The notes under the pieces: model-generated
Databases searched by the model: none
The model's input: the letters and a program-made list of their open reading frames with translations, nothing else
What the model was told of the DNA's origin: nothing
Origin: Terrabacter aerolatus
GTDB taxonomy: Bacteria > Actinomycetota > Actinomycetes > Actinomycetales > Dermatophilaceae
Length of the DNA: 40,000 bases
Assembly: GCF_007991735.1 (NCBI RefSeq)
Contig: NZ_BJYX01000024.1
Span: forward strand, 7,727 to 47,726
Reading direction: 5' to 3'
Position numbers and translations under genes: made by a program
In this document: positions 1 to 40,000 of the stretch, in pieces
How the letters are laid out: each line of letters opens with the position of its first letter
Numbering within the stretch: position 1 is the first letter of the stretch

Positions 1-32
1 CTGGCGAAAAGGGCTTCCTTGACGCCACTGCG

Positions 33-674
33 ATGCAGAAGAAAGTCATAGAACTCTGGTATGGCAGCAAGGGGTCCTCCGGCACGGTAGCGACACTCAA
101 GAAGTTCCGAGCGATCACCGACGATCCCGGGCGGTCAAAAGAGTTTCGGATGGTGGATCTCTTTGGCGCCAATTGTTCCGCGTTAACAGTGCGCGAGAAG
201 GCTGAAGAGTGGCAGGATGGTCTGTGGTTCGAATACTTCTCTGCGTTCTGGGGTGCGGTTAGGGATAAATACCTTGCCGACGGTCTTTGGCCGCAAAGCA
301 TCGATGCCTGGCCGCGAGTTGGAGTTCGGTCGGGTTCGCCCGACCAGGATAAAGTGCAAAGTCTAATGGGCGCTACGATCCTAGGAATGTTGCAGATCAG
401 CGTGCTTCAGCGTTGGGCGGAGCGACGTGAGGACCGTGCCCTTGAGGACGGTGAGGACTTTAAGACCTTGACGATCACTCCCGTCCAGTTCCGGGATCAG
501 ATCGCGAACATTCTCAAGCCGCTATCGAGCGACTTCTTCACTGAGTACATTCGGTCCGGTGCTGACGCTTCGAAGCAGGTCAAGCAGGTGTTCATCCGCG
601 CTTTGATGGACGTTCTGGCCAACAGGAAATCGGTCGCGCAGGTCCGCGCGAGTTCCGACTCCTTTAAGTCATGA
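33..674 (+). CDS. hypothetical protein, possibly 5'-truncated by the window edge
   Basis: 213-aa ORF. The frame stays open from nt 3, so the true start may lie upstream of the window. Its TGA (672-674) overlaps the ATG (671-673) of the next gene (ATGA), suggesting a coupled pair. No catalytic motif recognised. Confidence 0.5.
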   Translation: MQKKVIELWYGSKGSSGTVATLKKFRAITDDPGRSKEFRMVDLFGANCSALTVREKAEEWQDGLWFEYFSAFWGAVRDKYLADGLWPQSIDAWPRVGVRSGSPDQDKVQSLMGATILGMLQISVLQRWAERREDRALEDGEDFKTLTITPVQFRDQIANILKPLSSDFFTEYIRSGADASKQVKQVFIRALMDVLANRKSVAQVRASSDSFKS

Positions 675-1543
675 TCAGCCAACTGGGCCAGGCACTGATG
701 CGCCATCTTTCGGTGCACACGGGGAGCATCGGGCGCGTGGACGACTTGCTTAGCGCTGCCGATGCGATTGGACTTGATAGGACCACGCTCGTTGCGCAGT
801 TGGAGGGCGTGCTGGAGGAGAGAATCGCCCTGCGGTTGGTCACCCCACCCAAGCAGCATGCGAACTTCCTCCGGCGACGGCGCTCTGTCCATCGCTGGTT
901 GCAGGAGGTGATCGAACCCTCACGCCTTAGAGGTGGTTTGGCTGAGAATTCAGAACTCGTCACGCTCGTCACGAAGATCCAAACAGCGATAGACATGGCT
1001 TCGGATGCGCGGCGACAGGGCATTGGAGACGTTGAAGTGGGGGAGGTGTCCGATCTACTCGAGAACCAGGGCTTTCGGTGCGCAGTTTGTGGCGCGCCCC
1101 TTCGGCACTCGATACGGCGGCGGACGAATGTCTTCGCGACAGGTTATGAACCGGTCCTCGACGAGACTCTCGAACACCGAACTCCCTTCTACCTCGTTGG
1201 CAATTCCACAGCGTTCGAGGTCCTTTGCAGGCCTTGCAATACGTTGAAGAACGATCGACTGGGCGTTCAGGAGGACGGATTAGTCTTATGCGGCAATACG
1301 TTTCGGCCGCGCGACCGCGTCCAAGTGCTCCGTCGTGTGGCGTTCTGGTCTCTGAACGAGCGGCCGCGATGTTCCCAGGCTTGTTGCCCTGCTAGCGCGC
1401 TATCCAGTTGCATGCTCCTTGCGCCTAAGGTCGCGAAGCAACCGCTAAGCGTAGACAACCTCGAGCACTTCTGCGTCGAGCACGCCCCGCCCGGGACCTC
1501 CTACTGGCTGCATCATGACGCCCTGGTGGCGACCGCAGTCTGA
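671..1543 (+). CDS. HNH-family endonuclease domain protein
   Basis: 290-aa ORF. The central CAVC...LEHRTPFYLVGNS...LCRPCNTLKNDR fits the CxxC / His-Asn / CxxC-N zinc-finger HNH nuclease pattern. Coupled to the upstream ORF by an ATGA overlap. Convergent with the dpd operon, only 20 nt from its end. Confidence 0.7.
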   Translation: MISQLGQALMRHLSVHTGSIGRVDDLLSAADAIGLDRTTLVAQLEGVLEERIALRLVTPPKQHANFLRRRRSVHRWLQEVIEPSRLRGGLAENSELVTLVTKIQTAIDMASDARRQGIGDVEVGEVSDLLENQGFRCAVCGAPLRHSIRRRTNVFATGYEPVLDETLEHRTPFYLVGNSTAFEVLCRPCNTLKNDRLGVQEDGLVLCGNTFRPRDRVQVLRRVAFWSLNERPRCSQACCPASALSSCMLLAPKVAKQPLSVDNLEHFCVEHAPPGTSYWLHHDALVATAV

Positions 1544-1563
1544 ACCGTGAACCGCCCAGGCAA

Positions 1564-3729
1564 TCAGCCCTCAGCCAACTCGCGAAGAATGGCCGAGGAA
1601 CCACGGGAGTTCACCTGGATGATTGGACGACTGCCGCGGTGCTCTTTGATGAAGTCTGTTGCTGCGTGCTTGGCGGAGGCGGCGACCATTACGAAGACGT
1701 CAGCGTTCGCGCTAAGGGCGGCCAACTGCTGGCTGCCGTCATGCTCGGATGTCGTACGCACATCGATGCCTGGCATCAATCGGCGCAGAATTTGTGCAGC
1801 ACGCGTTATGGCTGACTCTGTTAACGAATAGAGCACCACCACAGCGTCCTTCAAGTGTCGATAGGCGGCGCCCGGGTCGGCGTCCGAGTTCTGTACCTCG
1901 AAGTCGTCGGGCAGCGCCGTGGCCAACTCCTCGCCCACGAGGCGGAGCCCCTCAATGTCAGCAAGACTGAGGCTGGATCTCACCGGTCGGAGCACGTCGA
2001 GTGCGCGAAAGTACAGCCTGCTCTTGGCGGACAGGGCGAGAGCTTGGGGGGTTGTCGTGGCTGCCTGGAGAACGTCGACGGTCCAGCTGGCTGTGACAGC
2101 GGAGGTCGCGGCCTCGACGATCATCTCCGACCACTCCAGGGCGGAGGAGAGCAATGCGGCTCCGGGCGCAGACGCAGACAAGTACTCGAGGAGTGCGACC
2201 GTCTGCACCCGCACGCCGATGGAACTCCTTTCGCTAACGGCGAATCCGGCGAGCACTCGTTCGCACAGTTCGGCGCCGTCCGCTGCTGCAAAGACCGTCG
2301 AATGCGCAGCCATGAAGGCACCGCCGTGGTCTCCGAGGCGCGCCAATGCCTCCTCGTCCATGGACGCCAACCGGTCTGAGATGGTGGCATGATCCAGCGG
2401 ATGCCATTCAGACGTAACGCTGAGGTCTAGCGCCGCGTCCTTGAGGTCGTTCGCCTCCAAGGCATCGAACCAACCGAGCCATCCCAGGTTTCTTTGCGGA
2501 TTGATGAACCTGTCGAGCCACTCCAAGTCGGCGTGTACAACGACATCGTCCCCTGCTTCTTCGCGGAGTCCGCAGGCGTCGACGAAGGCCGCCACCTCCA
2601 CTGCGAGGCCTGGGTCCTCCAACTCCCGAATGCAGGAGAGCAGCAAAGCAGCCACGACCGGGGTCGGTGGCTCAGCGAGGCCTGTCATTACGGCGGCGGC
2701 GAACTCGCCCTCAGCGATGAAGCGGTGAAGTTCATCCTCCGTTGTGATTGTGGCCGTTGCCACTGTCTCCAACTGAACCGTTTCCGAGGTGGGCTTGGTT
2801 GCCGGAGCGTGCAGAAGTCGCAGGGAGTCAGCCAAGGCCTTCGACAGGGTCTTAGCCTCGTCGGCCAACCGGCCAAGGGTTGCGGGTGACCCTCCTCGAA
2901 GGGTTCTGAGCATGAACTCGGTGACCACTGCGGGTCTAGTCGAGGTGGCCCCGCTTGTCGCAAGTTCGCGGAATTGAGGCGGAATCTGCTGTGCCGCTTC
3001 GAGCAGTGCCGCGCCGTCGCCTGAGACGTCCGCGGACGCCAAATACCGTTCGTAGACTGCGGTTTGCAACAAACGCGTGATACCGATTGGGCGACGCAGT
3101 TGAAGGACGTGCTCGAGGTCTTGGTCGGCAAAGATCGCCGTCGTGTCGCCAAGCGCGGCATATACGCGCAAGCGGAGGAAAGCGAGGTTCGAATGGTCAA
3201 GATCAGCGGACGTCTCAAGTTCACGGAGACATTCGAGGGCGATCCGACCATCTCGAGCGCCGATGGCGTGTCCTAGGTCGTCGAGGATCTCCACCGTGGT
3301 TCGAGGTGCGTCGAATTCCGAGCGCGGGCGCTGCCACACCAACTTGGAGAGAACAAGGAGTGTTTGACGTACCTCATCACGGGAGGGAGCACTCCCGCGT
3401 GGGAGGACCTCAAAGCGCAGTGGTGGTACGTCGGTCAAGGCTAGTGCGCTGTCAAACGCATCCTGTGGGTACAGACGCCCCCGGCTTCTGGGCAGGTCAC
3501 TGAACGTCGGGCCAATCCAAGCGTCCAGGAGTGTGAGCAGTTCCTTCTTCTCCCGCAATGTAGGAGCAAACCCATACCAATAGAGTCTTCCGTTTGTCAC
3601 CCTCGGCAGGAACGCGATCTGTCCGCGCCCGATGGCATCTCGCCATCTCTCGATCGACGTCTCCTGCTCGGGCGGCAGGCGTGCGGGGTTGATGTCGTTG
3701 CCCACGCCGAAGAACTCGTCAATCTGCAT
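1564..3729 (-). CDS. hypothetical 721-aa protein, last gene of the dpd-like operon (possible DpdD equivalent, by elimination only)
   Basis: Long ORF with natural amino-acid composition. Its ATG at 3729 overlaps the PLD gene stop by 11 nt. The C-terminal ~90 aa (DAVVVLYSLTES...ADVFVMVAASAKHAATDFIKEHRGSRPIIQVNSRGSSAILREL) resemble the DUF2325-type pattern by eye. No catalytic motif recognised. Confidence 0.6.
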   Translation of the reverse strand: MQIDEFFGVGNDINPARLPPEQETSIERWRDAIGRGQIAFLPRVTNGRLYWYGFAPTLREKKELLTLLDAWIGPTFSDLPRSRGRLYPQDAFDSALALTDVPPLRFEVLPRGSAPSRDEVRQTLLVLSKLVWQRPRSEFDAPRTTVEILDDLGHAIGARDGRIALECLRELETSADLDHSNLAFLRLRVYAALGDTTAIFADQDLEHVLQLRRPIGITRLLQTAVYERYLASADVSGDGAALLEAAQQIPPQFRELATSGATSTRPAVVTEFMLRTLRGGSPATLGRLADEAKTLSKALADSLRLLHAPATKPTSETVQLETVATATITTEDELHRFIAEGEFAAAVMTGLAEPPTPVVAALLLSCIRELEDPGLAVEVAAFVDACGLREEAGDDVVVHADLEWLDRFINPQRNLGWLGWFDALEANDLKDAALDLSVTSEWHPLDHATISDRLASMDEEALARLGDHGGAFMAAHSTVFAAADGAELCERVLAGFAVSERSSIGVRVQTVALLEYLSASAPGAALLSSALEWSEMIVEAATSAVTASWTVDVLQAATTTPQALALSAKSRLYFRALDVLRPVRSSLSLADIEGLRLVGEELATALPDDFEVQNSDADPGAAYRHLKDAVVVLYSLTESAITRAAQILRRLMPGIDVRTTSEHDGSQQLAALSANADVFVMVAASAKHAATDFIKEHRGSRPIIQVNSRGSSAILRELAEG

Positions 3730-4243
3730 GACGGGCGCCTTCGTAAAGAGCGTTGTACGCGATGCGAGCCTCGGCGATGGCGTGAGGGTCGCGCGTCAAC
3801 GTCACGCCTTCCGCGTTGACCGCCTGTCCGAAGTAGGTGAAGTTCATAGATCCCTGGAGGTGGAATCGGTCGCCCAAGAGACCCTTGTCGTGAAGCTTTG
3901 AATGAATCTGCACTGTGGGTCTCGCCCCGAGGCCGCCAGCATTCTCGAGTCGCTGTCGGGCAACAACGTTGCTCTCAACATCGCGAGTGAGAACGCGCAC
4001 GTCGCTGCCCCGACGAGAAAGTTCAACCAAAGCCTCCGTCAGGCGAATCTTTCGCGAAGGGAGGCCGGGCAGGACGGTCTTGAACTGGCCGGCCGTGTTG
4101 TCGATGACGTCGATGTCGGAGATCCAAGGCGACAGGACCCACAACTGTTTGGACGGCACTAGCAGTTCTGTCACGAGAAGGTTCTGCATCAGGTCGTTGA
4201 GAATGCGGGTTTGTCCGTGGCCCGCGGTCGTGATCCGTCTCAT
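3719..4243 (-). CDS. dpdK: PLD/HKD-family nuclease (DpdK-like)
   Basis: 174 aa. HSKLHDKG...GSMNFT matches the HxK(x4)D...GSxN phospholipase-D/Nuc signature. Its ATG overlaps the upstream helicase stop (ATGA at 4240-4243). Confidence 0.8.
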   Translation of the reverse strand: MRRITTAGHGQTRILNDLMQNLLVTELLVPSKQLWVLSPWISDIDVIDNTAGQFKTVLPGLPSRKIRLTEALVELSRRGSDVRVLTRDVESNVVARQRLENAGGLGARPTVQIHSKLHDKGLLGDRFHLQGSMNFTYFGQAVNAEGVTLTRDPHAIAEARIAYNALYEGARHAD

Positions 4244-7200
4244 GCCGACACCTCAGCGAGTTCGAGGGCGACGACGACGTCGCCGTTCGCCCTATGATCG
4301 ATCTCCACAACACGCGGATAGACGTTGAGATATTCGGTCACGACAGGTTCGACACACGTGTCCACGAGCAGGTCCGCGAGATCCCCCGCCTGCTCGGGGG
4401 TCGCCAGAACCTGTACGGATCCTCGCCGAGATAGGGCGTGGCGGACGCGGTCTCGGTAGTCGCCGGTCAGCAGGAGCGGAGGATCGCCCGCGGCAGCGAG
4501 CGAGCGCAGGACCTCAGGTGCCGGGGGCAAGTTATCGGCAAAGGGATTCCACGCACTCAACTGTTCGGCACGGAGTTGCCAACCGCGGGGCCAGAGCAGG
4601 CTCTGGACCGCGTCCATGCGTCGGCGCTCGCGGTCTCCGCCTATAAGGACCAGACCAGGGTCCAGATCTGAGCGCGTACGCATCAAGTACGCCCAAGTCC
4701 GTGGCGGGATTTCGACACCGAGCCGCCGCTCTTCCGACTTCCACTCGGTCGTTATAGTCGACAAGGTTGTGTCCGTGGTTAATGTCGAACCGGGCCGCAG
4801 AACGCGGCTGGCCAGCGAGGATACAACCGACTGCTCGGCGCCGTAGATTCCCGACTGGCGAAGGGCATCCCGGATGCGTCCGAGCGTCTCGACGCGCGTC
4901 GCCTGGTCGGGCGCCACGCGAAATTCGTTGACGAGGCGGCCCCATGTTGGGTCGGTCGCCGTCAGGTCAATCACTCGTTGAAGGTGGCTGTCAACGAGTT
5001 CGTACGTACTCGGCTGCGTGGCTCGAAGGATCAGCCGAAGCAACCGCCGGGGATCCGGACGGACACGGGATGCAAGAGCCTCGATGAAGCCTCCGCCGCC
5101 GATCGAGGACTCGGTCAACCAAATCTCTCCCGTCCTGCGCCTTCCGTCCGAGTCATAACCTGGCTCGATGTCCACGATTACGCTCTCCGGATCGTGCTCC
5201 GGGCAGATCTGTCGAGCGGCCGCGAGGGTCGCATGTCCGAGAGTCGAAAGCGTGCGTTCCCGGATCCACCGATTGAACGCAACCGCTTCGGGAGCCCAGT
5301 ATTGCGATGCCAACGCGTCGAGGCGGGCGACGATGGCGGGGTTCCTCAGCGCCTCCTTGAGCCGAGCGCCCATCCGCGAGAGTGCTGCAGACTCCGACTC
5401 GACCACACCGGTGCCCCTAAACATGGCGTCTAGGGTTTCGTCGAGCCGACCGTCGAATGAGTCGTGAACGGCCGCGTACGCCTCTGCAACCGTGGTGTTG
5501 TCGCGGACTGCCGTGGTGAGCAACATCGCCTCCAAACACTGATGGAGCCAGTCGATGCGGAAACTGTTGAGGCAGTTGAGCAACTCGTTGTCGGTGAGCA
5601 ATACGTGCTTAAACCAAGCACTTCGCAGGCCGGGCAGGAGATCTGTCGGGACAAGAATCTCCTCCGGCAGGTCGACTTGGATGCGCAACCCGTCCACGTC
5701 GAAGGTGGAGCCCATCGCCGCAGGCTCGCCTTGAAGCGAGAACCGGGATCGCACGCGCTTATCGGTGCCGTCGTCGAGATTCAACGTGGCATCGGAGCTA
5801 ACAGCGGCGCGATGAACTTTCACGTGGGCGTTCTGAGCGTGCAGATAGAAGCGCGCGTCCTTGATGAGGCGCCCGAGTGGATCGGCCGCTGGCACGCGGA
5901 TGATCAGGCCAGTTCCGGTTTCGACGAACTGCGAGCGCCACTGCATTGTCGCATTTGACGAGTCCTTTACGTTCTGCGGCGGCAGTTCAACCAAAACCTG
6001 ATCGGGGCGGACGACGGTCGTTGTTGTCGGCGCGCCGTCGATGTCGATTGTGCACGGCTCCTCCACCGCGAAGAGCGGCAGAACCGTGCTGAGTTCAAGC
6101 ACCGATTCTGTGACATCGATCGGAACGGGGATCCAGTGACGGTGTTCGAGATTTCGAGTTGCGAATCGGCGTGAGACCCGACCGGGTGCGTATTCCCGGA
6201 GCATTTGCCCAAGCCCCATGGCATGGAGTTCGCGCTCGGTCTCCCGATCCGACTGGGGGGGAATGCTCACGTAGGTCTCGGGCAAGGCCAATTCGCTGAA
6301 GAGGTTCGTCGGGAAAAAGTCTGGTAGCGGGTTACCACCCATAAGATCCCGGAATCCATGCACTGTTTCGGGGTCTGCGACACCCCAGTTGTGGAGGAGA
6401 CGGCGACGTAAGGTCGGGATGGCCTGGAGTAGAAGCGGCCGCGGCGGATGCCAGAGGACTTCGTTGGCCTCCGAGTCGGACAGATCGAGTGCGTTCTGGA
6501 CCCAGATGCGCAGGCTCCGCTGACGGTCCGGGTCGCGGAGCGCGTCGTTCAGCACATCGACGGCCTTAAGTTGAGTTTCGCGACCCGGCCGGGCGAAAGT
6601 ATCAGCCGGCTTCTGCCCGAGAGCGGACCACGCAGTAGTTGTCTTGGGGATGCCGTACTGCCGCAGCTGGGTTGTGAGCCAATCAATCATTGCAATGGTG
6701 GCTTGCATGCGTAGAACTGCGCGGTTGCGGATCGGCAGAACTAGGTCGGGTAGCACCGGTTCAAACAAGCTGTCCCAGGCCTCGTACGTCGCGCGGTCGC
6801 GCCCGTAGTCGGACAGCACGACTGCCGTGTACGGGCGCATCGTGCGCTTGCGTCCGGCCCGACCCTTGCGCTGGAGGAAGGCTGCCACTCCTCGAGGCGC
6901 TTTGTGCTGGATGACGACACCGACGTCTGGATCGTCGAAGCCGACCTCTAGGGATGCTGTTGCGACGATCAGTTGACTGTCGGCGGTAACGCCGGAGTCC
7001 TGCGAGGTCGTTCGACTCACTCGTAGGCCCTCGCCCATGCTCGCGAACTTGTGGCCTACCGCGGTCGGTAGATCCCAAAGTTGACCTGCGCGACGTTGCA
7101 GCGTGACATCCCCGACGGCAGTGTTGGCGCGCAAAGACGCGAGAGGAGGTTTGAACGACTTCGGCTTTCCGAAGGCGTACTTCTGGCCCTCGGCGTCGAG

Positions 7201-8736
7201 AAGATATGAGAACAGACGGTTAGTGACGTCGAGGTCGTCGGTGAAGACGAAGGCCTTCGTGCCGAAGACGCCTGACGAGATCCGACTCGCTGGTTCATCC
7301 TGCGTGCGCGGCAGCAACATGGACGTTTGGATCGTGGTCGATAGCACCGATGCGCCGCTGGTTGGATCGCTGCGGAGCGCGAGCAAATACTCCGCCCCCT
7401 CGTACTCCAATTCCTCCGGTTCGGGCGTGATGCTCGTGACTAGGTCGTCGTCGACCCCGGTGAGATCCGCCATGTGACGGATCGGGTTGGACAGCGTCGC
7501 CGAAAGACCAACGAAGGTGATCGGAGCCTGAACGCTGTGGTGCCACCGGCGAAGGACCATTGCGGCTTGCGCCCCGGTGGTTCCGTCGTAGGTGTGTATC
7601 TCGTCCAGGAGCATCATCCGAGGCTTCCTGCCTGGCGGCGCGTCAATGCCCAAGGGTCGTGAGAGGTTCAGATCAGACAGACCTCGATTGAGCATCTCTG
7701 TCGTCACGAACAGCAGATCCGGGGGAGCGCTCTGCATGGTTTGCCGGGTCAGAACAACTTGGTCCTGCCCGAATGAGCGCCTGCACCTTGCGCACACCAG
7801 GCGCTCGACCCCGGCGTCGATGTCCTCGTTTCGCCAGATGAGTTCGCCCCCGCAGGGGGCGAAGCCATCGCCGGGGCAGCGCATCTGCGGCGAAGCCATG
7901 CCATGGGGCCGCTTGCCCCAACCCCGATAGGAAGCCCTCACGTTCTTGGCGTTGGTCGGTGTACCGCCGTAGAGAGCGCCGATCGTCATAGATCGTCCAG
8001 TGGAGCGCTTCCACAGATCGTTGAGTCGGCAGGCATGGGCGAACGCCGTGTCCAGTTGATCCTTCAGCAATTCGGTCCTGGGATAGACGGCTAGTGCGCG
8101 AGTCCACGCAGAAGGGTCGCTGATGCCCGCTAGGTAGCTGAATGCAGGGAGGTAGAACGCGTTCGTCTTTCCGCTTCCTGTGCCGGCACCGACCACCGTT
8201 GCTGTTGTGGTCTGACTCTGCAACGCCGTCAGGATGTGCCTCGTTGCGCGTACTTGGAACCCGCCGAGGAGGTCGTGCTCACCGTCGCGCTGGGTCATTA
8301 CCTCAAGGACACCGCGATACGCGTCGATAGGGCCGACGACCCCGTCGAGAGCCGTGGTCCAAGGGTGATCTCGCTTTGGGTAGAAGCGGGGGCGGCGTGC
8401 GTACCGGAAGTCGGAGATCAGGTTGGTTCCGGATTGCCAGGTCTGGCCGAGGAAGGTCTGTCGGAGCCGCGCCACCAAGCGGATGGTTTCGCCGTTGCGG
8501 GTACGCCAACGGCTGGGCGAAGCGCTGGAGTCGTGCAACAGTAACGCGCGTGTCGTCATCGCCTCGATGATGTCGTCGGCGCTCAAATCCCACTCGTGGC
8601 TGGAAGTGAGTTCATCGGCGATAACTTGGCGCAGTTCCTCGGTGCTGAAGCCACCGTCGACGATGCCCCAGCACAGGAGCGGATCCTCGAGGGACTCGAG
8701 TCGGTCAAGGATCCTGGTTAACAGCGCTGAGTTCAT
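4240..8736 (-). CDS. dpdJ: very large DExH-box superfamily-2 helicase (DpdJ-like)
   Basis: 1498 aa. Walker A GAGTGSGKTNAF, motif II LLDEIHTY, SAT-type GLSATLS, motif VI FLQRKGRAGR. A Cys4 insert (CPGDGFAPCGG...CARCRR) sits between motifs I and II. ATGA overlap with the upstream gene at 8733-8736. Confidence 0.85.
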   Translation of the reverse strand: MNSALLTRILDRLESLEDPLLCWGIVDGGFSTEELRQVIADELTSSHEWDLSADDIIEAMTTRALLLHDSSASPSRWRTRNGETIRLVARLRQTFLGQTWQSGTNLISDFRYARRPRFYPKRDHPWTTALDGVVGPIDAYRGVLEVMTQRDGEHDLLGGFQVRATRHILTALQSQTTTATVVGAGTGSGKTNAFYLPAFSYLAGISDPSAWTRALAVYPRTELLKDQLDTAFAHACRLNDLWKRSTGRSMTIGALYGGTPTNAKNVRASYRGWGKRPHGMASPQMRCPGDGFAPCGGELIWRNEDIDAGVERLVCARCRRSFGQDQVVLTRQTMQSAPPDLLFVTTEMLNRGLSDLNLSRPLGIDAPPGRKPRMMLLDEIHTYDGTTGAQAAMVLRRWHHSVQAPITFVGLSATLSNPIRHMADLTGVDDDLVTSITPEPEELEYEGAEYLLALRSDPTSGASVLSTTIQTSMLLPRTQDEPASRISSGVFGTKAFVFTDDLDVTNRLFSYLLDAEGQKYAFGKPKSFKPPLASLRANTAVGDVTLQRRAGQLWDLPTAVGHKFASMGEGLRVSRTTSQDSGVTADSQLIVATASLEVGFDDPDVGVVIQHKAPRGVAAFLQRKGRAGRKRTMRPYTAVVLSDYGRDRATYEAWDSLFEPVLPDLVLPIRNRAVLRMQATIAMIDWLTTQLRQYGIPKTTTAWSALGQKPADTFARPGRETQLKAVDVLNDALRDPDRQRSLRIWVQNALDLSDSEANEVLWHPPRPLLLQAIPTLRRRLLHNWGVADPETVHGFRDLMGGNPLPDFFPTNLFSELALPETYVSIPPQSDRETERELHAMGLGQMLREYAPGRVSRRFATRNLEHRHWIPVPIDVTESVLELSTVLPLFAVEEPCTIDIDGAPTTTTVVRPDQVLVELPPQNVKDSSNATMQWRSQFVETGTGLIIRVPAADPLGRLIKDARFYLHAQNAHVKVHRAAVSSDATLNLDDGTDKRVRSRFSLQGEPAAMGSTFDVDGLRIQVDLPEEILVPTDLLPGLRSAWFKHVLLTDNELLNCLNSFRIDWLHQCLEAMLLTTAVRDNTTVAEAYAAVHDSFDGRLDETLDAMFRGTGVVESESAALSRMGARLKEALRNPAIVARLDALASQYWAPEAVAFNRWIRERTLSTLGHATLAAARQICPEHDPESVIVDIEPGYDSDGRRRTGEIWLTESSIGGGGFIEALASRVRPDPRRLLRLILRATQPSTYELVDSHLQRVIDLTATDPTWGRLVNEFRVAPDQATRVETLGRIRDALRQSGIYGAEQSVVSSLASRVLRPGSTLTTDTTLSTITTEWKSEERRLGVEIPPRTWAYLMRTRSDLDPGLVLIGGDRERRRMDAVQSLLWPRGWQLRAEQLSAWNPFADNLPPAPEVLRSLAAAGDPPLLLTGDYRDRVRHALSRRGSVQVLATPEQAGDLADLLVDTCVEPVVTEYLNVYPRVVEIDHRANGDVVVALELAEVSA

Positions 8737-9443
8737 CGCAGGTGCACCTTGAATCGGGCGATGATGCCAAGAGCAGCGAGCTTCTTGAGACGTTCAGGCG
8801 TGAACCACGTCAGCGAGACGCCGCCCGGCTCCTGAGACCCCACGATGCCCTCAGCGATGTCGGCGTCAACCACCTCTCCGATTTGCTCGCCGCAGCGATG
8901 GATCGACTCCACGGCTGCTCGATGCTTCTTAACAGCACCACGGTCCGGGATGGGGCTGCTGGTGACTGCGAGCAACCGGGCCCGTGCGGTCTCCAGCGCA
9001 TCGCGGATCTCCTCGACGTCGACCCCGCCCTGCGCCAGTGCGTCGATGAGATCGACGTTGACCGCAGGCGGAGGCTGACTCACATACGTTTGCCACGTGC
9101 CCGCGACGAGAGCGCGTAGCTCTTTGGCGTACTTCTCGGCCGACCGGACACGCTCCTTGGCGAGGTCGAGATTCTGCTCCATTCCGAGCGCAGGCACTTC
9201 ACTCGCCAGAGCACGGAGACTCTGGGCTACCTGGGCCGCATCCTGTTCGTGCCCCGCCGGCAGTTCGACATCGAGTTGCATGACCTCACTCAGCGCGACG
9301 ATGAGCGCGGGCAACTCCGTCAACATTTGGGCGAGGCGTGCACTGAGATCTGCGAACTGGCCTGTCCGGACCTTGACCTGGTGTTCGTCGTTGGCGACTT
9401 CGGCGTGGGCACGCAGATCCTGGATCGTGCTGCGCAGGGTCAT
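8733..9443 (-). CDS. hypothetical protein, helical/coiled-coil-like (DpdI position)
   Basis: The ORF track starts at 9467. I prefer the ATG at 9443 (MTLRSTIQ...) because it forms an ATGA overlap with the upstream stop at 9440-9442. No motif recognised; the Dpd assignment is by synteny only. Confidence 0.6.
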   Translation of the reverse strand: MTLRSTIQDLRAHAEVANDEHQVKVRTGQFADLSARLAQMLTELPALIVALSEVMQLDVELPAGHEQDAAQVAQSLRALASEVPALGMEQNLDLAKERVRSAEKYAKELRALVAGTWQTYVSQPPPAVNVDLIDALAQGGVDVEEIRDALETARARLLAVTSSPIPDRGAVKKHRAAVESIHRCGEQIGEVVDADIAEGIVGSQEPGGVSLTWFTPERLKKLAALGIIARFKVHLR

Positions 9444-12400
9444 GCGATTTCCTCTGCTTCGGACCAAGCTTCGGTTGCTGGGGGCGAGATCGAGTCGGCC
9501 ATGGCCGTGAGGTTGGCGATCAGTTGTTCACGGGCCTCAGCGTATTCGCGTTGCACGTCAGAGGGACTGCCGTTGCCGAGGCTGTGCTCAAGCAGTCGGA
9601 CCGTTTGCCTTGCCATCTGGAGCCAGGCACCTACCCGCCGTGCGGGCTCATCCCAGTCGCCGTTGAGGACCTGCAGTTTCTCGTCGTGTGTGAGTTGATC
9701 CCAGCGACTCAGCTCGGCAAAGGCCGCCTCGACCTTGCGTTGGTCACCGGGCTTGACGGACTTGACTGCGGCCTGGAGTTCGGCAGGGTTGATTCCGCCT
9801 GGCAGCGCACCGGCGGCAGCGCGCTCGTTGACGAGGACGAGAAGTTCCCAGGCGACGTCGGCGAGCTCACCTCCGAGGTCGGAAAGATCGGGTACTAGGT
9901 TTGAAGCTTCCGCGTGCAAGGAGTCGATCGACGCGAGCCGCGCCTCGATCGTCGAGACCGAGGATCTGATCAGGTCGGGCGTCGAGGCCGGCCAGGGTGC
10001 GCCCGTGACCTCACTTCGGACGACCTTGGCTACCTTGCTGAGGTCCAAGGCAAGCGGCTTACCGGAGCCTTGGCTGAATGAAGCGTGCCGGAGCAGTCGC
10101 TGCTGGAGTTGGCCGCGGCCGACACGAGTGACGGCGCTGCCGCTACGAGCACCTTCCTCCAGGAAGCTGTGGAGGGCCCGGAGACCGGCCCGCGACTCGA
10201 GATCCGGGCGGTCTGGGACCGGGGCGAACATGGCCCGGATCCGACTAGTGGTGTCCGACTTGAAGGCGTCGGCGATTCCGAGCCCTCGCGCGATGCTGAG
10301 GAGCACTTCTACGAGCCGAGCTAACTCGGTGTCGTTGTCGGGGCGCTGCGGAGGGAGCAGATTGATGCCCACTCTGGATGCCCATCTATCGATGGCAGTC
10401 TCGGTGAGCCTCTGCAGTCGCTCTCCATCCGGCACGTCTGCCCAGTTGTTCTTATGATTTGCCCACGCGAGTGCGCGAAGGGCTCGCATGTCGTCGGGGT
10501 TGGATCGGTCCATCGGTAACACAGCGTCAGCGATTTTCGCTTGGCTGAACTCGACCATCTTCGCCTCGAACCCTGGCGCGAGGGCCTTGTCGTTGCCCCA
10601 CAAGCTCTCGCCGCCGTATCCGTCCTCGAACGGGAGGCGCTGTCGAACCGCCTGGAAGACGATGTTTCGCAGATCGTTGATCTCACCTTGCAGGATGTTG
10701 CCCGTTGCGAGCCAGCCATCGACAGCCTTGACGAGCGGCGGGTCCGGAGCGACTGGCTGCGGAGTCGAGGTGGAGGTAGCCGAAGGCTTGGTGGGCAGCG
10801 TCGGACGGGAGTCCGGAGTAGGTGGCCTTGCGTCGCCGAGATCGTCGATCGGTGTGACATCAAAGGCGTCATGGATCGTCGGAGCGAGATTCTCCGCGCC
10901 TGGCCCCGAGCCCCAAAAGCGTACGAGGCGGATGCGACGCTCGGAAAGCTCCTCGTCTCCGGGCGACCGCAGTTTGAACTGGTCTTCGATGTTCGTGAGG
11001 CGGTGGCTTGCGCCGCCCCGGAAGTCGTTGGCAAAGCCTTCGCTCGGGAATCGACCGTGGTTGATCTCAGCCTGGTCACGATGCAGGACCGGGCGGAGGA
11101 CACGCGTCAGCACGTTGCGAGCGACGAAGCTGCCGTCGGTGGAGTGACTCTTAATTGCACGATCGAGGGCGGCTTGGTTGAACGGGAAGAGGCCGTAACC
11201 GTCAACCTGGCCGAACGATGAGTGGCATGCCGCGTTGACAGGACACTGCTCGCACGCATTGGGCACCTCCTCTTCGCGTGCATGCGCTGCATCAAGCTCC
11301 GATGCCCCGACTCGAACAGCGTTGAGGTATCGGCTGGCGAACCCTGTCGGCTGGAAGGACGCGTTCATTCCATCGGGTAGGTCGAGGTCGAACACTCGGT
11401 ACGTCCGCGTGTAGACCGTCTCTGGCATCTGGTTGATGAAGTAACCGGTCGTGACGGCCATGACCACGCGCATTGGACAGAGTTTCTGCGCCTCGGTCGA
11501 GATGAGCGTGATGGCATCAATGAGGCCACCCTGAATCCCTTGGAAGATCGAGAAGTCCTCGATGAGCACAAGCAGTTCAAGGCCCTGTTTGTCCAACTCG
11601 ACGCGAACGTCGACGAGGATCTGTTTGAGGTCGTCACCGCCCACGCCGAAGACCTCGCTCACAGATGGACCGAGTTGCTCGTTGATCATCTTGGCGGCTA
11701 GTTCACGGAACGAGTGCTCACTCGTGAGTGCTCCAGCGACCTCGCGGGCCGCTTGGCCGGCCCGGTTGACGTCGTCCACAGAAAGATTCAGGTCGTCGGG
11801 GGTGAACCCGAAGGCGTCCTCTTTGTCCTCGTCGCCCTTCCCGGACAACTTTTCGCGCACCAGGCGGGCGATTGGCCCGTTCTGGTCGAGCAGTCGGCTC
11901 CGAAAGACGTCGTCGCCAAAGAGGGCAGGAAGGCCACCGGCAGAGGCGAGATAAGATCGGAGTTCGATCTCCTCGGGGGAGCCGTCGGTGCGGTTGCCGC
12001 GCGTCTCGATGTTCACCGCAAGGGCGTTGCGCAGTTTCAGTTGCGCAGTCTTTTCGTCCGCGGCGGCATCGACCGCGGTCGCTACCTTCGACCGGAGTTC
12101 GTCGGCTCGTTCGCCGCTCGCGTGCTCAAGAATCAGTTCGAGGATCCCGCGCAAGGACATGCGGTGCTTGGGCACGAAGATTAGGCGGGTCGATTCCTTG
12201 GTTTCCAAATGAGCCCGTAGCCACCGAACGAGGTGGGACTTGCCCGTACCGGACTTACCCAGGATCGGAATGATCGGCTGGTCCGCAGGCTGGTCCTGGA
12301 CAGCGCGAAGCAGGGCTTGCTCGTCAACAACGGCGCCGCCGCGGGCGCTGTCTACTTGATCGCGCTGCGTGATGGGGATCGTGCTGTGTGTGGCAAGAAA

Positions 12401-12496
12401 GACGCCGTCCGACGTGCTTTCCGCCTCGACAGGGATGATGGCTGAAGCCTCGTGTGCGTCCCAGCAAGCCGCTGGGAGGTTGCCGCGCCAACTCAC
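9440..12496 (-). CDS. large P-loop NTPase (DpdH position)
   Basis: Walker A ILGKSGTGKSHLV and Walker-B-like LLVLIEDFS. The track ORF (to 12904) has an Arg/Pro-rich N-terminal extension that overlaps the upstream gene. The real start is most likely the GTG at 12496. It is preceded by GGAGGA 5 nt upstream and overlaps the upstream TGA (GTGA at 12493-12496). Confidence 0.75.
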   Translation of the reverse strand: MSWRGNLPAACWDAHEASAIIPVEAESTSDGVFLATHSTIPITQRDQVDSARGGAVVDEQALLRAVQDQPADQPIIPILGKSGTGKSHLVRWLRAHLETKESTRLIFVPKHRMSLRGILELILEHASGERADELRSKVATAVDAAADEKTAQLKLRNALAVNIETRGNRTDGSPEEIELRSYLASAGGLPALFGDDVFRSRLLDQNGPIARLVREKLSGKGDEDKEDAFGFTPDDLNLSVDDVNRAGQAAREVAGALTSEHSFRELAAKMINEQLGPSVSEVFGVGGDDLKQILVDVRVELDKQGLELLVLIEDFSIFQGIQGGLIDAITLISTEAQKLCPMRVVMAVTTGYFINQMPETVYTRTYRVFDLDLPDGMNASFQPTGFASRYLNAVRVGASELDAAHAREEEVPNACEQCPVNAACHSSFGQVDGYGLFPFNQAALDRAIKSHSTDGSFVARNVLTRVLRPVLHRDQAEINHGRFPSEGFANDFRGGASHRLTNIEDQFKLRSPGDEELSERRIRLVRFWGSGPGAENLAPTIHDAFDVTPIDDLGDARPPTPDSRPTLPTKPSATSTSTPQPVAPDPPLVKAVDGWLATGNILQGEINDLRNIVFQAVRQRLPFEDGYGGESLWGNDKALAPGFEAKMVEFSQAKIADAVLPMDRSNPDDMRALRALAWANHKNNWADVPDGERLQRLTETAIDRWASRVGINLLPPQRPDNDTELARLVEVLLSIARGLGIADAFKSDTTSRIRAMFAPVPDRPDLESRAGLRALHSFLEEGARSGSAVTRVGRGQLQQRLLRHASFSQGSGKPLALDLSKVAKVVRSEVTGAPWPASTPDLIRSSVSTIEARLASIDSLHAEASNLVPDLSDLGGELADVAWELLVLVNERAAAGALPGGINPAELQAAVKSVKPGDQRKVEAAFAELSRWDQLTHDEKLQVLNGDWDEPARRVGAWLQMARQTVRLLEHSLGNGSPSDVQREYAEAREQLIANLTAMADSISPPATEAWSEAEEIA

Positions 12497-13416
12497 TTCT
12501 TTCCTCCATGGTTCACGATGGCGTGCGTTTGGCGCGCGGCGTCGAAACGGGACAGGCGGATGCCTTGTGCGTCTGGGAGCGTCTCGAATCGGATCCGTCC
12601 GCGTTCCTCGAGGATGCGCAGTGCCTGTCCGACTGAACTGTCCGCGCACTCGGCGACGATGCCTGGGTCGGGATCGGCTCCAAGGAGAGCCACGAGTCCG
12701 AACCGCATTGACCCACCATGAAGGACGGGGAGCGCTTGTCCGATGCGTGCCAACAGGTCGTGGATCGAGAGACGTTCGGCGGGCATCGCTCGTAGGGCGT
12801 CCTCCACCGCGGGCACCGGCAGTGGAACCACGCCGGTCCGGTCCTTCATGACTGACGGGGTCGCCAAACCGAGCGCGACAATCCAACGCGACGCAGCCAC
12901 CCAACGCGTGTCATTGACGATGGCCCACGATTCACGATCGGTTGTGCCGAACTGTTCAGACTGGAGTGTTTGTAGATTCTCGGTCCACGACAGCGGCTGC
13001 CCCAACGCGTCCTGTGCCAACACCCAGGTCAGGGCTCGGTTGAGGTCACGAGCGCCGCTCGTGTGTCCATCGCCCAGCTGCGTTGCCCAGACATCGCCAT
13101 CCCGGCCGAGGTCGAACACGCGGGCTTGAAGGAGTCGTCGAAACTCCGGAGGGTCGAACGGTGCCTTCGGCGTCGGAACCTGAGCGCCTAGTTGAAGAGT
13201 TCCGTCGGGATTCGTCTCGAGCACGTTGATGGCGCGCAGAGAGGAGATCGTGTTCTTCAGTCCGCCGGCGGCCTCGCTGCCGGGGTTCAGCCCCTCCGGC
13301 TTGAAGGCGGCAACGAGATCGTCCTCGGTTGACGAACGTCGTGCGTCGAGAAGGTAGTTCACGATGGCGCGGCCGAGGCCTGGCAATGTGCGTGGCGGGT
13401 TGAGTACTGCCATCAC
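12493..13416 (-). CDS. hypothetical protein (DpdG position)
   Basis: 307-aa ORF. Its GTG start overlaps the upstream helicase stop (GTGA at 13413-13416). No motif recognised; assignment by synteny only. Confidence 0.6.
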   Translation of the reverse strand: MMAVLNPPRTLPGLGRAIVNYLLDARRSSTEDDLVAAFKPEGLNPGSEAAGGLKNTISSLRAINVLETNPDGTLQLGAQVPTPKAPFDPPEFRRLLQARVFDLGRDGDVWATQLGDGHTSGARDLNRALTWVLAQDALGQPLSWTENLQTLQSEQFGTTDRESWAIVNDTRWVAASRWIVALGLATPSVMKDRTGVVPLPVPAVEDALRAMPAERLSIHDLLARIGQALPVLHGGSMRFGLVALLGADPDPGIVAECADSSVGQALRILEERGRIRFETLPDAQGIRLSRFDAARQTHAIVNHGGKK

Positions 13417-16010
13417 AGGCTCCTAAGGAAGTACGACAGCGTCCAATGCGGGAAGCGAATGGCCTTCACGGGTTGGCCCGGATACTGAGGGTCCGGCGTG
13501 TCCTCCGGGAGTACGACGATCCGAAGGGAACCCGCCTCCCCAGCAAGCCAACTCAACTGAGGTGGATCGGTCCGGTCCAATAGGACCAGCGTGGGGATCG
13601 GGAAGGTTCGGGGCGGACCCGCGATGATCGGATCGATGGCGACCAGTCCCTCGGGTGCAGAGCGACCTGCCCCCACCACTGCGGGCAAGCCGGTCAGACT
13701 TGCAGATGCCAAGATTCCTCGGACCCCGTGTGTCACTGCCTTTGTGACGAGTTCGGCAAGGTGGATCCGAAGATCTCCCTCGGGATAGGTCACCACCAGT
13801 GACCGGCCGCTGGAGGCCATCGACGCAAGGGTGGGACTTACTCCGCGGTGCAACAGGGGGAGCGGTGCTTCTTGCACCACTGGTCGTGCAGCCCGCAAAG
13901 ACGGCTCATGGACATGCGCGGCAGCGGGACATCCCGAACACGCGGGTGCGACCACCTGGTGAGCGCGCATCGCGCCCACCTCGTCGTACGCATATTCCTC
14001 GCTCAGGATTGAACCCCAGCATTCATCGAGCCTGAACATGCGCTCGATGCGGTCGCGCGAGCCGGCTTCTGAATAACGGATCTCACGTCGGACCTTGTCG
14101 ATCGCACGCAGGACGGTGGCCTCATCGACATTCGCAATGCCCGAGCGGATGCGCACGGTCGCACGCGTCACGTACGCGGACCAGGCTGTATCGACTCGCT
14201 TCTGCCAATCGGCTTCAGATTCGTCCTCGGCGCGCTCCAGGGTCGGCGGGGGAGTGTCGACAATGTCGAGCACCCCGGCCCGTTGTAGCAGGACCAGAGT
14301 GTTGCGGTTCCACAGTTGGTTGCTGTCGGAGGCGTGGGAGAGCCAGGGAGGGACGGTGCTGGTGTCCACGACGAGTTCGCGGCGCGTTGGGTCCGCCGAG
14401 ATGCGCGCCGTACGCATCGCGTCCCATCGACCCCAACTCTTCTTATCGCCAAGAACGGTGGCATTCTCGATGCTGCGACCTTCCTGGGCATCGGCGGTGC
14501 TCGGCATCCAGACCGATACGGCTGCGTGACCGTCGCGGCCACCGCGGCCAACCTCTTGATAGAAGCGGTCGACTGAGGCCGGCACACAGGCGTGGATGAC
14601 AGAACGAACGTCACTCTGGTCCACACCAAGCCCGAACGCACTGGTCCCCACGACCACGTCGACGGACGTTGGGCCAGCATCGCCAGACCACGCCCTCAGG
14701 ATTTCGAGCCTGTCGTCCGCGTGCACATCGCCATGGAAGACCGCCGTGCGGCCAAATCCCGCCTCTCGGAGTCGAACTGCAAGCGTGTCGGCCGACTCCT
14801 TCTTGCTGGTGTAAACGATCGCCGGCCGCGGAAGGTGGTGGAGTGCTTCGACAACCCGATCGAGGCGCGCCTCGTTAGGGACGGGCGGCGCAAATAGGTA
14901 ACGGAGTTCCGTGCGCAGGTACGTGGAACCTACGAACAGCGAAGTGTCGGCTCCGGCGAACAGTTCGTCGTTCAGCAAGAGGCCCTGTCGGGAGAGTGTC
15001 GCAGTCAGCAGTTCTACGTGGGGCGGTGCTACCCCTTGAGCCCGGGCGACCTCTCTCAGTTCGGCGATCAGGGAGGCGACTACTTGAAACTCGGGTCGAA
15101 AGCTCAGGCCCCAGGTGCGTACGAGGTGCGCCTCATCGATCACAACGTGGCTCAGTTCGCCCCGGGCAGCTAGGCGCCGCAGAGTCTGCGCCAGACCGGT
15201 GACCAGAGCCTCGGGCGAGGTGTAGAGAACCCTTTGCGTCCCTTCGCGCAGGCGCTCCTTGATCGCTTCCCTTTCGGTCGCGGCACGATCGCCGTAGTAG
15301 GCCAATTCCTGAGGAAGGCCCTGGTTTGGAAACCGCTGATGAAGTTGGCGCTCCTGGTCAAGCGCCAGCGCAATGGTCGGCACCACGACGACTGTCACGC
15401 TGGTACGAGCGAGTAGTCCAGGGGCGATGCCGACCAAGGACTTACCTGTTCCGGTGGGTAGGACCACGTGGAGTGTGCTGCCTGCAGGTGCAAGCGCAGC
15501 AGCCCGGACGGCGCTCGCTTGGCTTCGCGAACGGTAGGTGTCAATCCCAGCAATCGCAGCCACGGACGGGTCTACCGGCACTGCCATGTCGTGCCGGGCA
15601 AAGGTGGATACGACGCCCTCCGGACCTTCGAAATTGTCGGGGCTTGTGCAGGCCATATCGATCCAACGCCCGTCGCCGCGGAGCCAGTCGGGCGCCCAGT
15701 CTGGGCCAAGGGTGACGCGGTGCTCGTGCAGCCCGAACGTGGCGACGTCGAGGTTTGCCCGGCGAAGCGTCTCGAGCGGAAGGCCGCGGTCGTAGAGGCG
15801 AAGGGTCAGGTAGCTGTTGGAATGCCCTGTAGTCCCTCGGCGATGACGCAGTACCTGGCCTAGAAGCGCGGCAACGTCACCCGCGATCTCGGGCCCCGGA
15901 ACATCTGAGAACCATGCATCTACCAGTCGGCGGTGGGGCCCGATGAGAAGATCGCGGTTGTTTGTGGCTCCAGCCAACTTGGCTGCCCCCAGGTTCCACT
16001 GATCCGTCAT
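13413..16010 (-). CDS. dpdF: RecQ-like DEAD/DEAH superfamily-2 helicase (DpdF-like)
   Basis: 865 aa. Walker A LPTGTGKSLVG, motif II VVIDEAHLV, TAT (LLTATLS), motifs V/VI VVGTSAFGLGVDQ...YQEVGRGGRDG. Starts 1 nt after the SNF2 gene stop. Confidence 0.85.
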   Translation of the reverse strand: MTDQWNLGAAKLAGATNNRDLLIGPHRRLVDAWFSDVPGPEIAGDVAALLGQVLRHRRGTTGHSNSYLTLRLYDRGLPLETLRRANLDVATFGLHEHRVTLGPDWAPDWLRGDGRWIDMACTSPDNFEGPEGVVSTFARHDMAVPVDPSVAAIAGIDTYRSRSQASAVRAAALAPAGSTLHVVLPTGTGKSLVGIAPGLLARTSVTVVVVPTIALALDQERQLHQRFPNQGLPQELAYYGDRAATEREAIKERLREGTQRVLYTSPEALVTGLAQTLRRLAARGELSHVVIDEAHLVRTWGLSFRPEFQVVASLIAELREVARAQGVAPPHVELLTATLSRQGLLLNDELFAGADTSLFVGSTYLRTELRYLFAPPVPNEARLDRVVEALHHLPRPAIVYTSKKESADTLAVRLREAGFGRTAVFHGDVHADDRLEILRAWSGDAGPTSVDVVVGTSAFGLGVDQSDVRSVIHACVPASVDRFYQEVGRGGRDGHAAVSVWMPSTADAQEGRSIENATVLGDKKSWGRWDAMRTARISADPTRRELVVDTSTVPPWLSHASDSNQLWNRNTLVLLQRAGVLDIVDTPPPTLERAEDESEADWQKRVDTAWSAYVTRATVRIRSGIANVDEATVLRAIDKVRREIRYSEAGSRDRIERMFRLDECWGSILSEEYAYDEVGAMRAHQVVAPACSGCPAAAHVHEPSLRAARPVVQEAPLPLLHRGVSPTLASMASSGRSLVVTYPEGDLRIHLAELVTKAVTHGVRGILASASLTGLPAVVGAGRSAPEGLVAIDPIIAGPPRTFPIPTLVLLDRTDPPQLSWLAGEAGSLRIVVLPEDTPDPQYPGQPVKAIRFPHWTLSYFLRSL

Positions 16011-16011
16011 G

Positions 16012-19000
16012 TCAGTTCGTCAGTGCTCGGCCGGAGAGAACCACAAGCCCAGTGCTGTCAAGCCGAAGTGAGGGCGCGGTCACGGCGGCGGACATGGCGC
16101 GGGCAATGACTTCCTCGCGATGGAGTTCCTCATGCAAACGCACGAGTTCGGATCCTGTAGTGCGCATGGCTCGCAGTCGCAACTGGGAGAGCCTTGTTGC
16201 CGCGTCGCGATCGGCGATGGCAGAAGCTCGCTCGACCGCCGAACGAACGTCCTCGCGACTGCGGACGAGATGCTGAGCCGCTCTTTCCGCGGATCGCCAA
16301 GACTCGCCCCAGTGTTGTGCGGGAATGAGGTCGTAGGCGTGCTGGATCCTCATACGGTTTAGCGAGTAGTCGCCGCCGGCACGAGTGGTGCCCGGTTTCG
16401 CGTATGGGGCGTCGAGGGCGTCGAGATGCGTCCGCGCGGTCAACTCCTGCGCGCTGGCTGTCATCCAGACGCTGACGATGATGGGAGGAAAGATTCCATC
16501 GGCCCGCCGCGTAAAGGCGAGCTGGTCGATGCCCGCACTGACTGTCACGAGTTCACCACGCGGGTCCCTTGAGGAGGGAACATCAAGGGGGTTCGCCTCG
16601 ACGGCGTAGTCGAATCGGTAGAGCGGAGTGTCCTCACGGGGCCATTCGGGCATCGAACGCCACATGCCGAAGGCTCGGCCACGATCGTCGTGCCACAGGA
16701 AGTCGCTGACGGCGTCGATGAACGGGTCTCCGTAGCGGTAGAGGTGGACGTCCTCGCTCGAGAGGGCAAACTCCCGAACGAAGGTTCCGACGTGGTCCTT
16801 CAACGGAAGGAAGTCGCGAACGAGGCGCGATGCCGGGATCAGCGGAATCTGCGCTTGCTTCCCCGGCAGACGGCCGAGCGACTCGTATCCGCCCAAGCCA
16901 GTGGCAGGGTGGCCTCTCCGCTCGAATCTAAGGTTGCCCGCCGCGCCATTCGCTGCGAGAAGGTTGTTGCTCACGTTGGCGAATGTTGACGCATCGGATT
17001 CCACGTCAGCGATCCGCGCATACACGGAGCGCTCGTCGACGCTCGTCTCCAGGCTGTCGAGCGCGTCCTGTTCGCGGACGCGCTCGATCTCCGCGTCCAG
17101 CATCTCTCGAACCCGCGCCACCGCGGAGGGAACACCGTCGAGTCCCATTTGAAGGAGGATGTGCCACGCCTCGTCCGTTGCGTTGTCGACGGCTTGCTGA
17201 AGGCTGGCGACCGAGTTGTCGAAGATCCCGAAACCGTCCTTGAGGATGCGCTCCCAGGCGCCGGAGTAGGCGTCATCCGCGTGTCCCGAAACGACATATG
17301 ACCGCCACCCCCCGGACCCTTCGGGCGACCACCGGTCACAACGGCCGATGCGCTGCTCGAGACGGTTTGCTGATCCCGGAAGTCCCAGATGCACCAGAAC
17401 ATTCGCGAACTGGAGGTTGCGACCCTCTTCGGCCGATGAATCTGCGACCATGACTGCGGCATTATGGATCGCCTCGAACGAGCGCACCGAGCGGTCGTTC
17501 TCCTGGCTACTTTGGGTCGTCACATGGCAGAAGACAGACGTGGCGCCGAAGAGATCCTTGAGCTCCTCAGCCAGTTCGGTTGCCATTTCAGTTGTGGGGC
17601 AGAAGACGACAGCACGCTCGTTGGACGTCATGACCTCGCTGAGCGCGTCAGCGAACGGGCGGCTGACGGTTGCCCGTCGGTCCGCGTAGGCCACGTCCTG
17701 CACGATGCGCTTTAGCGCCGCGATTTCGTCAGCGGCTAGCGGCGCGGCGGCCCGCTCCAGTGCCCACTTCTGCAGGGCACTCGGGTCAAGGCTCACTGCT
17801 GCGGCCTCGGCGAATGCGCGCCCGGCCAGGGTCATCGCCGCCGGGTTGCCCTCTGCCGACGCAAGAGCCTGTTCCCGCCATCGGTCGAGAGCCTCTGCAA
17901 CGTCGTCGCGCAGGGTCGACTCCAGGGGAAGTGGCTCAGGCGCGCGACGACCAGAGACCCGATAGGTGCCCTCCAACGCCGTGGTACGCCGGGTCCGGAG
18001 CATTCGTCGGTGTACGCGGTACACCTCGGCAATGTGCGTGCGCAGCGCCTGGATCAGGGATGCCGTCTCGTCCCTGTCTTGAGTGGCCACCGACTCGCGG
18101 GCGCGCGCTACCAGATCGCGGACCTCGGCGTCGTCGGGGAACGAGGCTTCGATCTCCGTCAGGCGCCCCTTCAGAAGGACCCCTGGGAGGCTGGGTTGCA
18201 GCCCGAGAAAGACCCGGCCCAAGCCCGCACGAGCCTCCAAGCGCGATCGAAGTTGCTCCGCATTGGTGTCGGCATAAACCGCCGGGTCTAGCAGTTTGAG
18301 CATCGCGAGGAAGGCGTCCTCGTTATGCAGCGCTGGTGTCGCGGAGAGCATCAGTAGGCGCGGACTTGCAAGTGCGATCTCACGAAGCCGCTGGAAGCGG
18401 AGGGCGAGGTCGGGATTCGTGCTGACTGACATTCGTGCAAGGTTGTGTGCCTCGTCGACTAACACGAGGTCGGCCGCGTCCCACGCCGACGGCTCGTCAT
18501 CACGACTGAAGCGAATATGCGACTGGGTGAAGTCTTGCACGCGGAATTTCTGGGTCAACTCTCGCTTCCACTGGTCGAGTAGGAACGGAGGCAAGATGAA
18601 CTGGATCCGAAGACTGGGGTTATCCAGCAGCATTTGGCGGATGATGATTCCCGCCTCGATGGTTTTGCCTAGGCCGACCTCATCGGCGAGAAGATAGCGC
18701 TGGACAGGATCCTGTAGAACGCGCCAAGCGGTCTCGACCTGGTGGGCATGGAGTTCGATGCAGCTCGACAGCACAGCGCGCATGCCATGAGCGGCCGAGC
18801 GCTGCTGAAGGATGCTGCGGAGGAACGGCAAGCGCAGTTCAGCGAGCATGGGCGACTCGAGCATGCCGGCCTCGCCAAAACCCACCGGGTCCGTCAGTGG
18901 CTTATTCCATCGCACGTAGAGGCGTTCTTCCGGGATGAAGCCTTCCCACTCGTGGCCCCGCACATGGATGTCGTTGTACGCCGTGATCTCGATGACGCGT

Positions 19001-19443
19001 CCGGAGCGCCAAATGCCGGTTGGGTCCTGCCAGAAGGCACGTTGCTCGGGAGGGAGGGTCACTCGCCGGAGGCTTTCGCGTGACACAGCCTCCCGATAGC
19101 GGTCCGAAGGCGCCTGGCCTGGCGTGTCGAAGTACTCAAGGACCAGAGCATCACCTTCCCGCGCAACGAGTTTCCCGGGCCCGAGGACGTTGTCGGAAGA
19201 AGTGAGCAGGTCACCTCCCGATAGCGACTTGCCCCGGCCCCCCTGCCTGGACGTGGAGGAGGCCTTGCTGACCCTTCTCGCTGGTGTGTGGTTCTCGACC
19301 GCTTCGCCATTCGCGTCTCGCGACCCTCGGCATCGTGGGAACTGCGAGCAACCCCAGAACGCCTTGCCGACGTTGGCGCCCTTCGATGCAAACTGCATGA
19401 CCATTGCCGCTTCGCAACGCGGACAACGAACGTGGTCAACCAC
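16012..19443 (-). CDS. dpdE: SNF2-family helicase with N-terminal topoisomerase-type C4 zinc ribbon (DpdE-like)
   Basis: 1143 aa. N-terminal CPRC...GCSQFPRC zinc ribbon. SNF2 motifs LLADEVGLGKTIEAG, LVLVDEAHNL, LMLSATP, and C-terminal RLEQRIGRCDR. GTG start at 19443, with GGAGGG 6 nt upstream. Confidence 0.85.
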   Translation of the reverse strand: MVDHVRCPRCEAAMVMQFASKGANVGKAFWGCSQFPRCRGSRDANGEAVENHTPARRVSKASSTSRQGGRGKSLSGGDLLTSSDNVLGPGKLVAREGDALVLEYFDTPGQAPSDRYREAVSRESLRRVTLPPEQRAFWQDPTGIWRSGRVIEITAYNDIHVRGHEWEGFIPEERLYVRWNKPLTDPVGFGEAGMLESPMLAELRLPFLRSILQQRSAAHGMRAVLSSCIELHAHQVETAWRVLQDPVQRYLLADEVGLGKTIEAGIIIRQMLLDNPSLRIQFILPPFLLDQWKRELTQKFRVQDFTQSHIRFSRDDEPSAWDAADLVLVDEAHNLARMSVSTNPDLALRFQRLREIALASPRLLMLSATPALHNEDAFLAMLKLLDPAVYADTNAEQLRSRLEARAGLGRVFLGLQPSLPGVLLKGRLTEIEASFPDDAEVRDLVARARESVATQDRDETASLIQALRTHIAEVYRVHRRMLRTRRTTALEGTYRVSGRRAPEPLPLESTLRDDVAEALDRWREQALASAEGNPAAMTLAGRAFAEAAAVSLDPSALQKWALERAAAPLAADEIAALKRIVQDVAYADRRATVSRPFADALSEVMTSNERAVVFCPTTEMATELAEELKDLFGATSVFCHVTTQSSQENDRSVRSFEAIHNAAVMVADSSAEEGRNLQFANVLVHLGLPGSANRLEQRIGRCDRWSPEGSGGWRSYVVSGHADDAYSGAWERILKDGFGIFDNSVASLQQAVDNATDEAWHILLQMGLDGVPSAVARVREMLDAEIERVREQDALDSLETSVDERSVYARIADVESDASTFANVSNNLLAANGAAGNLRFERRGHPATGLGGYESLGRLPGKQAQIPLIPASRLVRDFLPLKDHVGTFVREFALSSEDVHLYRYGDPFIDAVSDFLWHDDRGRAFGMWRSMPEWPREDTPLYRFDYAVEANPLDVPSSRDPRGELVTVSAGIDQLAFTRRADGIFPPIIVSVWMTASAQELTARTHLDALDAPYAKPGTTRAGGDYSLNRMRIQHAYDLIPAQHWGESWRSAERAAQHLVRSREDVRSAVERASAIADRDAATRLSQLRLRAMRTTGSELVRLHEELHREEVIARAMSAAVTAPSLRLDSTGLVVLSGRALTN

Positions 19444-19448
19444 TCAGA

Positions 19449-19480
19449 ACCCTCCGTACGACCGGCGACTCCGGGAGGGT
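19449..19480 (-). promoter_or_regulatory. candidate RNA hairpin sequestering the Shine-Dalgarno of the SNF2 (dpdE-like) gene
   Basis: On the minus-strand mRNA, ACCCUCC (19480-19474) can pair with GGAGGGU (19455-19449). That is a 7-bp stem with an 18-nt loop. The 3' arm is the GGAGGG ribosome-binding site 6 nt upstream of the GTG at 19443. Confidence 0.35.
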
Positions 19481-19517
19481 AACTCGGAAACCGGGTCCGT
19501 GGGGGCAAACGGCCGGT

Positions 19518-19535
19518 TAGGACACGGATGTCCTA
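19518..19535 (-). other. small hairpin overlapping the stop codon of the dpdB-like gene
   Basis: TAGGACA-cgga-TGTCCTA: a perfect 7-bp inverted repeat with a 4-nt loop, covering the TAG stop (19533-19535). It lies at the only intergenic gap of the operon. Confidence 0.3.
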
Positions 19536-20636
19536 CCTCAGCGCCTGTAGGAGGAAGTTGGTCAGGAGTCGGATGTCGCTGGGTGTGTTTTGGAGGCCGT
19601 TCCACCGGCGCACGTCGTCCGCAGCGAACTGCCAGGTGCCAGTGGTCCAAGCGCAGTGTGGGACCAGGCGAGCAAGCCTGCCCTCCAGATCGAGAGCATC
19701 CAGTTCGGTCTCGTCGTACCCCTCAGTCATAGCATCCATGACGTACCCCAGAGACTGAACTCCGACGCCATGGGTGAGGCGGGACTTGCGGGGTTCGGCC
19801 TGCCACGCGTCGTAGAACGTGGATTGCACAGCACTCCAGAAGCGGTCCAGATGCCCGACGATCTTGTCAACGTTCCCGGATCCGTCGTCAGGGTTCCGGT
19901 ATTGGTATAGAGCGCCGTCGGAGAGGCTGTTCTCGATCATCCTGAGGACGCTGTTGTCCTTAATCTCTCCGTCAGGTTGGGTGGGCGTCGAGATTCGACT
20001 GGCAAAGGGGTGCCCAACTTGCTTGCGAGGGCCAGAATTTAGCCGCGTCATGATCTGCGCGGGTAATTGCTTTCGCGCATACGCAGGCGGCAGGTGGCCC
20101 GTAGTATTTGGCAGCAGTTCGTGGATCAATCCCTTGGGAAGTGGCTTGGTGTTATTGACCAGGATGAATTGCGACCGCTGCTCTTCTTCGCCGTCGGCGA
20201 TGAATCCAACCGCCGCGAGAGGAAATTCTGCCAGGTCGGCATCGCGAATGGCTGCGCTGCGCTGCTGTCCATCGACGAGCCACGCTGGGCGTGATTCCTC
20301 GGACGCTGCCTCGTCGACCGGAATTATGAGTTCGCCCACGGTCGCATAATCAACGGCCGACTCATGGCTAATTTCGAAGCGGACTCTGGCGTCAAAGGCA
20401 AATACCACGGCGTTAGGAAGCAGGGCCCCGTCGGATTCAAGATAGCGTCGAATCGCCCGAATATGGCTGATCACCTCGGGACGCTGATAGCCCTTGAGGT
20501 CGGCTTCATCGCGATGGACCCGCGACACCGTAGCGAAGTCATGAATGCGCTTCCCGTCCACGCCAAATGAGTAGATATGCTTCCGGCCCTGTCGAATCCG
20601 CAGGGCAGGAAGGCGCAAATCGTATCGGTCAGCCAT
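19533..20636 (-). CDS. dpdB: DGQHR-domain ParB/DndB-like protein (DpdB-like)
   Basis: 367 aa. GYQRP...WLVDGQQRS motifs of the DGQHR / ParB-like nuclease superfamily. Its ATG overlaps the dpdA-like stop by 8 nt, with GGAGGA upstream. Confidence 0.8.
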   Translation of the reverse strand: MADRYDLRLPALRIRQGRKHIYSFGVDGKRIHDFATVSRVHRDEADLKGYQRPEVISHIRAIRRYLESDGALLPNAVVFAFDARVRFEISHESAVDYATVGELIIPVDEAASEESRPAWLVDGQQRSAAIRDADLAEFPLAAVGFIADGEEEQRSQFILVNNTKPLPKGLIHELLPNTTGHLPPAYARKQLPAQIMTRLNSGPRKQVGHPFASRISTPTQPDGEIKDNSVLRMIENSLSDGALYQYRNPDDGSGNVDKIVGHLDRFWSAVQSTFYDAWQAEPRKSRLTHGVGVQSLGYVMDAMTEGYDETELDALDLEGRLARLVPHCAWTTGTWQFAADDVRRWNGLQNTPSDIRLLTNFLLQALR

Positions 20637-21867
20637 GGGATTCCTCCGCTAAGTCCTCGTGGGCAAGTCGATGCATCTTATCGGCGAGCACCGACAGGTT
20701 GTGAAACCCGCGCCTCTTGTTGCGTTCGGTGCCTCGAAATATGGCTACCTCGATGCCAAGCTTCTGACAGACAGAGCATGAGCATGCGGTCCAGGGGGCA
20801 GCGCGAAGAGTCCGTTCATATTGAGCGCGATAGGTCTTCTTGCTCTGGCAGAGTCGCTCGTAAGAAGACAGGGCCTCCAAGGCCTCCTGCAGGCGCGTCT
20901 CTGAACCGTCGAACGCCCGCAGCGAGCGTAGGCATTCGCGTTCGCCCTTGAGGGCGTCACTTTGGGACACCCGTCCGGCAAGAATCGCGCGCCGGAGCGT
21001 CGGGTTGCCGTCCACTTGGGGGACTCTCAGTGCCACGAATGCCTCGTCGCGAGTGTGATAATTGAGGCGGTCATCCATGAAAGCTTGCCGAAACGCGGAA
21101 GTGCTATCAAAGCTGGTTACGCCGAGTTCCGCAAAGCGTGCCATCGACTCAACCCGGGTGATTCCAAGCAGGTGAAGTTCGCATTCGGGCTTGCGCACCG
21201 CTTCGATCGCTTCGAGGCATGCGAGTATCTCCCGCGTCTTGAGCGGCACCATGCCGCCGAGCGCAATACGGCGAAATCCGAATTCCTGAAGGTTTCTCAC
21301 GCTGTCCGCATAACTAGCAGGGCTCCACCCTTGAGCCGCGCCGACAGGTTCGATATCTGCTCCGCGCTCCGCGACCCGGGTGATGAACTCTTCTGCAAGT
21401 CGCAGGGTCAAACGTCGGCGCTCGGCCCAGGCGGGGTCTACTGTTGAAAAATCCGCGGCAGGTTGGTAGCCGAAGATGATGTGGTCCACGCTTACTCCGG
21501 CATCAAAGCCGCATCCTTCGTAGAAATCGAGAGTCTCGTCCACGGTGACAGGAGGAACAGGTTCGCTGGCGTAATTGAACGCACCGTTGTCACCCAGAGT
21601 TTTAACCTCACTAGGAAGGCGAAAAAACTTCTTCAAGCCCAGGCGGTAAAGGCGTGCTCTCTGGGCTGCTGTGTACTTGCCCGCGCCCTTAATCGAACCG
21701 TCCACTATGGATTTGCTTACGAGGATTCCGTCGTAAGGTGCCCGAGCAAGGACTTCATGGGCGTATCGATCGTCACGCTGTCGAATTCGGTGGGCAGCGT
21801 ATTCGTCGTGCAGGAAGTCGTACGTGGGGCTGACCAGGTCCTGGCTGTCGGGGAAGAAGAACTTCAC
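20629..21867 (-). CDS. dpdA: tRNA-guanine transglycosylase-family paralogue (DpdA-like DNA 7-deazaguanine transglycosylase)
   Basis: 412 aa. TGT-like elements: LGDNGAF, RIALGGMVPL (compare TGT AIGGL), GVTSFDSTSAF (compare TGT FD[CS]), and the zinc site CSCSVC...RGFHNL (CxCxxC...H). GTG start overlaps the upstream stop (GTGA at 21864-21867). Context is two DGQHR genes, not tRNA-modification genes. Confidence 0.85.
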   Translation of the reverse strand: MKFFFPDSQDLVSPTYDFLHDEYAAHRIRQRDDRYAHEVLARAPYDGILVSKSIVDGSIKGAGKYTAAQRARLYRLGLKKFFRLPSEVKTLGDNGAFNYASEPVPPVTVDETLDFYEGCGFDAGVSVDHIIFGYQPAADFSTVDPAWAERRRLTLRLAEEFITRVAERGADIEPVGAAQGWSPASYADSVRNLQEFGFRRIALGGMVPLKTREILACLEAIEAVRKPECELHLLGITRVESMARFAELGVTSFDSTSAFRQAFMDDRLNYHTRDEAFVALRVPQVDGNPTLRRAILAGRVSQSDALKGERECLRSLRAFDGSETRLQEALEALSSYERLCQSKKTYRAQYERTLRAAPWTACSCSVCQKLGIEVAIFRGTERNKRRGFHNLSVLADKMHRLAHEDLAEESHG

Positions 21868-23000
21868 TTGCGATGGGTCCGTTCCGCTAGATAGGTGCGG
21901 ATGAGGAAGTTTGACAAGGCGCTGATGTGCCGGGGCGTGTTTTGCAAGTCATTCCATGCGAGTCCAAGTGCGTCCCAGGAACCCCCTGTCCAAGCGCAGT
22001 GAATAGCGATGAGCCTGAGTTCCGTTGCAGCTGCCGCTCTAGCTTTCGGATCGTCGTCGCGCACGTGTGTCATGACGCGGTCCATGAGTCGTCCCATAGC
22101 GCGAATGCCAACGCCATGCATCAGACGACTCTCAGTCGCAGGTTTACCCCATGCGTCATGGAAGACATCGTGGACTGCTCCCCAATATGCGATGAGCAGA
22201 CGCCGGATGCCTTCCGTATCGGTCGTGCCAGTCGCGATGTTGCGATATGGGAAAAGGACGCCAGAAGGAGACTCGATGGACTCGCGGACGGCCTCGATCA
22301 GGCTTGTGTCTGTGACAAAGGTCGACCTTTTGGCGTCGGGGTCCGTCGAAGCGCGCCGAATGATTCCCCGGAACGGCGACTCCGGATCTTGATTGAGCAT
22401 GTCCACAAGCGCAGATGGCAACTGCCGTGTTGCCATACGGCCCGAAGGGACGCGAGTGATCTCAGGTAGCAGTTCGGTCACCAGTCCGGAGGGAAGCGGT
22501 TGAACCGTGTTCACCCTCAAGAACTGTTCGCGTTGTAGTTCAAGGGTGGGCGCAACGAATCCAGCGACAGGCACTGGCAGGCGCCGGTTCTTCGTGCGAG
22601 ACAACGCGAGGCTTCGCTGTTGGCCGTCTACGATCCACGCTGGTCGAGGACCATCGCTATCTCTACTGATCGGAATCTCCAATGTTCCGGAGACTGCCAG
22701 GCCGTCGCTCGTCGAGGGTCCACGACTCGACCTCCAGCGAACCTCCTGCGGGAGGGCGAGGATCAGGCCGTTGGGAAACAGTGGGGCCTCGGAGTCGAGG
22801 TACTCCTGAATCTGCTTGACGTGCTTCTTCTTCTCCGGCCTCTGGTAGCCAATCAGCTTGCCGGCCTCATCGCGGCTGATGCGTGCGACGTCGGCAACAA
22901 GGTCGACTTCCTCAGCGGCGAGTGTGAACAGGTAGAGGGGGGTGTCATCACTTTGGAGCACCTTCAGTGCTCGCCGTTCCAGCCATTCAATGCCGCTCAT
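21864..23000 (-). CDS. second DGQHR-domain ParB/DndB-like protein (full-length paralogue of the DpdB-like gene)
   Basis: GYQRP...WIVDGQQRS. It aligns over its whole length with the 19533..20636 product, for example QFLRVNTVQPLPSGLVTELLP vs QFILVNNTKPLPKGLIHELLP, and CAWTGGSW...LQNTPRHISALSNFL vs CAWTTGTW...LQNTPSDIRLLTNFL. I prefer the ATG at 23000 (MSGIEWL) because of its ATGA overlap with the upstream stop; the track start at 23048 would overlap by 52 nt. Confidence 0.8.
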   Translation of the reverse strand: MSGIEWLERRALKVLQSDDTPLYLFTLAAEEVDLVADVARISRDEAGKLIGYQRPEKKKHVKQIQEYLDSEAPLFPNGLILALPQEVRWRSSRGPSTSDGLAVSGTLEIPISRDSDGPRPAWIVDGQQRSLALSRTKNRRLPVPVAGFVAPTLELQREQFLRVNTVQPLPSGLVTELLPEITRVPSGRMATRQLPSALVDMLNQDPESPFRGIIRRASTDPDAKRSTFVTDTSLIEAVRESIESPSGVLFPYRNIATGTTDTEGIRRLLIAYWGAVHDVFHDAWGKPATESRLMHGVGIRAMGRLMDRVMTHVRDDDPKARAAAATELRLIAIHCAWTGGSWDALGLAWNDLQNTPRHISALSNFLIRTYLAERTHRK

Positions 23001-23866
23001 GAGGTGAGGGCCTCCTCGAATAGTCGCGTGAACCGGCGCTGCTCGCACGCTATGCCGGAGTTGCGCAGATTCCTTAAAGCAACTGTCTTGGGCAACTTCG
23101 GATTCAGTCCTCGCATCTGGTCGATCATTTGCTTGATGGCGTGATCAGAGACGGGCTTGCGGTCGTAGCGTTCCTGCTGCTGAGCGCCCAGGGCCCAGGT
23201 AGCCCAGTTGCGGTGGACCTCGGGTGCGGCTGGCATCTTGCCATCGGCGATCTCTAACCAACGGATCGCCATGCGTGCGTTCAAACTCGTGATCGTGCCG
23301 CCGAGTGCTCCTCGGAGGTTCCGATCCGATCGGATCCGGAGACTCGCCGGCGTGTCCGACGCCCCGCCGAAGACAACCGTCGATTGAGGATCGAGCGCTT
23401 GGAGGTCGTCCGTCATGGCCCGCGCGTACGACTCCGACAAGACCCATATAGAAGGGGCGTCGGCTCGAGGGCCAGCGGCGTGGGCGAGTTGCTTCCACCA
23501 AACGCTCGCATCAGGAGTGGCCTGCACCACGGAGTCACGGTGGCCGGTGGCGAACGTTGCTGCATAGGGCGGCGCGACGTCATCGACCGGGCGCAGGCCC
23601 AAGCCCGCAGACGCGACGAAGACCTCCGGTTGGAATCCAGTGCTCCGAGCGGTAGCGGCCAGTCGCTTGGCTTGAGTCCAACTCTCCCCCGCGTAGAGGT
23701 CGAGCAGACGCGTCGTCGGCCTTGTCGCACGGAGGCGGCCCACCCAGTCATCGGCGCGTTCCTTGACGGTGCCGGTTGGTAGCGTACGGGCCATCAGGTC
23801 GTGGTGCGGAGCACCCGTCTTGCGGTCGGTACAGGTGACCACGATCGTCAGTTTTTGGCGCGCCAT
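22997..23866 (-). CDS. dpdC: DpdC-like candidate (first gene of the operon)
   Basis: 289 aa. N-terminal TIVVTCTDRK...LYAGESW...VFVASAGLGLRPVDDVAPPYAATF resembles the DUF6884-type layout (C-[ST]-x-x-K, LY, SA-x-x-GL, PY) by eye. It is the remaining modification-module gene next to the dpdA/B-like genes. Assignment is tentative. Confidence 0.5.
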   Translation of the reverse strand: MARQKLTIVVTCTDRKTGAPHHDLMARTLPTGTVKERADDWVGRLRATRPTTRLLDLYAGESWTQAKRLAATARSTGFQPEVFVASAGLGLRPVDDVAPPYAATFATGHRDSVVQATPDASVWWKQLAHAAGPRADAPSIWVLSESYARAMTDDLQALDPQSTVVFGGASDTPASLRIRSDRNLRGALGGTITSLNARMAIRWLEIADGKMPAAPEVHRNWATWALGAQQQERYDRKPVSDHAIKQMIDQMRGLNPKLPKTVALRNLRNSGIACEQRRFTRLFEEALTS

Positions 23867-23967
23867 GACCCCTCGGATACAAAACTACGGCTTGGTTGTC
23901 GGTACTCTAGCGTGTAGTTTCGTCGGACGGTGCGCGTACGCACAGCCGGTATCGAGAGGTGGATGTT
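23867..23967. promoter_or_regulatory. divergent control region between the dpd operon and the preQ0 operon
   Basis: About 100-bp, comparatively A/T-rich spacer between divergent start codons. It contains the inverted repeat AAACTAC (23882-23888) / GTAGTTT (23914-23920) and GTGCG-cgta-CGCAC (23930-23943). GAGAGGTGG lies 6 nt upstream of the queC ATG. Promoters themselves are not identified. Confidence 0.4.
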
Positions 23968-24666
23968 ATGGGCCGCAAGGCAGTAGTGCTGCTCAGCGGG
24001 GGGCTGGACTCAACGACGGTCCTCGCGGTCGCGAAGGATCAGGGGTTCGAGCCGTACGCAATCAGCTTCCGCTACGGCCAACGGCATGTCGTTGAGCTCG
24101 AGGCAGCGCGCCGGGTGGCGCAGGCCGCCGGGGTGGAACGCCACGTCGTGTGCGACATCGACCTGCGAATATTCGGAGGGTCGGCGCTCACGGCCGACGT
24201 CGACGTGCCGAAGCATCAGTCGGCGGAGGAGTTGTCAGAGGACGACATCCCCATCACCTACGTCCCGGCACGCAACACCGTCTTCCTCTCCCTCGCACTG
24301 GCGTACGCGGAGGTCGTCGGCGCGACCGACATCTTCATCGGTGTGAATGCCCTCGACTACTCCGGATACCCCGACTGTCGGCCCGAGTACATAGTTTCGT
24401 ACGAACGCATGGCCAACCTGGCCACTCGCGCCGGTGTCGAAGGCAATGAACTGAAAATCCACACTCCCCTGATCAGCCTCACCAAGGCTGAAACCGTTGA
24501 GTTGGGAACGCGCCTGAGGGTCGACTACTCCCTGACCCTGTCGTGCTACGACCCCGATGACCAGGGGCGGGCGTGCGGTCACTGCGACTCATGTTTGTTG
24601 CGCTTGCGCGGCTTCGCTGACGCCGGACTCGTTGACCCGGTCATTTATCAGGAGGCGACTGCGTGA
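23968..24666 (+). CDS. queC: 7-cyano-7-deazaguanine (preQ0) synthase QueC
   Basis: N-terminal PP-loop [14 protein letters not shown] and C-terminal Cys cluster CY...[10 protein letters not shown]. The ATG at 23968 is preferred over the track's GTG at 23959 because of RBS spacing. Confidence 0.9.
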
Positions 24667-25298
24667 GTTACAAGATCAAGGAAATCTTCTACACCCTTCA
24701 AGGCGAGGGCACGCATGCCGGCCGCCCCGCCGTCTTCTGTCGCTTCACGTCCTGCAATCTGTGGACAGGCCGTGAAGCCGATCGTGAGAGAGCGATCTGC
24801 AAGTTCTGCGACACCGACTTTGTTGGCACGGACGGCGAAGGGGGCGGCAAGTTTCATGACGCCGAGGCGTTGGCGACCGCAGTGGCGTCTAAATGGCCGG
24901 TGAACGGCGGAGGGCGACCGATGGTTGTGTGCACGGGCGGCGAACCCTTACTGCAGCTGGATGCCGACGCCGTGGATGCCCTCCATGCACGTGGCTTCTA
25001 TGTTGCAGTCGAGACGAACGGGACTGTCACGCCGCCCCCCGGTATCGACTGGCTCTGCGTGAGCCCCAAGATCGGGTCCGAACTACTCGTCACGAAGGGC
25101 CACGAGCTCAAATTTGTCGTCCCTCAGGGCGGCGTCGATCCGACCACGTTCGAAGACCTCGAGTTCGAGAGTTACCGAGTGCAGCCGATGGATGGCCCGG
25201 ATGTGGCGGCGAACACCGAACTGGCCGTGCAGTTTTGCCTCGACCACCCGCTATGGCAGCTCAGTCTGCAGACGCACAAGCAGCTAGGAATACCGTGA
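24663..25298 (+). CDS. queE: 7-carboxy-7-deazaguanine synthase QueE (radical SAM)
   Basis: [16 protein letters not shown]...[29 protein letters not shown] carries the Cx14CxxC cluster variant known from Burkholderia-type QueE. GTGA overlap with the queC stop. Confidence 0.9.
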
Positions 25299-25663
25299 CC
25301 CACAACAGTGAGATCTATAGGGAGTTTACGTTTGAGGCGGCTCACAGGTTGCCGAACGTGCCCGAGGGCCACAAGTGTGCACGCCTGCACGGACACTCGT
25401 ACCTAGCGGCGGTCCACGTCGCTGGTCCCGTCGGCGAGGAGACGGGGTGGGTGCAGGACTTCGGCGAGATTAAGGCGGCATTCAAGCCCCTCGAGGAGCA
25501 ACTTGATCATCACTTCCTCAATGAGGTCCGGGGCCTCGAGAACCCGACGAGCGAGGTGCTTGCCAAGTGGATCTGGGATCGCCTCGTAGTGGCTCTTCCG
25601 AACTTGACCGAGGTGAGGGTGCGCGAGACGTGCACCTCGGGTTGCATTTACCGAGGAGAGTAG
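25295..25663 (+). CDS. queD: 6-carboxy-5,6,7,8-tetrahydropterin synthase QueD
   Basis: [27 protein letters not shown]...LDHHFLNEV is the PTPS/QueD His/Cys signature. The track ORF (from 24893) overlaps queE in another frame. The real start is the GTG at 25295, overlapping the queE TGA (GTGA). Confidence 0.9.
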
Positions 25664-25667
25664 AAAC

Positions 25668-26453
25668 GTGGCGCTGCCAGACATTCAGGACCAGGTTGAC
25701 GAGCGAGGAATCTCCCTCGACAACGTCGGCATTGACGGAGTCCGGATGCCAAGCACGTTCTCAGACGGGGTGACCACCCAGGCTGGAGTGGCGTCGTTTG
25801 AAGTAGTGGTGCAACTGCCCGAGGACCGGCGCGGCACCCACATGAGTCGCATGGTCGAGCTCGTACACGAGCACCTAGAGGTCATCGACCCGCGCGAGTT
25901 GCCCACAGTCCTGAAGCAGGCAGCCTCCCGCCTTGACGTTGGTGTGGCCACCATCGGCATTGGTCTGCCGTTCGCGACGCGCGTGTTGTCACCCGTGTCC
26001 GGGCGAGAGGCCTGGCAACCGAGTGACTTGCGTTTGCGGGCAACGCTGCGTGGGGACGTTTTCGAACTCGTAACATCTGTTACTAGCGAAGTGACCAGCC
26101 TGTGCCCATGTAGTAAGGCGATCAGCGATTACGGCGCACACAATCAACGCAGCGTTGTAACCGTGGATGTGCACGGACACGACGACTGTCCGTACCCCGT
26201 TTCGGTCGCCCGTCTGGTGGAACTGATTCGCCTGACGGGTTCTTGCCCCGTCTTTCCGATCGTGAAGCGACCGGACGAGCGCTCTATCACCATGACGGCC
26301 TTCGAGCACGCCGCATTTGTAGAGGACATGGCGCGCGACCTCTCTGGGCTGCTAAGGAAGCAGCGAGTGCGTCATAGCGTCCGAGTGCGGAATCTGGAGA
26401 GCATTCACAGTCACGATGCCATCGCCTCGTTGTCGTGGCGCCCCGAAGGGTAG
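25668..26453 (+). CDS. folE2: GTP cyclohydrolase I type 2 (FolE2 / GCYH-IB)
   Basis: 261 aa. LPDIQD...GISLDNVGIDGVRMP N-terminus, RRGTHMSR and SLCPCSK motifs typical of the FolE2/MptA family. Starts 4 nt after the queD stop. Confidence 0.85.
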   Translation: MALPDIQDQVDERGISLDNVGIDGVRMPSTFSDGVTTQAGVASFEVVVQLPEDRRGTHMSRMVELVHEHLEVIDPRELPTVLKQAASRLDVGVATIGIGLPFATRVLSPVSGREAWQPSDLRLRATLRGDVFELVTSVTSEVTSLCPCSKAISDYGAHNQRSVVTVDVHGHDDCPYPVSVARLVELIRLTGSCPVFPIVKRPDERSITMTAFEHAAFVEDMARDLSGLLRKQRVRHSVRVRNLESIHSHDAIASLSWRPEG

Positions 26454-26568
26454 AACCGTTCGCTCATCAAACTGAGACAAAGTTCGCCGGTCAGGGCTTC
26501 AACATGAACTGACTGTCGGCGTCTTATGTCATCATCTCTAGTGGGTCAAGAGGCGCGACCGTTACCCA

Positions 26569-26616
26569 CCTTGGAGGGGTCGCCCGGCAACCGGTCCGCC
26601 CCGGTGCCGTCCAAGG
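26569..26616 (+). other. GC-rich extended hairpin downstream of folE2 (terminator or leader structure)
   Basis: Outer stem CCTTGGA (26569-26575) / TCCAAGG (26610-26616). Inner stem GGC(a)ACCGG / CCGGTGCC around a 6-nt loop. A second small hairpin CCGGC-cgc-GCCGG follows at 26622-26634. No U-tract. Confidence 0.3.
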
Positions 26617-26697
26617 AAGACCCGGCCGCGCCGGCATCCGTCGGTCTGGCCAGAGCGGGCCTCGGTTCAGGGGCTCCTTGGACCGAAAGGGCTGCCG

Positions 26698-27192
26698 ATG
26701 CACCCATCCCTGTCTGCCGAGCCGAGCGCGGCAACTCCGCTGACCGTTCTGGTCGACGACACGCGCGCCTTCCGTGACCGGCGACCCCACGTACAGGTCC
26801 GCCACGGGGACGACGCCGTGGAACTCCTTCGTCGCGTCCGTGACCGACTGGTCGACGAGTTGTGGCTCGACTACGACCTCCTGGACGGGACGACGTCCGC
26901 CAGCGCGGTCGACCATCTCGTGGCCCGAGCAGCGCGCGGTAATCGCTTGTCCGTCAATGTGATCGAGGTTCACGCCGCTCGGGTCCCGGAGGCGCTGCAC
27001 ATCACCCAGCGTCTGCGGCGCGCTGGATACCCCGCACGACGGTGCTACGCGCAGGGCATCTGGACGCGATTCGACGCAACGCTCCACGATGAGTGGCGAC
27101 CCGAACCAGGTGGCGGCATGTCTGATCGCCGCACCCCGATCGTCTCGGAGAAGGCTGCCCTCGCCGAGATCACGGAGGGCGTCTACGCATGA
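26698..27192 (+). CDS. small receiver-fold (cREC-like) protein, tentative
   Basis: 164 aa with high third-position GC. LTVLVDDTRAF...LWLDYDLL...VIEVHAARVPEAL resembles by eye the stand-alone 'cyclic-phosphate processing receiver' pattern (LDDxR ... LDHDLG ... HSxNP). ATGA overlap with the next gene at 27189-27192. Confidence 0.45.
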   Translation: MHPSLSAEPSAATPLTVLVDDTRAFRDRRPHVQVRHGDDAVELLRRVRDRLVDELWLDYDLLDGTTSASAVDHLVARAARGNRLSVNVIEVHAARVPEALHITQRLRRAGYPARRCYAQGIWTRFDATLHDEWRPEPGGGMSDRRTPIVSEKAALAEITEGVYA

Positions 27193-29222
27193 TTCGCGAT
27201 GCCTACCTCACGGTGCAGTTGCGCCTGCACCTTCCCGCCGGACTCCTCGTCATCGAGAGTGCGGAGTCCGGGGTCGCGGTCGGTGAAGCACCCCCGCAGC
27301 CGATCCACATCGTCACGGCATACAACCCGCGCGGCCGTGGGGCCACCGAGACGGAGAACCGTCGCGCGCAGCGCGCACTGGTCGAGCAATTGGATGGGGG
27401 GCAAGCGTCGCACAACCCTGCGGCCGGAGCCGACCCGGCTTGGCTGCACGTCGAACCCAGCGTCGCCATCGTCGGGCTCACGCGGCAGGATGCCATTGAC
27501 CTCGGTCGACGTTTCAATCAGGACGCCGTCTTCGAGTGGACGGCTGATGCGTTGACGGTCCTCTCATGCACGGACGACACGACGGTGGCGCTGGGCTGGC
27601 GCCAAATCACTCCTGACGCGAGGGCAGTCGGCGCCGATCGGGCATGGCGGGAGCTCGGCCTGGCGTCGCCCTACGTCCCGATCGCCATCGCCAGCGCGGC
27701 GCTGGACCGGGCCCTCGAGGTGGCCGACGACCAGCGAGCCGCACTGCTCAACAACGTCTTCCTTGGCTACGCGGCGGACTACTGGGCACCGCGCGTCGAG
27801 GCGGAGCGAGTGCGCCGCTCACAGCGCAAGGAACAGCAGCACGAGGCGGACCGAGCCGCGGCCGCGGAAGCGCGCGCGTCCGAGGAGAGGCGCGAGGAGC
27901 GTCGTGCCCGCCAGGCGGAGGCCCGCAAGCGCAACGCAGCCCAGCATCGTGAGCACGTCGAGGCAGGATGGCCCGGAAGTTGGCGGCCGCGCCACGTGAG
28001 CCAGTGGGTCGAACTCGGCGGGGACATCGACGGGGCCCGGGGCTGGTCGGAGGAGGGGTGGTCGGCGGCGGATGTCGTCGGCGCGGCCGCTGCAAACGGG
28101 AGCGGCACGAACCTGCCCCGCTCCGTCGGTGACCCTGACGAGGTGGCATGGTGGGGCGACTCCCTGGCCGGCATCGCGGCGGGCACGTGGCCGCAGGTGC
28201 CCGCTTCGACGCGGGTCTCCGTCAAGCGGTCCTTCTCGGACGGCCGGCGCGACCGGTGGTTCGTGCTGCCGGACGCGGCTGGCAGCGTCCGGGTCGAGCG
28301 CTGGGAAATGGCTACCCCTTCGGCGACCGCACCACGTGAGTGGACAAGCACCGTTGTCGCGGCATACCCCACCATAGAGGCCGCGTTGGCTGGAGTGCGT
28401 GAGCTCTCGACCCTGAGGCCCGACGTCGTCTGTGAGCTCAACGTGGCGCGGGACATCGGCGTGAACCTGCTGGAGCACCTGCGTGTCCCGCGAGTCGGCG
28501 TCGACCCGAATGCTGAAGGTCCAGGCATCGACGAAGAGGCAGCTGTGGCGGCCGGGCTCGACCTGGACGAGATCGCTCGTCTCGTGCAGGGCGTGCCATC
28601 GCGCCTCGTGCACTGCACCGTCGATGGCCAGCCCGTCGTCGCGGTGCGAACCGCCCAAGGATGGCGGTGGCTCACGGTCGGCGACGACGAGATCGAGAAC
28701 GGCGAGCTCGCCGGGGAGACCGTCGTCGAGTACCGGTGGTTCAGCGAGTCCGGTGGTGCGCCGATCAGCTGGGACGGTGGCGGATCGATCGGGGTGGTGG
28801 CCCCCAAGCTCGCGGTCATCAGGCAATGGGGTGACCTTGGCGACGGTCGTGAGTTCGTCACGTGGCCTGCGTCCGCGAAGGGCCGCGCCCGCGTGGTGGG
28901 CCAATGGATCAAGGAGTCAGATCTCGAGACCGTCGCGGCACTCGTGCTCGAGCCGTGGCCGTGCGACGAGCAGTGGCTCGTCTGGTACGACGTGTCGATC
29001 TCGGACTCGATGACGAGACGCGTGATGCGTTGCGGCGGCGCCTGGCCGGCAACCCCGACTACGCGACCGCGCGAGAGGCAGTCCGTCACCCGGGGAGCAA
29101 GCCGGGTCGCGCGCTCGCGGCAGCGCTCGAGCGAGCTTCCGAGACGGGCTTCACAGGCGACCTGTACCGGCTGCAGTGGCTTTCCCACGTCGAGGAGGCA
29201 ACGCGATGAGCGCGTTGCCTGA
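27189..29222 (+). CDS. large protein with N-terminal DUF3293-like domain and a charged E/R/A-rich linker; 3' end uncertain
   Basis: IHIVTAYNPRGRGATETENRRAQRAL...EPSVAIVGLTRQDAIDLGRRFNQDAVFEW resembles the DUF3293 pattern. RVEAERVRRSQRKEQQHEADRAAAAEARASEERREERRARQAEARKR is a charged helix. The last ~75 codons are Arg/Ser-rich, while another frame looks more protein-like (see findings). Confidence 0.55.
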   Translation: MIRDAYLTVQLRLHLPAGLLVIESAESGVAVGEAPPQPIHIVTAYNPRGRGATETENRRAQRALVEQLDGGQASHNPAAGADPAWLHVEPSVAIVGLTRQDAIDLGRRFNQDAVFEWTADALTVLSCTDDTTVALGWRQITPDARAVGADRAWRELGLASPYVPIAIASAALDRALEVADDQRAALLNNVFLGYAADYWAPRVEAERVRRSQRKEQQHEADRAAAAEARASEERREERRARQAEARKRNAAQHREHVEAGWPGSWRPRHVSQWVELGGDIDGARGWSEEGWSAADVVGAAAANGSGTNLPRSVGDPDEVAWWGDSLAGIAAGTWPQVPASTRVSVKRSFSDGRRDRWFVLPDAAGSVRVERWEMATPSATAPREWTSTVVAAYPTIEAALAGVRELSTLRPDVVCELNVARDIGVNLLEHLRVPRVGVDPNAEGPGIDEEAAVAAGLDLDEIARLVQGVPSRLVHCTVDGQPVVAVRTAQGWRWLTVGDDEIENGELAGETVVEYRWFSESGGAPISWDGGGSIGVVAPKLAVIRQWGDLGDGREFVTWPASAKGRARVVGQWIKESDLETVAALVLEPWPCDEQWLVWYDVSISDSMTRRVMRCGGAWPATPTTRPRERQSVTRGASRVARSRQRSSELPRRASQATCTGCSGFPTSRRQRDERVA

Positions 29223-29286
29223 TGGCTACCGAGACAAGCTTCCGGAGGACGCCCTCGTCGAGCTCGCCGGCCGCCTGAGCGAGTAG
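29206..29286 (+). CDS. candidate 26-aa micro-ORF
   Basis: ATG preceded by GAGGAGG 7 nt upstream. It overlaps the TGA of the 28862..29209 frame (ATGA). High third-position GC. Peptide MSALPDGYRDKLPEDALVELAGRLSE. Below the ORF-track size cutoff. Confidence 0.3.
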   Translation: MSALPDGYRDKLPEDALVELAGRLSE

Positions 29287-29334
29287 CCGGAGGGACCCGG
29301 ACATCCAGAAGGGATAGCGCCGTGGCGTTGCCAC

Positions 29335-29514
29335 GTGGTCGTCGTCTGCATCGGCGGCGACAACCGCTATCACACGCTCTGCGACGACTGCCTGCACCGA
29401 CAGGGTCCGTTCGACGACGCCCTCGAGGCTGAGCGAGTGGTCCTATGGCACGAGTGGATCACGAAGCAACCGGACGGGGAGACGGGCTACCGAGGCTTCG
29501 ACGGCTGCGTGTGA
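29335..29514 (+). CDS. candidate 59-aa Cys-rich small protein
   Basis: GTG-initiated frame with roughly 85% G/C at third positions by hand count. VVVVCIGGDNRYHTLCDDCLHRQGPF...GFDGCV. Below the ORF-track cutoff; start uncertain. Confidence 0.35.
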   Translation: MVVVCIGGDNRYHTLCDDCLHRQGPFDDALEAERVVLWHEWITKQPDGETGYRGFDGCV

Positions 29515-29530
29515 ACGGTCATGACCGTGT

Positions 29531-29560
29531 CGGGACTGCCTCGATGACACAGGCATCCCG
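29531..29560. terminator. candidate bidirectional terminator hairpin between convergent genes
   Basis: CGGGA(c)TGCCT - cgatgacac - AGGCATCCCG: a 10-bp stem with one bulge and a 9-nt loop. It lies between the plus-strand small ORFs and the stop of the response-regulator gene (29607). Confidence 0.4.
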
Positions 29561-29606
29561 CAACACGGGCGTGAACTCGTTGTCGTGCCGGTGACGAGTC
29601 TTCCCT

Positions 29607-30296
29607 TCAGGGCTTCGAAAGGTAGGCCCGGTCGGCGATGACTCCGGCTTGGACGCGGTTGTCCACGCCGAGTTTGATGAAGGCGCTCTGGAGGTGCGTC
29701 TTGACCGTCGTCTCGCTGACGTAGAGATCGCGGGCCAGGTCGGCGTTCGACAGTCCTCGGGCCAGTCCCGCCACGACGTCGCGCTCGCGAGCCGTCAAGG
29801 TCGCCATGAGTTGGGCCGCCTCGGCGCGCTGAGCCGCGGCCGGGTCATCCCGGACCCGAGTGAACAGCTGAGCCGCAGTCTTCGGTGACACGGCTCCGAG
29901 GCCGCCGGCCACGTTGCGGATTCCGCCGCAGATCTCCTCCGGCGAGGCGGTCTTGAGCAGGAAGCCGTCAGCACCGGCGCGGATGGCGCGCTGAGCCACG
30001 TCGTCGTGGTCGAAGACGGTGAACATCAGCACCTTCGGCGCCTCCGGCCGGGCCTTGACCGCGGCGATCGTCTCGATGCCACCCAAGCGCGCCATGCGCA
30101 CGTCGAGCACGATGACGTCGGATCGGTGCGCTTGCACCGCGGCGACCACCTCGTCGCCGTCGCTCACCTCCGCCACGACCTCGAGGTCCGAGGCCGCACC
30201 GAGCATGTGCCGCAGGCCCATCCGCACCATCGGGTCGTCGTCCACGAGCATCACGCGGATCGCCCGCTCGGAGCCACCGGCGTTCACGTGGTCCAT
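29607..30296 (-). CDS. NarL/FixJ (LuxR-type) response regulator
   Basis: Receiver domain IRVMLVDDDPMVRMGL...DVIVLDVRMARLGG. C-terminal LuxR HTH LTARERDVVAGLARGLSNADLARDLYVSETTVKTHL. Confidence 0.9.
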   Translation of the reverse strand: MDHVNAGGSERAIRVMLVDDDPMVRMGLRHMLGAASDLEVVAEVSDGDEVVAAVQAHRSDVIVLDVRMARLGGIETIAAVKARPEAPKVLMFTVFDHDDVAQRAIRAGADGFLLKTASPEEICGGIRNVAGGLGAVSPKTAAQLFTRVRDDPAAAQRAEAAQLMATLTARERDVVAGLARGLSNADLARDLYVSETTVKTHLQSAFIKLGVDNRVQAGVIADRAYLSKP

Positions 30297-31690
30297 CGGA
30301 TCCCCTTCGTCGAGTCAGTGTCGGGAGCGCGCCACGGCAGGCGGATCGACACCCGGAAGGCCCCGTCGGGATCGACGCCGGCCTGCATGTCGCCGCCGTA
30401 GTGCTCGACCCGCTCGCGGATGCCGGTCAGACCCATCCCGGCACGCGCGCCGCCGCCGTCGGCAGCGCCTGCACCATGCGGCCCGACCGGCGGCGGCAGG
30501 TGGTTCGCCGTCGCGATGACGAGGTGCCCCTCGGCCGGGCTGCCCGTCACGGACAGGCGGACGCTGACCGTGGGAGCGTGCTTGCGCGCGTTGGTCAGCA
30601 GCTCCTGCACGATCCGATAGGCGGCCTGGGCGATGTGCGGGTCGAGCGCCTCGCCGTCCTCGACGTAGACCGTCGCGACCAGTGGCATGCCGGCGGTCAC
30701 GGAGTCGTCGATGAGGGCACGGACGTCGCGCAGCGTCTTCGTCGGCGCCGCGACGTCGGGGTCGTCGGAGCTGCGGAGCAGGTCGAGCAGACTGTGCAGC
30801 TCCGCCACCGAGCGGGCCGCCGTTTCGCGCACCACCTGCGCCGACTCCTTCATCTGCGCCGTGGCTGCACGCGGCTGCTCAGTTGCCGTCTGCGCCTCCG
30901 CCGCCGACGCGTCGGCCATCGCCTGCAGTGCGCCCGCGTGCACGGAAAGGATCGAGAGGTTGTGGCCGAGGCCGTCGTGGATCTCGCGCGCCAGGCGCTC
31001 GCGCTCGGCCTGGCGGGAGACCTGGTCGGCCAGCGACGAGACCACCTCACGCTCCTCGGCAACGACCTCGGCCGCCGTGCGCAGCTGCGCTCGCGTCCGC
31101 AGCCACACGCCGATGCCGACGAAGAGCGCGACGAGCACGACCGTGAGGACCACCACGACGAACCATCCGACGGGCTCGCCGTCGGCGGCAAAGAGACTGC
31201 CCCAGAAGGAGACCGGCCGCGGCGTCCACCGCAGGTCGCGCGACACCGCGAAAAAGGTCGCGGCCACGACGAGCGGGGCCAGCCGGTAGGCGTCGACGAA
31301 GCGGCGGCAGATCACGACCGACATGAGGCCGATCAGGGCAGCGGTTGGGCCGAGCTGGACGAGGGTGGCGGCGCACCCGACGAGCGTCAGCACCACCGGC
31401 CCCCGCTGCCGCCAGGCCACGGCGACCATGAGCGTCATCCCCAGGAGCGCGATGAGCATGCCGATACCGCTCGCGGTATCGGACATCGACACCGGCAGCC
31501 CCTCGGCAGCCCGGCGACGACCGTCGAAGCCACCCGACGCATACACCGCGTCCACGAGCAGGAGGAAGCCGAGCCCTACGCTGCGGAGCCGGCGCAGCCA
31601 GAGGTCGCGGCGCGAGAGGTCACGCACCCACGGGGGCAGGCTGGACGGCATACCCGAAAGGTAGGGCACGGCGCCGACCACGGCCTCCAC
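30284..31690 (-). CDS. membrane sensor histidine kinase (HisKA_3 / DesK-NarX type)
   Basis: Several hydrophobic N-terminal segments. H-box RERLAREIHDGLGHNLS. ATPase motifs LLTNARKHAP and GMGLTGIRERV. Overlaps the regulator gene by 13 nt. Start uncertain (31690 or 31651). Confidence 0.85.
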   Translation of the reverse strand: MEAVVGAVPYLSGMPSSLPPWVRDLSRRDLWLRRLRSVGLGFLLLVDAVYASGGFDGRRRAAEGLPVSMSDTASGIGMLIALLGMTLMVAVAWRQRGPVVLTLVGCAATLVQLGPTAALIGLMSVVICRRFVDAYRLAPLVVAATFFAVSRDLRWTPRPVSFWGSLFAADGEPVGWFVVVVLTVVLVALFVGIGVWLRTRAQLRTAAEVVAEEREVVSSLADQVSRQAERERLAREIHDGLGHNLSILSVHAGALQAMADASAAEAQTATEQPRAATAQMKESAQVVRETAARSVAELHSLLDLLRSSDDPDVAAPTKTLRDVRALIDDSVTAGMPLVATVYVEDGEALDPHIAQAAYRIVQELLTNARKHAPTVSVRLSVTGSPAEGHLVIATANHLPPPVGPHGAGAADGGGARAGMGLTGIRERVEHYGGDMQAGVDPDGAFRVSIRLPWRAPDTDSTKGIRWTT

Positions 31691-31824
31691 CGTCCGGGCA
31701 GTTCGCCCGTCCCGATCTCATCCTTTCGGTCAGCCTGCTCCGTCCTCTCGGCCGAGGCGGCCGCCGGCGTCCACGCGAGACGGTCTCCCCGGCATACAGC
31801 AGACCGATCCCAGGGAGACCCGCC

Positions 31825-32478
31825 ATGAGCACCAACCAGCCGCACGACCCGACGCAGCAGACCACCTGGCAGACGCCGGTGGTCCCCGCGCCGCCCGTCC
31901 CGGCGCCGCCGCGCAAGAGCTGGTTCGCCCGGCACAAGATCATCACGGGGCTGCTCGCCCTCGTCCTCATCGGCGTCGTCGCGAGCGCCGTGAACGGGGG
32001 AGGCTCGAGCTTGCCCACGACCACCTCGCCCGGAGCCGCCGGGGGACGGGGTGGCGACGCGCCGGCCGAGGGTGCGCCGGCCTCGGCGAAGGTCGGCCAG
32101 AAGGTCCGCGACGGCCAGTTCGAGTTCACCGTCACCAAGGTGCAGAAGGGCGTGAAGTCCGTCGGCGACCAGTACCTCAACGAGAAGGCGCAGGGCCAGT
32201 TCGTCCTCGTCAACGTCACCGTGAGCAACATCGGCGACTCCGCGCAGACGCTCTCGGACTCCTCGCAGAAGGTGCGCGACGCCAAGGGGCGCGAGTTCTC
32301 CAGCGACACGGCGGCTGCGATCTACGTCAAGGACAACAAGGTCTTCCTCGAGGAGATCAACCCCGGCAACACGGTCAAGGGCACCCTCGTCTTCGACATG
32401 CCCAAGGGCACCGAGCCGGCCAGCATCGAGCTGCACGACTCGCCCTTCTCCGACGGCATCACCGTCCAGCTGCGCTGA
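31825..32478 (+). CDS. membrane-anchored DUF4352-domain protein
   Basis: Pro-rich N-terminus, TM helix IITGLLALVLIGVVASAV, then GQKVRDGQFEFTVTKV...GQFVLVNVTVSNIGDSAQTL...GTLVFDMPKG, typical of DUF4352. GGGAG lies 7 nt upstream of the ATG. Confidence 0.8.
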   Translation: MSTNQPHDPTQQTTWQTPVVPAPPVPAPPRKSWFARHKIITGLLALVLIGVVASAVNGGGSSLPTTTSPGAAGGRGGDAPAEGAPASAKVGQKVRDGQFEFTVTKVQKGVKSVGDQYLNEKAQGQFVLVNVTVSNIGDSAQTLSDSSQKVRDAKGREFSSDTAAAIYVKDNKVFLEEINPGNTVKGTLVFDMPKGTEPASIELHDSPFSDGITVQLR

Positions 32479-32495
32479 GCGGTCGTATGCCGTGT

Positions 32496-32532
32496 GGTGG
32501 GCGCCGCGTGGTGAGGGGGCGCGGCGCCCACC
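32496..32532 (+). terminator. intrinsic-terminator-like hairpin after the DUF4352 gene
   Basis: Perfect 13-bp inverted repeat GGTGGGCGCCGCG (32496-32508) / CGCGGCGCCCACC (32520-32532) with an 11-nt loop, 18 nt after the stop codon. No U-tract, as is common in high-GC actinobacteria. Confidence 0.55.
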
Positions 32533-32636
32533 GCCTGTCAAAGGGCTCTGGCCAGGGGCAGTTTCGCGAAATCGTCCCGCGCATCGCCCGCGACGTCCAA
32601 GATGGGCCTTTTGCGCCGAACAGAAAGCAAACTCAC

Positions 32637-33248
32637 GTGGACACCCAGGGACTGCCGACACCCGACGCTCGGAACGAGCCGACCATCCAACTGCCTCCTG
32701 CGCTGGGCCAACCTCACCAGGCGTGGACGAATCAGTCGCCGCAGCCGCAGCTGCAGCTGCAGCCGCAGCCCCAGAAGCGCCGCAGGAAGCACCTGATCGG
32801 CTATCCCGTGACGGCCCTGCTAGCACTCGGCATCGGAGCCGCAGGCGGCGGCGGGGCAGATGCCTCGACTCCGGCGGCGGCCCCGGCGAACGTCGTGGTC
32901 ACCCGGACGGCGCCTGCTCCGCCTGCCGAGACCGTGACCCAGACCGTGCGAGCGACCGTGACCGTCTCGGCTTCGCCCGCCGCAGCGGACTCGGGCGCGA
33001 AGCCTGCGGCGAAGCCGGCGTCCAAGATCACGGTGCCCGACGGGGTGGGCATGAACTATCAGGAAGCCCAGGACCTGTGGCGGGCCGCAGGTCTCGTCGT
33101 CGCTCCGGCCGATGACGCGACACGTGCTCACCGCCTGCCGGTGCTCGACTCCAACTGGGTCGTGCTGGGCCAGGACCTGACGGCCGGCAGCAAGGTGGCA
33201 TCCGGATCGATGATCACCGCCACCGTGATGAAGTACACCGACGGCTGA
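32637..33248 (+). CDS. membrane-anchored PASTA-domain protein
   Basis: TM segment LIGYPVTALLALGIGAAGGGG, an Ala/Pro-rich linker, and a C-terminal PASTA-like ITVPDGVGMNYQEAQDLWRAAGL...GSMITATV. The track start (32487) lies inside the upstream terminator hairpin, so the in-frame GTG at 32637 is preferred. Confidence 0.7.
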   Translation: MDTQGLPTPDARNEPTIQLPPALGQPHQAWTNQSPQPQLQLQPQPQKRRRKHLIGYPVTALLALGIGAAGGGGADASTPAAAPANVVVTRTAPAPPAETVTQTVRATVTVSASPAAADSGAKPAAKPASKITVPDGVGMNYQEAQDLWRAAGLVVAPADDATRAHRLPVLDSNWVVLGQDLTAGSKVASGSMITATVMKYTDG

Positions 33249-33344
33249 TGTGGGATCGGTGGGTGCCGCGCCACGTGGCGCGGCACCTGCCCGACTGTCG
33301 TACGCAGTTGTTACGGTGCGAATCCACGAACAGGGGGGCTGACG

Positions 33345-34055
33345 ATGACGCAGGACGAGTGGAGCCGGCCGACCCAGGAGCGGCTGTCGCACGCGAAGAG
33401 CCAGGCGCTGGAAGCGCTGTCGCCCGAACGTTCCGGCTGGCGACTGCGCCGCTACTACGACGCTGCCGGCGACTACGCCGGTGCCAGCTTCGTCTCGATG
33501 GGAATGAATGACCCGCGGGTCATTGCCCCCGACGACCTGTTCGCCGTGACCCTTCTCAGCGTCGGTGTCCCGGCTGGCGCTGCGCGGCTCCTGACGGAGG
33601 AGGGAGAGACGAAGGAAGCGGTTAACGAGGCGTTGCGAGCCCTTGCCACTGCTTCACTGCAGCACGTCGATGAGGACGGCCTGCATGACATGGAGGTGTT
33701 CTACCGCCACGTCAAGAAGGCGCTGGCCAAGGCTCGAGTCGAGAACTCCAACCCGTGGGTCACCGCCAGCAAGCTGTGCGCCCGCAAGCGGCCAGACCTC
33801 TTTCCCGTCCGTGACAACGTGGTCTGCGAGCTGCTCGGTCTCCTGCCCAAGGGCGACTATCAAGTCGACTGGCAGGTCTTCCGCCATCTCATGGCTGACT
33901 CCGAGATCCTCGACGCCATCGCGATGGCGACGGGGGCGGCGACCGAAGGCACGGACGGTTCGGTGCTGGTGGTCGACCAGGAGCCGCTTCGCGTCCTCGA
34001 CGCTGCGCTGTGGTCGAGCGTCATGATGCCTGATCGCAGCGGGGCGCCTGCCTGA
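33345..34055 (+). CDS. hypothetical protein (DUF6308-like by pattern)
   Basis: 236 aa. RYYDAAGDYAGASF...DDLFAVTLLSV...VTASKLCARKRPDLFPVRDNVV resembles the DUF6308 family pattern by eye. Function unknown. Confidence 0.5.
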   Translation: MTQDEWSRPTQERLSHAKSQALEALSPERSGWRLRRYYDAAGDYAGASFVSMGMNDPRVIAPDDLFAVTLLSVGVPAGAARLLTEEGETKEAVNEALRALATASLQHVDEDGLHDMEVFYRHVKKALAKARVENSNPWVTASKLCARKRPDLFPVRDNVVCELLGLLPKGDYQVDWQVFRHLMADSEILDAIAMATGAATEGTDGSVLVVDQEPLRVLDAALWSSVMMPDRSGAPA

Positions 34056-34242
34056 AGCAGAAGCCGGTCCAGAAGGACTCGGAGTGGTCCGAGAGCGCCA
34101 GCGGCCCGCTCAAGCACCATGGCGACCCACGGCGTCGATTCGATCACGCTCTTGGAGTCTCCTGGCCGGTTTACGCAGCACCCTGCGATCCCAGAGCCTC
34201 ACTTCATCGAATAGACACCAACCAGGACCCGCGAAGTCGGTA

Positions 34243-34800
34243 TCAGTCGCAGTTGGGGCAGGGGCCGGAGACGGGCATCTCCATGAAGCAGGTCGGGCAC
34301 ACCGCGCCGCGTCGCGCCTCGACGTGAGCAGTCCGCACGACCGGTGTCCGAGCACGCACGACGCGGGCGCGGGCGCTCAGCGTCGGCTCGGCGTCGGCGG
34401 GGACGTCGGCTCCCCAGTGGCGGTAGCACTCGAGCCGGGCCGCGGCGGCGTGCGTCTCGCGCTCGAGCGGGTCCGCGATCGGTGACTCGCCGGAGATGCG
34501 GAGCACCTCGTCGTAGCCGGCGCCGACCTGCCCGTCGTCCTTGCGCACGACGAGCGACGCCAGCGGCGGCTCCTCGCGCAGGTGGTTGACCTTGACGAGG
34601 TCGACGAGCAGGCTGCTGATCCAGTTGCGCATCTGCGACTTCGTGTGGAGCGACGAGCGGCGCTGGACCTCCTCGGCGAGCTCGGAGTAGGTGATCACGG
34701 CGTTGTAGCGGCCGGCCGTCTCGGCGAGGATCTCGTATGCCGCCTTGGCCCAGTGGGGCTGCGCGAACTTCGGCGTCACGTACGTCTCGTGCTCAGACAT
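34243..34800 (-). CDS. hypothetical protein with C-terminal zinc ribbon
   Basis: 185-aa ORF with natural composition. C-terminal CPTC...CPNCD. The N-terminal half is winged-helix-like (ITYSELAEEV...) but not confidently assigned. Confidence 0.55.
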   Translation of the reverse strand: MSEHETYVTPKFAQPHWAKAAYEILAETAGRYNAVITYSELAEEVQRRSSLHTKSQMRNWISSLLVDLVKVNHLREEPPLASLVVRKDDGQVGAGYDEVLRISGESPIADPLERETHAAAARLECYRHWGADVPADAEPTLSARARVVRARTPVVRTAHVEARRGAVCPTCFMEMPVSGPCPNCD

Positions 34801-34880
34801 GGTCAGCCATTCGCTTCCGTCGTTTATCCGTCATCAGAGCACCAGTCTCCACCCACCAGGCCCGTGGTGGAGACCCGGTG

Positions 34881-35558
34881 TCAGCCGACAGCGGTCCGGC
34901 CCTCGATCCGAGCCGCCGCAGGCGGTGCCCCGACGTCGCGATCCGCCTCACGCGCCCCAGTCATCTCACTCGCCTCGGTGATCCAGCCGATCATCTCCTC
35001 GACGGTGGCCACCTGCGCGAAGAACCTGCCGACGGTCGCCAGCGATGCGCGCTGGACCTCGGCGACGTCGAGCCCGGGCACCCCGCCCGTCGTCGTGGCG
35101 TCACTGAGGAAGAAAGCTTTGACGTCACGGACCATGGCCTCGCGGGCCGTGGTCTCGCAGCAGACGTTCGTCTCGATGCCGGTGATGATGATCGTGTCGA
35201 CCCCGAGCAGGTCGAGCCGCGCCTTGAGGTCCGTGTCGTGGAAGGCGCCGAAGTGCGGCTTCTCGAGCAGGTGGTCGCCCGGGTCCAGCACGAGCGCCTC
35301 GTGGAAGGCCGCGGTGCGCGACGTGCGCTCGAGCATGTCGCCCACGCCGGGGAACATCTCGCCGAGGATGCCGAGGTCGGCGCCCGCCGGCACCGCGTGC
35401 CGCACGTGGATGACCGGGATGCCGGCTGCGCGGCAGACCGCGGCGAGGCGGTTGATGCGTTGGGTCACCGCCAGCCCGTCGACGGCCCCCTCGACGAAGA
35501 CGTTCTGGATGTCCACGTTGAGCAGCGCCATCCGCGACGGGACGACCTCGAACTGCAT
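34881..35558 (-). CDS. isochorismatase-family cysteine hydrolase
   Basis: ALLNVDIQNVF...EKPHFGAFHDTDL...VDTIIITGIETNVCCETTAREA (catalytic D/K/C pattern). The track ORF extends to 35807 with a Ser/Pro/Arg-rich extension, so I trimmed it to the ATG at 35558 (MQFEVV). Confidence 0.85.
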   Translation of the reverse strand: MQFEVVPSRMALLNVDIQNVFVEGAVDGLAVTQRINRLAAVCRAAGIPVIHVRHAVPAGADLGILGEMFPGVGDMLERTSRTAAFHEALVLDPGDHLLEKPHFGAFHDTDLKARLDLLGVDTIIITGIETNVCCETTAREAMVRDVKAFFLSDATTTGGVPGLDVAEVQRASLATVGRFFAQVATVEEMIGWITEASEMTGAREADRDVGAPPAAARIEGRTAVG

Positions 35559-35601
35559 CACGGCAGGCCTTCCGGTCGGTGCGGGTGTCCTCGACGGTGC
35601 G

Positions 35602-37500
35602 TCACGACTGGTCGGCCGCCGCGGCGGCCGCGCTCTCGGTGGCGATGACGTGCATGACGGCGTTGATGAGGGCCAGGTGGGTGAAGGCCTGCGGGAAGTT
35701 GCCGAGGTGGCGGCCCGTGTGGGTGTCGATCTCCTCGGCATACAGCTCGAGCGGACCCGCGAAGGAGAGCAGCTTGGCGCACAGCTCGTGCGCCCGCCGC
35801 GTCTCACCGATCTCCGAGAGGGCCGACACGAGCCAGAACGAGCAGATCGTGAAGGTCCCCTCCTCGCCGGAGAAGCCGTCGTCCGTCTCCTCGACGCGGT
35901 AGCGCAGCGCCAGCCCGTCGACGGTCAGCTCGTCTGCGATCGCCAGCACCGTCGCCCGGATCACCGGATGGTCGGCCGGCAGGAACCGCACGAGCGGGGC
36001 CAGCAGCAACGACGCATCCAGGGCGTCGGTCCCGTAGTACTGCGTCAGCACCCCGCGCGAGTCGACGCCGTGCTCGAGGATGTCGGCCTTGATCTCGTCG
36101 GCCGCCAGCTGCCACTCGGCCGCCTGCGAGTCCTGCCCGATCATCGAGGCCAGCCGGGCGCCACGGTCGACGGCGACCCAGCACATGATCTTCGACGACG
36201 TGAAGTGCTGCAGCTCGCCGCGCACCTCCCAGATGCCGGCGTCGGGCTCGCGCCAGTGCTTGAGGGCCGCCTCGACCTGCTTGCCGAGGATCGGCCAGAT
36301 GCGCCCGTCGAGGTGGTCGGCCACCTTCGAGTGGAGGTAGACCGAGTCGAGCAGCGCGCCCCACACGTCGTGCTGCACCTGCGAGTGCGCGGCGTTGCCG
36401 ATGCGCACGGGGCGCGACGCGGCATACCCCTGCAGGTGGTCCAGCGTCGACTCCGGCAGGTCACGCTCCCCGCCGATGCCGTACATGATCTGCAGGTCCT
36501 CGTCCCGCTCGGCGACGTCGGCGATGAACGAGAAGAAGTCGACCGCCTCCCAGTCGAACCCGAGCGAGTACATCCCCCACAGCGCGAACGTCGCGTCACG
36601 GATCCATGTGTAGCGGTAGTCGTAGTTGCGCTCCCCGCCGATGCTCTCCGGCAGCGAGGTCGTCGCCGCGGCCGCGATCGCGCCGGTCGGCGCATACGTC
36701 AAACCCTTGAGGGTCAAGGCGCTTCGCTGGAGGTAGCTGCGCCACGGGTGGTCAGGGAAGTGCCCGCGCGCCAGCCAGTGCTGCCAGTGGTGCGCCGTCC
36801 ACTCGAGCCGGTCGTGCGCCTCCTCGCTCGTCGTCGGAGGCGCCACCGCACCCCACGACAGCGCGATGAAGCGCTCGTCACCCTCCTTGAGCAGCGTTCT
36901 GGCAGAAGCCTGCCCGCCCTCGAAGCCGAGCCGCAGGTCGGTCGTCAGGGTCAACGACACGTCGGACCCCGCTGCCTCCGCCCGCCCCTCGTGGTAGCCG
37001 TGGTCGGCATACGTCCACGTGACCGGCGAGCGACCGTAGTCGAGCACCGGCTCGCACTCCATCACCGTCTGCACCTCGCCCGAGACGCACCGGATGGTCC
37101 GCAGCAGCGTGTGCTCGGCGTCGTAGTCCGCCGGCGTGCGCCGGTGCTTCTGCGAGACCCCGTCGTCGTGGTGCCACGGCCCGATGAGCAGCACGTCGCG
37201 CACGATGATCCAGCCCGTCGGCGTGCCCCAGCTCGTCTCGAGCACCATGGTGCCCGGCAGGTAGCGGCGCGCCGTCGGCACGCTGACGTCGGACGGCCCG
37301 AGCCGGAAGCGCCCCGCGTGCCGCCCGAGCAGCGCCCCGAAGACGCTCGGGGAGTCCAGGCGCGGCAGGCACATCCAGTCGACGTCACCGCCCGGCGCGA
37401 CGAGCGCCGTCACCTCGCCGTCGGAGAGGAAGCCGTAGTCCGCGATCGGCACGGCCTTGACGTGGGTCATCGAGCTCGCCATCTCGCCGGAAGCCTGCAT
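35602..37500 (-). CDS. glycoside hydrolase family 15 (glucoamylase/trehalase-like)
   Basis: PIADYGFLSDGEVTALVAPGGDVDWMCLPRLDSPSVFGALL N-terminal signature and an (alpha/alpha)6-type C-terminal half (YDYRYTWIRDATF, FPQAFTHLALINA). The start is one of the ATGs at 37500, 37482 or 37470; the track's extension to 37914 is rejected. Confidence 0.85.
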   Translation of the reverse strand: MQASGEMASSMTHVKAVPIADYGFLSDGEVTALVAPGGDVDWMCLPRLDSPSVFGALLGRHAGRFRLGPSDVSVPTARRYLPGTMVLETSWGTPTGWIIVRDVLLIGPWHHDDGVSQKHRRTPADYDAEHTLLRTIRCVSGEVQTVMECEPVLDYGRSPVTWTYADHGYHEGRAEAAGSDVSLTLTTDLRLGFEGGQASARTLLKEGDERFIALSWGAVAPPTTSEEAHDRLEWTAHHWQHWLARGHFPDHPWRSYLQRSALTLKGLTYAPTGAIAAAATTSLPESIGGERNYDYRYTWIRDATFALWGMYSLGFDWEAVDFFSFIADVAERDEDLQIMYGIGGERDLPESTLDHLQGYAASRPVRIGNAAHSQVQHDVWGALLDSVYLHSKVADHLDGRIWPILGKQVEAALKHWREPDAGIWEVRGELQHFTSSKIMCWVAVDRGARLASMIGQDSQAAEWQLAADEIKADILEHGVDSRGVLTQYYGTDALDASLLLAPLVRFLPADHPVIRATVLAIADELTVDGLALRYRVEETDDGFSGEEGTFTICSFWLVSALSEIGETRRAHELCAKLLSFAGPLELYAEEIDTHTGRHLGNFPQAFTHLALINAVMHVIATESAAAAAADQS

Positions 37501-37980
37501 GCCCTCACTGTGCGCGCGCCGCGATGCTCCCGCAAGGGCGGGCCGTCGCAGCGCCGAGCCACGGCTGCACGCAGCCAGGGAGGGAAGTGGCCCAGCGCCA
37601 CGACGACGGTGGACGCCCTGCGACGGGCGGTTCCTGGATGCACGACGCCTGCGGCTCGTGATCGTCCCCGTCCTCCCAGTGTGCGCCGCCGCCCCACCGG
37701 GCGCGGCGATTTCGCGGATCCGACCGCCTCCTGGCAGTAGCCGCCGGCTCCAACCGCTGCAAGACGACTGCAAGATCTGCGCAAGCAGTCCCGAATCGGG
37801 ACGTATCACCGCCGTCGATGGCGTCCACTGAATGATGTCGCCCGACGTGGTGACGCAGACTTTGGCGGTTGGCCCGTTGTGGTACGTGAACCGTCTCGGG
37901 GTCCGAGCTTGCATCGCGAGGCGGGCCCCATTGTCTTCGCCGCACCCGCGGGCGCGACGAGCGAACAGCCGGTCGGCCCG

Positions 37981-38502
37981 TCAGGCCACGGCGATGTCGA
38001 CGAGCAGCTCGGTCGCCAGGCGCTCGAGGTCGGCCCGCAGCGCCGCCGTGTCCGAGCCGCCCGGCACCCGCACGACGACGTGCGCCTCGAAGAGCAGGCC
38101 GCCGGCCATCGGGGCCTCGCGCGTCTCCGTCGTCATCGTCTCGATCGACAGCTCGCGCCTGCTCAGCACCGACGACACCTCGCGCACGATGCCCGGGCTG
38201 TCGTTGCCGAGCAGGTCTATGGTCAGCCGCTGCGCATCGGCGTCGTCCGCCACGACCCCGGCTCCCTCGGCGCCCGGGTGAGCCGTCACCTCGAGCAGCC
38301 CGTCGAGCCCGCGCAGCGCCGCGGTCAGCTCGTCGACCCGCTCGGCCGGCACGCCCACGACGACGATGCCGGCGAACTTGCCCGCCAGCTCGGCGAGCTG
38401 GCTGTCCTCCCAGTTGCCGTCGTGCGCGGTGACGACGTCCGCGAGAGCGCTGACGAGGCCGGCGCGGTCGTCGCCGATGACGGTGAACACGAGTCTGGGC
38501 AC
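37981..38502 (-). CDS. tandem ACT-domain protein (GcvR-like regulatory protein)
   Basis: Two repeats of the ACT pattern: LVFTVIGDDRAGLVSALADVV and LTIDLLGNDSPGIVREVSSVL. 173 aa, GTG start. Confidence 0.8.
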   Translation of the reverse strand: MPRLVFTVIGDDRAGLVSALADVVTAHDGNWEDSQLAELAGKFAGIVVVGVPAERVDELTAALRGLDGLLEVTAHPGAEGAGVVADDADAQRLTIDLLGNDSPGIVREVSSVLSRRELSIETMTTETREAPMAGGLLFEAHVVVRVPGGSDTAALRADLERLATELLVDIAVA

Positions 38503-38733
38503 GACTGCAGCCTACTGACCGTGTGAAGGCCAAGCCGGTCGCGCTCCGATTCCGCATCACGAGGAGCAAGCTCCGGTCGTAGTCCCATGTCCGCCTTGGA
38601 GCCATAACAGCCCCAGAGGACCTTGCCCAGGACGCTGCGGCGTGCGGGAGTATCCATGACCAGGCGGGACGGTCGCGGGCCGGCGACCGGTCCGCAGCAC
38701 CCGCCACGGCAACCGAGGAACAGGGAGCAGCCC

Positions 38734-38946
38734 ATGCGCAGGAGGCAGAGACCGTCGGCAGTAGTCCCGGCGTCGGACAGGCTCCACGAGATCGCCGAGG
38801 GGGAGCCGTTGACCTGGCCGGCAGATGACGCCCCGGCCGCACCGCCCGAAACCGGCGCCTCGGCCGGGAACCGTCTTCGCGACGCGGCCCTGCGAGCGCA
38901 GGCCGAGCAGCAGCTGGCGCGGCCCAACCAGCCGTTCCTCTTCTGA
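38734..38946 (+). CDS. small hypothetical protein (about 70 aa)
   Basis: Frame with very high third-position GC. ATG at 38734 preceded by GGGAG 6 nt upstream. The track ORF begins at 38623. No motif recognised. Confidence 0.35.
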   Translation: MRRRQRPSAVVPASDRLHEIAEGEPLTWPADDAPAAPPETGASAGNRLRDAALRAQAEQQLARPNQPFLF

Positions 38947-39199
38947 GCCCGCGAGCGACGCCCTCACGGATTGTTCGACACGAAAGGCCGCGGCACCCGG
39001 GGGTCTGCTCGATGCCCACGACGGAGGCACGCACCGTCCCCGACGCCGTCCTGACCCAGACCCTATCCCGAACCGGGACAGCCCTCTGCGGCTGCTGGCA
39101 CAGCGCACTCAGGTCAGGGTCGAGTCCCCGGAAGCAGTAGGCACCGGGCCGGGGGCACCCGCTTCTTGAGTGCCACCCGGCCCGGTCAAAGGTGGCCGC

Positions 39200-40000
39200 T
39201 CAGCTGGCGGCCTGGACCCCGACGAGTTCATCCGGCTCGTCGGGGGGTCTGTGGGGGTCGGGCGTCTCCGGCGGGACGTCCGAGGGTCGTCGCTCGGCGA
39301 GACCGGCCATGCCCCAGCGCACCGCGGCCGTGCCGAGGTGCCCGAGCGGCCGCGCCACGAGCGAGGAGACCATGTCGGGCACGGGGATGCCGAGCATCTC
39401 GCGCGCCCAGCCGGGCAGCAGGGAGACGCCACCGGACGCGAGCGTGCCGTAGCCCGGACGGGCGTAGTAGGGCAGCGGCGGGTCGAGCAGCAGGAAGCGC
39501 GCCGCCTCACGAGCGGCCGGCGTCGTCTGGAGCTCGGGCCGGTACTCCTCGAGGACGGCACGCAGCTCGGCCACCGACGTCGGGGGGTCGATGACGCCGA
39601 GGCGCGCGGCAGGGATGCCGGCCTGGGCGACGTAGACGTCGGCCTCGGCGTCGGTCAGCGGCGTGTCACCGAAGGTCTGGTAGCCGCGGAGGAACGAGTC
39701 GATCTCGGCGACGTGCACCCACTTCAGCAGGTGGGGGTCGTCGGCGCGGTACGGCCGGCCGAGGTGGTCCTTGCCGCGGACGCGCTCGTGGATCGAGCGC
39801 ACCATCGCGATGGCCTCCTCGGCGTGCTCGACGGTGCCGAACGTCGTCGTCGCGAGGTAGTGGCTCGTGCGCTGCAGGCGGCCCCACGGGTCGCTCTTGT
39901 AGCCGCTGTGGCCGGCGACCCCGGCCATGGCCATCGGGTGCAGCATCTGCAGCAGGAGCGAGGTGACACCCGCCGGGAACATCGAGGCGTCGGCGTGGAC
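39200..40000 (-). CDS. MpaB/DUF2236-family oxygenase, 5'-truncated by the window edge
   Basis: LLLQMLHPMAMAGVAGHSGYKSDPWGRLQRTSHYL...VRSIHERVRG matches the DUF2236 (MpaB/rubber-oxygenase-like) pattern. The frame remains open to nt 40000. Confidence 0.75.
   Translation of the reverse strand, partial: VHADASMFPAGVTSLLLQMLHPMAMAGVAGHSGYKSDPWGRLQRTSHYLATTTFGTVEHAEEAIAMVRSIHERVRGKDHLGRPYRADDPHLLKWVHVAEIDSFLRGYQTFGDTPLTDAEADVYVAQAGIPAARLGVIDPPTSVAELRAVLEEYRPELQTTPAAREAARFLLLDPPLPYYARPGYGTLASGGVSLLPGWAREMLGIPVPDMVSSLVARPLGHLGTAAVRWGMAGLAERRPSDVPPETPDPHRPPDEPDELVGVQAAS

Follow-up and report, generated by a model that had tools for sequence, protein, structure and literature searches.

The window analysed here is a stretch of 40,000 nt from Terrabacter aerolatus, and the island that it holds consists of two divergent gene sets: a chain of twelve genes running along the minus strand from 23866 down to 1564, and a queC-queE-queD-folE2 operon on the plus strand. 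Its features are as follows, with scores for profile matches.

1564..3729, minus strand: dpdD, final gene of the restriction operon, 721 aa (NF041061 609.8 bits, cut-off 300; 2–704 of 704)
3719..4243, minus strand: dpdK, phospholipase-D-family nuclease, 174 aa (NF041068 184.9 bits, cut-off 100)
4240..8736, minus strand: dpdJ, YprA-like DExH helicase, 1498 aa (NF041067 1799.8 bits, cut-off 800; 1–1481 of 1482)
8733..9443, minus strand: predicted remote DpdI homologue, 236 aa, between dpdH and dpdJ; start ATG 9443
9440..12496, minus strand: dpdH, P-loop NTPase, about 1018 aa (NF041065 682.2 bits, cut-off 450)
12493..13416, minus strand: dpdG, 307 aa (NF041064 151.9 bits, cut-off 80)
13413..16010, minus strand: dpdF, RecQ-like helicase, 865 aa (NF041063 648.8 bits, cut-off 550)
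16012..19443, minus strand: dpdE, SNF2 helicase, 1143 aa (NF041062 1154.7 bits, cut-off 500; from residue 77)
19444..19532, minus strand: gap between modification and restriction genes, candidate internal promoter (from sequence)
19533..20636, minus strand: downstream-type dpdB, 367 aa (NF041060 500 bits, cut-off 300; DGQQR at 122)
20629..21867, minus strand: dpdA, DNA-guanine transglycosylase, 412 aa (NF041059 599.3 bits, cut-off 200)
21864..23000, minus strand: upstream-type dpdB, second DGQHR paralogue, 378 aa (NF041060 396.6 bits, cut-off 300)
22997..23866, minus strand: dpdC, predicted dPreQ0-to-dADG converting enzyme, 289 aa (PADLOC PDLC02817 336.7 bits; 2–294 of 299)
23867..23958, no strand: putative dpdC/queC divergent control region, with inverted repeat AACTAC-N25-GTAGTT at 23883–23919
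23959..24666, plus strand: queC, 7-cyano-7-deazaguanine synthase (TIGR00364 215 bits, cut-off 150.3; Pfam QueC 259.6 bits)
24663..25298, plus strand: queE, radical-SAM 7-carboxy-7-deazaguanine synthase, Cx14CxxC type (TIGR04508 335 bits, cut-off 240)
25295..25663, plus strand: queD, 6-carboxytetrahydropterin synthase (TIGR03367 103.9 bits, cut-off 89.25)
25668..26453, plus strand: folE2, GTP cyclohydrolase IB (NF010200 216.3 bits, cut-off 215; Pfam GCHY-1 229 bits)

ORF listing with start-codon refinement reproduced the twelve-gene chain and its single 89-nt gap, between downstream dpdB and dpdE, as a preliminary description had given them. Every other junction within the chain is an overlap of 4–11 nt or a 1-nt gap: 4 nt at dpdC/upstream dpdB, at upstream dpdB/dpdA and at each of F/G, G/H, H/I, I/J and J/K, 8 nt at dpdA/downstream dpdB, 11 nt at dpdK/dpdD, and the 1-nt gap at dpdE/dpdF. 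The longest ORFs began too far 5' for dpdH (12904), upstream dpdB (23048) and dpdI (9467); judged by the model coordinates and by deposited proteins of 378 and 236 aa, these genes start at GTG 12496, ATG 23000 and ATG 9443, each of which produces an ATGA/GTGA overlap. The NF041065 match begins at residue 146 of the dpdH ORF, and the true start at GTG 12496 lies 3' of GGAGGAAAG, with a 4-nt overlap at the dpdG stop. ATG 23000 is preceded by GAGGAGG, and the dpdE start, GTG 19443, has GGAGGG 6 nt 5' of it. The queD start was refined to GTG 25295 (the TIGR03367 match begins at ORF residue 140), and ATG 23968 is the likelier start of queC.

Profile searches against NCBIfam, Pfam and PADLOC, a check proposed beforehand, yielded Dpd matches. 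Full-length matches above the NCBIfam equivalog cut-offs were obtained for DpdA, for both DpdB copies and for seven of seven restriction proteins (DpdD–H, DpdJ and DpdK), the four divergent preQ0 genes also exceeded curated cut-offs, and in PADLOC the best match was Dpd-specific for every component save that at the DpdI position. No methyltransferase domain was found in the twelve products or the flanks, or anywhere in 1–27200. The preliminary description thus stood in its domain calls (a TGT-family protein, two DGQHR proteins, SNF2, RecQ-like and DExH helicases, a P-loop protein and one HKD motif), in its divergent queC-queE-queD-folE2 set and in its lack of a methyltransferase; its central claim, a Dpd island with a private preQ0 operon and no methylase, is backed by curated equivalog models.

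DpdE matches Pfam SNF2-rel_dom and Helicase_C, and its N terminus carries in addition, at residues 5–40, a C4 zinc ribbon of topoisomerase type (CPRC...CSQFPRC; Zn_ribbon_Top1 26.6 bits, under the GA of 32), kept in 14 related loci. The helicase core of DpdF matches recQ (TIGR01389, 165.8 bits), with GTGKS at 187 and DEAH at 292, while in DpdJ the Walker A motif is GSGKT, at 187, and DEIH stands at 378. DpdH shows a Walker A motif, GKSGTGKS, and weak AAA_22/AAA_16 matches; DpdK matches Pfam PLDc_2 and has a lone HKD motif, HDKGLLGD, at residue 118. Thirteen PADLOC DpdD models match the last protein of the operon, in which a Pfam search found no domain. The order E-F-G-H-I-J-K-D is canonical. 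The order first proposed for the whole chain, C-B'-A-B-E-F-G-H-I-J-K-X, held, except that the unnamed X is DpdD and that I is only a predicted remote DpdI homologue.

That remote homologue had a single match, to the DpdI model NF041066, at 17.5 bits (E 0.003; cut-off 150), colinear from residue 1 and with a length of 236 aa against 239 model positions. A deposited Terrabacter aerolatus protein, GCM10009868_26590, annotated as hypothetical, matches it at 100% identity. A profile built from 24 of its homologues retrieved 43 cluster representatives, most of 231–241 aa. Of ten representatives compared with DpdI, mostly distant ones, nine matched it; the best match scored 62.7 bits over 6–239 of 239, and all were under the cut-off of 150. 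From these profile comparisons we read the 236-aa gene as a putative remote DpdI, linked only through intermediates.

We fetched 80 related actinobacterial loci, from Nocardioides, Kribbella, Terrabacter, Mycobacterium, Streptomyces and others. Relative to these the window is a mosaic: queC, queE, queD and upstream dpdB are nearest to Nocardioides PD653-B2 and Knoellia (87–91%), and dpdA through dpdG to Terrabacter and Nocardioides caeni (80–95%). GC content is 0.62 in the island and 0.70 in the flank; the island was probably acquired horizontally. Such mosaic modules, together with the high divergence of DpdI and DpdC, would suit a decaying remnant, recognisable but non-functional. We consider this improbable, given that there are no frameshifts or internal stops, that the NCBIfam matches are full length, that catalytic residues and motifs are intact, that tight translational coupling is kept, and that in the DpdI-like family more than 40 homologues conserve a length of exactly 236 aa.

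Still less probable is that the helicase/PLD module is of DISARM, BREX or Druantia type, with its methylase elsewhere, and simply adjoins the deazaguanine module. These families have a common helicase ancestry, and DpdE, DpdJ and DpdK do give secondary matches to DrmD, BrxH, DruE and DrmC. The Dpd models nonetheless score about 10-fold higher (for DpdE, 1154.7 bits against 122.9 for DrmD; DpdJ, 1799.8), and the DISARM matches fall far under their cut-offs (610 for DrmD). Membership in DISARM or BREX was rejected on that score and on the lack of a methyltransferase domain throughout the island, and the canonical Dpd gene order argues against it too. The profile searches did not assign the helicase genes to an unrelated, methylase-dependent system, an outcome named in advance as one that would overturn the Dpd assignment.

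The closest solved structure to DpdA is that of S. Montevideo DpdA (PDB 7UI4, E 9.5e-122). Residues D93, F97, D128, L234, D254 and F263 correspond to Asp95, Phe99, Asp130, Leu236, Asp256 and Phe265 there. Those named as catalytic (Asp95/Asp256) or base-binding (Asp130) (PMC10164549) are kept, as is the zinc site (C362/C364/C367/H389). Q179 replaces His181, here as in 82 of 83 related loci. One could suppose modification only, with this protein a tRNA-guanine transglycosylase paralogue of queuosine or archaeosine type and the helicases an unrelated neighbouring system; it is indeed a TGT-superfamily member, with 26.9 bits to Pfam TGT, and queuosine uses the same preQ0 genes. That reading is hardly tenable. 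The DpdA equivalog scores 599 bits against only 22.6 for tgt_general (cut-off 47.6) and 23.2 for archaeal TgtA (cut-off 350), failures that contradict a housekeeping Tgt, which the preliminary description had named as an outcome that would overturn its reading. Moreover, the nearest structure is a DNA-guanine transglycosylase, and the helicase, PLD and NTPase genes, each with a match to a Dpd-specific equivalog, form a single translationally coupled chain.

DpdC had no NCBIfam match, and its Pfam match to DUF6884 (E 0.13) was non-significant. It resembles the gene upstream of dpdA on the Enterobacter cloacae plasmid pPOL9A (BLASTP E 2.5e-13), and we predict that it converts dPreQ0 to dADG. Actinomycetes employ folE/queD/queE/queC homologues for deazapurine metabolites. 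Given that use, and the likeness of DpdC-type nitrile-to-amide chemistry to the toyocamycin-to-sangivamycin conversion, the que genes and their neighbours might be a toyocamycin- or sangivamycin-like metabolite cluster, to which we give almost no credence: NCBIfam and Pfam searches found no phosphoribosyltransferase, nitrile hydratase subunits or tailoring enzymes, the divergent partners DpdC, DpdB and DpdA work on DNA where the system has been characterised (PMC10164549), and the pairing of preQ0 genes with restriction genes of Dpd type is conserved across 80 loci.

Two dpdB copies flank dpdA. Both encode DGQHR/DndB-family ParB-like proteins (Pfam DndB) that are 37% identical to each other, both have DGQQR, and 72 residues are common to the two paralogues at ≥95% conservation, including GYQRPE, DGQQR and QRxQF. 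The downstream protein is 45% identical to Enterobacter DpdB and clusters in a neighbour-joining (NJ) tree with it and with the downstream copy of Agrobacterium; these comparisons make it the orthologue of the DpdB ATPase that has been characterised. The upstream protein (PADLOC DpdB 474.5 bits) clusters with the upstream copy of Agrobacterium and represents a separate, old, position-specific lineage. The duplication had been taken for a variant architecture, a view that does not survive: the same arrangement occurs in 80/80 actinobacterial loci and on three alphaproteobacterial plasmids, and a 2025 survey counted 801 extra dpdB copies (PMC12235509). The C-B-A-B order is neither unusual nor a rare variant.

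We regard upstream DpdB as most likely either a second subunit of the ATPase that loads DpdA or a regulator resembling DndB. A tentative extension, about which we have more doubt than confidence, is that dpdC-dpdB-dpdA-dpdB is an old, widespread modification machinery in which the task of upstream DpdB is distinct and non-redundant, and is hidden in the C-A-B arrangement of Salmonella; S. Montevideo, source of the only reconstituted Dpd system, lacks the upstream paralogue. If so, this protein could be the second subunit of a heteromeric ATPase and set target-site choice, or could act as a DndB-like repressor at the dpdC/queC inverted repeat and balance preQ0 supply against modification.

Two noncoding segments are candidates for control. 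The dpdC/queC intergenic region is 83–115 nt long in 81 sequences, with a conserved core AACT...TA.AGT...AGTT. The strict inverted-repeat pattern occurs in 31 of the 81, and searching the whole loci (1.67 Mb) gave 32 matches. The 89-nt gap is probably an internal promoter: a gap of 83–105 nt is kept in six other co-oriented loci, and a TANNNT hexamer lies ~35 nt 5' of the dpdE start. A scan for E. coli-type promoters found none, with a consensus poorly suited to an actinobacterium of 62–70% GC.

Overall, an intact Dpd restriction-modification island with its own preQ0 supply and two DpdB paralogues is very probably the right explanation. Reasoning from characterised homologues, FolE2, QueD, QueE and QueC would convert GTP to preQ0, which DpdA, with ATP hydrolysis by DpdB, would exchange for selected guanines in double-stranded chromosomal DNA. 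Of the two DpdB proteins flanking dpdA, the downstream one would be the orthologue of the studied ATPase and the upstream one of the separate old lineage. The eight genes dpdE-F-G-H-I-J-K-D, probably expressed from their own promoter in the 89-nt gap, would supply three helicases (SNF2, RecQ-like and YprA-like), a P-loop NTPase split between DpdH and DpdI, a PLD nuclease and further proteins, jointly thought to detect and degrade DNA lacking the mark.

Biochemistry has been published for DpdA/B/C and genetics for DpdD–K (PMC10164549). The window shares with the Dpd system of S. Montevideo (DpdA–K, 7UI4) all eleven protein families, that of DpdI through a putative remote homologue, the lack of a methyltransferase, and the active-site aspartates, base-stacking residues and zinc site of DpdA. 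It differs in having an upstream-type DpdB between dpdC and dpdA, a full folE2-queD-queE-queC set, Gln179 in place of His181, the added zinc ribbon of DpdE, a very diverged DpdI, and a restriction operon 3' of the modification genes and co-oriented with them, where the related Enterobacter cluster has it convergent. That cluster, on pPOL9A (NZ_CP086409.1, PGAP annotation), shares the restriction order E-F-G-H-(I)-J-K-D, a hypothetical gene at the DpdI position and an unnamed dpdC-like gene upstream of dpdA. Identities to the window are 47% for DpdA, 45% for downstream DpdB and 25–35% for restriction proteins, but on pPOL9A there is only one dpdB, the operons converge and no preQ0 genes adjoin them.

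More distantly, DpdB belongs to the same DGQHR/DndB family as DndB of Dnd phosphorothioation, and DpdE, DpdJ and DpdK have common ancestry with BrxHII/DrmD, DrmA and DrmC; shared helicase ancestry of Dpd and DISARM/BREX-type families, including the DpdJ context, has been described (bioRxiv 10.1101/2025.09.15.676423). The window differs from these systems in lacking dndACDE and methylase genes, and its proteins score far under the cut-offs of Dnd and DISARM models. Alphaproteobacterial plasmids (Agrobacterium vitis CP146243, Caulobacter sp. S6 and Sinorhizobium americanum) share a hypothetical(C)-dpdB-dpdA-dpdB order with both copies annotated DpdB, and these cluster by position with the upstream and downstream copies of the window. 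Their preQ0 genes differ in being downstream and co-oriented, accompanied by a VUT/YhhQ transporter but not by folE2, and their restriction genes are elsewhere or absent nearby.

The core folE2-queD-queE-queC, divergent from dpdC-dpdB-dpdA-dpdB, is common to 80/80 actinobacterial loci, with folE2 undetected in ~16; the placing of the restriction module varies among them, from downstream and co-oriented to inverted or upstream, as does its identity (26–95%). Terrabacter sp. Ter38 shares the stretch from DpdA (80%) through DpdG (90%), plus the right flank. To our knowledge, that of Kineococcus radiotolerans is the one actinobacterial dpd island with experimental validation. The Dpd island of T. 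aerolatus is an ordinary representative of a common, already described family.

NCBIfam equivalog models, each with its own curated cut-off, were applied to the minus-strand products, and they named ten of the twelve minus-strand genes full length and above cut-off. The list follows the chain from its distal end, and closes with a plus-strand start that was refined.

Genes named by NCBIfam equivalog models, and the refined queD start
1564–3729, minus strand: DpdD, 610 bits (cut-off 300)
minus strand: DpdK, 185 bits (cut-off 100)
minus strand: DpdJ, 1800 bits (cut-off 800)
minus strand: DpdH, 682 bits (cut-off 450)
minus strand: DpdG, 152 bits (cut-off 80)
minus strand: DpdF, 649 bits (cut-off 550)
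16012–19443, minus strand: DpdE, 1155 bits (cut-off 500)
minus strand: DpdB, two genes, 500 and 397 bits (cut-off 300)
minus strand: DpdA, 599 bits (cut-off 200)
plus strand: queD, start refined to GTG 25295

QueC, QueE (of the Cx14CxxC type), QueD and FolE2 likewise each scored above their curated cut-offs. No NCBIfam match to DpdC was found, even at E up to 10. The name was assigned to 22997–23866 by the PADLOC DpdC model, matched over its full length at 337 bits, and the product aligns (E 2.5e-13) with that of an Enterobacter plasmid gene, unnamed, that lies upstream of dpdA. Pfam upheld the domain classes recognized in the preliminary description (TGT, DndB, SNF2, DEAD/Helicase_C, AAA and PLDc_2) and found no methyltransferase domain in the island products. 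The expected motifs are present: DGQQR in both DpdB copies, Walker A and DExH boxes in the helicases, GKSGTGKS in DpdH and a single HxKx4D motif in DpdK. At the DpdE N-terminus (residues 5–40) a C4 zinc ribbon of the topoisomerase type, CPRC...CSQFPRC, precedes a low-complexity linker; the ribbon lies outside the coverage of the NCBIfam DpdE model and is kept in 14 related actinobacterial loci.

NCBIfam and PADLOC scores together with intact motifs thus support what had been proposed from the sequence, a predicted Dpd island with a private preQ0 operon and no methylase. In homologues, DpdA and the DpdB ATPase together insert preQ0 into DNA, the conversion of preQ0-DNA to ADG-DNA is carried out independently by DpdC, and the restriction phenotype is conferred by DpdD-K as a set (PMC10164549). 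The island's own FolE2, QueD, QueE and QueC would supply the preQ0. Decay of the island is unlikely, since the models are matched over their full length and the motifs are intact, and a deazapurine natural-product cluster finds no support in the gene content. Two further readings fail on the model scores: that DpdA is a tRNA-Tgt, and that the helicase/PLD module belongs to a methylase-dependent DISARM or BREX system, for which, in addition, no methylase was found in the island. As a Dpd island, the region adds one more complete member to a family catalogued in thousands of genomes, and its value lies mainly in correct annotation; at least three proteins of the region (the DpdI-like protein, the upstream DpdB and a flanking DUF3293 protein) are 'hypothetical' in the deposited T. 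aerolatus annotation. Three proteins encoded in the window match T. aerolatus entries at 100% identity.

The ORF listing gives twelve minus-strand ORFs, from 23866 down to 1564. Three over-long starts were corrected from the model coordinates, the lengths of the deposited proteins and the Shine-Dalgarno context: dpdH to GTG 12496, dpdB(up) to ATG 23000 and the dpdI-like gene to ATG 9443. With these corrections the overlapping twelve-gene chain of the preliminary description was reproduced exactly, all junctions being overlaps of 4–11 nt or a 1-nt gap, bar the one 89-nt gap at 19444–19532. The last gene, there called "X", is DpdD. The order E-F-G-H-I-J-K-D, with D last, is canonical for the restriction operon, because it is also that of Enterobacter cloacae plasmid pPOL9A, where (PGAP annotation) a gene in the dpdC position, dpdA and dpdB precede a dpdE-F-G-H-(hypothetical)-J-K-D operon in convergent orientation. 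The queC, queE, queD and folE2 genes diverge from dpdC over 92 nt and are mutually overlapping or 4 nt apart. GC is ∼0.58–0.65 from position 1 to ∼27000 and 0.67–0.73 in the adjoining sequence; the left boundary lies beyond the window edge. The window holds no tRNA gene that could point to a tRNA-linked integration site.

The 236-aa product of 8733–9443 had no match at default thresholds in NCBIfam, Pfam or PADLOC. With a relaxed threshold its sole NCBIfam match was DpdI, colinear from residue 1, at 17.5 bits, which does not reach the curated membership cut-off of 150. Its family is narrow and actinobacterial, mostly of 236 aa, with named members almost all annotated hypothetical. A 24-member profile of the family found 43 cluster representatives among 1.8 billion proteins, most of 231–241 aa. 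Of ten representatives checked against the DpdI model, most of them distant, nine gave a match, with scores climbing to 62.7 bits (positions 6–239) as distance from the query family grows. We read the product, which stays below the curated cut-off, as a remote DpdI homologue at position I of the proposed order C-B'-A-B-E-F-G-H-I-J-K-X.

Window DpdA aligns with the solved S. Montevideo DpdA, 7UI4, at E 9.5e-122. Residue roles were taken from PMC10164549, and the numbering allows for a tag that offsets the deposited chain by 20 residues. S. Montevideo Asp95, Phe99, Asp130, Leu236, Asp256 and Phe265 correspond to D93, F97, D128, L234, D254 and F263, and the CxCxxC...H zinc site is kept. S. Montevideo His181 is Gln179 in the window. 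This residue is Gln in 82 of 83 related loci, single-architecture relatives included, and His only in the enterobacterial locus; it is therefore no peculiarity of the window DpdA, and we rejected it as a mark of a different substrate.

The 89-nt gap contains GGAGGG, a good ribosome-binding site for dpdE. Six other co-oriented loci have a gap of 83–105 nt at the same place, with a TANNNT hexamer ∼35 nt before the start codon, and this conservation suggests that the restriction operon has a promoter of its own. The 92-nt divergent region between dpdC and queC holds an inverted repeat, AACTAC-N25-GTAGTT (23883–23919), with a central TAGAGT. The strict repeat was found in 31 of 81 intergenic sequences, compared with 32 matches over the full 1.67 Mb of loci; it was rejected as a universal feature, only the shorter AACT...AGTT core being general across the 81. 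Both arms give TAGTTT when read towards the gene on their side, and may therefore be two back-to-back −10 boxes, or an operator. A scan for E. coli-type promoters gave nothing and terminator-like sites were at chance level, these consensus sequences being uninformative for a high-GC actinobacterium. Apart from the DndB-like DpdB proteins, the island encodes no obvious regulator.

Both flanks carry further features.

Features flanking the island
33–674 and 671–1543, plus strand: overlapping ORFs of 213 and 290 aa, convergent on dpdD
26544–26661, plus strand: full-length SAM-IV riboswitch (RF00634), 44.4 bits (gathering 38), close behind folE2, with 37 nt between it and a plus-strand ORF that follows
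26698–27192, plus strand: behind the riboswitch, 164-aa cREC_REC (cyclic-phosphate processing receiver) protein
27189–29222, plus strand: overlapping the cREC_REC gene, 677-aa protein with an N-terminal DUF3293 only

The left pair lies in the window's lowest-GC part (0.575), and had no significant Pfam, NCBIfam or PADLOC match. None of the best 80 of 533 related loci has an equivalent of the pair, which may be further island cargo. On the right, Terrabacter sp. Ter38 has the riboswitch in the corresponding position (L013 6351–6468); it was absent from five other related loci scanned. SAM riboswitches usually control sulfur or methionine genes, so the cREC_REC and DUF3293 genes are odd cargo. 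A search of 5.8 billion proteins gave just 8 homologues of the 677-aa protein, most of them from Terrabacter. A 187-aa minus-strand ORF at 26524–27087 was rejected as an island gene and is probably not a gene, having no family match and overlapping both the riboswitch and a conserved plus-strand gene; its seeming tblastn conservation in Ter38 comes from the opposite strand. Terrabacter sp. Root181 has the dpd core, with a 10-kb flank that lacks the riboswitch/cREC/DUF3293 stretch (window ∼26.5–29.5 kb) and, in a comparison covering window 27000–34200, matches only from ∼34.2 kb on. Terrabacter genomes thus differ in the segment that lies to the right of the island.

The upstream DpdB served as query in a search for relatives that took a single genome from each species; 533 were found and the best 80 kept. 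These 80 span Nocardioides, Kribbella, Terrabacter, Knoellia, Microbacterium, Gordonia and Rhodococcus, and include Mycobacterium, Streptomyces, Saccharothrix and Amycolatopsis. A tblastn map placed dpdC-dpdB(up)-dpdA-dpdB(down) beside divergent preQ0 genes in all 80, most with a complete queC-queE-queD-folE2 set detected. The duplicated-dpdB C-B-A-B order, first taken for a variant architecture, is instead common, and recurs on three alphaproteobacterial plasmids. Restriction genes in the 80 loci are co-oriented downstream, inverted or upstream, at 26–95% identity.

Within this set of 80, the closest matches to queC, queE, queD and dpdB(up) were Nocardioides sp. PD653-B2 and Knoellia locipacati (87–91%), and to folE2 and dpdA through dpdG, Terrabacter sp. 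Ter38 (80–90%); Nocardioides caeni matches dpdE-dpdG at 88–90%. The fastest-changing gene is dpdC (39–68% identity), far more diverged than its neighbours in every comparison. On these identities the window island reads as a mosaic. Apparent recombination breakpoints were noted inside 19533–26453 in comparison with related loci L001, L033, L013 (Ter38) and L010 (N. caeni). Relative to Nocardioides/Knoellia, queC/E/D and dpdB(up) are at 87–91% and dpdA and dpdB(down) at only 70%; relative to Ter38 the pattern flips, to 75–79% against 80–82%. A rigid modification/preQ0 module with a shuffled, exchanged restriction module fits modular evolution of self-mark and effector.

Identity between the two DpdB copies is 37%. 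Compared with Enterobacter DpdB, it is 45% for the downstream copy and 36.5% for the upstream one. A neighbour-joining tree groups the downstream copies of actinobacteria and Agrobacterium with Enterobacter DpdB, and the upstream copies of actinobacteria and Agrobacterium separately. Among 81 sequences per paralogue, 72 columns are ≥95% conserved and share their residue between the paralogues (including GYQRPE, DGQQR and QRxQF), and 26 more are fixed to differing residues. Tree grouping and column conservation indicate that the duplication is old and position-specific, with selection on both copies. As a count it is already in the literature: 2335 unique dpd islands, 333 from Actinomycetota, and 801 additional dpdB copies are reported (PMC12235509). 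Our literature search found no study of the second copy's function. The Agrobacterium vitis plasmid also encodes (L082 20018–24092) a third, very divergent DGQHR protein, ∼20% identical to either DpdB, adjoining HNH endonuclease and 'restriction endonuclease' genes between IS5 copies and dpdD.

On plasmids, dpd-like clusters of Paenibacillus sp. 37 (L083 11158–15132) and Allocoleopsis PCC 7113 (L085 753–2849) have a modification-module architecture unlike the window's. Their DpdA is ∼690 aa, ∼280 aa above the usual length, and no adjoining gene is annotated DpdB; the Paenibacillus cluster has an extra short second 'queuine tRNA-ribosyltransferase' gene. Plasmids of Agrobacterium vitis, Caulobacter sp. 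S6 and Sinorhizobium americanum share the window's arrangement, hypothetical gene-dpdB-dpdA-dpdB, both copies being annotated DpdB. The two copies are thus position-specific paralogues common to Actinomycetota and Alphaproteobacteria. It follows that a component of many Dpd islands is missing from the Salmonella model system, a point of possible use to specialists.

Follow-up and report, generated by a model that had tools for sequence, protein, structure and literature searches.

The Dpd restriction operon of Terrabacter aerolatus, an eight-gene block within a probably complete 7-deazapurine-in-DNA system

Introduction

The Dpd (7-deazapurine in DNA) system has been known since 2016 (Thiaville et al.). 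Bacteria carrying it mark their own DNA with 7-deazaguanine bases rather than methyl groups and attack unmarked DNA, with dpdABC responsible for modification and dpdD-K for restriction (PMC10164549). The restriction phenotype has been shown genetically only in Salmonella, and the dpdD-K cluster is still termed "presumptive" (PMC12707154). Extra dpdB copies are common across Dpd loci, and dpdD and dpdI are the genes least often detected (10.1101/2025.02.24.639861).

The kinship of Dpd with DISARM has already been published, pairing DpdJ with DrmAB, DpdK with DrmC, and DpdE with DrmD and BrxHII (10.1101/2025.09.15.676423). In that work, DpdJ branches with the DISARM-like YprA helicases and carries a fused OB-CON-DUF1998 canopy whose four cysteines have been lost, and DpdK has no counterpart of the DrmC four-helix bundle. 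The same study describes DpdH plus DpdI as BrxC-like and DpdE as BrxHII-like, and reports that BRIGADE, a system restricted to haloarchaea and equipped with ARMADA-like YprA helicases, has DpdG, DpdHI, a PLD protein and deazaguanine genes in common with Dpd (10.1101/2025.09.15.676423).

Here, we analyzed a 40,000-nucleotide stretch of T. aerolatus DNA (the window), for which the original prediction had proposed a methylase-less restriction module with DISARM-like logic at 3719-19443.

Identification of the dpd locus

With a probability of roughly 0.88, positions 1564-19443 on the minus strand are an eight-gene restriction operon, dpdE-dpdF-dpdG-dpdH-dpdI-dpdJ-dpdK-dpdD, forming part of a complete Dpd system (Table 1). 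The block is an ordinary copy of a system already described, not a novel arrangement. All predicted open reading frames were recovered on the minus strand at the coordinates given for them; the proposed interval held the right genes and was one short, since dpdD belongs to the same operon. Nine Dpd families exceeded their NCBIfam equivalog cut-offs, namely DpdA, B (two copies), D, E, F, G, H, J and K, with scores and cut-offs in bits of 610/300 for DpdD, 1155/500 for DpdE, 649/550 for DpdF, 152/80 for DpdG, 682/450 for DpdH, 1800/800 for DpdJ and 185/100 for DpdK. Together with the motifs, these matches bear out the predicted SNF2, RecQ-like, DExH and HKD domains as DpdE, DpdF, DpdJ and DpdK. 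Catalytic motifs are intact and conserved, comprising Walker A/B and motif VI in DpdE, DpdF and DpdJ, Walker A/B in DpdH, and HxK...GSxN in DpdK, and dN/dS values of 0.06-0.23 across all eight restriction genes indicate purifying selection.

Table 1 Features of the T. aerolatus dpd locus, in window coordinates
Feature	Position	Strand	Description
dpdD	1564-3729	-	721 aa, last gene of restriction operon
dpdK	3719-4243	-	174 aa, single-HKD phospholipase-D-family nuclease (predicted)
dpdJ	4240-8736	-	1498 aa, DExH helicase, YprA/DrmA-like lineage
dpdI	8733-9443	-	236 aa, helical, divergent DpdI
dpdH	9440-12496	-	1018 aa, P-loop NTPase
dpdG	12493-13416	-	306/307 aa, predicted winged-helix-like array
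dpdF	13413-16010	-	865 aa, RecQ-like SF2 helicase
dpdE	16012-19443	-	1143 aa, SNF2-family ATPase
Candidate -10 box TACCCT (pattern TAnnCT)	19476-19481	-	upstream of dpdE
dpdB	19533-20636	-	NF041060, 500 bits (cut-off 300); DGQHR/ParB-like ATPase
dpdA	20629-21867	-	NF041059, 599 bits (cut-off 200); TGT-like DNA transglycosylase
dpdB'	21864-23000	-	NCBIfam DpdB NF041060, 397 bits (cut-off 300)
dpdC	22997-23866	-	PADLOC DpdC 3e-101
queC-queE-queD-folE2	23959-26453	+	preQ0 biosynthesis operon, divergent from dpd genes

Operon organization and gene order

Every gene junction in the operon overlaps or abuts (ATGA/GTGA), and internal ribosome-binding sites are present. The dpdF start abuts the dpdE stop, ATGA overlaps join dpdI to dpdH on one side and to dpdJ on the other, dpdK is translationally coupled to dpdJ through another ATGA overlap, and dpdD shares 11 nt with the end of dpdK. 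The GTG start of dpdH at 12496, which lies behind a GGAGGA ribosome-binding site and overlaps the dpdG stop, yields exactly the 1018 aa estimated for the Walker A/B NTPase. The 307-aa frame now assigned to dpdG is real, yet translation more likely begins at the ATG at 13413 because homologues are 306 aa long. Two small open reading frames lie beyond dpdD in the window and are not shared with the other actinobacterial Dpd loci.

Upstream of dpdE, the T, A, C and T of the TAnnCT box are invariant in eight aligned loci, about 32 nt before the start codon and regardless of the upstream gene, suggesting a candidate promoter element of the restriction operon's own; a scan for the sigma-70 promoter consensus found nothing. 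Restriction and modification genes are co-directional and separated by 89 nt. The order E-F-G-H-I-J-K-D recurs in nine actinobacterial genomes and, according to PGAP annotation, on Enterobacter, Agrobacterium and Nostoc plasmids. In each canonical Dpd locus examined dpdK is present, next to dpdJ in all but Nostoc, whose locus has an insertion between the two. The E-D block moves independently of dpdABC, the modification genes lying upstream, downstream and inverted, or more than 10 kb away, depending on the genome.

Modification and preQ0 genes

Directly upstream of the restriction operon lie the modification genes dpdC-dpdB'-dpdA-dpdB (19533-23866, minus strand), so that the module does sit downstream of modification genes as first proposed; by family matching, it contains no methyltransferase. 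The DpdC candidate matched no NCBIfam family, even at E≤10. In the divergent operon, QueC (TIGR00364), QueE (TIGR04508) and FolE2 (NF010200) all score above their cut-offs, and QueD matches Pfam PTPS at 5e-37. By orthology with the Salmonella proteins, for which these steps are established, preQ0 would be made by FolE2, QueD, QueE and QueC, DpdA and the ATPase DpdB would exchange guanine in DNA for preQ0, and DpdC would hydrolyse preQ0 in DNA to 7-amido-7-deazaguanine. The methyltransferase is missing because this base exchange by DpdA, DpdB and DpdC takes its place. From its gene content, T. aerolatus is predicted to carry dPreQ0/dADG marks and to restrict unmodified DNA.

Motor proteins DpdE, DpdF, DpdH and DpdJ

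DpdE combines the motifs GLGKT, DEAH and QRIGRCDR with an N-terminal C4 zinc ribbon (C7, C10, C32, C38), all of which are kept in nine actinobacterial loci; the ribbon is clade-specific and, by sequence comparison, missing in Enterobacter DpdE. Its closest solved structure is RapA (1e-24), and it also matches the BrxHI/BrxHII models (1e-35, PADLOC) and DISARM DrmD (NF038317; E 1e-35), the latter at 123 bits against a cut-off of 610 and therefore below equivalog level. DpdF, which matches RecQ (TIGR01389) at 1e-48, conserves the TGTGKS, DEAH and QEVGRGGR motifs and is extended at its C-terminus by about 350 aa that include a conserved CxGC. In DpdH, G80, K86 and S87 of the Walker A motif (GKSGTGKS) and the E313-D314 pair are invariant from Actinobacteria to Enterobacter; a sequence search found no PDB relative, and the reported similarity to BrxC was not detectable by sequence here.

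DpdJ displays AGTGSGKT, DEIH and QRKGRAGR motifs and a four-cysteine zinc module inserted in RecA1 (C287, C295, C315 and C318), invariant in ten sequences, among which no C-terminal cysteine cluster is conserved. Its PDB matches are Lhr (6e-8) and YprA/MrfA (4e-3), and its match to DrmA is local only, spanning about 50 residues (2e-9, PADLOC). Profile searches agree with the original prediction that no separate DUF1998 gene exists. As a statement about the domain, however, that claim needs qualifying, given the fused, cysteine-less canopy ascribed to DpdJ (10.1101/2025.09.15.676423), a relationship that sequence comparison here did not reproduce.

DpdG, DpdI and DpdD

The three proteins initially regarded as unknowns belong to the named families DpdG, DpdI and DpdD. 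The AlphaFold2 model of DpdG has a pLDDT of 91 and a pTM of 0.90, and Foldseek found nothing in the PDB at E≤1e-3; its weak top matches are DNA binders with multiple winged helix-turn-helix (wHTH) domains, including AlkX/YcaQ, the recognition domains of FokI and Nt.BspD6I, and IclR/Fur. The gene shows a dN/dS of 0.08-0.09. We predict that DpdG is built as an array of winged-helix-like modules and regard it as a candidate DNA-binding adaptor.

DpdD begins with an alpha/beta domain, continues as a long alpha-solenoid and ends in a DUF2325-like Rossmann-type domain; DUF2325 is weakly matched by 67 of 68 homologues. The protein is identical (100%) to T. aerolatus GCM10009868_26620. Its AlphaFold2 model (pLDDT 85.5, pTM 0.70) gave no Foldseek match to the PDB at E≤1e-3 and weak matches only to TPR, PPR and ARM solenoids. 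Since neither protein has a fold match at this threshold, the putative scaffold role of DpdD and wHTH adaptor role of DpdG are drawn from the pattern of secondary structure and from weak matches. The structure-prediction check envisaged for the unknowns thus revealed neither a methyltransferase fold nor a second nuclease fold in these two models.

The 236-aa helical protein is classed as a divergent DpdI, homologous by transitivity and below the curated threshold. Its direct match to NF041066, aligned from residue 1 of both, reaches 17 bits (E 0.003) against a cut-off of 150, and weak DpdI matches occur in 14 of the 25 members of its clade. The clade profile retrieves 46 representatives; a 36-member alignment drawn from the retrieved proteins includes both the window protein and the Enterobacter protein in the I slot, and two-thirds of it (24 of 36) are DpdI by NCBIfam NF041066 (best E 4e-31). 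Slot and length are kept in 13 loci, and dN/dS is 0.14-0.23.

The nuclease DpdK

DpdK matches Pfam PLDc_2 at 5e-9 and DrmC at 4.5e-4 (PADLOC), and contains a single HKD motif (HDKGLLGD...GSMN) whose H118-x-K120 and GSMN are conserved in eight sequences; its dN/dS is 0.06-0.08. The initial observation that only one small nuclease domain is recognisable is upheld: DpdK remains the sole recognisable nuclease predicted for the operon, because the DpdD and DpdG models lack a nuclease fold.

Proposed restriction mechanism and alternative readings

How so many motors sense and cut unmodified DNA was not evident to the original prediction, and this remains unexplained in the literature (PMC10164549, PMC12707154). 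Our proposal is tentative in its details, for which we would give somewhat less than even odds. The eight translationally coupled products would assemble into an ATP-driven surveillance machine, in which DpdJ, as a DrmAB-like YprA helicase, would load on incoming DNA and act as a tracking sensor. The DpdG winged-helix array, together with DNA-binding appendages of DpdJ and DpdE, would read the DNA and the 7-substituent in the major groove, and DpdE (SNF2) and DpdF (RecQ-like) would provide translocation and unwinding. DpdH and DpdI, as a BrxC-like P-loop ATPase and its helical partner, would control assembly and licensing jointly with DpdD, a putative solenoid scaffold with a DUF2325 domain, and a DpdK dimer would cut unmodified DNA. 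These individual roles of DpdD-K are presumptive assignments from domain homology.

A bolder and rather doubtful extension would make DpdG the reader of both sequence and modification, a recognition module separate from a motor-delivered PLD nuclease, with the topoisomerase-type zinc ribbon of actinobacterial DpdE serving in addition to sense single strands or junctions. Were this correct, the long-missing factor that discriminates 7-deazaguanine-marked DNA would be identified.

We consider it unlikely that this Dpd operon instead excludes foreign DNA without degradation, through a BREX-like block of replication or injection, with DpdK serving not as the executor but in an accessory or back-up role. 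Two or three components do resemble BREX (DpdE through its BrxHI/BrxHII match, DpdH plus DpdI as described in 10.1101/2025.09.15.676423), four ATP motors accompany one small nuclease, and published work reports poorer transformation or replication of unmodified DNA rather than demonstrating that it is cleaved. Nevertheless, the active site of DpdK is intact and under strong purifying selection, dpdK is coupled to dpdJ and accompanies it in canonical loci as described above, and neither PglZ nor PglX has a homologue here.

Still less probable is that some motors, namely DpdF and DpdE, serve modification or repair, opening DNA for DpdA/B or processing abasic-like intermediates of base exchange. 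Base exchange does require guanine to be flipped out of the duplex and excised, RecQ-like and SNF2 enzymes typically act in DNA repair and remodelling, and the two gene sets are co-directional and only 89 nt apart; yet DpdA, DpdB and DpdC alone reconstitute modification in vitro and are enough in vivo (PMC10164549), genes E to D travel together independently of dpdABC, and a conserved -10-like box precedes dpdE. A new, unclassified DISARM-like module that lost its methyltransferase and DUF1998 protein is refuted by family scores and synteny and retains hardly any probability: the homology is genuine (DrmD 1e-35, DrmC 4.5e-4, DrmA 2e-9) and both genes are absent, but each gene fits its own Dpd family far better, the block adjoins dpdABC and preQ0 genes, and its order is the canonical Dpd order, found in four phyla.

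Comparison with known systems

Like BREX, the Dpd restriction set includes a large P-loop ATPase and an SNF2 helicase, but it lacks PglZ and PglX; no protein matched PglZ, PglX or BrxC in PADLOC or NCBIfam. DISARM class 1 (DrmA, DrmB, DrmC, DrmD, DrmMI) has homologues in DpdJ (DrmA, with B), DpdK (DrmC) and DpdE (DrmD), and follows the same logic of a helicase-centred complex and PLD nuclease discriminating modified self DNA. Unlike DISARM, Dpd has no methyltransferase because its mark is a 7-deazaguanine base exchange; it also lacks a separate DUF1998 protein and the four-cysteine cluster, and adds DpdD, F, G, H and I. Among the ORFs scanned from 33 to 27087, none matched a methyltransferase family, DrmMI and DrmMII included, and neither a DUF1998 Pfam match nor a separate DrmB gene accompanied DpdJ.

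The Dpd system of Salmonella enterica serovar Montevideo (dpdA-K; PMC10164549) comprises the same eleven protein families and adjacent preQ0 genes, divided into the same dpdABC modification and dpdD-K restriction sets, and is likewise a horizontally acquired island with a GC content lower than its host. T. aerolatus differs in its actinobacterial host, two DpdB paralogues, FolE2 rather than FolE, the extra zinc ribbon of DpdE and a very divergent DpdI (17 bits); its proteins are only about 24-33% identical to enterobacterial Dpd proteins. Also close are the actinobacterial Dpd islands (Nocardioides, Terrabacter sp. Ter38, Kribbella and Streptomyces, loci L001-L009, and Kineococcus radiotolerans), which have an identical eight-gene order and gene lengths, 35-95% amino-acid identity and the same DpdE zinc ribbon, with modification and preQ0 modules placed variably around the restriction block. 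For K. radiotolerans, the GATOR-GC preprint, citing Thiaville 2016, gives dADG/dPreQ0 as validated.

Family Assignment of the Locus

The locus is an ordinary actinobacterial member of the already known Dpd system. DpdE (1155 bits), DpdF (649), DpdG (152), DpdH (682), DpdJ (1800), DpdK (185) and DpdD (610) all match NCBIfam equivalog models, each above its own curated cut-off. The four genes upstream encode DpdC (PADLOC, 3e-101), a DpdB paralogue (397 bits), DpdA (599 bits) and DpdB (500 bits), and a full preQ0 pathway, comprising queC, queE, queD and folE2, is transcribed divergently. Taken together, the family matches, modification genes and preQ0 pathway identify a complete Dpd (7-deazapurine in DNA) island, in which every feature of Dpd membership that can be tested from sequence was found. 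DpdD and the 236-aa protein occupying the DpdI slot are 100% identical to proteins annotated as hypothetical in Terrabacter aerolatus (Actinomycetota, Intrasporangiaceae). The original prediction described a methylase-less restriction module with DISARM-like logic; its observation of the genes was confirmed, while its interpretation was only partly supported. The apparent orphan relative of DISARM is the restriction half of a Dpd island, and the locus therefore no longer counts as a candidate new system.

Operon Organization and Expression Signals

Twelve ORFs run uninterrupted on the minus strand, from 23866 down to 1564. The seven ORFs originally recognized between 3719 and 19443 are all present there, and the length of approximately 1018 aa proposed for the P-loop NTPase, DpdH, agrees with a refined GTG start at 12496, which is preceded by a GGAGGA site, overlaps the dpdG stop codon and yields 1018 aa. 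The end placed at 3719 fell one gene short, since the 721-aa ORF encoding DpdD overlaps the stop of the PLD nuclease gene and belongs to the same operon; the restriction block thus measures 17.9 kb. The start of dpdI was assigned to ATG 9443, within an ATGA overlap, and that of the upstream dpdB paralogue was refined to ATG 23000. From dpdE to dpdD, all junctions overlap or abut (GTGA, ATGA or an 11-nt overlap), a signature of a single translationally coupled operon.

Approximately 32 nt 5' of the dpdE start, eight loci share a TAnnCT hexamer whose T, A, C and T are invariant, independent of the gene upstream. This invariance suggests that the hexamer is a candidate -10 box and that the restriction operon is driven by a promoter of its own rather than together with the modification genes. 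Scans for sigma-70 promoters and terminators around the operon ends returned nothing above shuffled sequences, as expected in a high-GC actinobacterium. The 89-nt gap between dpdB and dpdE also holds a perfect inverted repeat, TAGGACA-tccg-TGTCCTA, which overlaps the dpdB stop; it shows no conservation in relatives and may serve as an operator or form a small hairpin.

Coordinates of features of the Dpd island and related loci (positions in the window unless a locus is named)
Feature	Position	Strand	Remark
ORF converging on dpdD	33-674	+	
HNH-like ORF converging on dpdD	671-1543	+	
dpdD	1564-3729	-	721 aa
dpdK	3719-4243	-	PLD nuclease
dpdJ	4240-8736	-	
dpdI	8733-9443	-	236 aa
dpdH	9440-12496	-	1018 aa
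dpdG	12493-13416	-	
dpdF	13413-16010	-	
dpdE	16012-19443	-	
DpdE N-terminal C4 zinc ribbon, CPRC...CSQFPRC, residues 1-40	19324-19443	-	invariant in 9 actinobacterial DpdE proteins
TAnnCT hexamer, candidate -10 box	19476-19481	-	T, A, C, T invariant, 8 loci
Inverted repeat	19518-19535	-	
dpdB	19533-20636	-	
dpdB paralogue	21864-23000	-	
dpdC, dpdB paralogue, dpdA and dpdB	19533-23866	-	modification genes
queC-queE-queD-folE2	23959-26453	+	preQ0 genes
I-slot gene, Enterobacter (L010)	15077-15925		hypothetical protein in PGAP
Dpd-like cluster, Paenibacillus sp. 37 plasmid pART37 (L011)	4702-30443		rearranged
I-slot gene, Nostoc (L012)	12252-12956		hypothetical protein in PGAP
I-slot gene, Agrobacterium (L013)	12238-12972		hypothetical protein in PGAP

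Identity of the DpdI-Slot Protein

With default cut-offs, neither NCBIfam nor Pfam nor PADLOC yields a match for the 236-aa protein, which the original prediction described as helical. Relaxed thresholds bring up NF041066 (DpdI) with an E-value of 0.003, residue 1 of the protein falling on model position 1 and its length comparing with 239 for the model; similarly weak matches occur in 14 of 25 clade members. A clade profile searched against 1.84 billion representative proteins retrieved 46 proteins, mostly of 231-241 aa. In a 36-member alignment that combines retrieved representatives with the window protein and the protein from the Enterobacter I slot, 24 members are DpdI according to NCBIfam (best E-value 4e-31). 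When hhalign compared the DpdI profile with the Enterobacter I-slot protein, the sole match covered 35 C-terminal residues at 6% probability, and the link to DpdI was therefore drawn through the representative search instead. The I slot is filled by a protein of similar size in all canonical loci examined, and dpdI shows the highest dN/dS of the operon (0.14-0.23). Judging from these sequence comparisons, we conclude that the protein is a fast-evolving true DpdI. PGAP leaves the corresponding gene as a hypothetical protein in the Enterobacter, Nostoc and Agrobacterium clusters, indicating that the present DpdI model misses much of the family. The assignment adds to current knowledge evidence for a DpdI that annotation models miss in four phyla.

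Conserved Motifs and Predicted Folds

All eight restriction genes are intact, with dN/dS values of 0.06-0.23 against three relatives. From Actinobacteria to Enterobacter, conservation extends to motifs I, II and VI of DpdE, DpdF and DpdJ, the Walker A motif and E313-D314 pair of DpdH, and the HxK...GSxN motif of DpdK. DpdK carries a single HKD motif; single-HKD enzymes of the PLD family, such as Nuc and BfiI, are dimers, and by analogy DpdK should act as a dimer. A further addition is a clade-specific zinc ribbon at the DpdE N-terminus, which nine actinobacterial DpdE proteins share without change and Enterobacter DpdE lacks. It scores 26.6 bits against Pfam Zn_ribbon_Top1, under the cut-off of 32, and is followed by a low-complexity linker; the NCBIfam DpdE model begins at residue 77.

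Searches of solved structures with DpdD, DpdG and DpdH returned nothing below an E-value of 0.03, whether a single sequence or a profile served as the query; for these proteins, sequence alone reveals no relative of known structure. The AlphaFold2 model of DpdD (68-sequence alignment; pLDDT 85.5, pTM 0.70) comprises an N-terminal alpha/beta domain (residues 1-132), an all-alpha solenoid (145-601) and a C-terminal Rossmann-type domain (628-721), the last with a weak Pfam DUF2325 match in 67 of 68 homologues; the literature on DUF2325 was uninformative. In the model of DpdG (62-sequence alignment; pLDDT 91.2, pTM 0.90), helix-helix-helix-hairpin modules of winged-helix type follow one another in a chain. 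Foldseek searches of the PDB gave nothing at E<=1e-3 for either protein, and their top lists were taken solely as hints of fold class: TPR, PPR and ARM solenoids for DpdD, and weak matches to multi-wHTH DNA binders for DpdG (AlkX/YcaQ, the FokI and Nt.BspD6I recognition domains, Hel308, IclR/Fur and MukEF). A methyltransferase or second nuclease hidden in the unnamed ORFs, which would have altered the original scheme, appears in neither model; on these confident predicted structures, DpdD and DpdG should conceal no such enzyme.

Distribution and Spread

A genome scan with one genome per species identified nine actinobacterial loci, in Nocardioides (two), Terrabacter sp. Ter38, Ornithinimicrobium, Cellulomonas, Kribbella (three) and Streptomyces, with DpdH identities of 57-93%. 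The E-F-G-H-I-J-K-D order and the gene lengths are common to all nine, and the same gene order is seen on plasmids from Enterobacter cloacae, Agrobacterium vitis and Nostoc annotated by PGAP. The modification and preQ0 modules lie upstream, inverted downstream or at greater distance, so that the restriction block behaves as a self-contained cassette. The Dpd-like cluster on Paenibacillus plasmid pART37 has a non-canonical architecture: it encodes a 689-aa DpdA and a second TGT-family protein, and a P-loop NTPase gene directly precedes dpdJ-dpdK, which is followed by genes for a 935-aa hypothetical protein and a helicase and then by dpdF.

GC content is 58-64% in the Dpd island (1-27100) versus 67-73% at 27100-40000, and restriction block proteins are 74-95% identical between genera that belong to different families (Nocardioides, Ornithinimicrobium and Cellulomonas). 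The low GC and high identity point to recent horizontal spread and fit horizontal acquisition of the island; no tRNA integration site or integrase was found in the window. Relative to Terrabacter sp. Ter38, dS is 0.60-0.66 for dpdE-I, 0.87-0.96 for dpdJ-K and 1.42 for dpdD, an unevenness suggesting that Dpd islands have recombined with one another inside the operon.

A DpdB paralogue is encoded on either side of dpdA, a layout also present in the Nocardioides and Terrabacter sp. Ter38 loci. Both exceed the NCBIfam DpdB cut-off, with a mutual identity of 33-36%, and a heteromeric ATPase or two target specificities are possible explanations. A genome-mining study counted 2,335 unique dpd islands, of which Actinomycetota contribute 333, with extra dpdB copies as the commonest duplication and dpdD and dpdI as the genes least often detected (10.1101/2025.02.24.639861); the two DpdB proteins and the hard-to-detect DpdI thus fall within known variation.

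Where the window reaches its lowest GC content (0.575), two overlapping plus-strand ORFs converge on dpdD. The second contains a His-Me/HNH-like motif (CAVC...EH...CRPCNTLKND), with a Pfam Endonuclease_7 match of only E 0.05. It was rejected as a recurrent Dpd partner, being absent from the nine related loci, as is the first ORF; it also has no sequence similarity to the HNH genes beside dpd in Agrobacterium and Nostoc. The pair may form a small defence or mobile cassette of its own.

Proposed Mechanism and Comparison with Known Systems

DpdA, DpdB and DpdC have been reconstituted in vitro (PMC10164549), and reviews from 2025-2026 still refer to a presumptive restriction cluster (PMC12707154; PMC12904381). 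The original remark that sensing and cutting by so many motors is not evident describes a real, published gap. The question of how unmarked DNA is sensed and cut with four ATP motors and a single small PLD nuclease applies to Dpd family-wide and is not peculiar to this locus. Orthology to characterised Dpd systems supports a scheme in which self DNA would be marked by preQ0 base exchange and conversion to ADG, and the eight-gene operon would restrict unmarked DNA. We infer a detailed division of roles with a probability of roughly one in three: DpdJ would act as a tracking sensor, as in DrmAB; DpdG and DNA-binding appendages would read the DNA along with the 7-substituent in its major groove; DpdE and DpdF would translocate and unwind; DpdH-DpdI and DpdD would govern assembly and licensing; and a DpdK dimer would cut.

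The main rival, a BREX-like exclusion independent of degradation, is unlikely. A 2025 preprint describes DpdE as BrxHII-like and DpdH with DpdI as BrxC-like (10.1101/2025.09.15.676423), and the BrxC homology was not reproduced by sequence. The locus fails DISARM membership on DrmB, on the methyltransferase and on the DrmD threshold, DpdE scoring 123 bits against a cut-off of 610. The same preprint places DpdJ in a DISARM-like clade of YprA helicases, with an OB-CON-DUF1998 canopy fused to the helicase, four cysteines lost and one zinc module, in RecA1. Across ten sequences, C287, C295, C315 and C318 of DpdJ, between motifs I and II, are invariant and no C-terminal cysteine cluster is conserved, in agreement with the preprint where comparable. 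A profile of DpdJ residues 690-1498, run against the PDB to check the DUF1998/MrfA canopy homology, produced no match, so the canopy claim rests on the preprint. As homology, the analogy with DISARM is sound, relating DpdE to DrmD (1e-35), DpdJ to DrmA (2e-9) and DpdK to DrmC (4.5e-4), the DpdK nuclease differing in its lack of DrmC's four-helix bundle (10.1101/2025.09.15.676423).

Follow-up and report, generated by a model that had tools for sequence, protein, structure and literature searches.

The dpdA-K system of Salmonella enterica serovar Montevideo, reportedly described by Thiaville in 2016 and by Yuan in 2018, is a well-studied Dpd (7-deazaguanine) restriction-modification system. It is described with a single DpdB, an ATPase that forms homodimers and on which the activity of DpdA depends (Gedara 2023, PMC10164549), in agreement with what the preliminary description said of the prototype cluster. 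Its DpdC makes dADG from dPreQ0 in vitro without DpdA or DpdB (PMC10164549), so that DpdC has no obvious need of a loader of its own. Enterobacterial-type loci, whose single DpdB is taken here as the Salmonella prototype arrangement, have the order dpdC-dpdA-dpdB. The locus analysed here carries an extra, diverged copy, DpdB' (hereafter B', with the downstream copy as B), between dpdC and dpdA. Where a single DpdB serves the Salmonella system, what is the role of a second?

The window, a 40,000-nucleotide stretch of Terrabacter aerolatus DNA, holds a complete Dpd island of the order dpdC-B'-A-B-E-F-G-H-(I)-J-K-D together with queC/E/D and folE2 (Table 1). It has the gene families A, B, C, D, E, F, G, H, J and K in common with S. 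Montevideo, and likewise combines a TGT-like DpdA, a ParB-like DGQQR DpdB and a DUF6884 DpdC with preQ0 synthesis genes alongside. Compared with S. Montevideo, the restriction genes of the window follow dpdB on the same strand and its DpdI is doubtful; DpdA, C, D, E, F, G, H, J and K are each above the family cut-off or strongly matched. The dpdC product has a weak match to DUF6884 and aligns by BLASTP (E = 1e-14) with a protein whose gene lies upstream of dpdA in Enterobacter pPOL9A. Some starts need adjustment. The family match of dpdE begins at residue 77, so its true start may lie further downstream, and that of dpdH begins at residue 146, which places its start probably near 12470-12490. 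The B' reading frame extends over 21864-23048, with the likely start at an ATG at 23000 that has GGAGG just before it.

Table 1. Genes of the Dpd island, with window coordinates and the matches that identify them.
Gene	Coordinates	Strand	Product and evidence
dpdD	1564..3729	-	NF041061, 610 bits
dpdK	3719..4243	-	PLD-like, 174 aa; PADLOC DpdK E = 1e-50; Pfam PLDc_2
dpdJ	4240..8736	-	NF041067, 1800 bits
candidate dpdI	8733..9467	-	position only; NF041066 E = 0.0036, below cut-off; no PADLOC match
dpdH	9440..12904	-	NF041065, 682 bits; ORF over-extended at 5' end
dpdG	12493..13416	-	NF041064, 152 bits
dpdF	13413..16010	-	RecQ-like helicase; NF041063, 649 bits
dpdE	16012..19443	-	SNF2-like helicase; NF041062, 1155 bits
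dpdB (B)	19533..20636	-	367 aa; canonical downstream DpdB; clade of enterobacterial single-copy DpdB; net charge -7
dpdA	20629..21867	-	412 aa; DNA transglycosylase, preQ0 insertion; NF041059 DpdA 599 bits, residues 1-400
dpdB' (B')	21864..23000	-	378 aa; upstream DpdB clade member; DGQQR intact; net charge +3
dpdC	22997..23866	-	289 aa; first gene of the modification operon; PADLOC DpdC PDLC02817, E = 3e-101, full length
queC	23959..24666	+	divergent from dpdC; TIGR00364, 215 bits
queE	24663..25298	+	TIGR04508, 335 bits
queD	25311..25663	+	within longer ORF 24893-25663; TIGR03367 104 bits, match from residue 140
folE2	25668..26453	+	GTP cyclohydrolase; NF010200, 216 bits

Both DpdB copies are genuine family members. 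They align nearly end to end on both sides (37% identity over 355 aa, E = 2e-69, BLASTP), and each exceeds the curated cut-off of 300 bits of the NCBIfam equivalog model NF041060 “DpdB”, B with 500 bits (residues 7-362) and B' with 397 bits (residues 24-382 of the long reading frame). The PADLOC DpdB model scores 486 bits on B and 475 bits on B', TIGR03187 DGQHR and Pfam DndB (PF14072) match both, and PGAP and PADLOC annotate both as DpdB. Within the dpd cluster the two genes adjoin dpdA with overlaps that can be read directly from the DNA: the B' stop and the dpdA start share the GTGA at 21867-21864, and 8 nt (20636-20629) are common to the end of dpdA and the beginning of B. Further upstream, the dpdC stop and B' start share the ATGA at 23000-22997. 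A scan of 19000-24200 for promoters and terminators found none above shuffled expectation. The preliminary description was accurate on these points: two full-length paralogues, one on each side of dpdA and coupled to it by overlapping codons, with all of the blocks it quoted present in both (GYQRPE, RPAW[IL]VDGQQRS, QFxxVNxxxPLPxGLxxELLP, SRLxHGVG, CAWTxGxW and LQNTP).

The arrangement is far from confined to this island. The order dpdC-B'-A-B is found in all 80 of the nearest actinobacterial genome loci, where without exception B' is the better match to the upstream copy and B to the downstream one, in 9 of 17 plasmids, and in 17 of 50 scorable metagenome loci. Two-DpdB islands in Terrabacter sp. 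Ter38, Knoellia locipacati, Agrobacterium vitis CP146243 and Caulobacter sp. S6 show the same order with overlapping genes, and across such islands in Actinomycetota and alphaproteobacterial plasmids B' is 44-91% and B 37-82% identical to the window proteins. The alphaproteobacterial versions have queE, queD and queC downstream and no dpdD-K in the fetched 5-6 kb flanks. Actinomycetota, Alphaproteobacteria and many metagenomic lineages have inherited the B' lineage together with dpdA and dpdB. This survey, which the preliminary description had suggested for actinobacterial loci, lends no support to its implication that the pair (~36-37% identical) is a notable local duplication: the two-copy layout is a standard, ancient arrangement in many bacteria and not a local oddity. 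The same description had allowed that this form might be common and already described; it is common, and its description consists of database annotation and a 2025 count of 801 extra dpdB copies among 2335 islands (PMC12235509). A literature search for dpdB paralogues or a second dpdB, with the figures of Thiaville 2016 (PNAS) and Yuan 2018 (Mol Microbiol) outside its reach, returned nothing relevant. The window's island is an ordinary member of a known variant.

How old is the split? An unrooted neighbour-joining tree divides upstream from downstream copies with 100% bootstrap support, and in no case is a copy sister to the paralogue of its own locus; rooted with B, B' is monophyletic at 100%. 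Distant cyanobacterial DGQHR outgroups give a rooted upstream clade at 52% and a rooted downstream clade at 68%, and as the deep nodes of these neighbour-joining trees are moderately supported, the unrooted split and the reciprocal rooting of the paralogues are relied on. The dating proposed earlier, by pairwise identity and a DpdB tree, thus yields an ancient duplication, since the copies fall into two separate clades. The single DpdB of Enterobacter lies inside the B clade, and its identity of 47% with actinobacterial B exceeds the 36% that it has with B'. By its shared clade B is therefore the counterpart of the characterised Salmonella DpdB, and B', given its separate clade and 36% identity, is a paralogue and not an equivalog. 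The view that one of the two genes is an artefact of assembly, or a redundant or decaying duplicate that does nothing of its own, is highly improbable. Nothing specific favours it beyond the fact that duplicates of defence genes are sometimes pseudogenised, and it is refuted by conservation across more than 120 loci: both copies are full length at a mere 37% identity, each clade is kept at about 63-66% identity within Actinomycetota with over 110 near-invariant columns, and the same gene is present in public assembly GCA_039532235.1. A recent or local duplication is ruled out on the same grounds of divergence and conservation.

The core motifs are all retained in both clades. Columns conserved at 90% or above number 125 in B' and 113 in B, and GYQRPE, VDGQQR, QRxQF..VN, PLP..ELLP, SRLxHGxGI and WTxGxW are common to both. 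VDGQQRS, the DGQ(Q/H)R motif of the N-terminal ParB-like domain, is present in both window copies. Disruption of this motif in one copy, envisaged in the preliminary description, does not occur, as DGQQR is retained by every homologue compared (120 of B', 153 of B), and a degenerate pseudo-enzyme was rejected because all motifs are kept in both clades. DGQQR is needed for NTPase activity in SspE, and it is analogous to GxxR of the ParB box in the ParB CTPase clamps, which like SspE are ParB/Srx-like NTPases; the characterised DpdB is dimeric. DpdB differs in that it hydrolyses ATP, and neither sequence nor structure gives a significant match to them: the AF2 model of B' (pLDDT 78.6) has ParB-N (5k5d, 6sdk, 7bnr) and SspE (7drs) as its top Foldseek PDB matches, but these are weak (best E 0.039) and none reaches E <=0.001, and a search by sequence for a solved relative in the PDB found none. 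According to the literature, DpdB is without the motif that SspE needs for DNA nicking.

The clades differ in charge: of the 112 paired loci, 94% have the more basic protein in B', with a mean difference of 9 charges. This basic character, the evolutionary dispensability of B' and the Pfam DndB membership of both copies would suit an independent B' homodimer with no part in loading DpdA or DpdC. Such a homodimer could act in regulation or confer specificity of DNA binding, much as DndB, which binds DNA, regulates the dnd (DNA phosphorothioation) operon (PMC5699537), or it could be a sensor that feeds the restriction module. On the dnd-specific DGQHR model B and B' reach 39-47 bits against a cut-off of 450, and their context is dpd and not dnd. 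Against an independent B', its DGQQR and other DpdB motifs are under strong constraint. The absence of dpdD-K from the fetched flanks of the alphaproteobacterial plasmid loci, which carry B', makes the restriction-sensor role in particular unlikely, and we regard an independent B' as improbable overall.

Loci with one and two copies are interleaved in the tree. A two-copy locus (L122) groups with the enterobacterial single-copy DpdB (bootstrap 98), and a single-copy locus (L134) groups with a two-copy locus (L163) that is itself joined to two single-copy loci, L131 and L170 (bootstrap 100). With B'-less loci scattered among two-copy loci, repeated loss of B' fits; the number of losses (11-13) is approximate because it comes from neighbour-joining trees with moderate support at deep nodes, and regain of B' by recombination may have occurred alongside. 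This pattern bears on a second alternative, the first idea of the preliminary description, in which an obligate B'/B heterodimeric ParB-like clamp replaces the homodimer as the single ATPase loader of DpdA and DpdC is uninvolved. Such a clamp would accord with the homodimeric nature of the characterised DpdB, the translational coupling of both genes to dpdA, the conserved DpdB motifs in both, their complementary charge, and the lack of any locus with B' but without B among those examined. Yet loci without B' turn up repeatedly in the tree, and B shows no compensating change in them; convergent residue change in B after loss of B', which would have signalled a switch from heterodimer to homodimer, was looked for and none was found, which counts against an obligate partnership.

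Natural fusions may hint at the enzyme that each copy partners. A DpdC-B' fusion occurs as identical DNA in three samples, and DpdA-B fusions are found in at least four checked loci and fall into seven 50%-identity clusters, all of the B type and, in three loci, with a separate B' upstream. There are DpdC-DpdA fusions too, in lineages without B'. An apparent B'-DpdA fusion (P0302) and a second DpdC-B' fusion (P0290) were set aside, both from ENA contigs with many fragmented genes and probably products of frameshift errors. The fusions may just reflect gene adjacency. They tie B' to DpdC and B to DpdA, not B' to B, which speaks against the obligate heterodimer, and the covalent link between DpdC and B' likewise argues against an independent B'. 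The window itself adds a further division. Its queE-queC-dpdC-B' segment is 64-90% identical to Knoellia/Nocardioides and its A-B segment is nearest to Terrabacter, and these different closest relatives point to a recombination breakpoint at the B'/A junction. Judged by these identities, the island is a mosaic of two actinobacterial lineages, and our favoured reading takes this Dpd restriction-modification island as horizontally acquired. Different ancestries of B' and B within one island are unexpected for tightly co-evolved partners, and together with the losses and fusions they leave the obligate heterodimer doubtful.

Of the hetero-oligomer and the split of roles raised in the preliminary description, we favour, from gene order, natural fusions and the recombination breakpoint, a split by partner enzyme, with which a B'/B heterodimer is compatible. 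We put at roughly 55% the probability that the modification operon dpdC-B'-A-B, with its B' of ancient lineage, consists of two pairs of enzyme plus ParB-like ATPase, possibly joined through B' and B. B would serve DpdA, whose insertion of preQ0 into DNA would depend on ATP as it does in Salmonella, and the more basic B' would serve DpdC in converting dPreQ0 to dADG and/or supply DNA targeting. Both modifications are known from the DNA of Kineococcus radiotolerans. The two may still pair, as a heterodimeric clamp that would bring DpdC and DpdA to the same site; such a heterodimer is conceivable since the one characterised DpdB is a homodimer. As B, we propose, can homodimerise by itself, B' would be a dispensable accessory subunit. 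Paralogue pairing in deazaguanine insertion has a precedent in the eukaryotic TGT heterodimer QTRT1/QTRT2. There the duplication concerns the transglycosylase, of which one copy is catalytically dead; in the dpd operon it concerns the accessory ATPase, and both of its copies look active. A more specific version, in which DpdC-B' and DpdA-B are coupled by an asymmetric B'/B clamp that links the insertion of preQ0 with its hydrolysis to ADG at one DNA site and the Salmonella system is a derivative without B', is put forward tentatively.

A second DpdB, anciently diverged yet fully intact, is present in about a third of dpd islands, and to our knowledge it has been studied by nobody. It is basic, linked to DpdC through gene order and natural fusion, and missing in many scattered lineages. 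The single name “DpdB” for both genes hides two distinct orthologous groups, and comparison of B' with B could help to tell apart the roles of DpdB as ATPase, DNA binder and recruiter of enzymes. If the coupled scheme is true, the well-studied single-DpdB Salmonella system would be a reduced form that arose after loss of B'.

The dpdA gene of the T. aerolatus island lies between two dpdB genes, an upstream copy (hereafter B') and a downstream copy (hereafter B), whose products are 37% identical over 355 aa (BLASTP, E = 2e-69). Against the NCBIfam DpdB equivalog model (curated cut-off 300 bits), B scores 500 bits and B' 397 bits, both match the DGQHR domain and Pfam DndB, and the product of the intervening gene is DpdA (599 bits). 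The pair was correctly described at the outset as full-length paralogues, and the motif blocks quoted for it are all found in both proteins. Its reported coupling to dpdA by overlapping codons consists of a GTGA common to the B' stop and the dpdA start, and of an 8 nt overlap between the dpdA stop and the B start. B' also overlaps its upstream gene, dpdC, by ATGA.

The surrounding Dpd island is complete within the window, with dpdC, B', dpdA, B, dpdE, dpdF, dpdG, dpdH, a doubtful dpdI, dpdJ, dpdK and dpdD on the minus strand and queC, queE, queD and folE2 divergent from them (see table). Pfam and PADLOC searches with the ORF in the dpdI position gave no match. The longest-ORF starts of 9440-12904, 16012-19443 and 24893-25663 are probably over-extended: the DpdH, DpdE and QueD matches start at residues 146, 77 and 140, respectively, and the first ORF at full length would overlap dpdG by about 410 nt. 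G+C content is 0.59-0.64 in the island (window 1-27100), with its minimum over dpdA and B', and 0.68-0.73 in the right flank (27100-40000), which encodes a DUF3293 protein, a two-component system, a DUF6308 protein and a GH15 glycosidase. Neither a tRNA gene nor an integrase was seen within the window, and the island-edge ORFs 33-674 (+), 671-1543 (+) and 26524-27087 (-) have no Pfam or NCBIfam match. The window sequence matches NCBI assembly GCA_039532235.1. The island is itself a mosaic. Its queE (88-90% identity), queC (88-89%), dpdC (64-68%) and B' (89%) resemble Knoellia/Nocardioides loci (L017, L018) most closely, and its dpdA (80%), dpdB (82%) and folE2 (82%) a Terrabacter locus (L008); this split in nearest relatives points to recombination, with one breakpoint near the B'/dpdA junction.

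Coordinates of the dpdB pair, selected island features and natural fusion proteins (positions without a locus handle refer to the window; L numbers denote the dpd loci compared)
Feature	Position	Strand	Remarks
B'	23000-21864	minus	378 aa; ATG at 23000, GGAGG before start
B	20636-19533	minus	367 aa
dpdC	22997-23866	minus	PADLOC DpdC E = 3e-101
dpdK	3719-4243	minus
Candidate dpdI	8733-9467	minus	By position; DpdI model weak (E = 0.0036, below cut-off)
Knoellia/Nocardioides-like part	21864-25298
Terrabacter-like part	19533-21867; 25668-26453
DpdC~B' fusion	L179:667-2736; L180:1825-3894; L181:80-2149
DpdA~DpdB fusions	L182:4001-6415; L184:3974-6271; L186:3976-6378		765-804 aa
DUF6884-TGT fusions	L003:753-2849; L004:5158-7227; L096:4119-6263		Cyanobacterial and Paenibacillus plasmids; annotated DpdA or 'tgt'

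A large class of dpd islands normally has the order dpdC-B'-A-B. When genomes, one per species, were scanned with a DpdA alignment, at least 586 loci came up, and the best 80, all from Actinomycetota and spread over many genera, have this order on a single strand without exception. In every one the upstream copy scores 387-756 bits with B' vs 184-258 with B, and the downstream copy 471-689 bits with B vs 192-238 with B'. Among 17 plasmids encoding DpdA relatives, nine, all alphaproteobacterial, carry dpdC-B'-A-B with queE and queD after it (plus queC in eight of them), one from Enterobacter has the single-copy order dpdC-A-B, and five encode a long DpdA (about 700 aa). The other two, L005 of Acetobacter pasteurianus and L095, the Methylorubrum extorquens AM1 megaplasmid, have dpdC-dpdA, and neither type of DpdB is encoded within 5 kb; the dpdB gene may lie elsewhere, or the systems may be decayed or DpdB-independent. 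A metagenome scan ordered by likeness to Enterobacter DpdA yielded 50 loci with enough flank to be scored (28 dpdC-A-B, 17 dpdC-B'-A-B, 3 A-B and 2 B'-A-B), those of enterobacterial type all having one DpdB copy. Public proteins include 1144 clusters (50% identity) matching B' at E <= 1e-3, the best 150 of which comprise 73 B'-like and 67 B-like clusters. Both genes are annotated as DpdB by PGAP, one PADLOC model matches them equally, and a GATOR-GC survey of 2335 unique dpd islands found dpdB to have the most additional copies (n = 801), with no further comment (PMC12235509). The pair is not the notable local duplication implied by the preliminary description, but a usual layout that is already annotated and counted.

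When did the two copies part? When 90 upstream and 91 downstream copies are aligned, the two sets separate with 100% bootstrap support, which makes the split ancient, and no two paralogues of one locus cluster with each other. That both are DpdB proteins and ancient paralogues is close to certain (probability about 0.95). The single Enterobacter DpdB falls in the downstream clade (47% identity to actinobacterial B, 36% to B'). One-copy and two-copy loci interleave on the DpdA and concatenated DpdA+B trees, with high support in places: L122, of a two-copy lineage, is sister to the enterobacterial one-copy clade (bootstrap 98), and a nested one-copy/two-copy/one-copy series has a bootstrap of 100. 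B' is monophyletic (bootstrap 100), informative taxa branch within it as they do in the DpdA+B tree, and no B' without B was found among loci with adequate flank. These patterns fit a single duplication of ancient date, after which B' was lost repeatedly (an approximate parsimony count gives 11-13 events), including in the lineage of the enterobacterial-type single-DpdB systems.

Both copies retain the conserved DpdB motifs. More than 110 columns are at least 90% conserved in each clade, GYQRPE, VDGQQR, QRxQF..VN, PLP..ELLP, SRLxHGxGI, WTxGxW and QN are common to both, and only 11 columns are fixed differently between them. Mean identity within Actinomycetota is 63% and 66% for the two copies, a similar divergence. 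A disrupted DGQHR-type motif in one copy, envisaged earlier, is not seen, DGQQR being present in every B' and B sequence examined; the related SspE depends on this motif for its NTPase activity, and in ParB the analogous motif is GxxR, which binds nucleotide (PMC10164549). The best Foldseek matches of the B' AF2 model (pLDDT 78.6) are ParB N-domains and SspE, at non-significant scores. The copies differ consistently in mean net charge, which is +6 for B' (basic) and -3 to -5 for B (acidic); in 94% of 112 paired loci B' is more basic than B, and the asymmetry recurs in each group (actinobacterial, alphaproteobacterial and metagenome).

Natural fusions associate each copy with a different enzyme. 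A 689-aa DpdC~B' fusion, encoded by identical DNA on three contigs from three independent metagenome samples, is followed by separate dpdA and B-type dpdB genes. DpdA~DpdB fusions form seven 50%-identity clusters, all with a B-type domain, and a separate B' lies directly upstream in three of the four loci checked, among them L182 and L184; it is absent from L186, a Riflebacteria MAG. Upstream in L182, positions 1-1816 encode a second protein with DUF6884 and TGT domains, so that this locus has two transglycosylase-like genes. Two further candidates, one B'~A and one C~B', were discarded as probable frameshift artefacts of error-ridden assemblies. In cyanobacteria and Paenibacillus, the long DpdA consists of DpdC fused to DpdA (DUF6884, i.e., DpdC, plus TGT); its loci L003, L004 and L096 have no close DpdB, and a distant DGQHR/DndB gene lies on the opposite strand in L003 and L096.

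Salmonella DpdB is a homodimeric ATPase needed by DpdA, although a stable DpdA-DpdB complex was not seen (PMC10164549). On the preferred reading, the operon comprises two pairs of an enzyme and its loader, dpdC-dpdB' and dpdA-dpdB. B would be the canonical ATPase for DpdA, and B' a more basic and probably active paralogue with an accessory role, tied to DpdC and/or DNA targeting. The accessory role of B' is reasonably probable; any one specific physical model is less likely than not. If a homodimeric ancestor has given rise to a B'/B heterodimer, this would unite DpdC with DpdA, similarly to the C~A fusions of other lineages. Two findings speak against such a heterodimer being obligate: B' is missing from lineages scattered over the tree, and B shows no convergent, compensating residue change where B' was lost. 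Likewise, a strict need of DpdC for its own loader is at odds with Salmonella DpdC, which acts independently in vitro (PMC10164549).

A literature search of limited reach found no discussion of two DpdB proteins. As far as the literature examined shows, three points have not been described before: that B' and B belong to separate orthologous groups; that systems of enterobacterial type with one DpdB, the prototype arrangement, seem to be derivatives that arose after loss of B'; and that fusions and recombination appear to pair B' with DpdC and B with DpdA. The orthologous groups, the loss of B' and the enzyme pairing are all open to direct test.

Follow-up and report, generated by a model that had tools for sequence, protein, structure and literature searches.

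The closest described system is that of Salmonella Montevideo, whose DpdA has been solved as a 'DNA-guanine transglycosylase' (PDB 7UI4; Gedara et al. 2023, PMC10164549). In vitro, this enzyme replaces guanine in duplex DNA with preQ0, a reaction that requires DpdB and ATP. Asp95 serves as the general acid/base, Asp256 is the proposed nucleophile and is inactive as an alanine mutant, and Asp130 binds the base, while a GGMVPL loop is proposed to select preQ0 and exclude preQ1. DpdC acts on preQ0 once it is in DNA, yielding the 7-amido form (dADG). The need of DpdA for an ATPase partner has been called an enigma (all PMC10164549). For the modified sites in Salmonella, a partial CxGCxG motif is reported. 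Bacterial Tgt (E. coli/Zymomonas) shares the TGT superfamily fold, the FD nucleophile Asp, a base-facing Gln, the GG loop and the zinc ligands; in contrast to DpdA, it acts on tRNA G34, inserts preQ1, has a GGLAVGE-like loop in place of GGMVPL and does without a ParB-like ATPase partner (PMC10164549). ArcTGT (P. horikoshii 1IQ8) is preQ0-specific and follows the same loop logic of GG-hydrophobic-small-bulky-bulky (PMC10164549), with a nucleophile strand that reads GVDLFDS, but it acts on tRNA G15 and carries extra C-terminal PUA-type domains.

We analyzed a 40,000-nt stretch of Terrabacter aerolatus DNA, hereafter the window, in which a 412-aa open reading frame with a GTG start lies at 20629-21867 on the minus strand, where the initial annotation had placed it. 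Its product scores 599.3 bits against the NCBIfam equivalog for DpdA (NF041059; cut-off 200), covering profile positions 1-405 of 406, and matches the PADLOC DpdA model at 5.8e-183. It also aligns with PDB 7UI4 at E 1e-122 (query 1-399 against chain 24-425); this alignment is full length and takes in the DpdA-specific insertion after the nucleophile strand. The two proteins are 48-49% identical over their full length, and both have the TIM-barrel core of TGTs together with a large C-terminal insertion specific to DpdA. Aligned orthologues begin at the identical MKF(Y/F)FPDSQD, as does this protein. Membership in the DpdA family is thus a direct observation, as are the conserved residues, the gene content and the gene order described below. 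With a probability of roughly 0.93, we identify the gene as dpdA, coding for the DNA-guanine transglycosylase of a Dpd restriction-modification island that is complete and was acquired horizontally. Nothing in the sequence spoke against this explanation.

DNA guanine rather than tRNA G34 had been proposed as the substrate, and this prediction is supported by the DpdA family scores, by the identity to Salmonella DpdA and by the surrounding Dpd gene set. The protein might instead be a tRNA-guanine transglycosylase of the bacterial Tgt or archaeal ArcTGT type, acting on tRNA and located in a defense island only incidentally; its catalytic Asp residues and its zinc site are both common to tRNA TGTs. 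The broad Pfam TGT domain is indeed reached, though barely (26.9 against a gathering score of 26.3), and NCBI, which already names the orthologues DpdA, retains 'tRNA-guanine transglycosylase' in their product name. However, the models built for tRNA enzymes failed: ArcTGT (TIGR00432) gave 23.2 bits against a cut-off of 350, tgt_general (TIGR00449) gave 22.6 against 47.6, and the bacterial Tgt equivalog had no match to the 412-aa protein in the NCBIfam search. TGTs in the PDB align over only ~120-170 residues, at E 1e-4 to 3e-3 (bacterial Tgt over ~120 residues at ~3e-3), whereas the DpdA match is full length. Furthermore, in all 80 related actinobacterial loci the gene is coupled by overlaps to its DpdB neighbors and sits amid dpdC-K. 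The absence of queF, queA and queG from the window, pointed out earlier, was borne out: neither these genes nor tgt found a match among the open reading frames tiling its 40,000 nt. A tRNA substrate is therefore extremely unlikely.

The active site agrees with assignment to DpdA. The motifs named in the initial annotation are all present, namely LGDNGAF (91-97), RIALGGMVPL (200-209), GVTSFDSTS (249-257) and CSCSVC...H. When mapped against Salmonella DpdA, the key residues are D93, F97, D128, Q179, G204-L209 (GGMVPL), L234, D254 and C362/C364/C367/H389. The Salmonella residues named in PMC10164549 and kept here are D95, F99, D130, G182, G206-L211, L236, D256 and F265; the sole exception among the named active-site residues is His181, which is Gln179 in this protein. 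The catalytic Asp pair, the D130 equivalent, the loop and the zinc site are thus common to both enzymes. In a 10-sequence alignment, D93, D128 and D254 are invariant, as is the CxCxxC...H zinc site formed by C362, C364, C367 and H389.

These alignments also bear on the nucleophile. By eye, a Thr in the GVTSFDST strand had seemed to occupy the position of the canonical nucleophile Asp, an assignment for which confirmation was advised. Profile alignment to Tgt, ArcTGT and DpdA moves the Thr off that position. HMMER pairs GVTSFDS with GIDMFDC of E. coli-type Tgt and with GVDLFDS of P. horikoshii ArcTGT, so that T251 matches the first, non-catalytic Asp and D254 matches the Asp of the FD pair. The nucleophile Asp is D254 (TSFD), equivalent to Asp256 of Salmonella DpdA. 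Loss of the nucleophile by replacement with Thr can be ruled out, since the alignments to Tgt, ArcTGT and Salmonella DpdA all place the catalytic Asp at D254.

The Gln at position 179 raises the possibility that this DpdA-type DNA transglycosylase inserts another 7-deazaguanine (preQ1, G+ or another derivative), in which case the final mark would be neither dPreQ0 nor dADG. Salmonella His181 faces the base edge, and phage relatives of DpdA are reported to insert several different 7-deazaguanines (PMC10516641). On the other hand, Gln is the residue that tRNA TGTs carry at the aligned position, and the GGMVPL loop at 204-209, which has the pattern GG-h-s-b-b and is the element proposed to admit preQ0 and exclude preQ1, is identical to Salmonella G206-L211. 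A DpdC homologue is present, and the island holds exactly the preQ0 pathway and nothing beyond it, such as queF or gat-queC. A different inserted base is thus very unlikely, and preQ0 is the base that this DpdA would be expected to insert. DpdA of alphaproteobacterial plasmid modules (e.g. Agrobacterium vitis CP146243) likewise has Gln at the His181 position.

The preQ0 pathway genes adjoin the dpd operon and were not mentioned in the initial annotation. Four genes for preQ0 synthesis run divergently on the plus strand in the order queC-queE-queD-folE2. The first of these, queC (23959-24666; preQ0 synthase; TIGR00364 215 bits, Pfam QueC 260 bits), is separated from the divergent dpdC by a 92-nt spacer. 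It is followed by queE (24663-25298; radical-SAM 7-carboxy-7-deazaguanine synthase; TIGR04508 335 bits), by queD (25295-25663; 6-carboxytetrahydropterin synthase; TIGR03367 104 bits, Pfam PTPS), whose GTG start at 25295 overlaps the queE stop as GTGA, and by folE2 (25668-26453; GTP cyclohydrolase IB; NF010200 216 bits, Pfam GCHY-1). Searches of the dpdC/queC spacer for a preQ1 riboswitch or other RNA element gave no hit, even at E up to 1. Over 19300-24200, we found no promoter-like sites and fewer terminator-like sites than expected by chance, both scans being uninformative for a high-GC actinobacterium.

The remaining Dpd genes share the strand of dpdA, and the minus strand reads dpdC-dpdB-dpdA-dpdB-dpdE-F-G-H-(I)-J-K-D. 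Upstream lies dpdC (22997-23866, 289 aa), which is identified by PADLOC (PDLC02817, 3e-101), has no Pfam or NCBIfam match and is assigned its function by homology. Downstream are dpdE (16012-19443), an SNF2-type helicase that additionally carries a Topo-I-type zinc ribbon at its N terminus, aa 5-40 (NF041062 1155 bits; Pfam Helicase_C, SNF2-rel_dom, Zn_ribbon_Top1); dpdF (13413-16010), a RecQ-like DEAD/DEAH helicase (NF041063 649 bits; Pfam DEAD, Helicase_C); and dpdG (12493-13416; NF041064 152 bits, cut-off 80). For dpdH (9440-12496), an AAA-type ATPase (NF041065 682 bits), the probable start is GTG 12496, which has GGAGG upstream and a GTGA overlap with the dpdG stop, rather than TTG 12904; the NF041065 alignment begins at aa 146 of the long open reading frame. 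Between dpdH and dpdJ is a sequence-divergent 244-aa frame (8733-9467) that matches the DpdI model only weakly (NF041066 17 bits, E 0.0036, cut-off 150) and that we call dpdI-like because of its synteny with the Enterobacter cluster. The series ends with dpdJ (4240-8736), a large DEAD-box helicase (NF041067 1800 bits), dpdK (3719-4243), a phospholipase-D-family nuclease (NF041068 185 bits; Pfam PLDc_2), and dpdD (1564-3729; NF041061 610 bits). The helicases and nuclease that had been noted after dpdA are therefore DpdE, DpdF and DpdJ, and DpdK.

One cluster thus holds both the modification genes dpdA-C and the restriction genes dpdD-K, as in Salmonella Montevideo. DpdD, E, F, G, H, J and K pass their NCBIfam cut-offs, DpdC is recognized through PADLOC, and DpdI is weak but in the right position. 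The locus differs from the Salmonella system in its high-GC actinobacterial host, in the full preQ0 pathway within the island and in gene order, with dpdE-K-D continuing on the dpdA strand. The same Dpd module is found in all 80 actinobacterial loci. The GC content of the island is ~62% against ~70% in the flank, with folE2 the final gene of the lower-GC region, which we count in support of horizontal acquisition; tRNA genes that could mark an integration site were sought in the window and none was found. The dpd cluster of Kineococcus radiotolerans, an organism in which DNA modification is reported from experiment, has reportedly been validated experimentally, by Thiaville and colleagues in PNAS in 2016.

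One mildly unusual feature of the locus is its two diverged DpdB paralogues. The Enterobacter (Salmonella-type) cluster has a single dpdB, downstream of dpdA, whereas here dpdA is flanked by two ParB/DndB-like genes on the minus strand: downstream copy 1 (19533-20636, 367 aa; NF041060 500 bits) and upstream copy 2 (21864-23000, 378 aa; 397 bits), both against a cut-off of 300. For copy 2, the longest frame starts at GTG 23048 but ATG 23000 is the probable start: the NF041060 alignment begins at aa 24 of the long frame, and the start region has GAGGAGG upstream and an ATGA overlap with the dpdC stop. The GTG start of dpdA overlaps the copy 2 stop as GTGA at 21867-21864, and its stop is overlapped by 8 nt by the start of copy 1 (ATGGCTGA at 20636-20629), so that dpdC, dpdB, dpdA and dpdB are chained by 4-, 4- and 8-nt overlaps. 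The initial annotation was correct in describing coupling on both sides, but its DGQHR label needs amending, as both neighbors carry DGQQR, the motif reported for Salmonella DpdB (PMC10164549).

The two copies are 37% identical to each other. Enterobacter DpdB is 45% identical to copy 1 and 36.5% identical to copy 2, by which measure copy 1 is the orthologue of the single DpdB in Salmonella-type clusters. All 80 related actinobacterial loci have the dpdB-dpdA-dpdB arrangement, with overlapping frames. Two DpdB genes also flank dpdA on alphaproteobacterial plasmids, where the upstream DpdB is nearer to the upstream copy of the window and the downstream DpdB to the downstream copy. The A. vitis stretch that we examined differs in that its preQ0 genes follow downstream on the strand of the module, with no annotated dpdD-K genes close by. 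Across the 80 loci, the paralogues have 70 columns in common with conservation of 95% or more, and each also has residues of its own at this level, 54 in copy 1 and 36 in copy 2. A decayed second DpdB, for example a pseudo-ATPase, is ruled out because DGQQR and the 70 common columns are conserved at this level in both. A 2025 survey counted extra dpdB copies, and the literature searched yielded no functional study of them. We tentatively suggest, at somewhat less than even odds, that DpdA of the actinobacterial and alphaproteobacterial module may work with two old, specialized DpdB paralogues instead of one homodimer as in Salmonella; the two might, for example, form an obligate heterodimeric NTPase clamp of DpdB1 and DpdB2 that would load or position DpdA on DNA.

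We infer the chemistry, its dependence on ATP and the restriction phenotype from the Salmonella work. By homology, the island-encoded FolE2, QueD, QueE and QueC would convert GTP to preQ0. DpdA, in which D254 would act as the nucleophile and D93 as the general acid/base, would remove guanine from duplex DNA via a covalent enzyme-DNA intermediate and insert preQ0. This base exchange would require its ParB-like partner DpdB as an active NTPase; in this locus DpdB is represented by the two paralogues that flank dpdA. DpdC would then hydrate the nitrile of the inserted preQ0, yielding dADG, and DpdD-K, comprising three helicases, an AAA ATPase, a PLD nuclease and others, would restrict unmarked DNA.

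The gene is an ordinary member of the DpdA family, and the base swap is the marking step of the published Dpd system. The idea of a DNA substrate was thus right but not new: it restates a system described in papers of 2016-2023, and genes of this kind are already named by annotation pipelines. The gene is a textbook case of DpdA, its Dpd island is complete, and it raises no open question. Its locus provides a well-delimited actinobacterial example of Dpd with its own full preQ0 pathway, and documents a dpdB-dpdA-dpdB order that is invariant among many Actinobacteria and recurs on alphaproteobacterial plasmids. The two-paralogue form might separate functions that are combined in the single Salmonella homodimer, and could thereby help to address why DpdA needs an ATPase partner.

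The dpdA gene spans 412 codons on the minus strand (20629-21867) and begins with GTG; the opposite, plus-strand reading of this region is broken up by many stop codons. It overlaps both of its neighbors, to which the initial annotation had described it as translationally coupled. Upstream, the stop codon of DpdB copy 2 (21864-23000, minus strand) and the GTG of dpdA form GTGA at 21867-21864; downstream, the ATG of DpdB copy 1 (19533-20636, minus strand) lies 8 nt ahead of the dpdA TGA, forming ATGGCTGA at 20636-20629. All motif strings listed in that annotation were also found in the product: LGDNGAF at 91-97, RIALGGMVPL at 200-209, GVTSFDSTS at 249-257, and CSCSVC at 362-367 followed by H389.

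Among NCBIfam models, the DpdA equivalog NF041059 scored 599 bits against a cut-off of 200, with the entire profile covered. The tRNA-TGT models remained far under their cut-offs (ArcTGT, 23 bits versus 350; tgt_general, 22.6 versus 47.6), and these curated thresholds rule out membership in the tRNA-acting Tgt or ArcTGT families. Pfam matched only its generic TGT domain, at threshold (26.9 versus 26.3), and PADLOC matched DpdA at 5.8e-183. The sole strong match among solved structures was 7UI4, the 'DNA-guanine transglycosylase' of Salmonella Montevideo (E 1e-122, residues 1-399 aligned). By every feature that could be tested, the protein is a member of the DpdA family. The earlier proposal that it acts on DNA guanine agrees with a 2016 RNA Biology review (PMC5699537), with the Salmonella study (PMC10164549) and with existing pipeline annotation. 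An identical Terrabacter aerolatus protein is on record as 'hypothetical protein', and actinobacterial orthologues of 67-79% identity already carry the name 'tRNA-guanine transglycosylase DpdA'.

To locate the catalytic residues, those named for Salmonella DpdA (PMC10164549) were transferred via a 10-sequence alignment. Conserved are D93 (Salmonella Asp95, general acid/base), D128 (Asp130, base-edge binding), G180 (Gly182, active site), the preQ0-selective loop GGMVPL at 204-209 (G206-L211), the base-stacking residues F97 (Phe99) and L234 (Leu236), the nucleophile D254 (Asp256), and F263 (Phe265, whose Ala mutant showed little change in DNA binding by EMSA). Salmonella DpdA has His181 for base-edge binding, whereas T. 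aerolatus DpdA has Gln179. This Gln was present in all nine actinobacterial DpdA sequences aligned and in Agrobacterium vitis DpdA, and profile alignment to PDB placed Gln at the equivalent position of bacterial Tgt and ArcTGT. Since Gln is common to all of these, it is the Salmonella His, rather than Gln179, that departs from the common state.

The initial annotation had also, tentatively and by eye, placed a Thr at the nucleophile position. In profile alignment, GVTSFDS of DpdA falls onto GIDMFDC of E. coli-type Tgt and GVDLFDS of ArcTGT, so that T251 lies opposite the first Asp and D254 opposite the Asp of the FD pair, the latter of which serves as nucleophile in Tgt (Asp264 in E. coli, Asp280 in Z. 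mobilis). The by-eye register was off by three residues, and the nucleophile D254 is intact. In Salmonella DpdA, substituting Ala for the corresponding Asp abolishes guanine exchange (PMC10164549).

Along the minus strand, the gene order is dpdC (22997-23866), DpdB copy 2, dpdA, DpdB copy 1, dpdE, dpdF, dpdG, dpdH, an ORF with weak likeness to dpdI, dpdJ, dpdK and dpdD, the last three reaching down to 1564. Two starts were revised: DpdB copy 2 probably begins at ATG 23000, which shares the sequence ATGA with the stop of dpdC, and dpdH probably begins at GTG 12496, which shares GTGA with the stop of dpdG. The dpdI-position ORF (8733-9467, minus strand) scored 17 bits with the DpdI model, against a cut-off of 150; it may be either a highly divergent DpdI or an unrelated replacement, and its assignment leans on position more than score. 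DpdE (16012-19443, minus strand) carries ~76 additional N-terminal residues before its profile, with a Topoisomerase-I-type C4 zinc ribbon at aa 5-40 (Pfam Zn_ribbon_Top1, 26.6 bits, under the gathering score of 32).

Divergent from dpdC across a 92-nt gap, plus-strand queC, queE, queD (GTG 25295) and folE2 make up the whole route from GTP to preQ0. As noted earlier for queF, queA and queG, neither these genes nor tgt were found among the ORFs tiling the remainder of the window, which encode two-component system, PASTA, DUF4352, DUF6308, GH15 and MpaB proteins. GC content is ~62% in the dpd and preQ0 block and ~70% from ~27 kb onward, a contrast that fits a horizontally acquired island. Two plus-strand ORFs in sequence of ~59% GC adjoin dpdD at the left edge (33-674, 213 aa; 671-1543, 290 aa). 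Searches with Pfam, NCBIfam and PADLOC matched neither of them, the 80 related loci contained no relatives, and the two may be additional island cargo. Just outside the island lies a full-length SAM-IV riboswitch (26544-26661, plus strand; 44.4 bits versus a gathering score of 38). SAM riboswitches usually precede genes of methionine/SAM metabolism, but the two plus-strand ORFs here are not of that kind: directly downstream, 26698-27192 encodes a 164-aa protein whose domain is cREC_REC (cyclic-phosphate-processing receiver), and 27189-29222 encodes 677 aa with an N-terminal DUF3293. The riboswitch and both ORFs are kept in Terrabacter sp. Ter38 (protein identities 63% and 75%).

By orthology to the reconstituted Salmonella system (PMC10164549), DpdA would remove guanine from duplex DNA via a covalent Asp-deoxyribose intermediate and insert preQ0, an exchange that would depend on ATP hydrolysis by DpdB. 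DpdC would then convert the nitrile to the amide (dADG) without need for DpdA or DpdB, and DpdD-K would restrict unmodified DNA.

One feature sets T. aerolatus apart from the characterized system: Salmonella-type clusters have one DpdB, whereas here two paralogues, 37% identical to one another, flank dpdA. Both pass the DpdB equivalog cut-off and contain a DGQQR motif. Taking one genome per species, we found 424 DpdA relatives; in each of the best 80, all actinobacterial, the order was dpdC, copy-2-like DpdB, dpdA, copy-1-like DpdB. Across these 80 loci, 70 columns, including DGQQR, held one residue common to the two paralogues at 95% conservation or higher; a further 54 were conserved in copy 1 only, 36 in copy 2 only, and 14 were fixed at differing residues. 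With such shared and copy-specific conservation, both copies look functional and specialized.

Copy 1 is 45% identical to the DpdB of an Enterobacter (Salmonella-type) cluster and copy 2 is 36.5% identical; the downstream copy is the orthologue of this single DpdB. The DpdA of the same Enterobacter cluster has His at the position of Gln179, which, given few single-DpdB examples, is only a hint of a tie between this residue and DpdB copy number. An A. vitis plasmid also has dpdB-dpdA-dpdB, its upstream and downstream copies corresponding to those of T. aerolatus. In a plasmid collection, nine alphaproteobacterial records had two DpdB places, and Enterobacter, Nonomuraea, Euzebya and Variovorax records had one. 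Both members of the pair already bear the name DpdB in NCBI annotation. A 2025 survey reported the most additional copies of any dpd gene for dpdB (n = 801; PMC12235509), and no functional study of these extra copies was found within the literature searched. Salmonella DpdB is a homodimer (PMC10164549), and it is reasonable to infer that DpdB1 and DpdB2 could form a heterodimer. Recurrence of the pair in Actinobacteria and on alphaproteobacterial plasmids indicates that the DpdB duplication is old and widespread.

Follow-up and report, generated by a model that had tools for sequence, protein, structure and literature searches.

A complete preQ0 gene set beside dpdC in a Dpd modification-restriction island of Terrabacter aerolatus

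The que genes and the island around them

The window, a stretch of 40,000 nucleotides, holds four intact open reading frames, queC, queE, queD and folE2, which stand in divergent orientation to dpdC-dpdB-dpdA-dpdB and to the dpdE-K/dpdD restriction genes beside them (Table 1). The whole island spans ~28 kb and has a GC content of 62%, against 71.8% for the genome. All four enzymes score far above the gathering thresholds of their Pfam models, and FolE2 clears the NF010200 equivalog cut-off by only ~1 bit; their activities are predicted from family membership. In the translated DNA, QueC has the PP-loop SGGxDS and a four-Cys zinc motif at its C-terminus, the C-x14-C-x2-C of QueE can be read directly, and QueD keeps the CxxxHGH motif. 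FolE2 matches the FolE2 structure of Neisseria gonorrhoeae (3D2O, E 5e-49), and the equivalents of Cys147, His159 and Glu201, which we take to be the metal ligands, are identical in the alignment.

Table 1. Features of the que operon and the Dpd island (positions in the window)
Feature	Position	Strand	Assignment	Evidence
dpdE, dpdF, dpdG, dpdH, dpdI-position ORF, dpdJ, dpdK, dpdD	1564..19443	-	restriction half	NCBIfam NF041061-NF041068
dpdB	19533..20636	-	ATPase partner of DpdA (role from PMC10164549)	NF041060 500 bits
dpdA	20629..21867	-	DNA guanine transglycosylase, predicted preQ0 consumer	NF041059 599.3 bits vs cut-off 200
second DpdB paralogue	21864..23048	-	DGQHR/DndB-like, upstream of dpdA	NF041060 396.6 bits; PADLOC DpdB 474.5 bits
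dpdC	22997..23866	-	predicted to turn DNA-borne preQ0 into its 7-amido form (dADG)	PADLOC DpdC PDLC02817, 336.7 bits, E 3e-101
dpdC-queC spacer	23867..23967	.	putative divergent control region, 101 bp	conservation among related loci
queC	23968..24666	+	preQ0 (7-cyano-7-deazaguanine) synthase, 232 aa	PF06508 259.7 bits; TIGR00364 215 vs cut-off 150
queE	24663..25298	+	radical-SAM 7-carboxy-7-deazaguanine synthase, Cx14CxxC subtype, 211 aa	TIGR04508 (queE_Cx14CxxC) 335 bits vs 240
queD	25295..25663	+	6-carboxytetrahydropterin synthase, 122 aa	PF01242 130 bits; TIGR03367 106.5 vs 89.25
folE2	25668..26453	+	type-IB GTP cyclohydrolase I, 261 aa	PF02649 229 bits; NF010200 216.3 vs 215

The start of queC is an ATG preceded by GAGAGG, with a GTG at 23959 as the alternative in-frame start. 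At queC/queE (24663-24666) and again at queE/queD (25295-25298) a GTG start and a TGA stop share the letters GTGA, and 4 nt (25664-25667) lie between the TAG of queD and the GTG of folE2. The four genes are predicted to be carried on a single transcript. Downstream of folE2 come a SAM-IV riboswitch, which is a new minor point, followed by genes for a cREC_REC and a DUF3293 protein. A preliminary description of this DNA had proposed that the genes are coupled in this way, that together they encode every step from GTP to preQ0, that the cyclohydrolase is of type IB and QueE of the Cx14CxxC form, and that neither queF nor a tRNA-pathway gene follows the operon. All of this was borne out: no queF, queA or tRNA tgt comes next, the junctions lie where it placed them, each of the four families is above its curated cut-off, and the subtype models and the QueE motif agree with the two assignments. 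A search of two genomes of the same genus for an empty insertion site, with the sequence beyond folE2 as probe, gave only paralogous response-regulator matches, which did not place the right boundary of the island, and a scan for intrinsic terminators around the operon found two terminator-like hairpins, no more than expected by chance.

The spacer between dpdC and queC contains the elements AAACTAC (23882-23888), TACTCTA (23903-23909) and GTAGTTT (23914-23920), the middle one being a symmetric TAnnnTA that resembles a -10 core. Among 71 divergent related loci, 68 have a spacer of 96-119 bp, 65 contain TAnAGTA and 58 the full AACT..TAnnnTA..AGTT pattern; the conserved core in a divergent spacer of ~100 bp is a further new minor point. 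No Rfam family was found in the spacer and queC leader at E <= 1. A sigma-70 consensus scan returned no promoter in the spacer or around the operon, a consensus that actinobacterial promoters fit poorly, and a search of sequencing runs for this organism returned only metagenome DNA runs, with <=15% of the sampled words, and no RNA run with this DNA. This spacer is probably a compact divergent promoter shared by the two operons, the que genes on one side and the dpdC-led modification genes on the other.

Of the restriction proteins, DpdD, E, F, G, H, J and K exceed the NCBIfam equivalog cut-offs, whereas the 244-aa frame in the position of dpdI matched no model. The product of dpdC had no match in Pfam or NCBIfam, its assignment being that of PADLOC.

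Distribution of the que genes in the genome and in related loci

The assembly, in 62 contigs, is 100% complete, and profile searches of the genome, in which the positive controls were matched, found one copy each of QueC, QueE and FolE2, all in the island. TIGR00430, the model for the tRNA tgt, had no match in the genome, nor had QueF (PF14489) or QueA (PF02547), and the TGT-family model PF01702 matched DpdA only (24.5 bits). A housekeeping type-IA folE is located in an ftsH-folE-folP-folB cluster and serves folate. A second gene of the PTPS family, on contig C21, was rejected as a second QueD, since it lacks CxxxHGH and has a glycosyltransferase/dehydrogenase context. The existence of another que set, which could not be judged from the window, is thereby settled in the negative.

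Within the host family, searches of 150 further genomes gave no DpdA, no genuine QueC, no bacterial tgt and no FolE2 (0/150 each). Weak matches to the QueC model in 29 related genomes (19-27 bits) were discarded, as they covered a partial PP-loop in frames of ~320-775 aa. By contrast, in 80 related actinobacterial dpd loci, drawn from Terrabacter, Nocardioides, Kribbella, Streptomyces and others (DpdA identity 62-80%), queC-queE-queD lies beside dpdC-dpdB-dpdA-dpdB without exception, and the second DpdB paralogue is likewise present in 80/80. The junctions are equally tight there (80/80, 80/80 and 69/69). folE2 is found in about 70 of the 80 loci and type-IA folE in none; from about 9 loci folE2 is absent, and thus it is not essential to the module. 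Among 50 sampled host genomes of these loci, 45 have no bacterial tgt and 5 have one.

Taken together, the sole que set, the lack of a tRNA pathway and a host family devoid of these genes indicate that the operon was acquired with the island and can serve DpdA only. The proposal that the operon supplies the base for the neighbouring TGT paralogue is upheld by the constant linkage to the dpdC-led genes and by the lack of any other consumer. That paralogue is indeed present, as dpdA, but it is not directly adjacent, as had been stated: dpdC and a DpdB paralogue separate it from queC, and it sits 2.1 kb from the operon. Similarly, the claim that the pathway ends at preQ0 holds for the free base but not for DNA, where, given the dpdC gene, the predicted end product is dADG as well as dPreQ0. 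In vitro, the DpdA/B of the Salmonella system insert preQ0 and DpdC forms dADG (PMC10164549).

The folE2 of this operon and the dpdA-dpdB of the island are similar to copies in Terrabacter, whereas for queCED-dpdC-dpdB the similarity is to copies in Nocardioides and Knoellia. The phylogenies of folE2 and queCED conflict, and the breakpoint falls at the one junction that has no overlap. To judge from these trees, the operon is a recombinant whose folE2 comes from another lineage than queCED, again a new minor point. A remnant of folE2 was found in one relative.

Function of the operon

We consider, with a probability of about nine in ten, that the four genes form one operon feeding substrate to a horizontally acquired Dpd modification-restriction island. 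FolE2 would open GTP to give dihydroneopterin triphosphate, from which QueD would form 6-carboxytetrahydropterin; the radical-SAM enzyme QueE would then contract the ring to 7-carboxy-7-deazaguanine, and QueC would convert this into the nitrile preQ0. In this cell preQ0 would be neither reduced nor put into tRNA, DpdA being its only predicted consumer. DpdA, with the DpdB ATPase, would swap guanine in DNA for preQ0, and DpdC would hydrate the nitrile to the amide, so that dPreQ0 and dADG are expected in the DNA of this organism. The mark may shield the chromosome from the DpdD-K machinery of the island itself, which as a whole would carry out 7-deazaguanine modification of DNA and restriction of DNA that is unmodified. 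Given a host lineage without a queuosine pathway, the island must bring the whole supply line, its own GTP cyclohydrolase included.

Most bacteria use these four enzymes to make the preQ0 that goes into queuosine (PMC5699537), and the operon might accordingly be a housekeeping pathway serving tRNA, its proximity to dpd being incidental; the tgt found in 5/50 hosts of the related module would suit such a role. In this complete genome, however, tgt, queF and queA are all missing, and with them the bacterial tRNA queuosine pathway, tgt and real queC occur in 0/150 genomes of the host family, and the operon lies within a low-GC island. The preliminary description had named the presence of those three genes elsewhere in the genome as a finding that would overturn its reading; barring a tgt in an assembly gap, the tRNA role is refuted here, and we regard it as extremely improbable. 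Nearly as hard to sustain is a role as the source of preQ0/CDG for a deazapurine secondary metabolite of the toyocamycin/sangivamycin kind, alone or besides DNA modification. Actinomycetota often carry full FolE-QueD-QueE-QueC sets, many of which have been proposed to serve secondary metabolism, but that class, defined by a full preQ0/CDG pathway with tailoring genes, without tRNA-insertion enzymes and without dpdA nearby, excludes dpdA-containing clusters (bioRxiv 10.64898/2026.04.15.718813). Here dpdA is 2.1 kb away, and genes for tailoring, a phosphoribosyltransferase or export are missing from both flanks of the operon, which are taken up by dpdC at one end and by the riboswitch, cREC and DUF3293 at the other. 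The dpdC-dpdA linkage holds in 80/80 loci.

An explanation restricted to folE2, that the gene serves chiefly as a reserve GTP cyclohydrolase for folate synthesis that does not depend on zinc, and has no more than a loose tie to the preQ0 module, has more in its favour and is still improbable. FolE2 is a metal-flexible replacement of FolE (PMC5699537), the GTP cyclohydrolase step is common to folate synthesis, about 9 related islands do without the gene, and its evolutionary history differs from that of queCED. On the other hand, folE2 begins 4 nt downstream of queD and about 70/80 loci have it at this place, the host retains its own folE, and the lack of FolE2 in all 150 island-free relatives implies that the gene travels only with the island.

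A bolder extension of the reading of the operon as the supply line of the Dpd island, which we regard as speculative and rather doubtful, is that this supply line is built of modules and fitted to the gaps in host metabolism. In this view folE2 would be an exchangeable cassette whose gain by swapping, loss and decay are separate from the history of queCED, as the conflicting phylogenies, the breakpoint at the junction and the remnant suggest; together with a bidirectional TAnnnTA promoter, it would make the operon an anti-autoimmunity device. If so, folE2 would be kept because a shortage of preQ0 leaves freshly made DNA without the mark and open to attack by the restriction genes of the island; the supply could fail, for example, when the host FolE is limited by zinc or when folate synthesis competes, and the symmetric promoter would tie the supply of the base to its insertion.

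The arrangement itself is published and common, preQ0 genes being known inside dpd islands (PMC5699537, PMC12235509), and the present locus is an ordinary member. Its interest lies in annotation and in the comparison between lineages, beyond which it offers nothing new in kind. As tgt is missing here and in 45/50 of the sampled module hosts, the que genes mark a DNA-modification system, and they should not be counted as evidence of queuosine in tRNA.

Comparison with other Dpd islands and phage modules

The Dpd system (dpdA-K) was reportedly described by Thiaville 2016 and Yuan 2018. The system of Salmonella enterica serovar Montevideo and other enterobacteria has the same DpdA-DpdK families, recognised here above the NCBIfam cut-offs or by the PADLOC DpdC model, and it follows the same logic, with que-made preQ0 inserted by DpdA/B and converted by DpdC, and restriction by DpdD-K. 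The present island differs in that its cyclohydrolase is FolE2 rather than a type-IA FolE, and in that a DpdB paralogue stands on each side of dpdA.

The cargo of biosynthetic genes varies with the lineage, giving a simple, testable picture of a mobile defence island that adjusts what it carries to the metabolism of its host. In the E. coli dpd island examined, located at tRNA-Leu with an integrase, only queD is present and the system relies on the queuosine genes of the host, whereas the operon described here encodes all four steps. Alphaproteobacterial plasmids carry queE-queD-queC and a transporter: on plasmid B of Sinorhizobium americanum, dpdB-dpdA-dpdB is followed directly, in one direction, by the que genes in that order, with a precursor transporter of the VUT/YhhQ family in place of a GTP cyclohydrolase gene. 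Actinobacteria have all four genes with FolE2. Their islands of the Kineococcus radiotolerans type contain an identical eight-gene module, folE2-queD-queE-queC / dpdC-dpdB-dpdA-dpdB, none being different in kind, and both dPreQ0 and dADG have been reported in Kineococcus radiotolerans DNA (PMC12235509).

The preQ0/dG+ modules of phages such as 9g, CAjan and Rosebush likewise combine FolE, QueD, QueE and QueC with DpdA on a mobile element, which thereby modifies its own DNA independently of the host (PMC6884629). The phage modules, however, act in anti-restriction and are devoid of DpdB-K, whereas the module of this island would label DNA as 'self' within a cellular restriction system.

The preQ0 operon and its proposed consumer in the host genome

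The genes queC, queE, queD and folE2 are co-directional and tightly coupled: start and stop codons overlap as GTGA at 24663 (queC/queE) and 25295 (queE/queD), and a gap of 4 nt (25664-25667) separates queD from folE2. Each of these details, given in a preliminary description of the sequence, is upheld by the ORF list and the sequence itself. The matches to PF02649 and NF010200 bear out its assignment of the cyclohydrolase to the FolE2 type, as TIGR04508 and the spacing legible in the translation do for the Cx14CxxC cluster variant of QueE. The CxxxHGH motif of QueD and the PP-loop and four-Cys site of QueC can be read there as well. A full-length alignment of the window FolE2 with the Neisseria gonorrhoeae FolE2 structure 3D2O (E 5e-49) shows identical residues at the Cys147, His159 and Glu201 positions.

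Features of the window, with scores from profile searches
Feature	Position	Strand	Remarks
dpdE, dpdF, dpdG, dpdH, 244-aa ORF, dpdJ, dpdK, dpdD	down to 1564	-	in this order after dpdB
244-aa ORF	8733-9467	-	dpdI position, between dpdH and dpdJ
dpdB	19533-20636	-	
dpdA	20629-21867	-	NF041059, 599 bits
DpdB paralogue	21864-23048	-	
dpdC	22997-23866	-	PADLOC DpdC, 337 bits
AAACTAC	23882-23888		spacer element
TACTCTA	23903-23909		spacer, TAnnnTA centre
GTAGTTT	23914-23920		spacer element
queC	23968-24666	+	ATG start preceded by GAGAGG; alternative in-frame GTG start at 23959; PF06508, 259.7 bits; TIGR00364, 215 (cut-off 150)
queE	24663-25298	+	Cx14CxxC subtype; TIGR04508, 335 bits (cut-off 240)
queD	25295-25663	+	PF01242, 130 bits; TIGR03367, 106.5 (cut-off 89.25)
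folE2	25668-26453	+	PF02649, 229 bits; NF010200, 216.3 (cut-off 215)
SAM-IV riboswitch	26544-26661	+	RF00634, 44.4 bits (gathering score 38)

The T. aerolatus genome (4.42 Mb, 62 contigs, 100% complete) was searched family by family, with positive controls that were positive each time. QueC, QueE and FolE2 are encoded by the island only, DpdA is the sole match to the TGT family, the bacterial tgt equivalog has zero matches, and QueF and QueA were not found. A type-IA FolE is encoded outside the island, in a classical ftsH-folE-folP-folB folate cluster. A second PTPS-family (COG0720) paralogue of 132 aa, on contig C21 of the assembly (C21:34195-34572; L006:1492-1890), lies between a zinc-dehydrogenase-like gene and a GT4 glycosyltransferase gene; given these neighbours, and HGA in place of the CxxxHGH motif of QueD, it was rejected as a second QueD. 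Searches of a further 150 genomes from the host family, two of them from the same genus, found no DpdA, genuine QueC, bacterial tgt or FolE2; the only matches to the QueC model there are partial PP-loop matches of 19-27 bits, which were rejected as QueC.

Taken together, these searches indicate that the host lineage has no queuosine pathway, that the entire que set came in with the island, and that DpdA is the only possible consumer of the preQ0 made by the operon. The preliminary description had proposed that the operon feeds the adjacent TGT paralogue, and had considered that it might instead be the only que set and serve tRNA queuosine. The former proposal stands, since the genome holds neither another que set nor a tRNA pathway.

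Surroundings of the operon and its conservation

The gene set led by dpdC departs from a spacer of 101 bp in the direction opposite to the que operon, and the Dpd system that it makes up is complete. The dpd genes of the window all exceed their cut-offs by far, apart from the ORF at the dpdI position, for which NCBIfam, Pfam and PADLOC give no match. The GC content of the island, ~62% compared with 71.8% for the genome, marks it out as acquired horizontally; the low-GC block begins ~1.7 kb beyond the left edge of the window and ends at ~26600.

In line with the earlier description, no que or tRNA-pathway gene is found in the flank downstream of folE2. Instead, a SAM-IV riboswitch lies 90 nt past the folE2 stop and 37 nt ahead of a cREC_REC (PF20274) gene, which is ATGA-coupled to a gene for a 677-aa DUF3293 protein. 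The riboswitch accounts for the structured spacer noted earlier at this position. Both genes have host-like GC and are unusual cargo behind a SAM riboswitch. Terrabacter sp. Ter38 has the same element after its folE2 (L008:5206-5323, minus strand), and the two post-folE2 spacers are 95.7% identical over 185 nt, whereas the proteins encoded by the flanking genes share only 63-81% identity.

A DpdA scan with one genome per species yielded 80 loci, all in Actinomycetota, the best matches being those of Terrabacter (80% identity). In all 80, queC-queE-queD adjoins dpdC-dpdB-dpdA-dpdB, and the gene junctions are tight, with gaps that extrapolate to between -14 and +17 nt. folE2 follows queD in 69 loci and is interrupted by a contig end in one more; type-IA folE is carried at this place by none of the 80. 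Carriage of folE2 in the island is not peculiar to T. aerolatus; it is a trait of the lineage, shared by ~70 of the 80 loci. The gene is truly missing in about nine loci (listed as L026, L017, L021, L022, L040, L042, L048, L058, L070 and L080), and L026 retains a 34-residue C-terminal remnant (L026:5478-5579), which indicates that the folE2 cassette can decay or be lost. Bacterial tgt is missing from 45 of 50 host genomes of related loci; in the five that carry it (L013, L022, L070, L085 and L087; 405-429 bits), the island que genes could supply tRNA queuosine too.

The que operon diverges from dpdC in 71 of the 80 loci, including the window. In 9-10 loci of Actinomadura, Microbispora, Nonomuraea, Thermopolyspora, Spirillospora and Nocardia (L037, L051, L052, L057, L059, L073, L080, L081, L084 and L085), it is co-directional with dpdC and directly upstream of it; FolE2 in these is only 35-38% identical to that of the window in all but one, L080, which has no folE2. 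The divergent spacer measures 96-119 bp in 68 of 71 loci and contains a conserved core, AACT-N-TAnAGTA-N-AGTT, found as a full pattern in 58 and as TAnAGTA in 65; in the window the layout is AAACTAC-N14-TACTCTA-N4-GTAGTTT (23882-23920). A single compact control region probably serves both modification operons. On either strand, TAnnnTA can be read as a TAnnnT -10 hexamer, so that it is a candidate bidirectional promoter, and the inverted repeat that flanks it is a candidate operator. A scan with the sigma-70 consensus returned no promoter; we infer the promoter model from the sequence of the spacer.

Recombinant history of the modification module

The module (19500-26500) is a recombinant mosaic, in which folE2 and dpdA-dpdB are Terrabacter-like and queD-queE-queC-dpdC-dpdB are Nocardioides/Knoellia-like. 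FolE2 is 81% identical to Terrabacter copies and at most 64% to all others, whereas for QueD, QueE and QueC the identity is 88-91% with Nocardioides/Knoellia copies and only 75-79% with those of Terrabacter; by protein identity, DpdC and the upstream DpdB side with the que genes, and DpdA and the downstream DpdB with FolE2. Sliding-window nucleotide identity places the switches of affinity near 25650, the queD/folE2 junction and the only one with no overlap, and near 21600, within the 5' end of dpdA. The FolE2 tree groups the window with two Terrabacter loci (SH-aLRT 98), as does the DpdA+DpdB tree (99), and the QueC+QueE+QueD tree groups it with Nocardioides sp. PD653-B2 and Knoellia (97). 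The window+Terrabacter clade, defined from FolE2 data and hence independently of the tree under test, is rejected on the QueC+QueE+QueD data (AU test, p 4e-35).

Proposed function and comparison with known dpd systems

By family membership, FolE2, QueD, QueE and QueC would convert GTP to free preQ0, DpdA and the DpdB ATPase would exchange guanine in DNA for preQ0, and DpdC would then turn it into dADG, the amide form. The mark would act as a 'self' signal to the DpdD-K restriction half. Insertion by DpdA/DpdB and conversion by DpdC have been reconstituted in vitro with Salmonella proteins (PMC10164549).

In a survey of 2025, ~27% of dpd islands had de novo preQ0 genes and 78% had QueD (PMC12235509), and phages encode FolE-QueD-QueE-QueC together with DpdA (PMC6884629). 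In the literature searched, two papers name FolE2 as well as DpdA, and neither places FolE2 within dpd islands, so that this detail may be undocumented. The que cargo of dpd islands varies by lineage. The E. coli island (600468 chromosome, L094), found in 159 of 5426 complete genomes, has queD as its only que gene and lies at tRNA-Leu with an integrase, whereas that of Sinorhizobium americanum plasmid B (L093) carries dpdB-dpdA-dpdB-queE-queD-queC and a VUT/YhhQ-family transporter, with no cyclohydrolase. The operon of the window is an ordinary member of this published kind of system, to which its recombinant history, the conserved symmetric core of the candidate promoter and the downstream SAM-IV riboswitch add minor extras.
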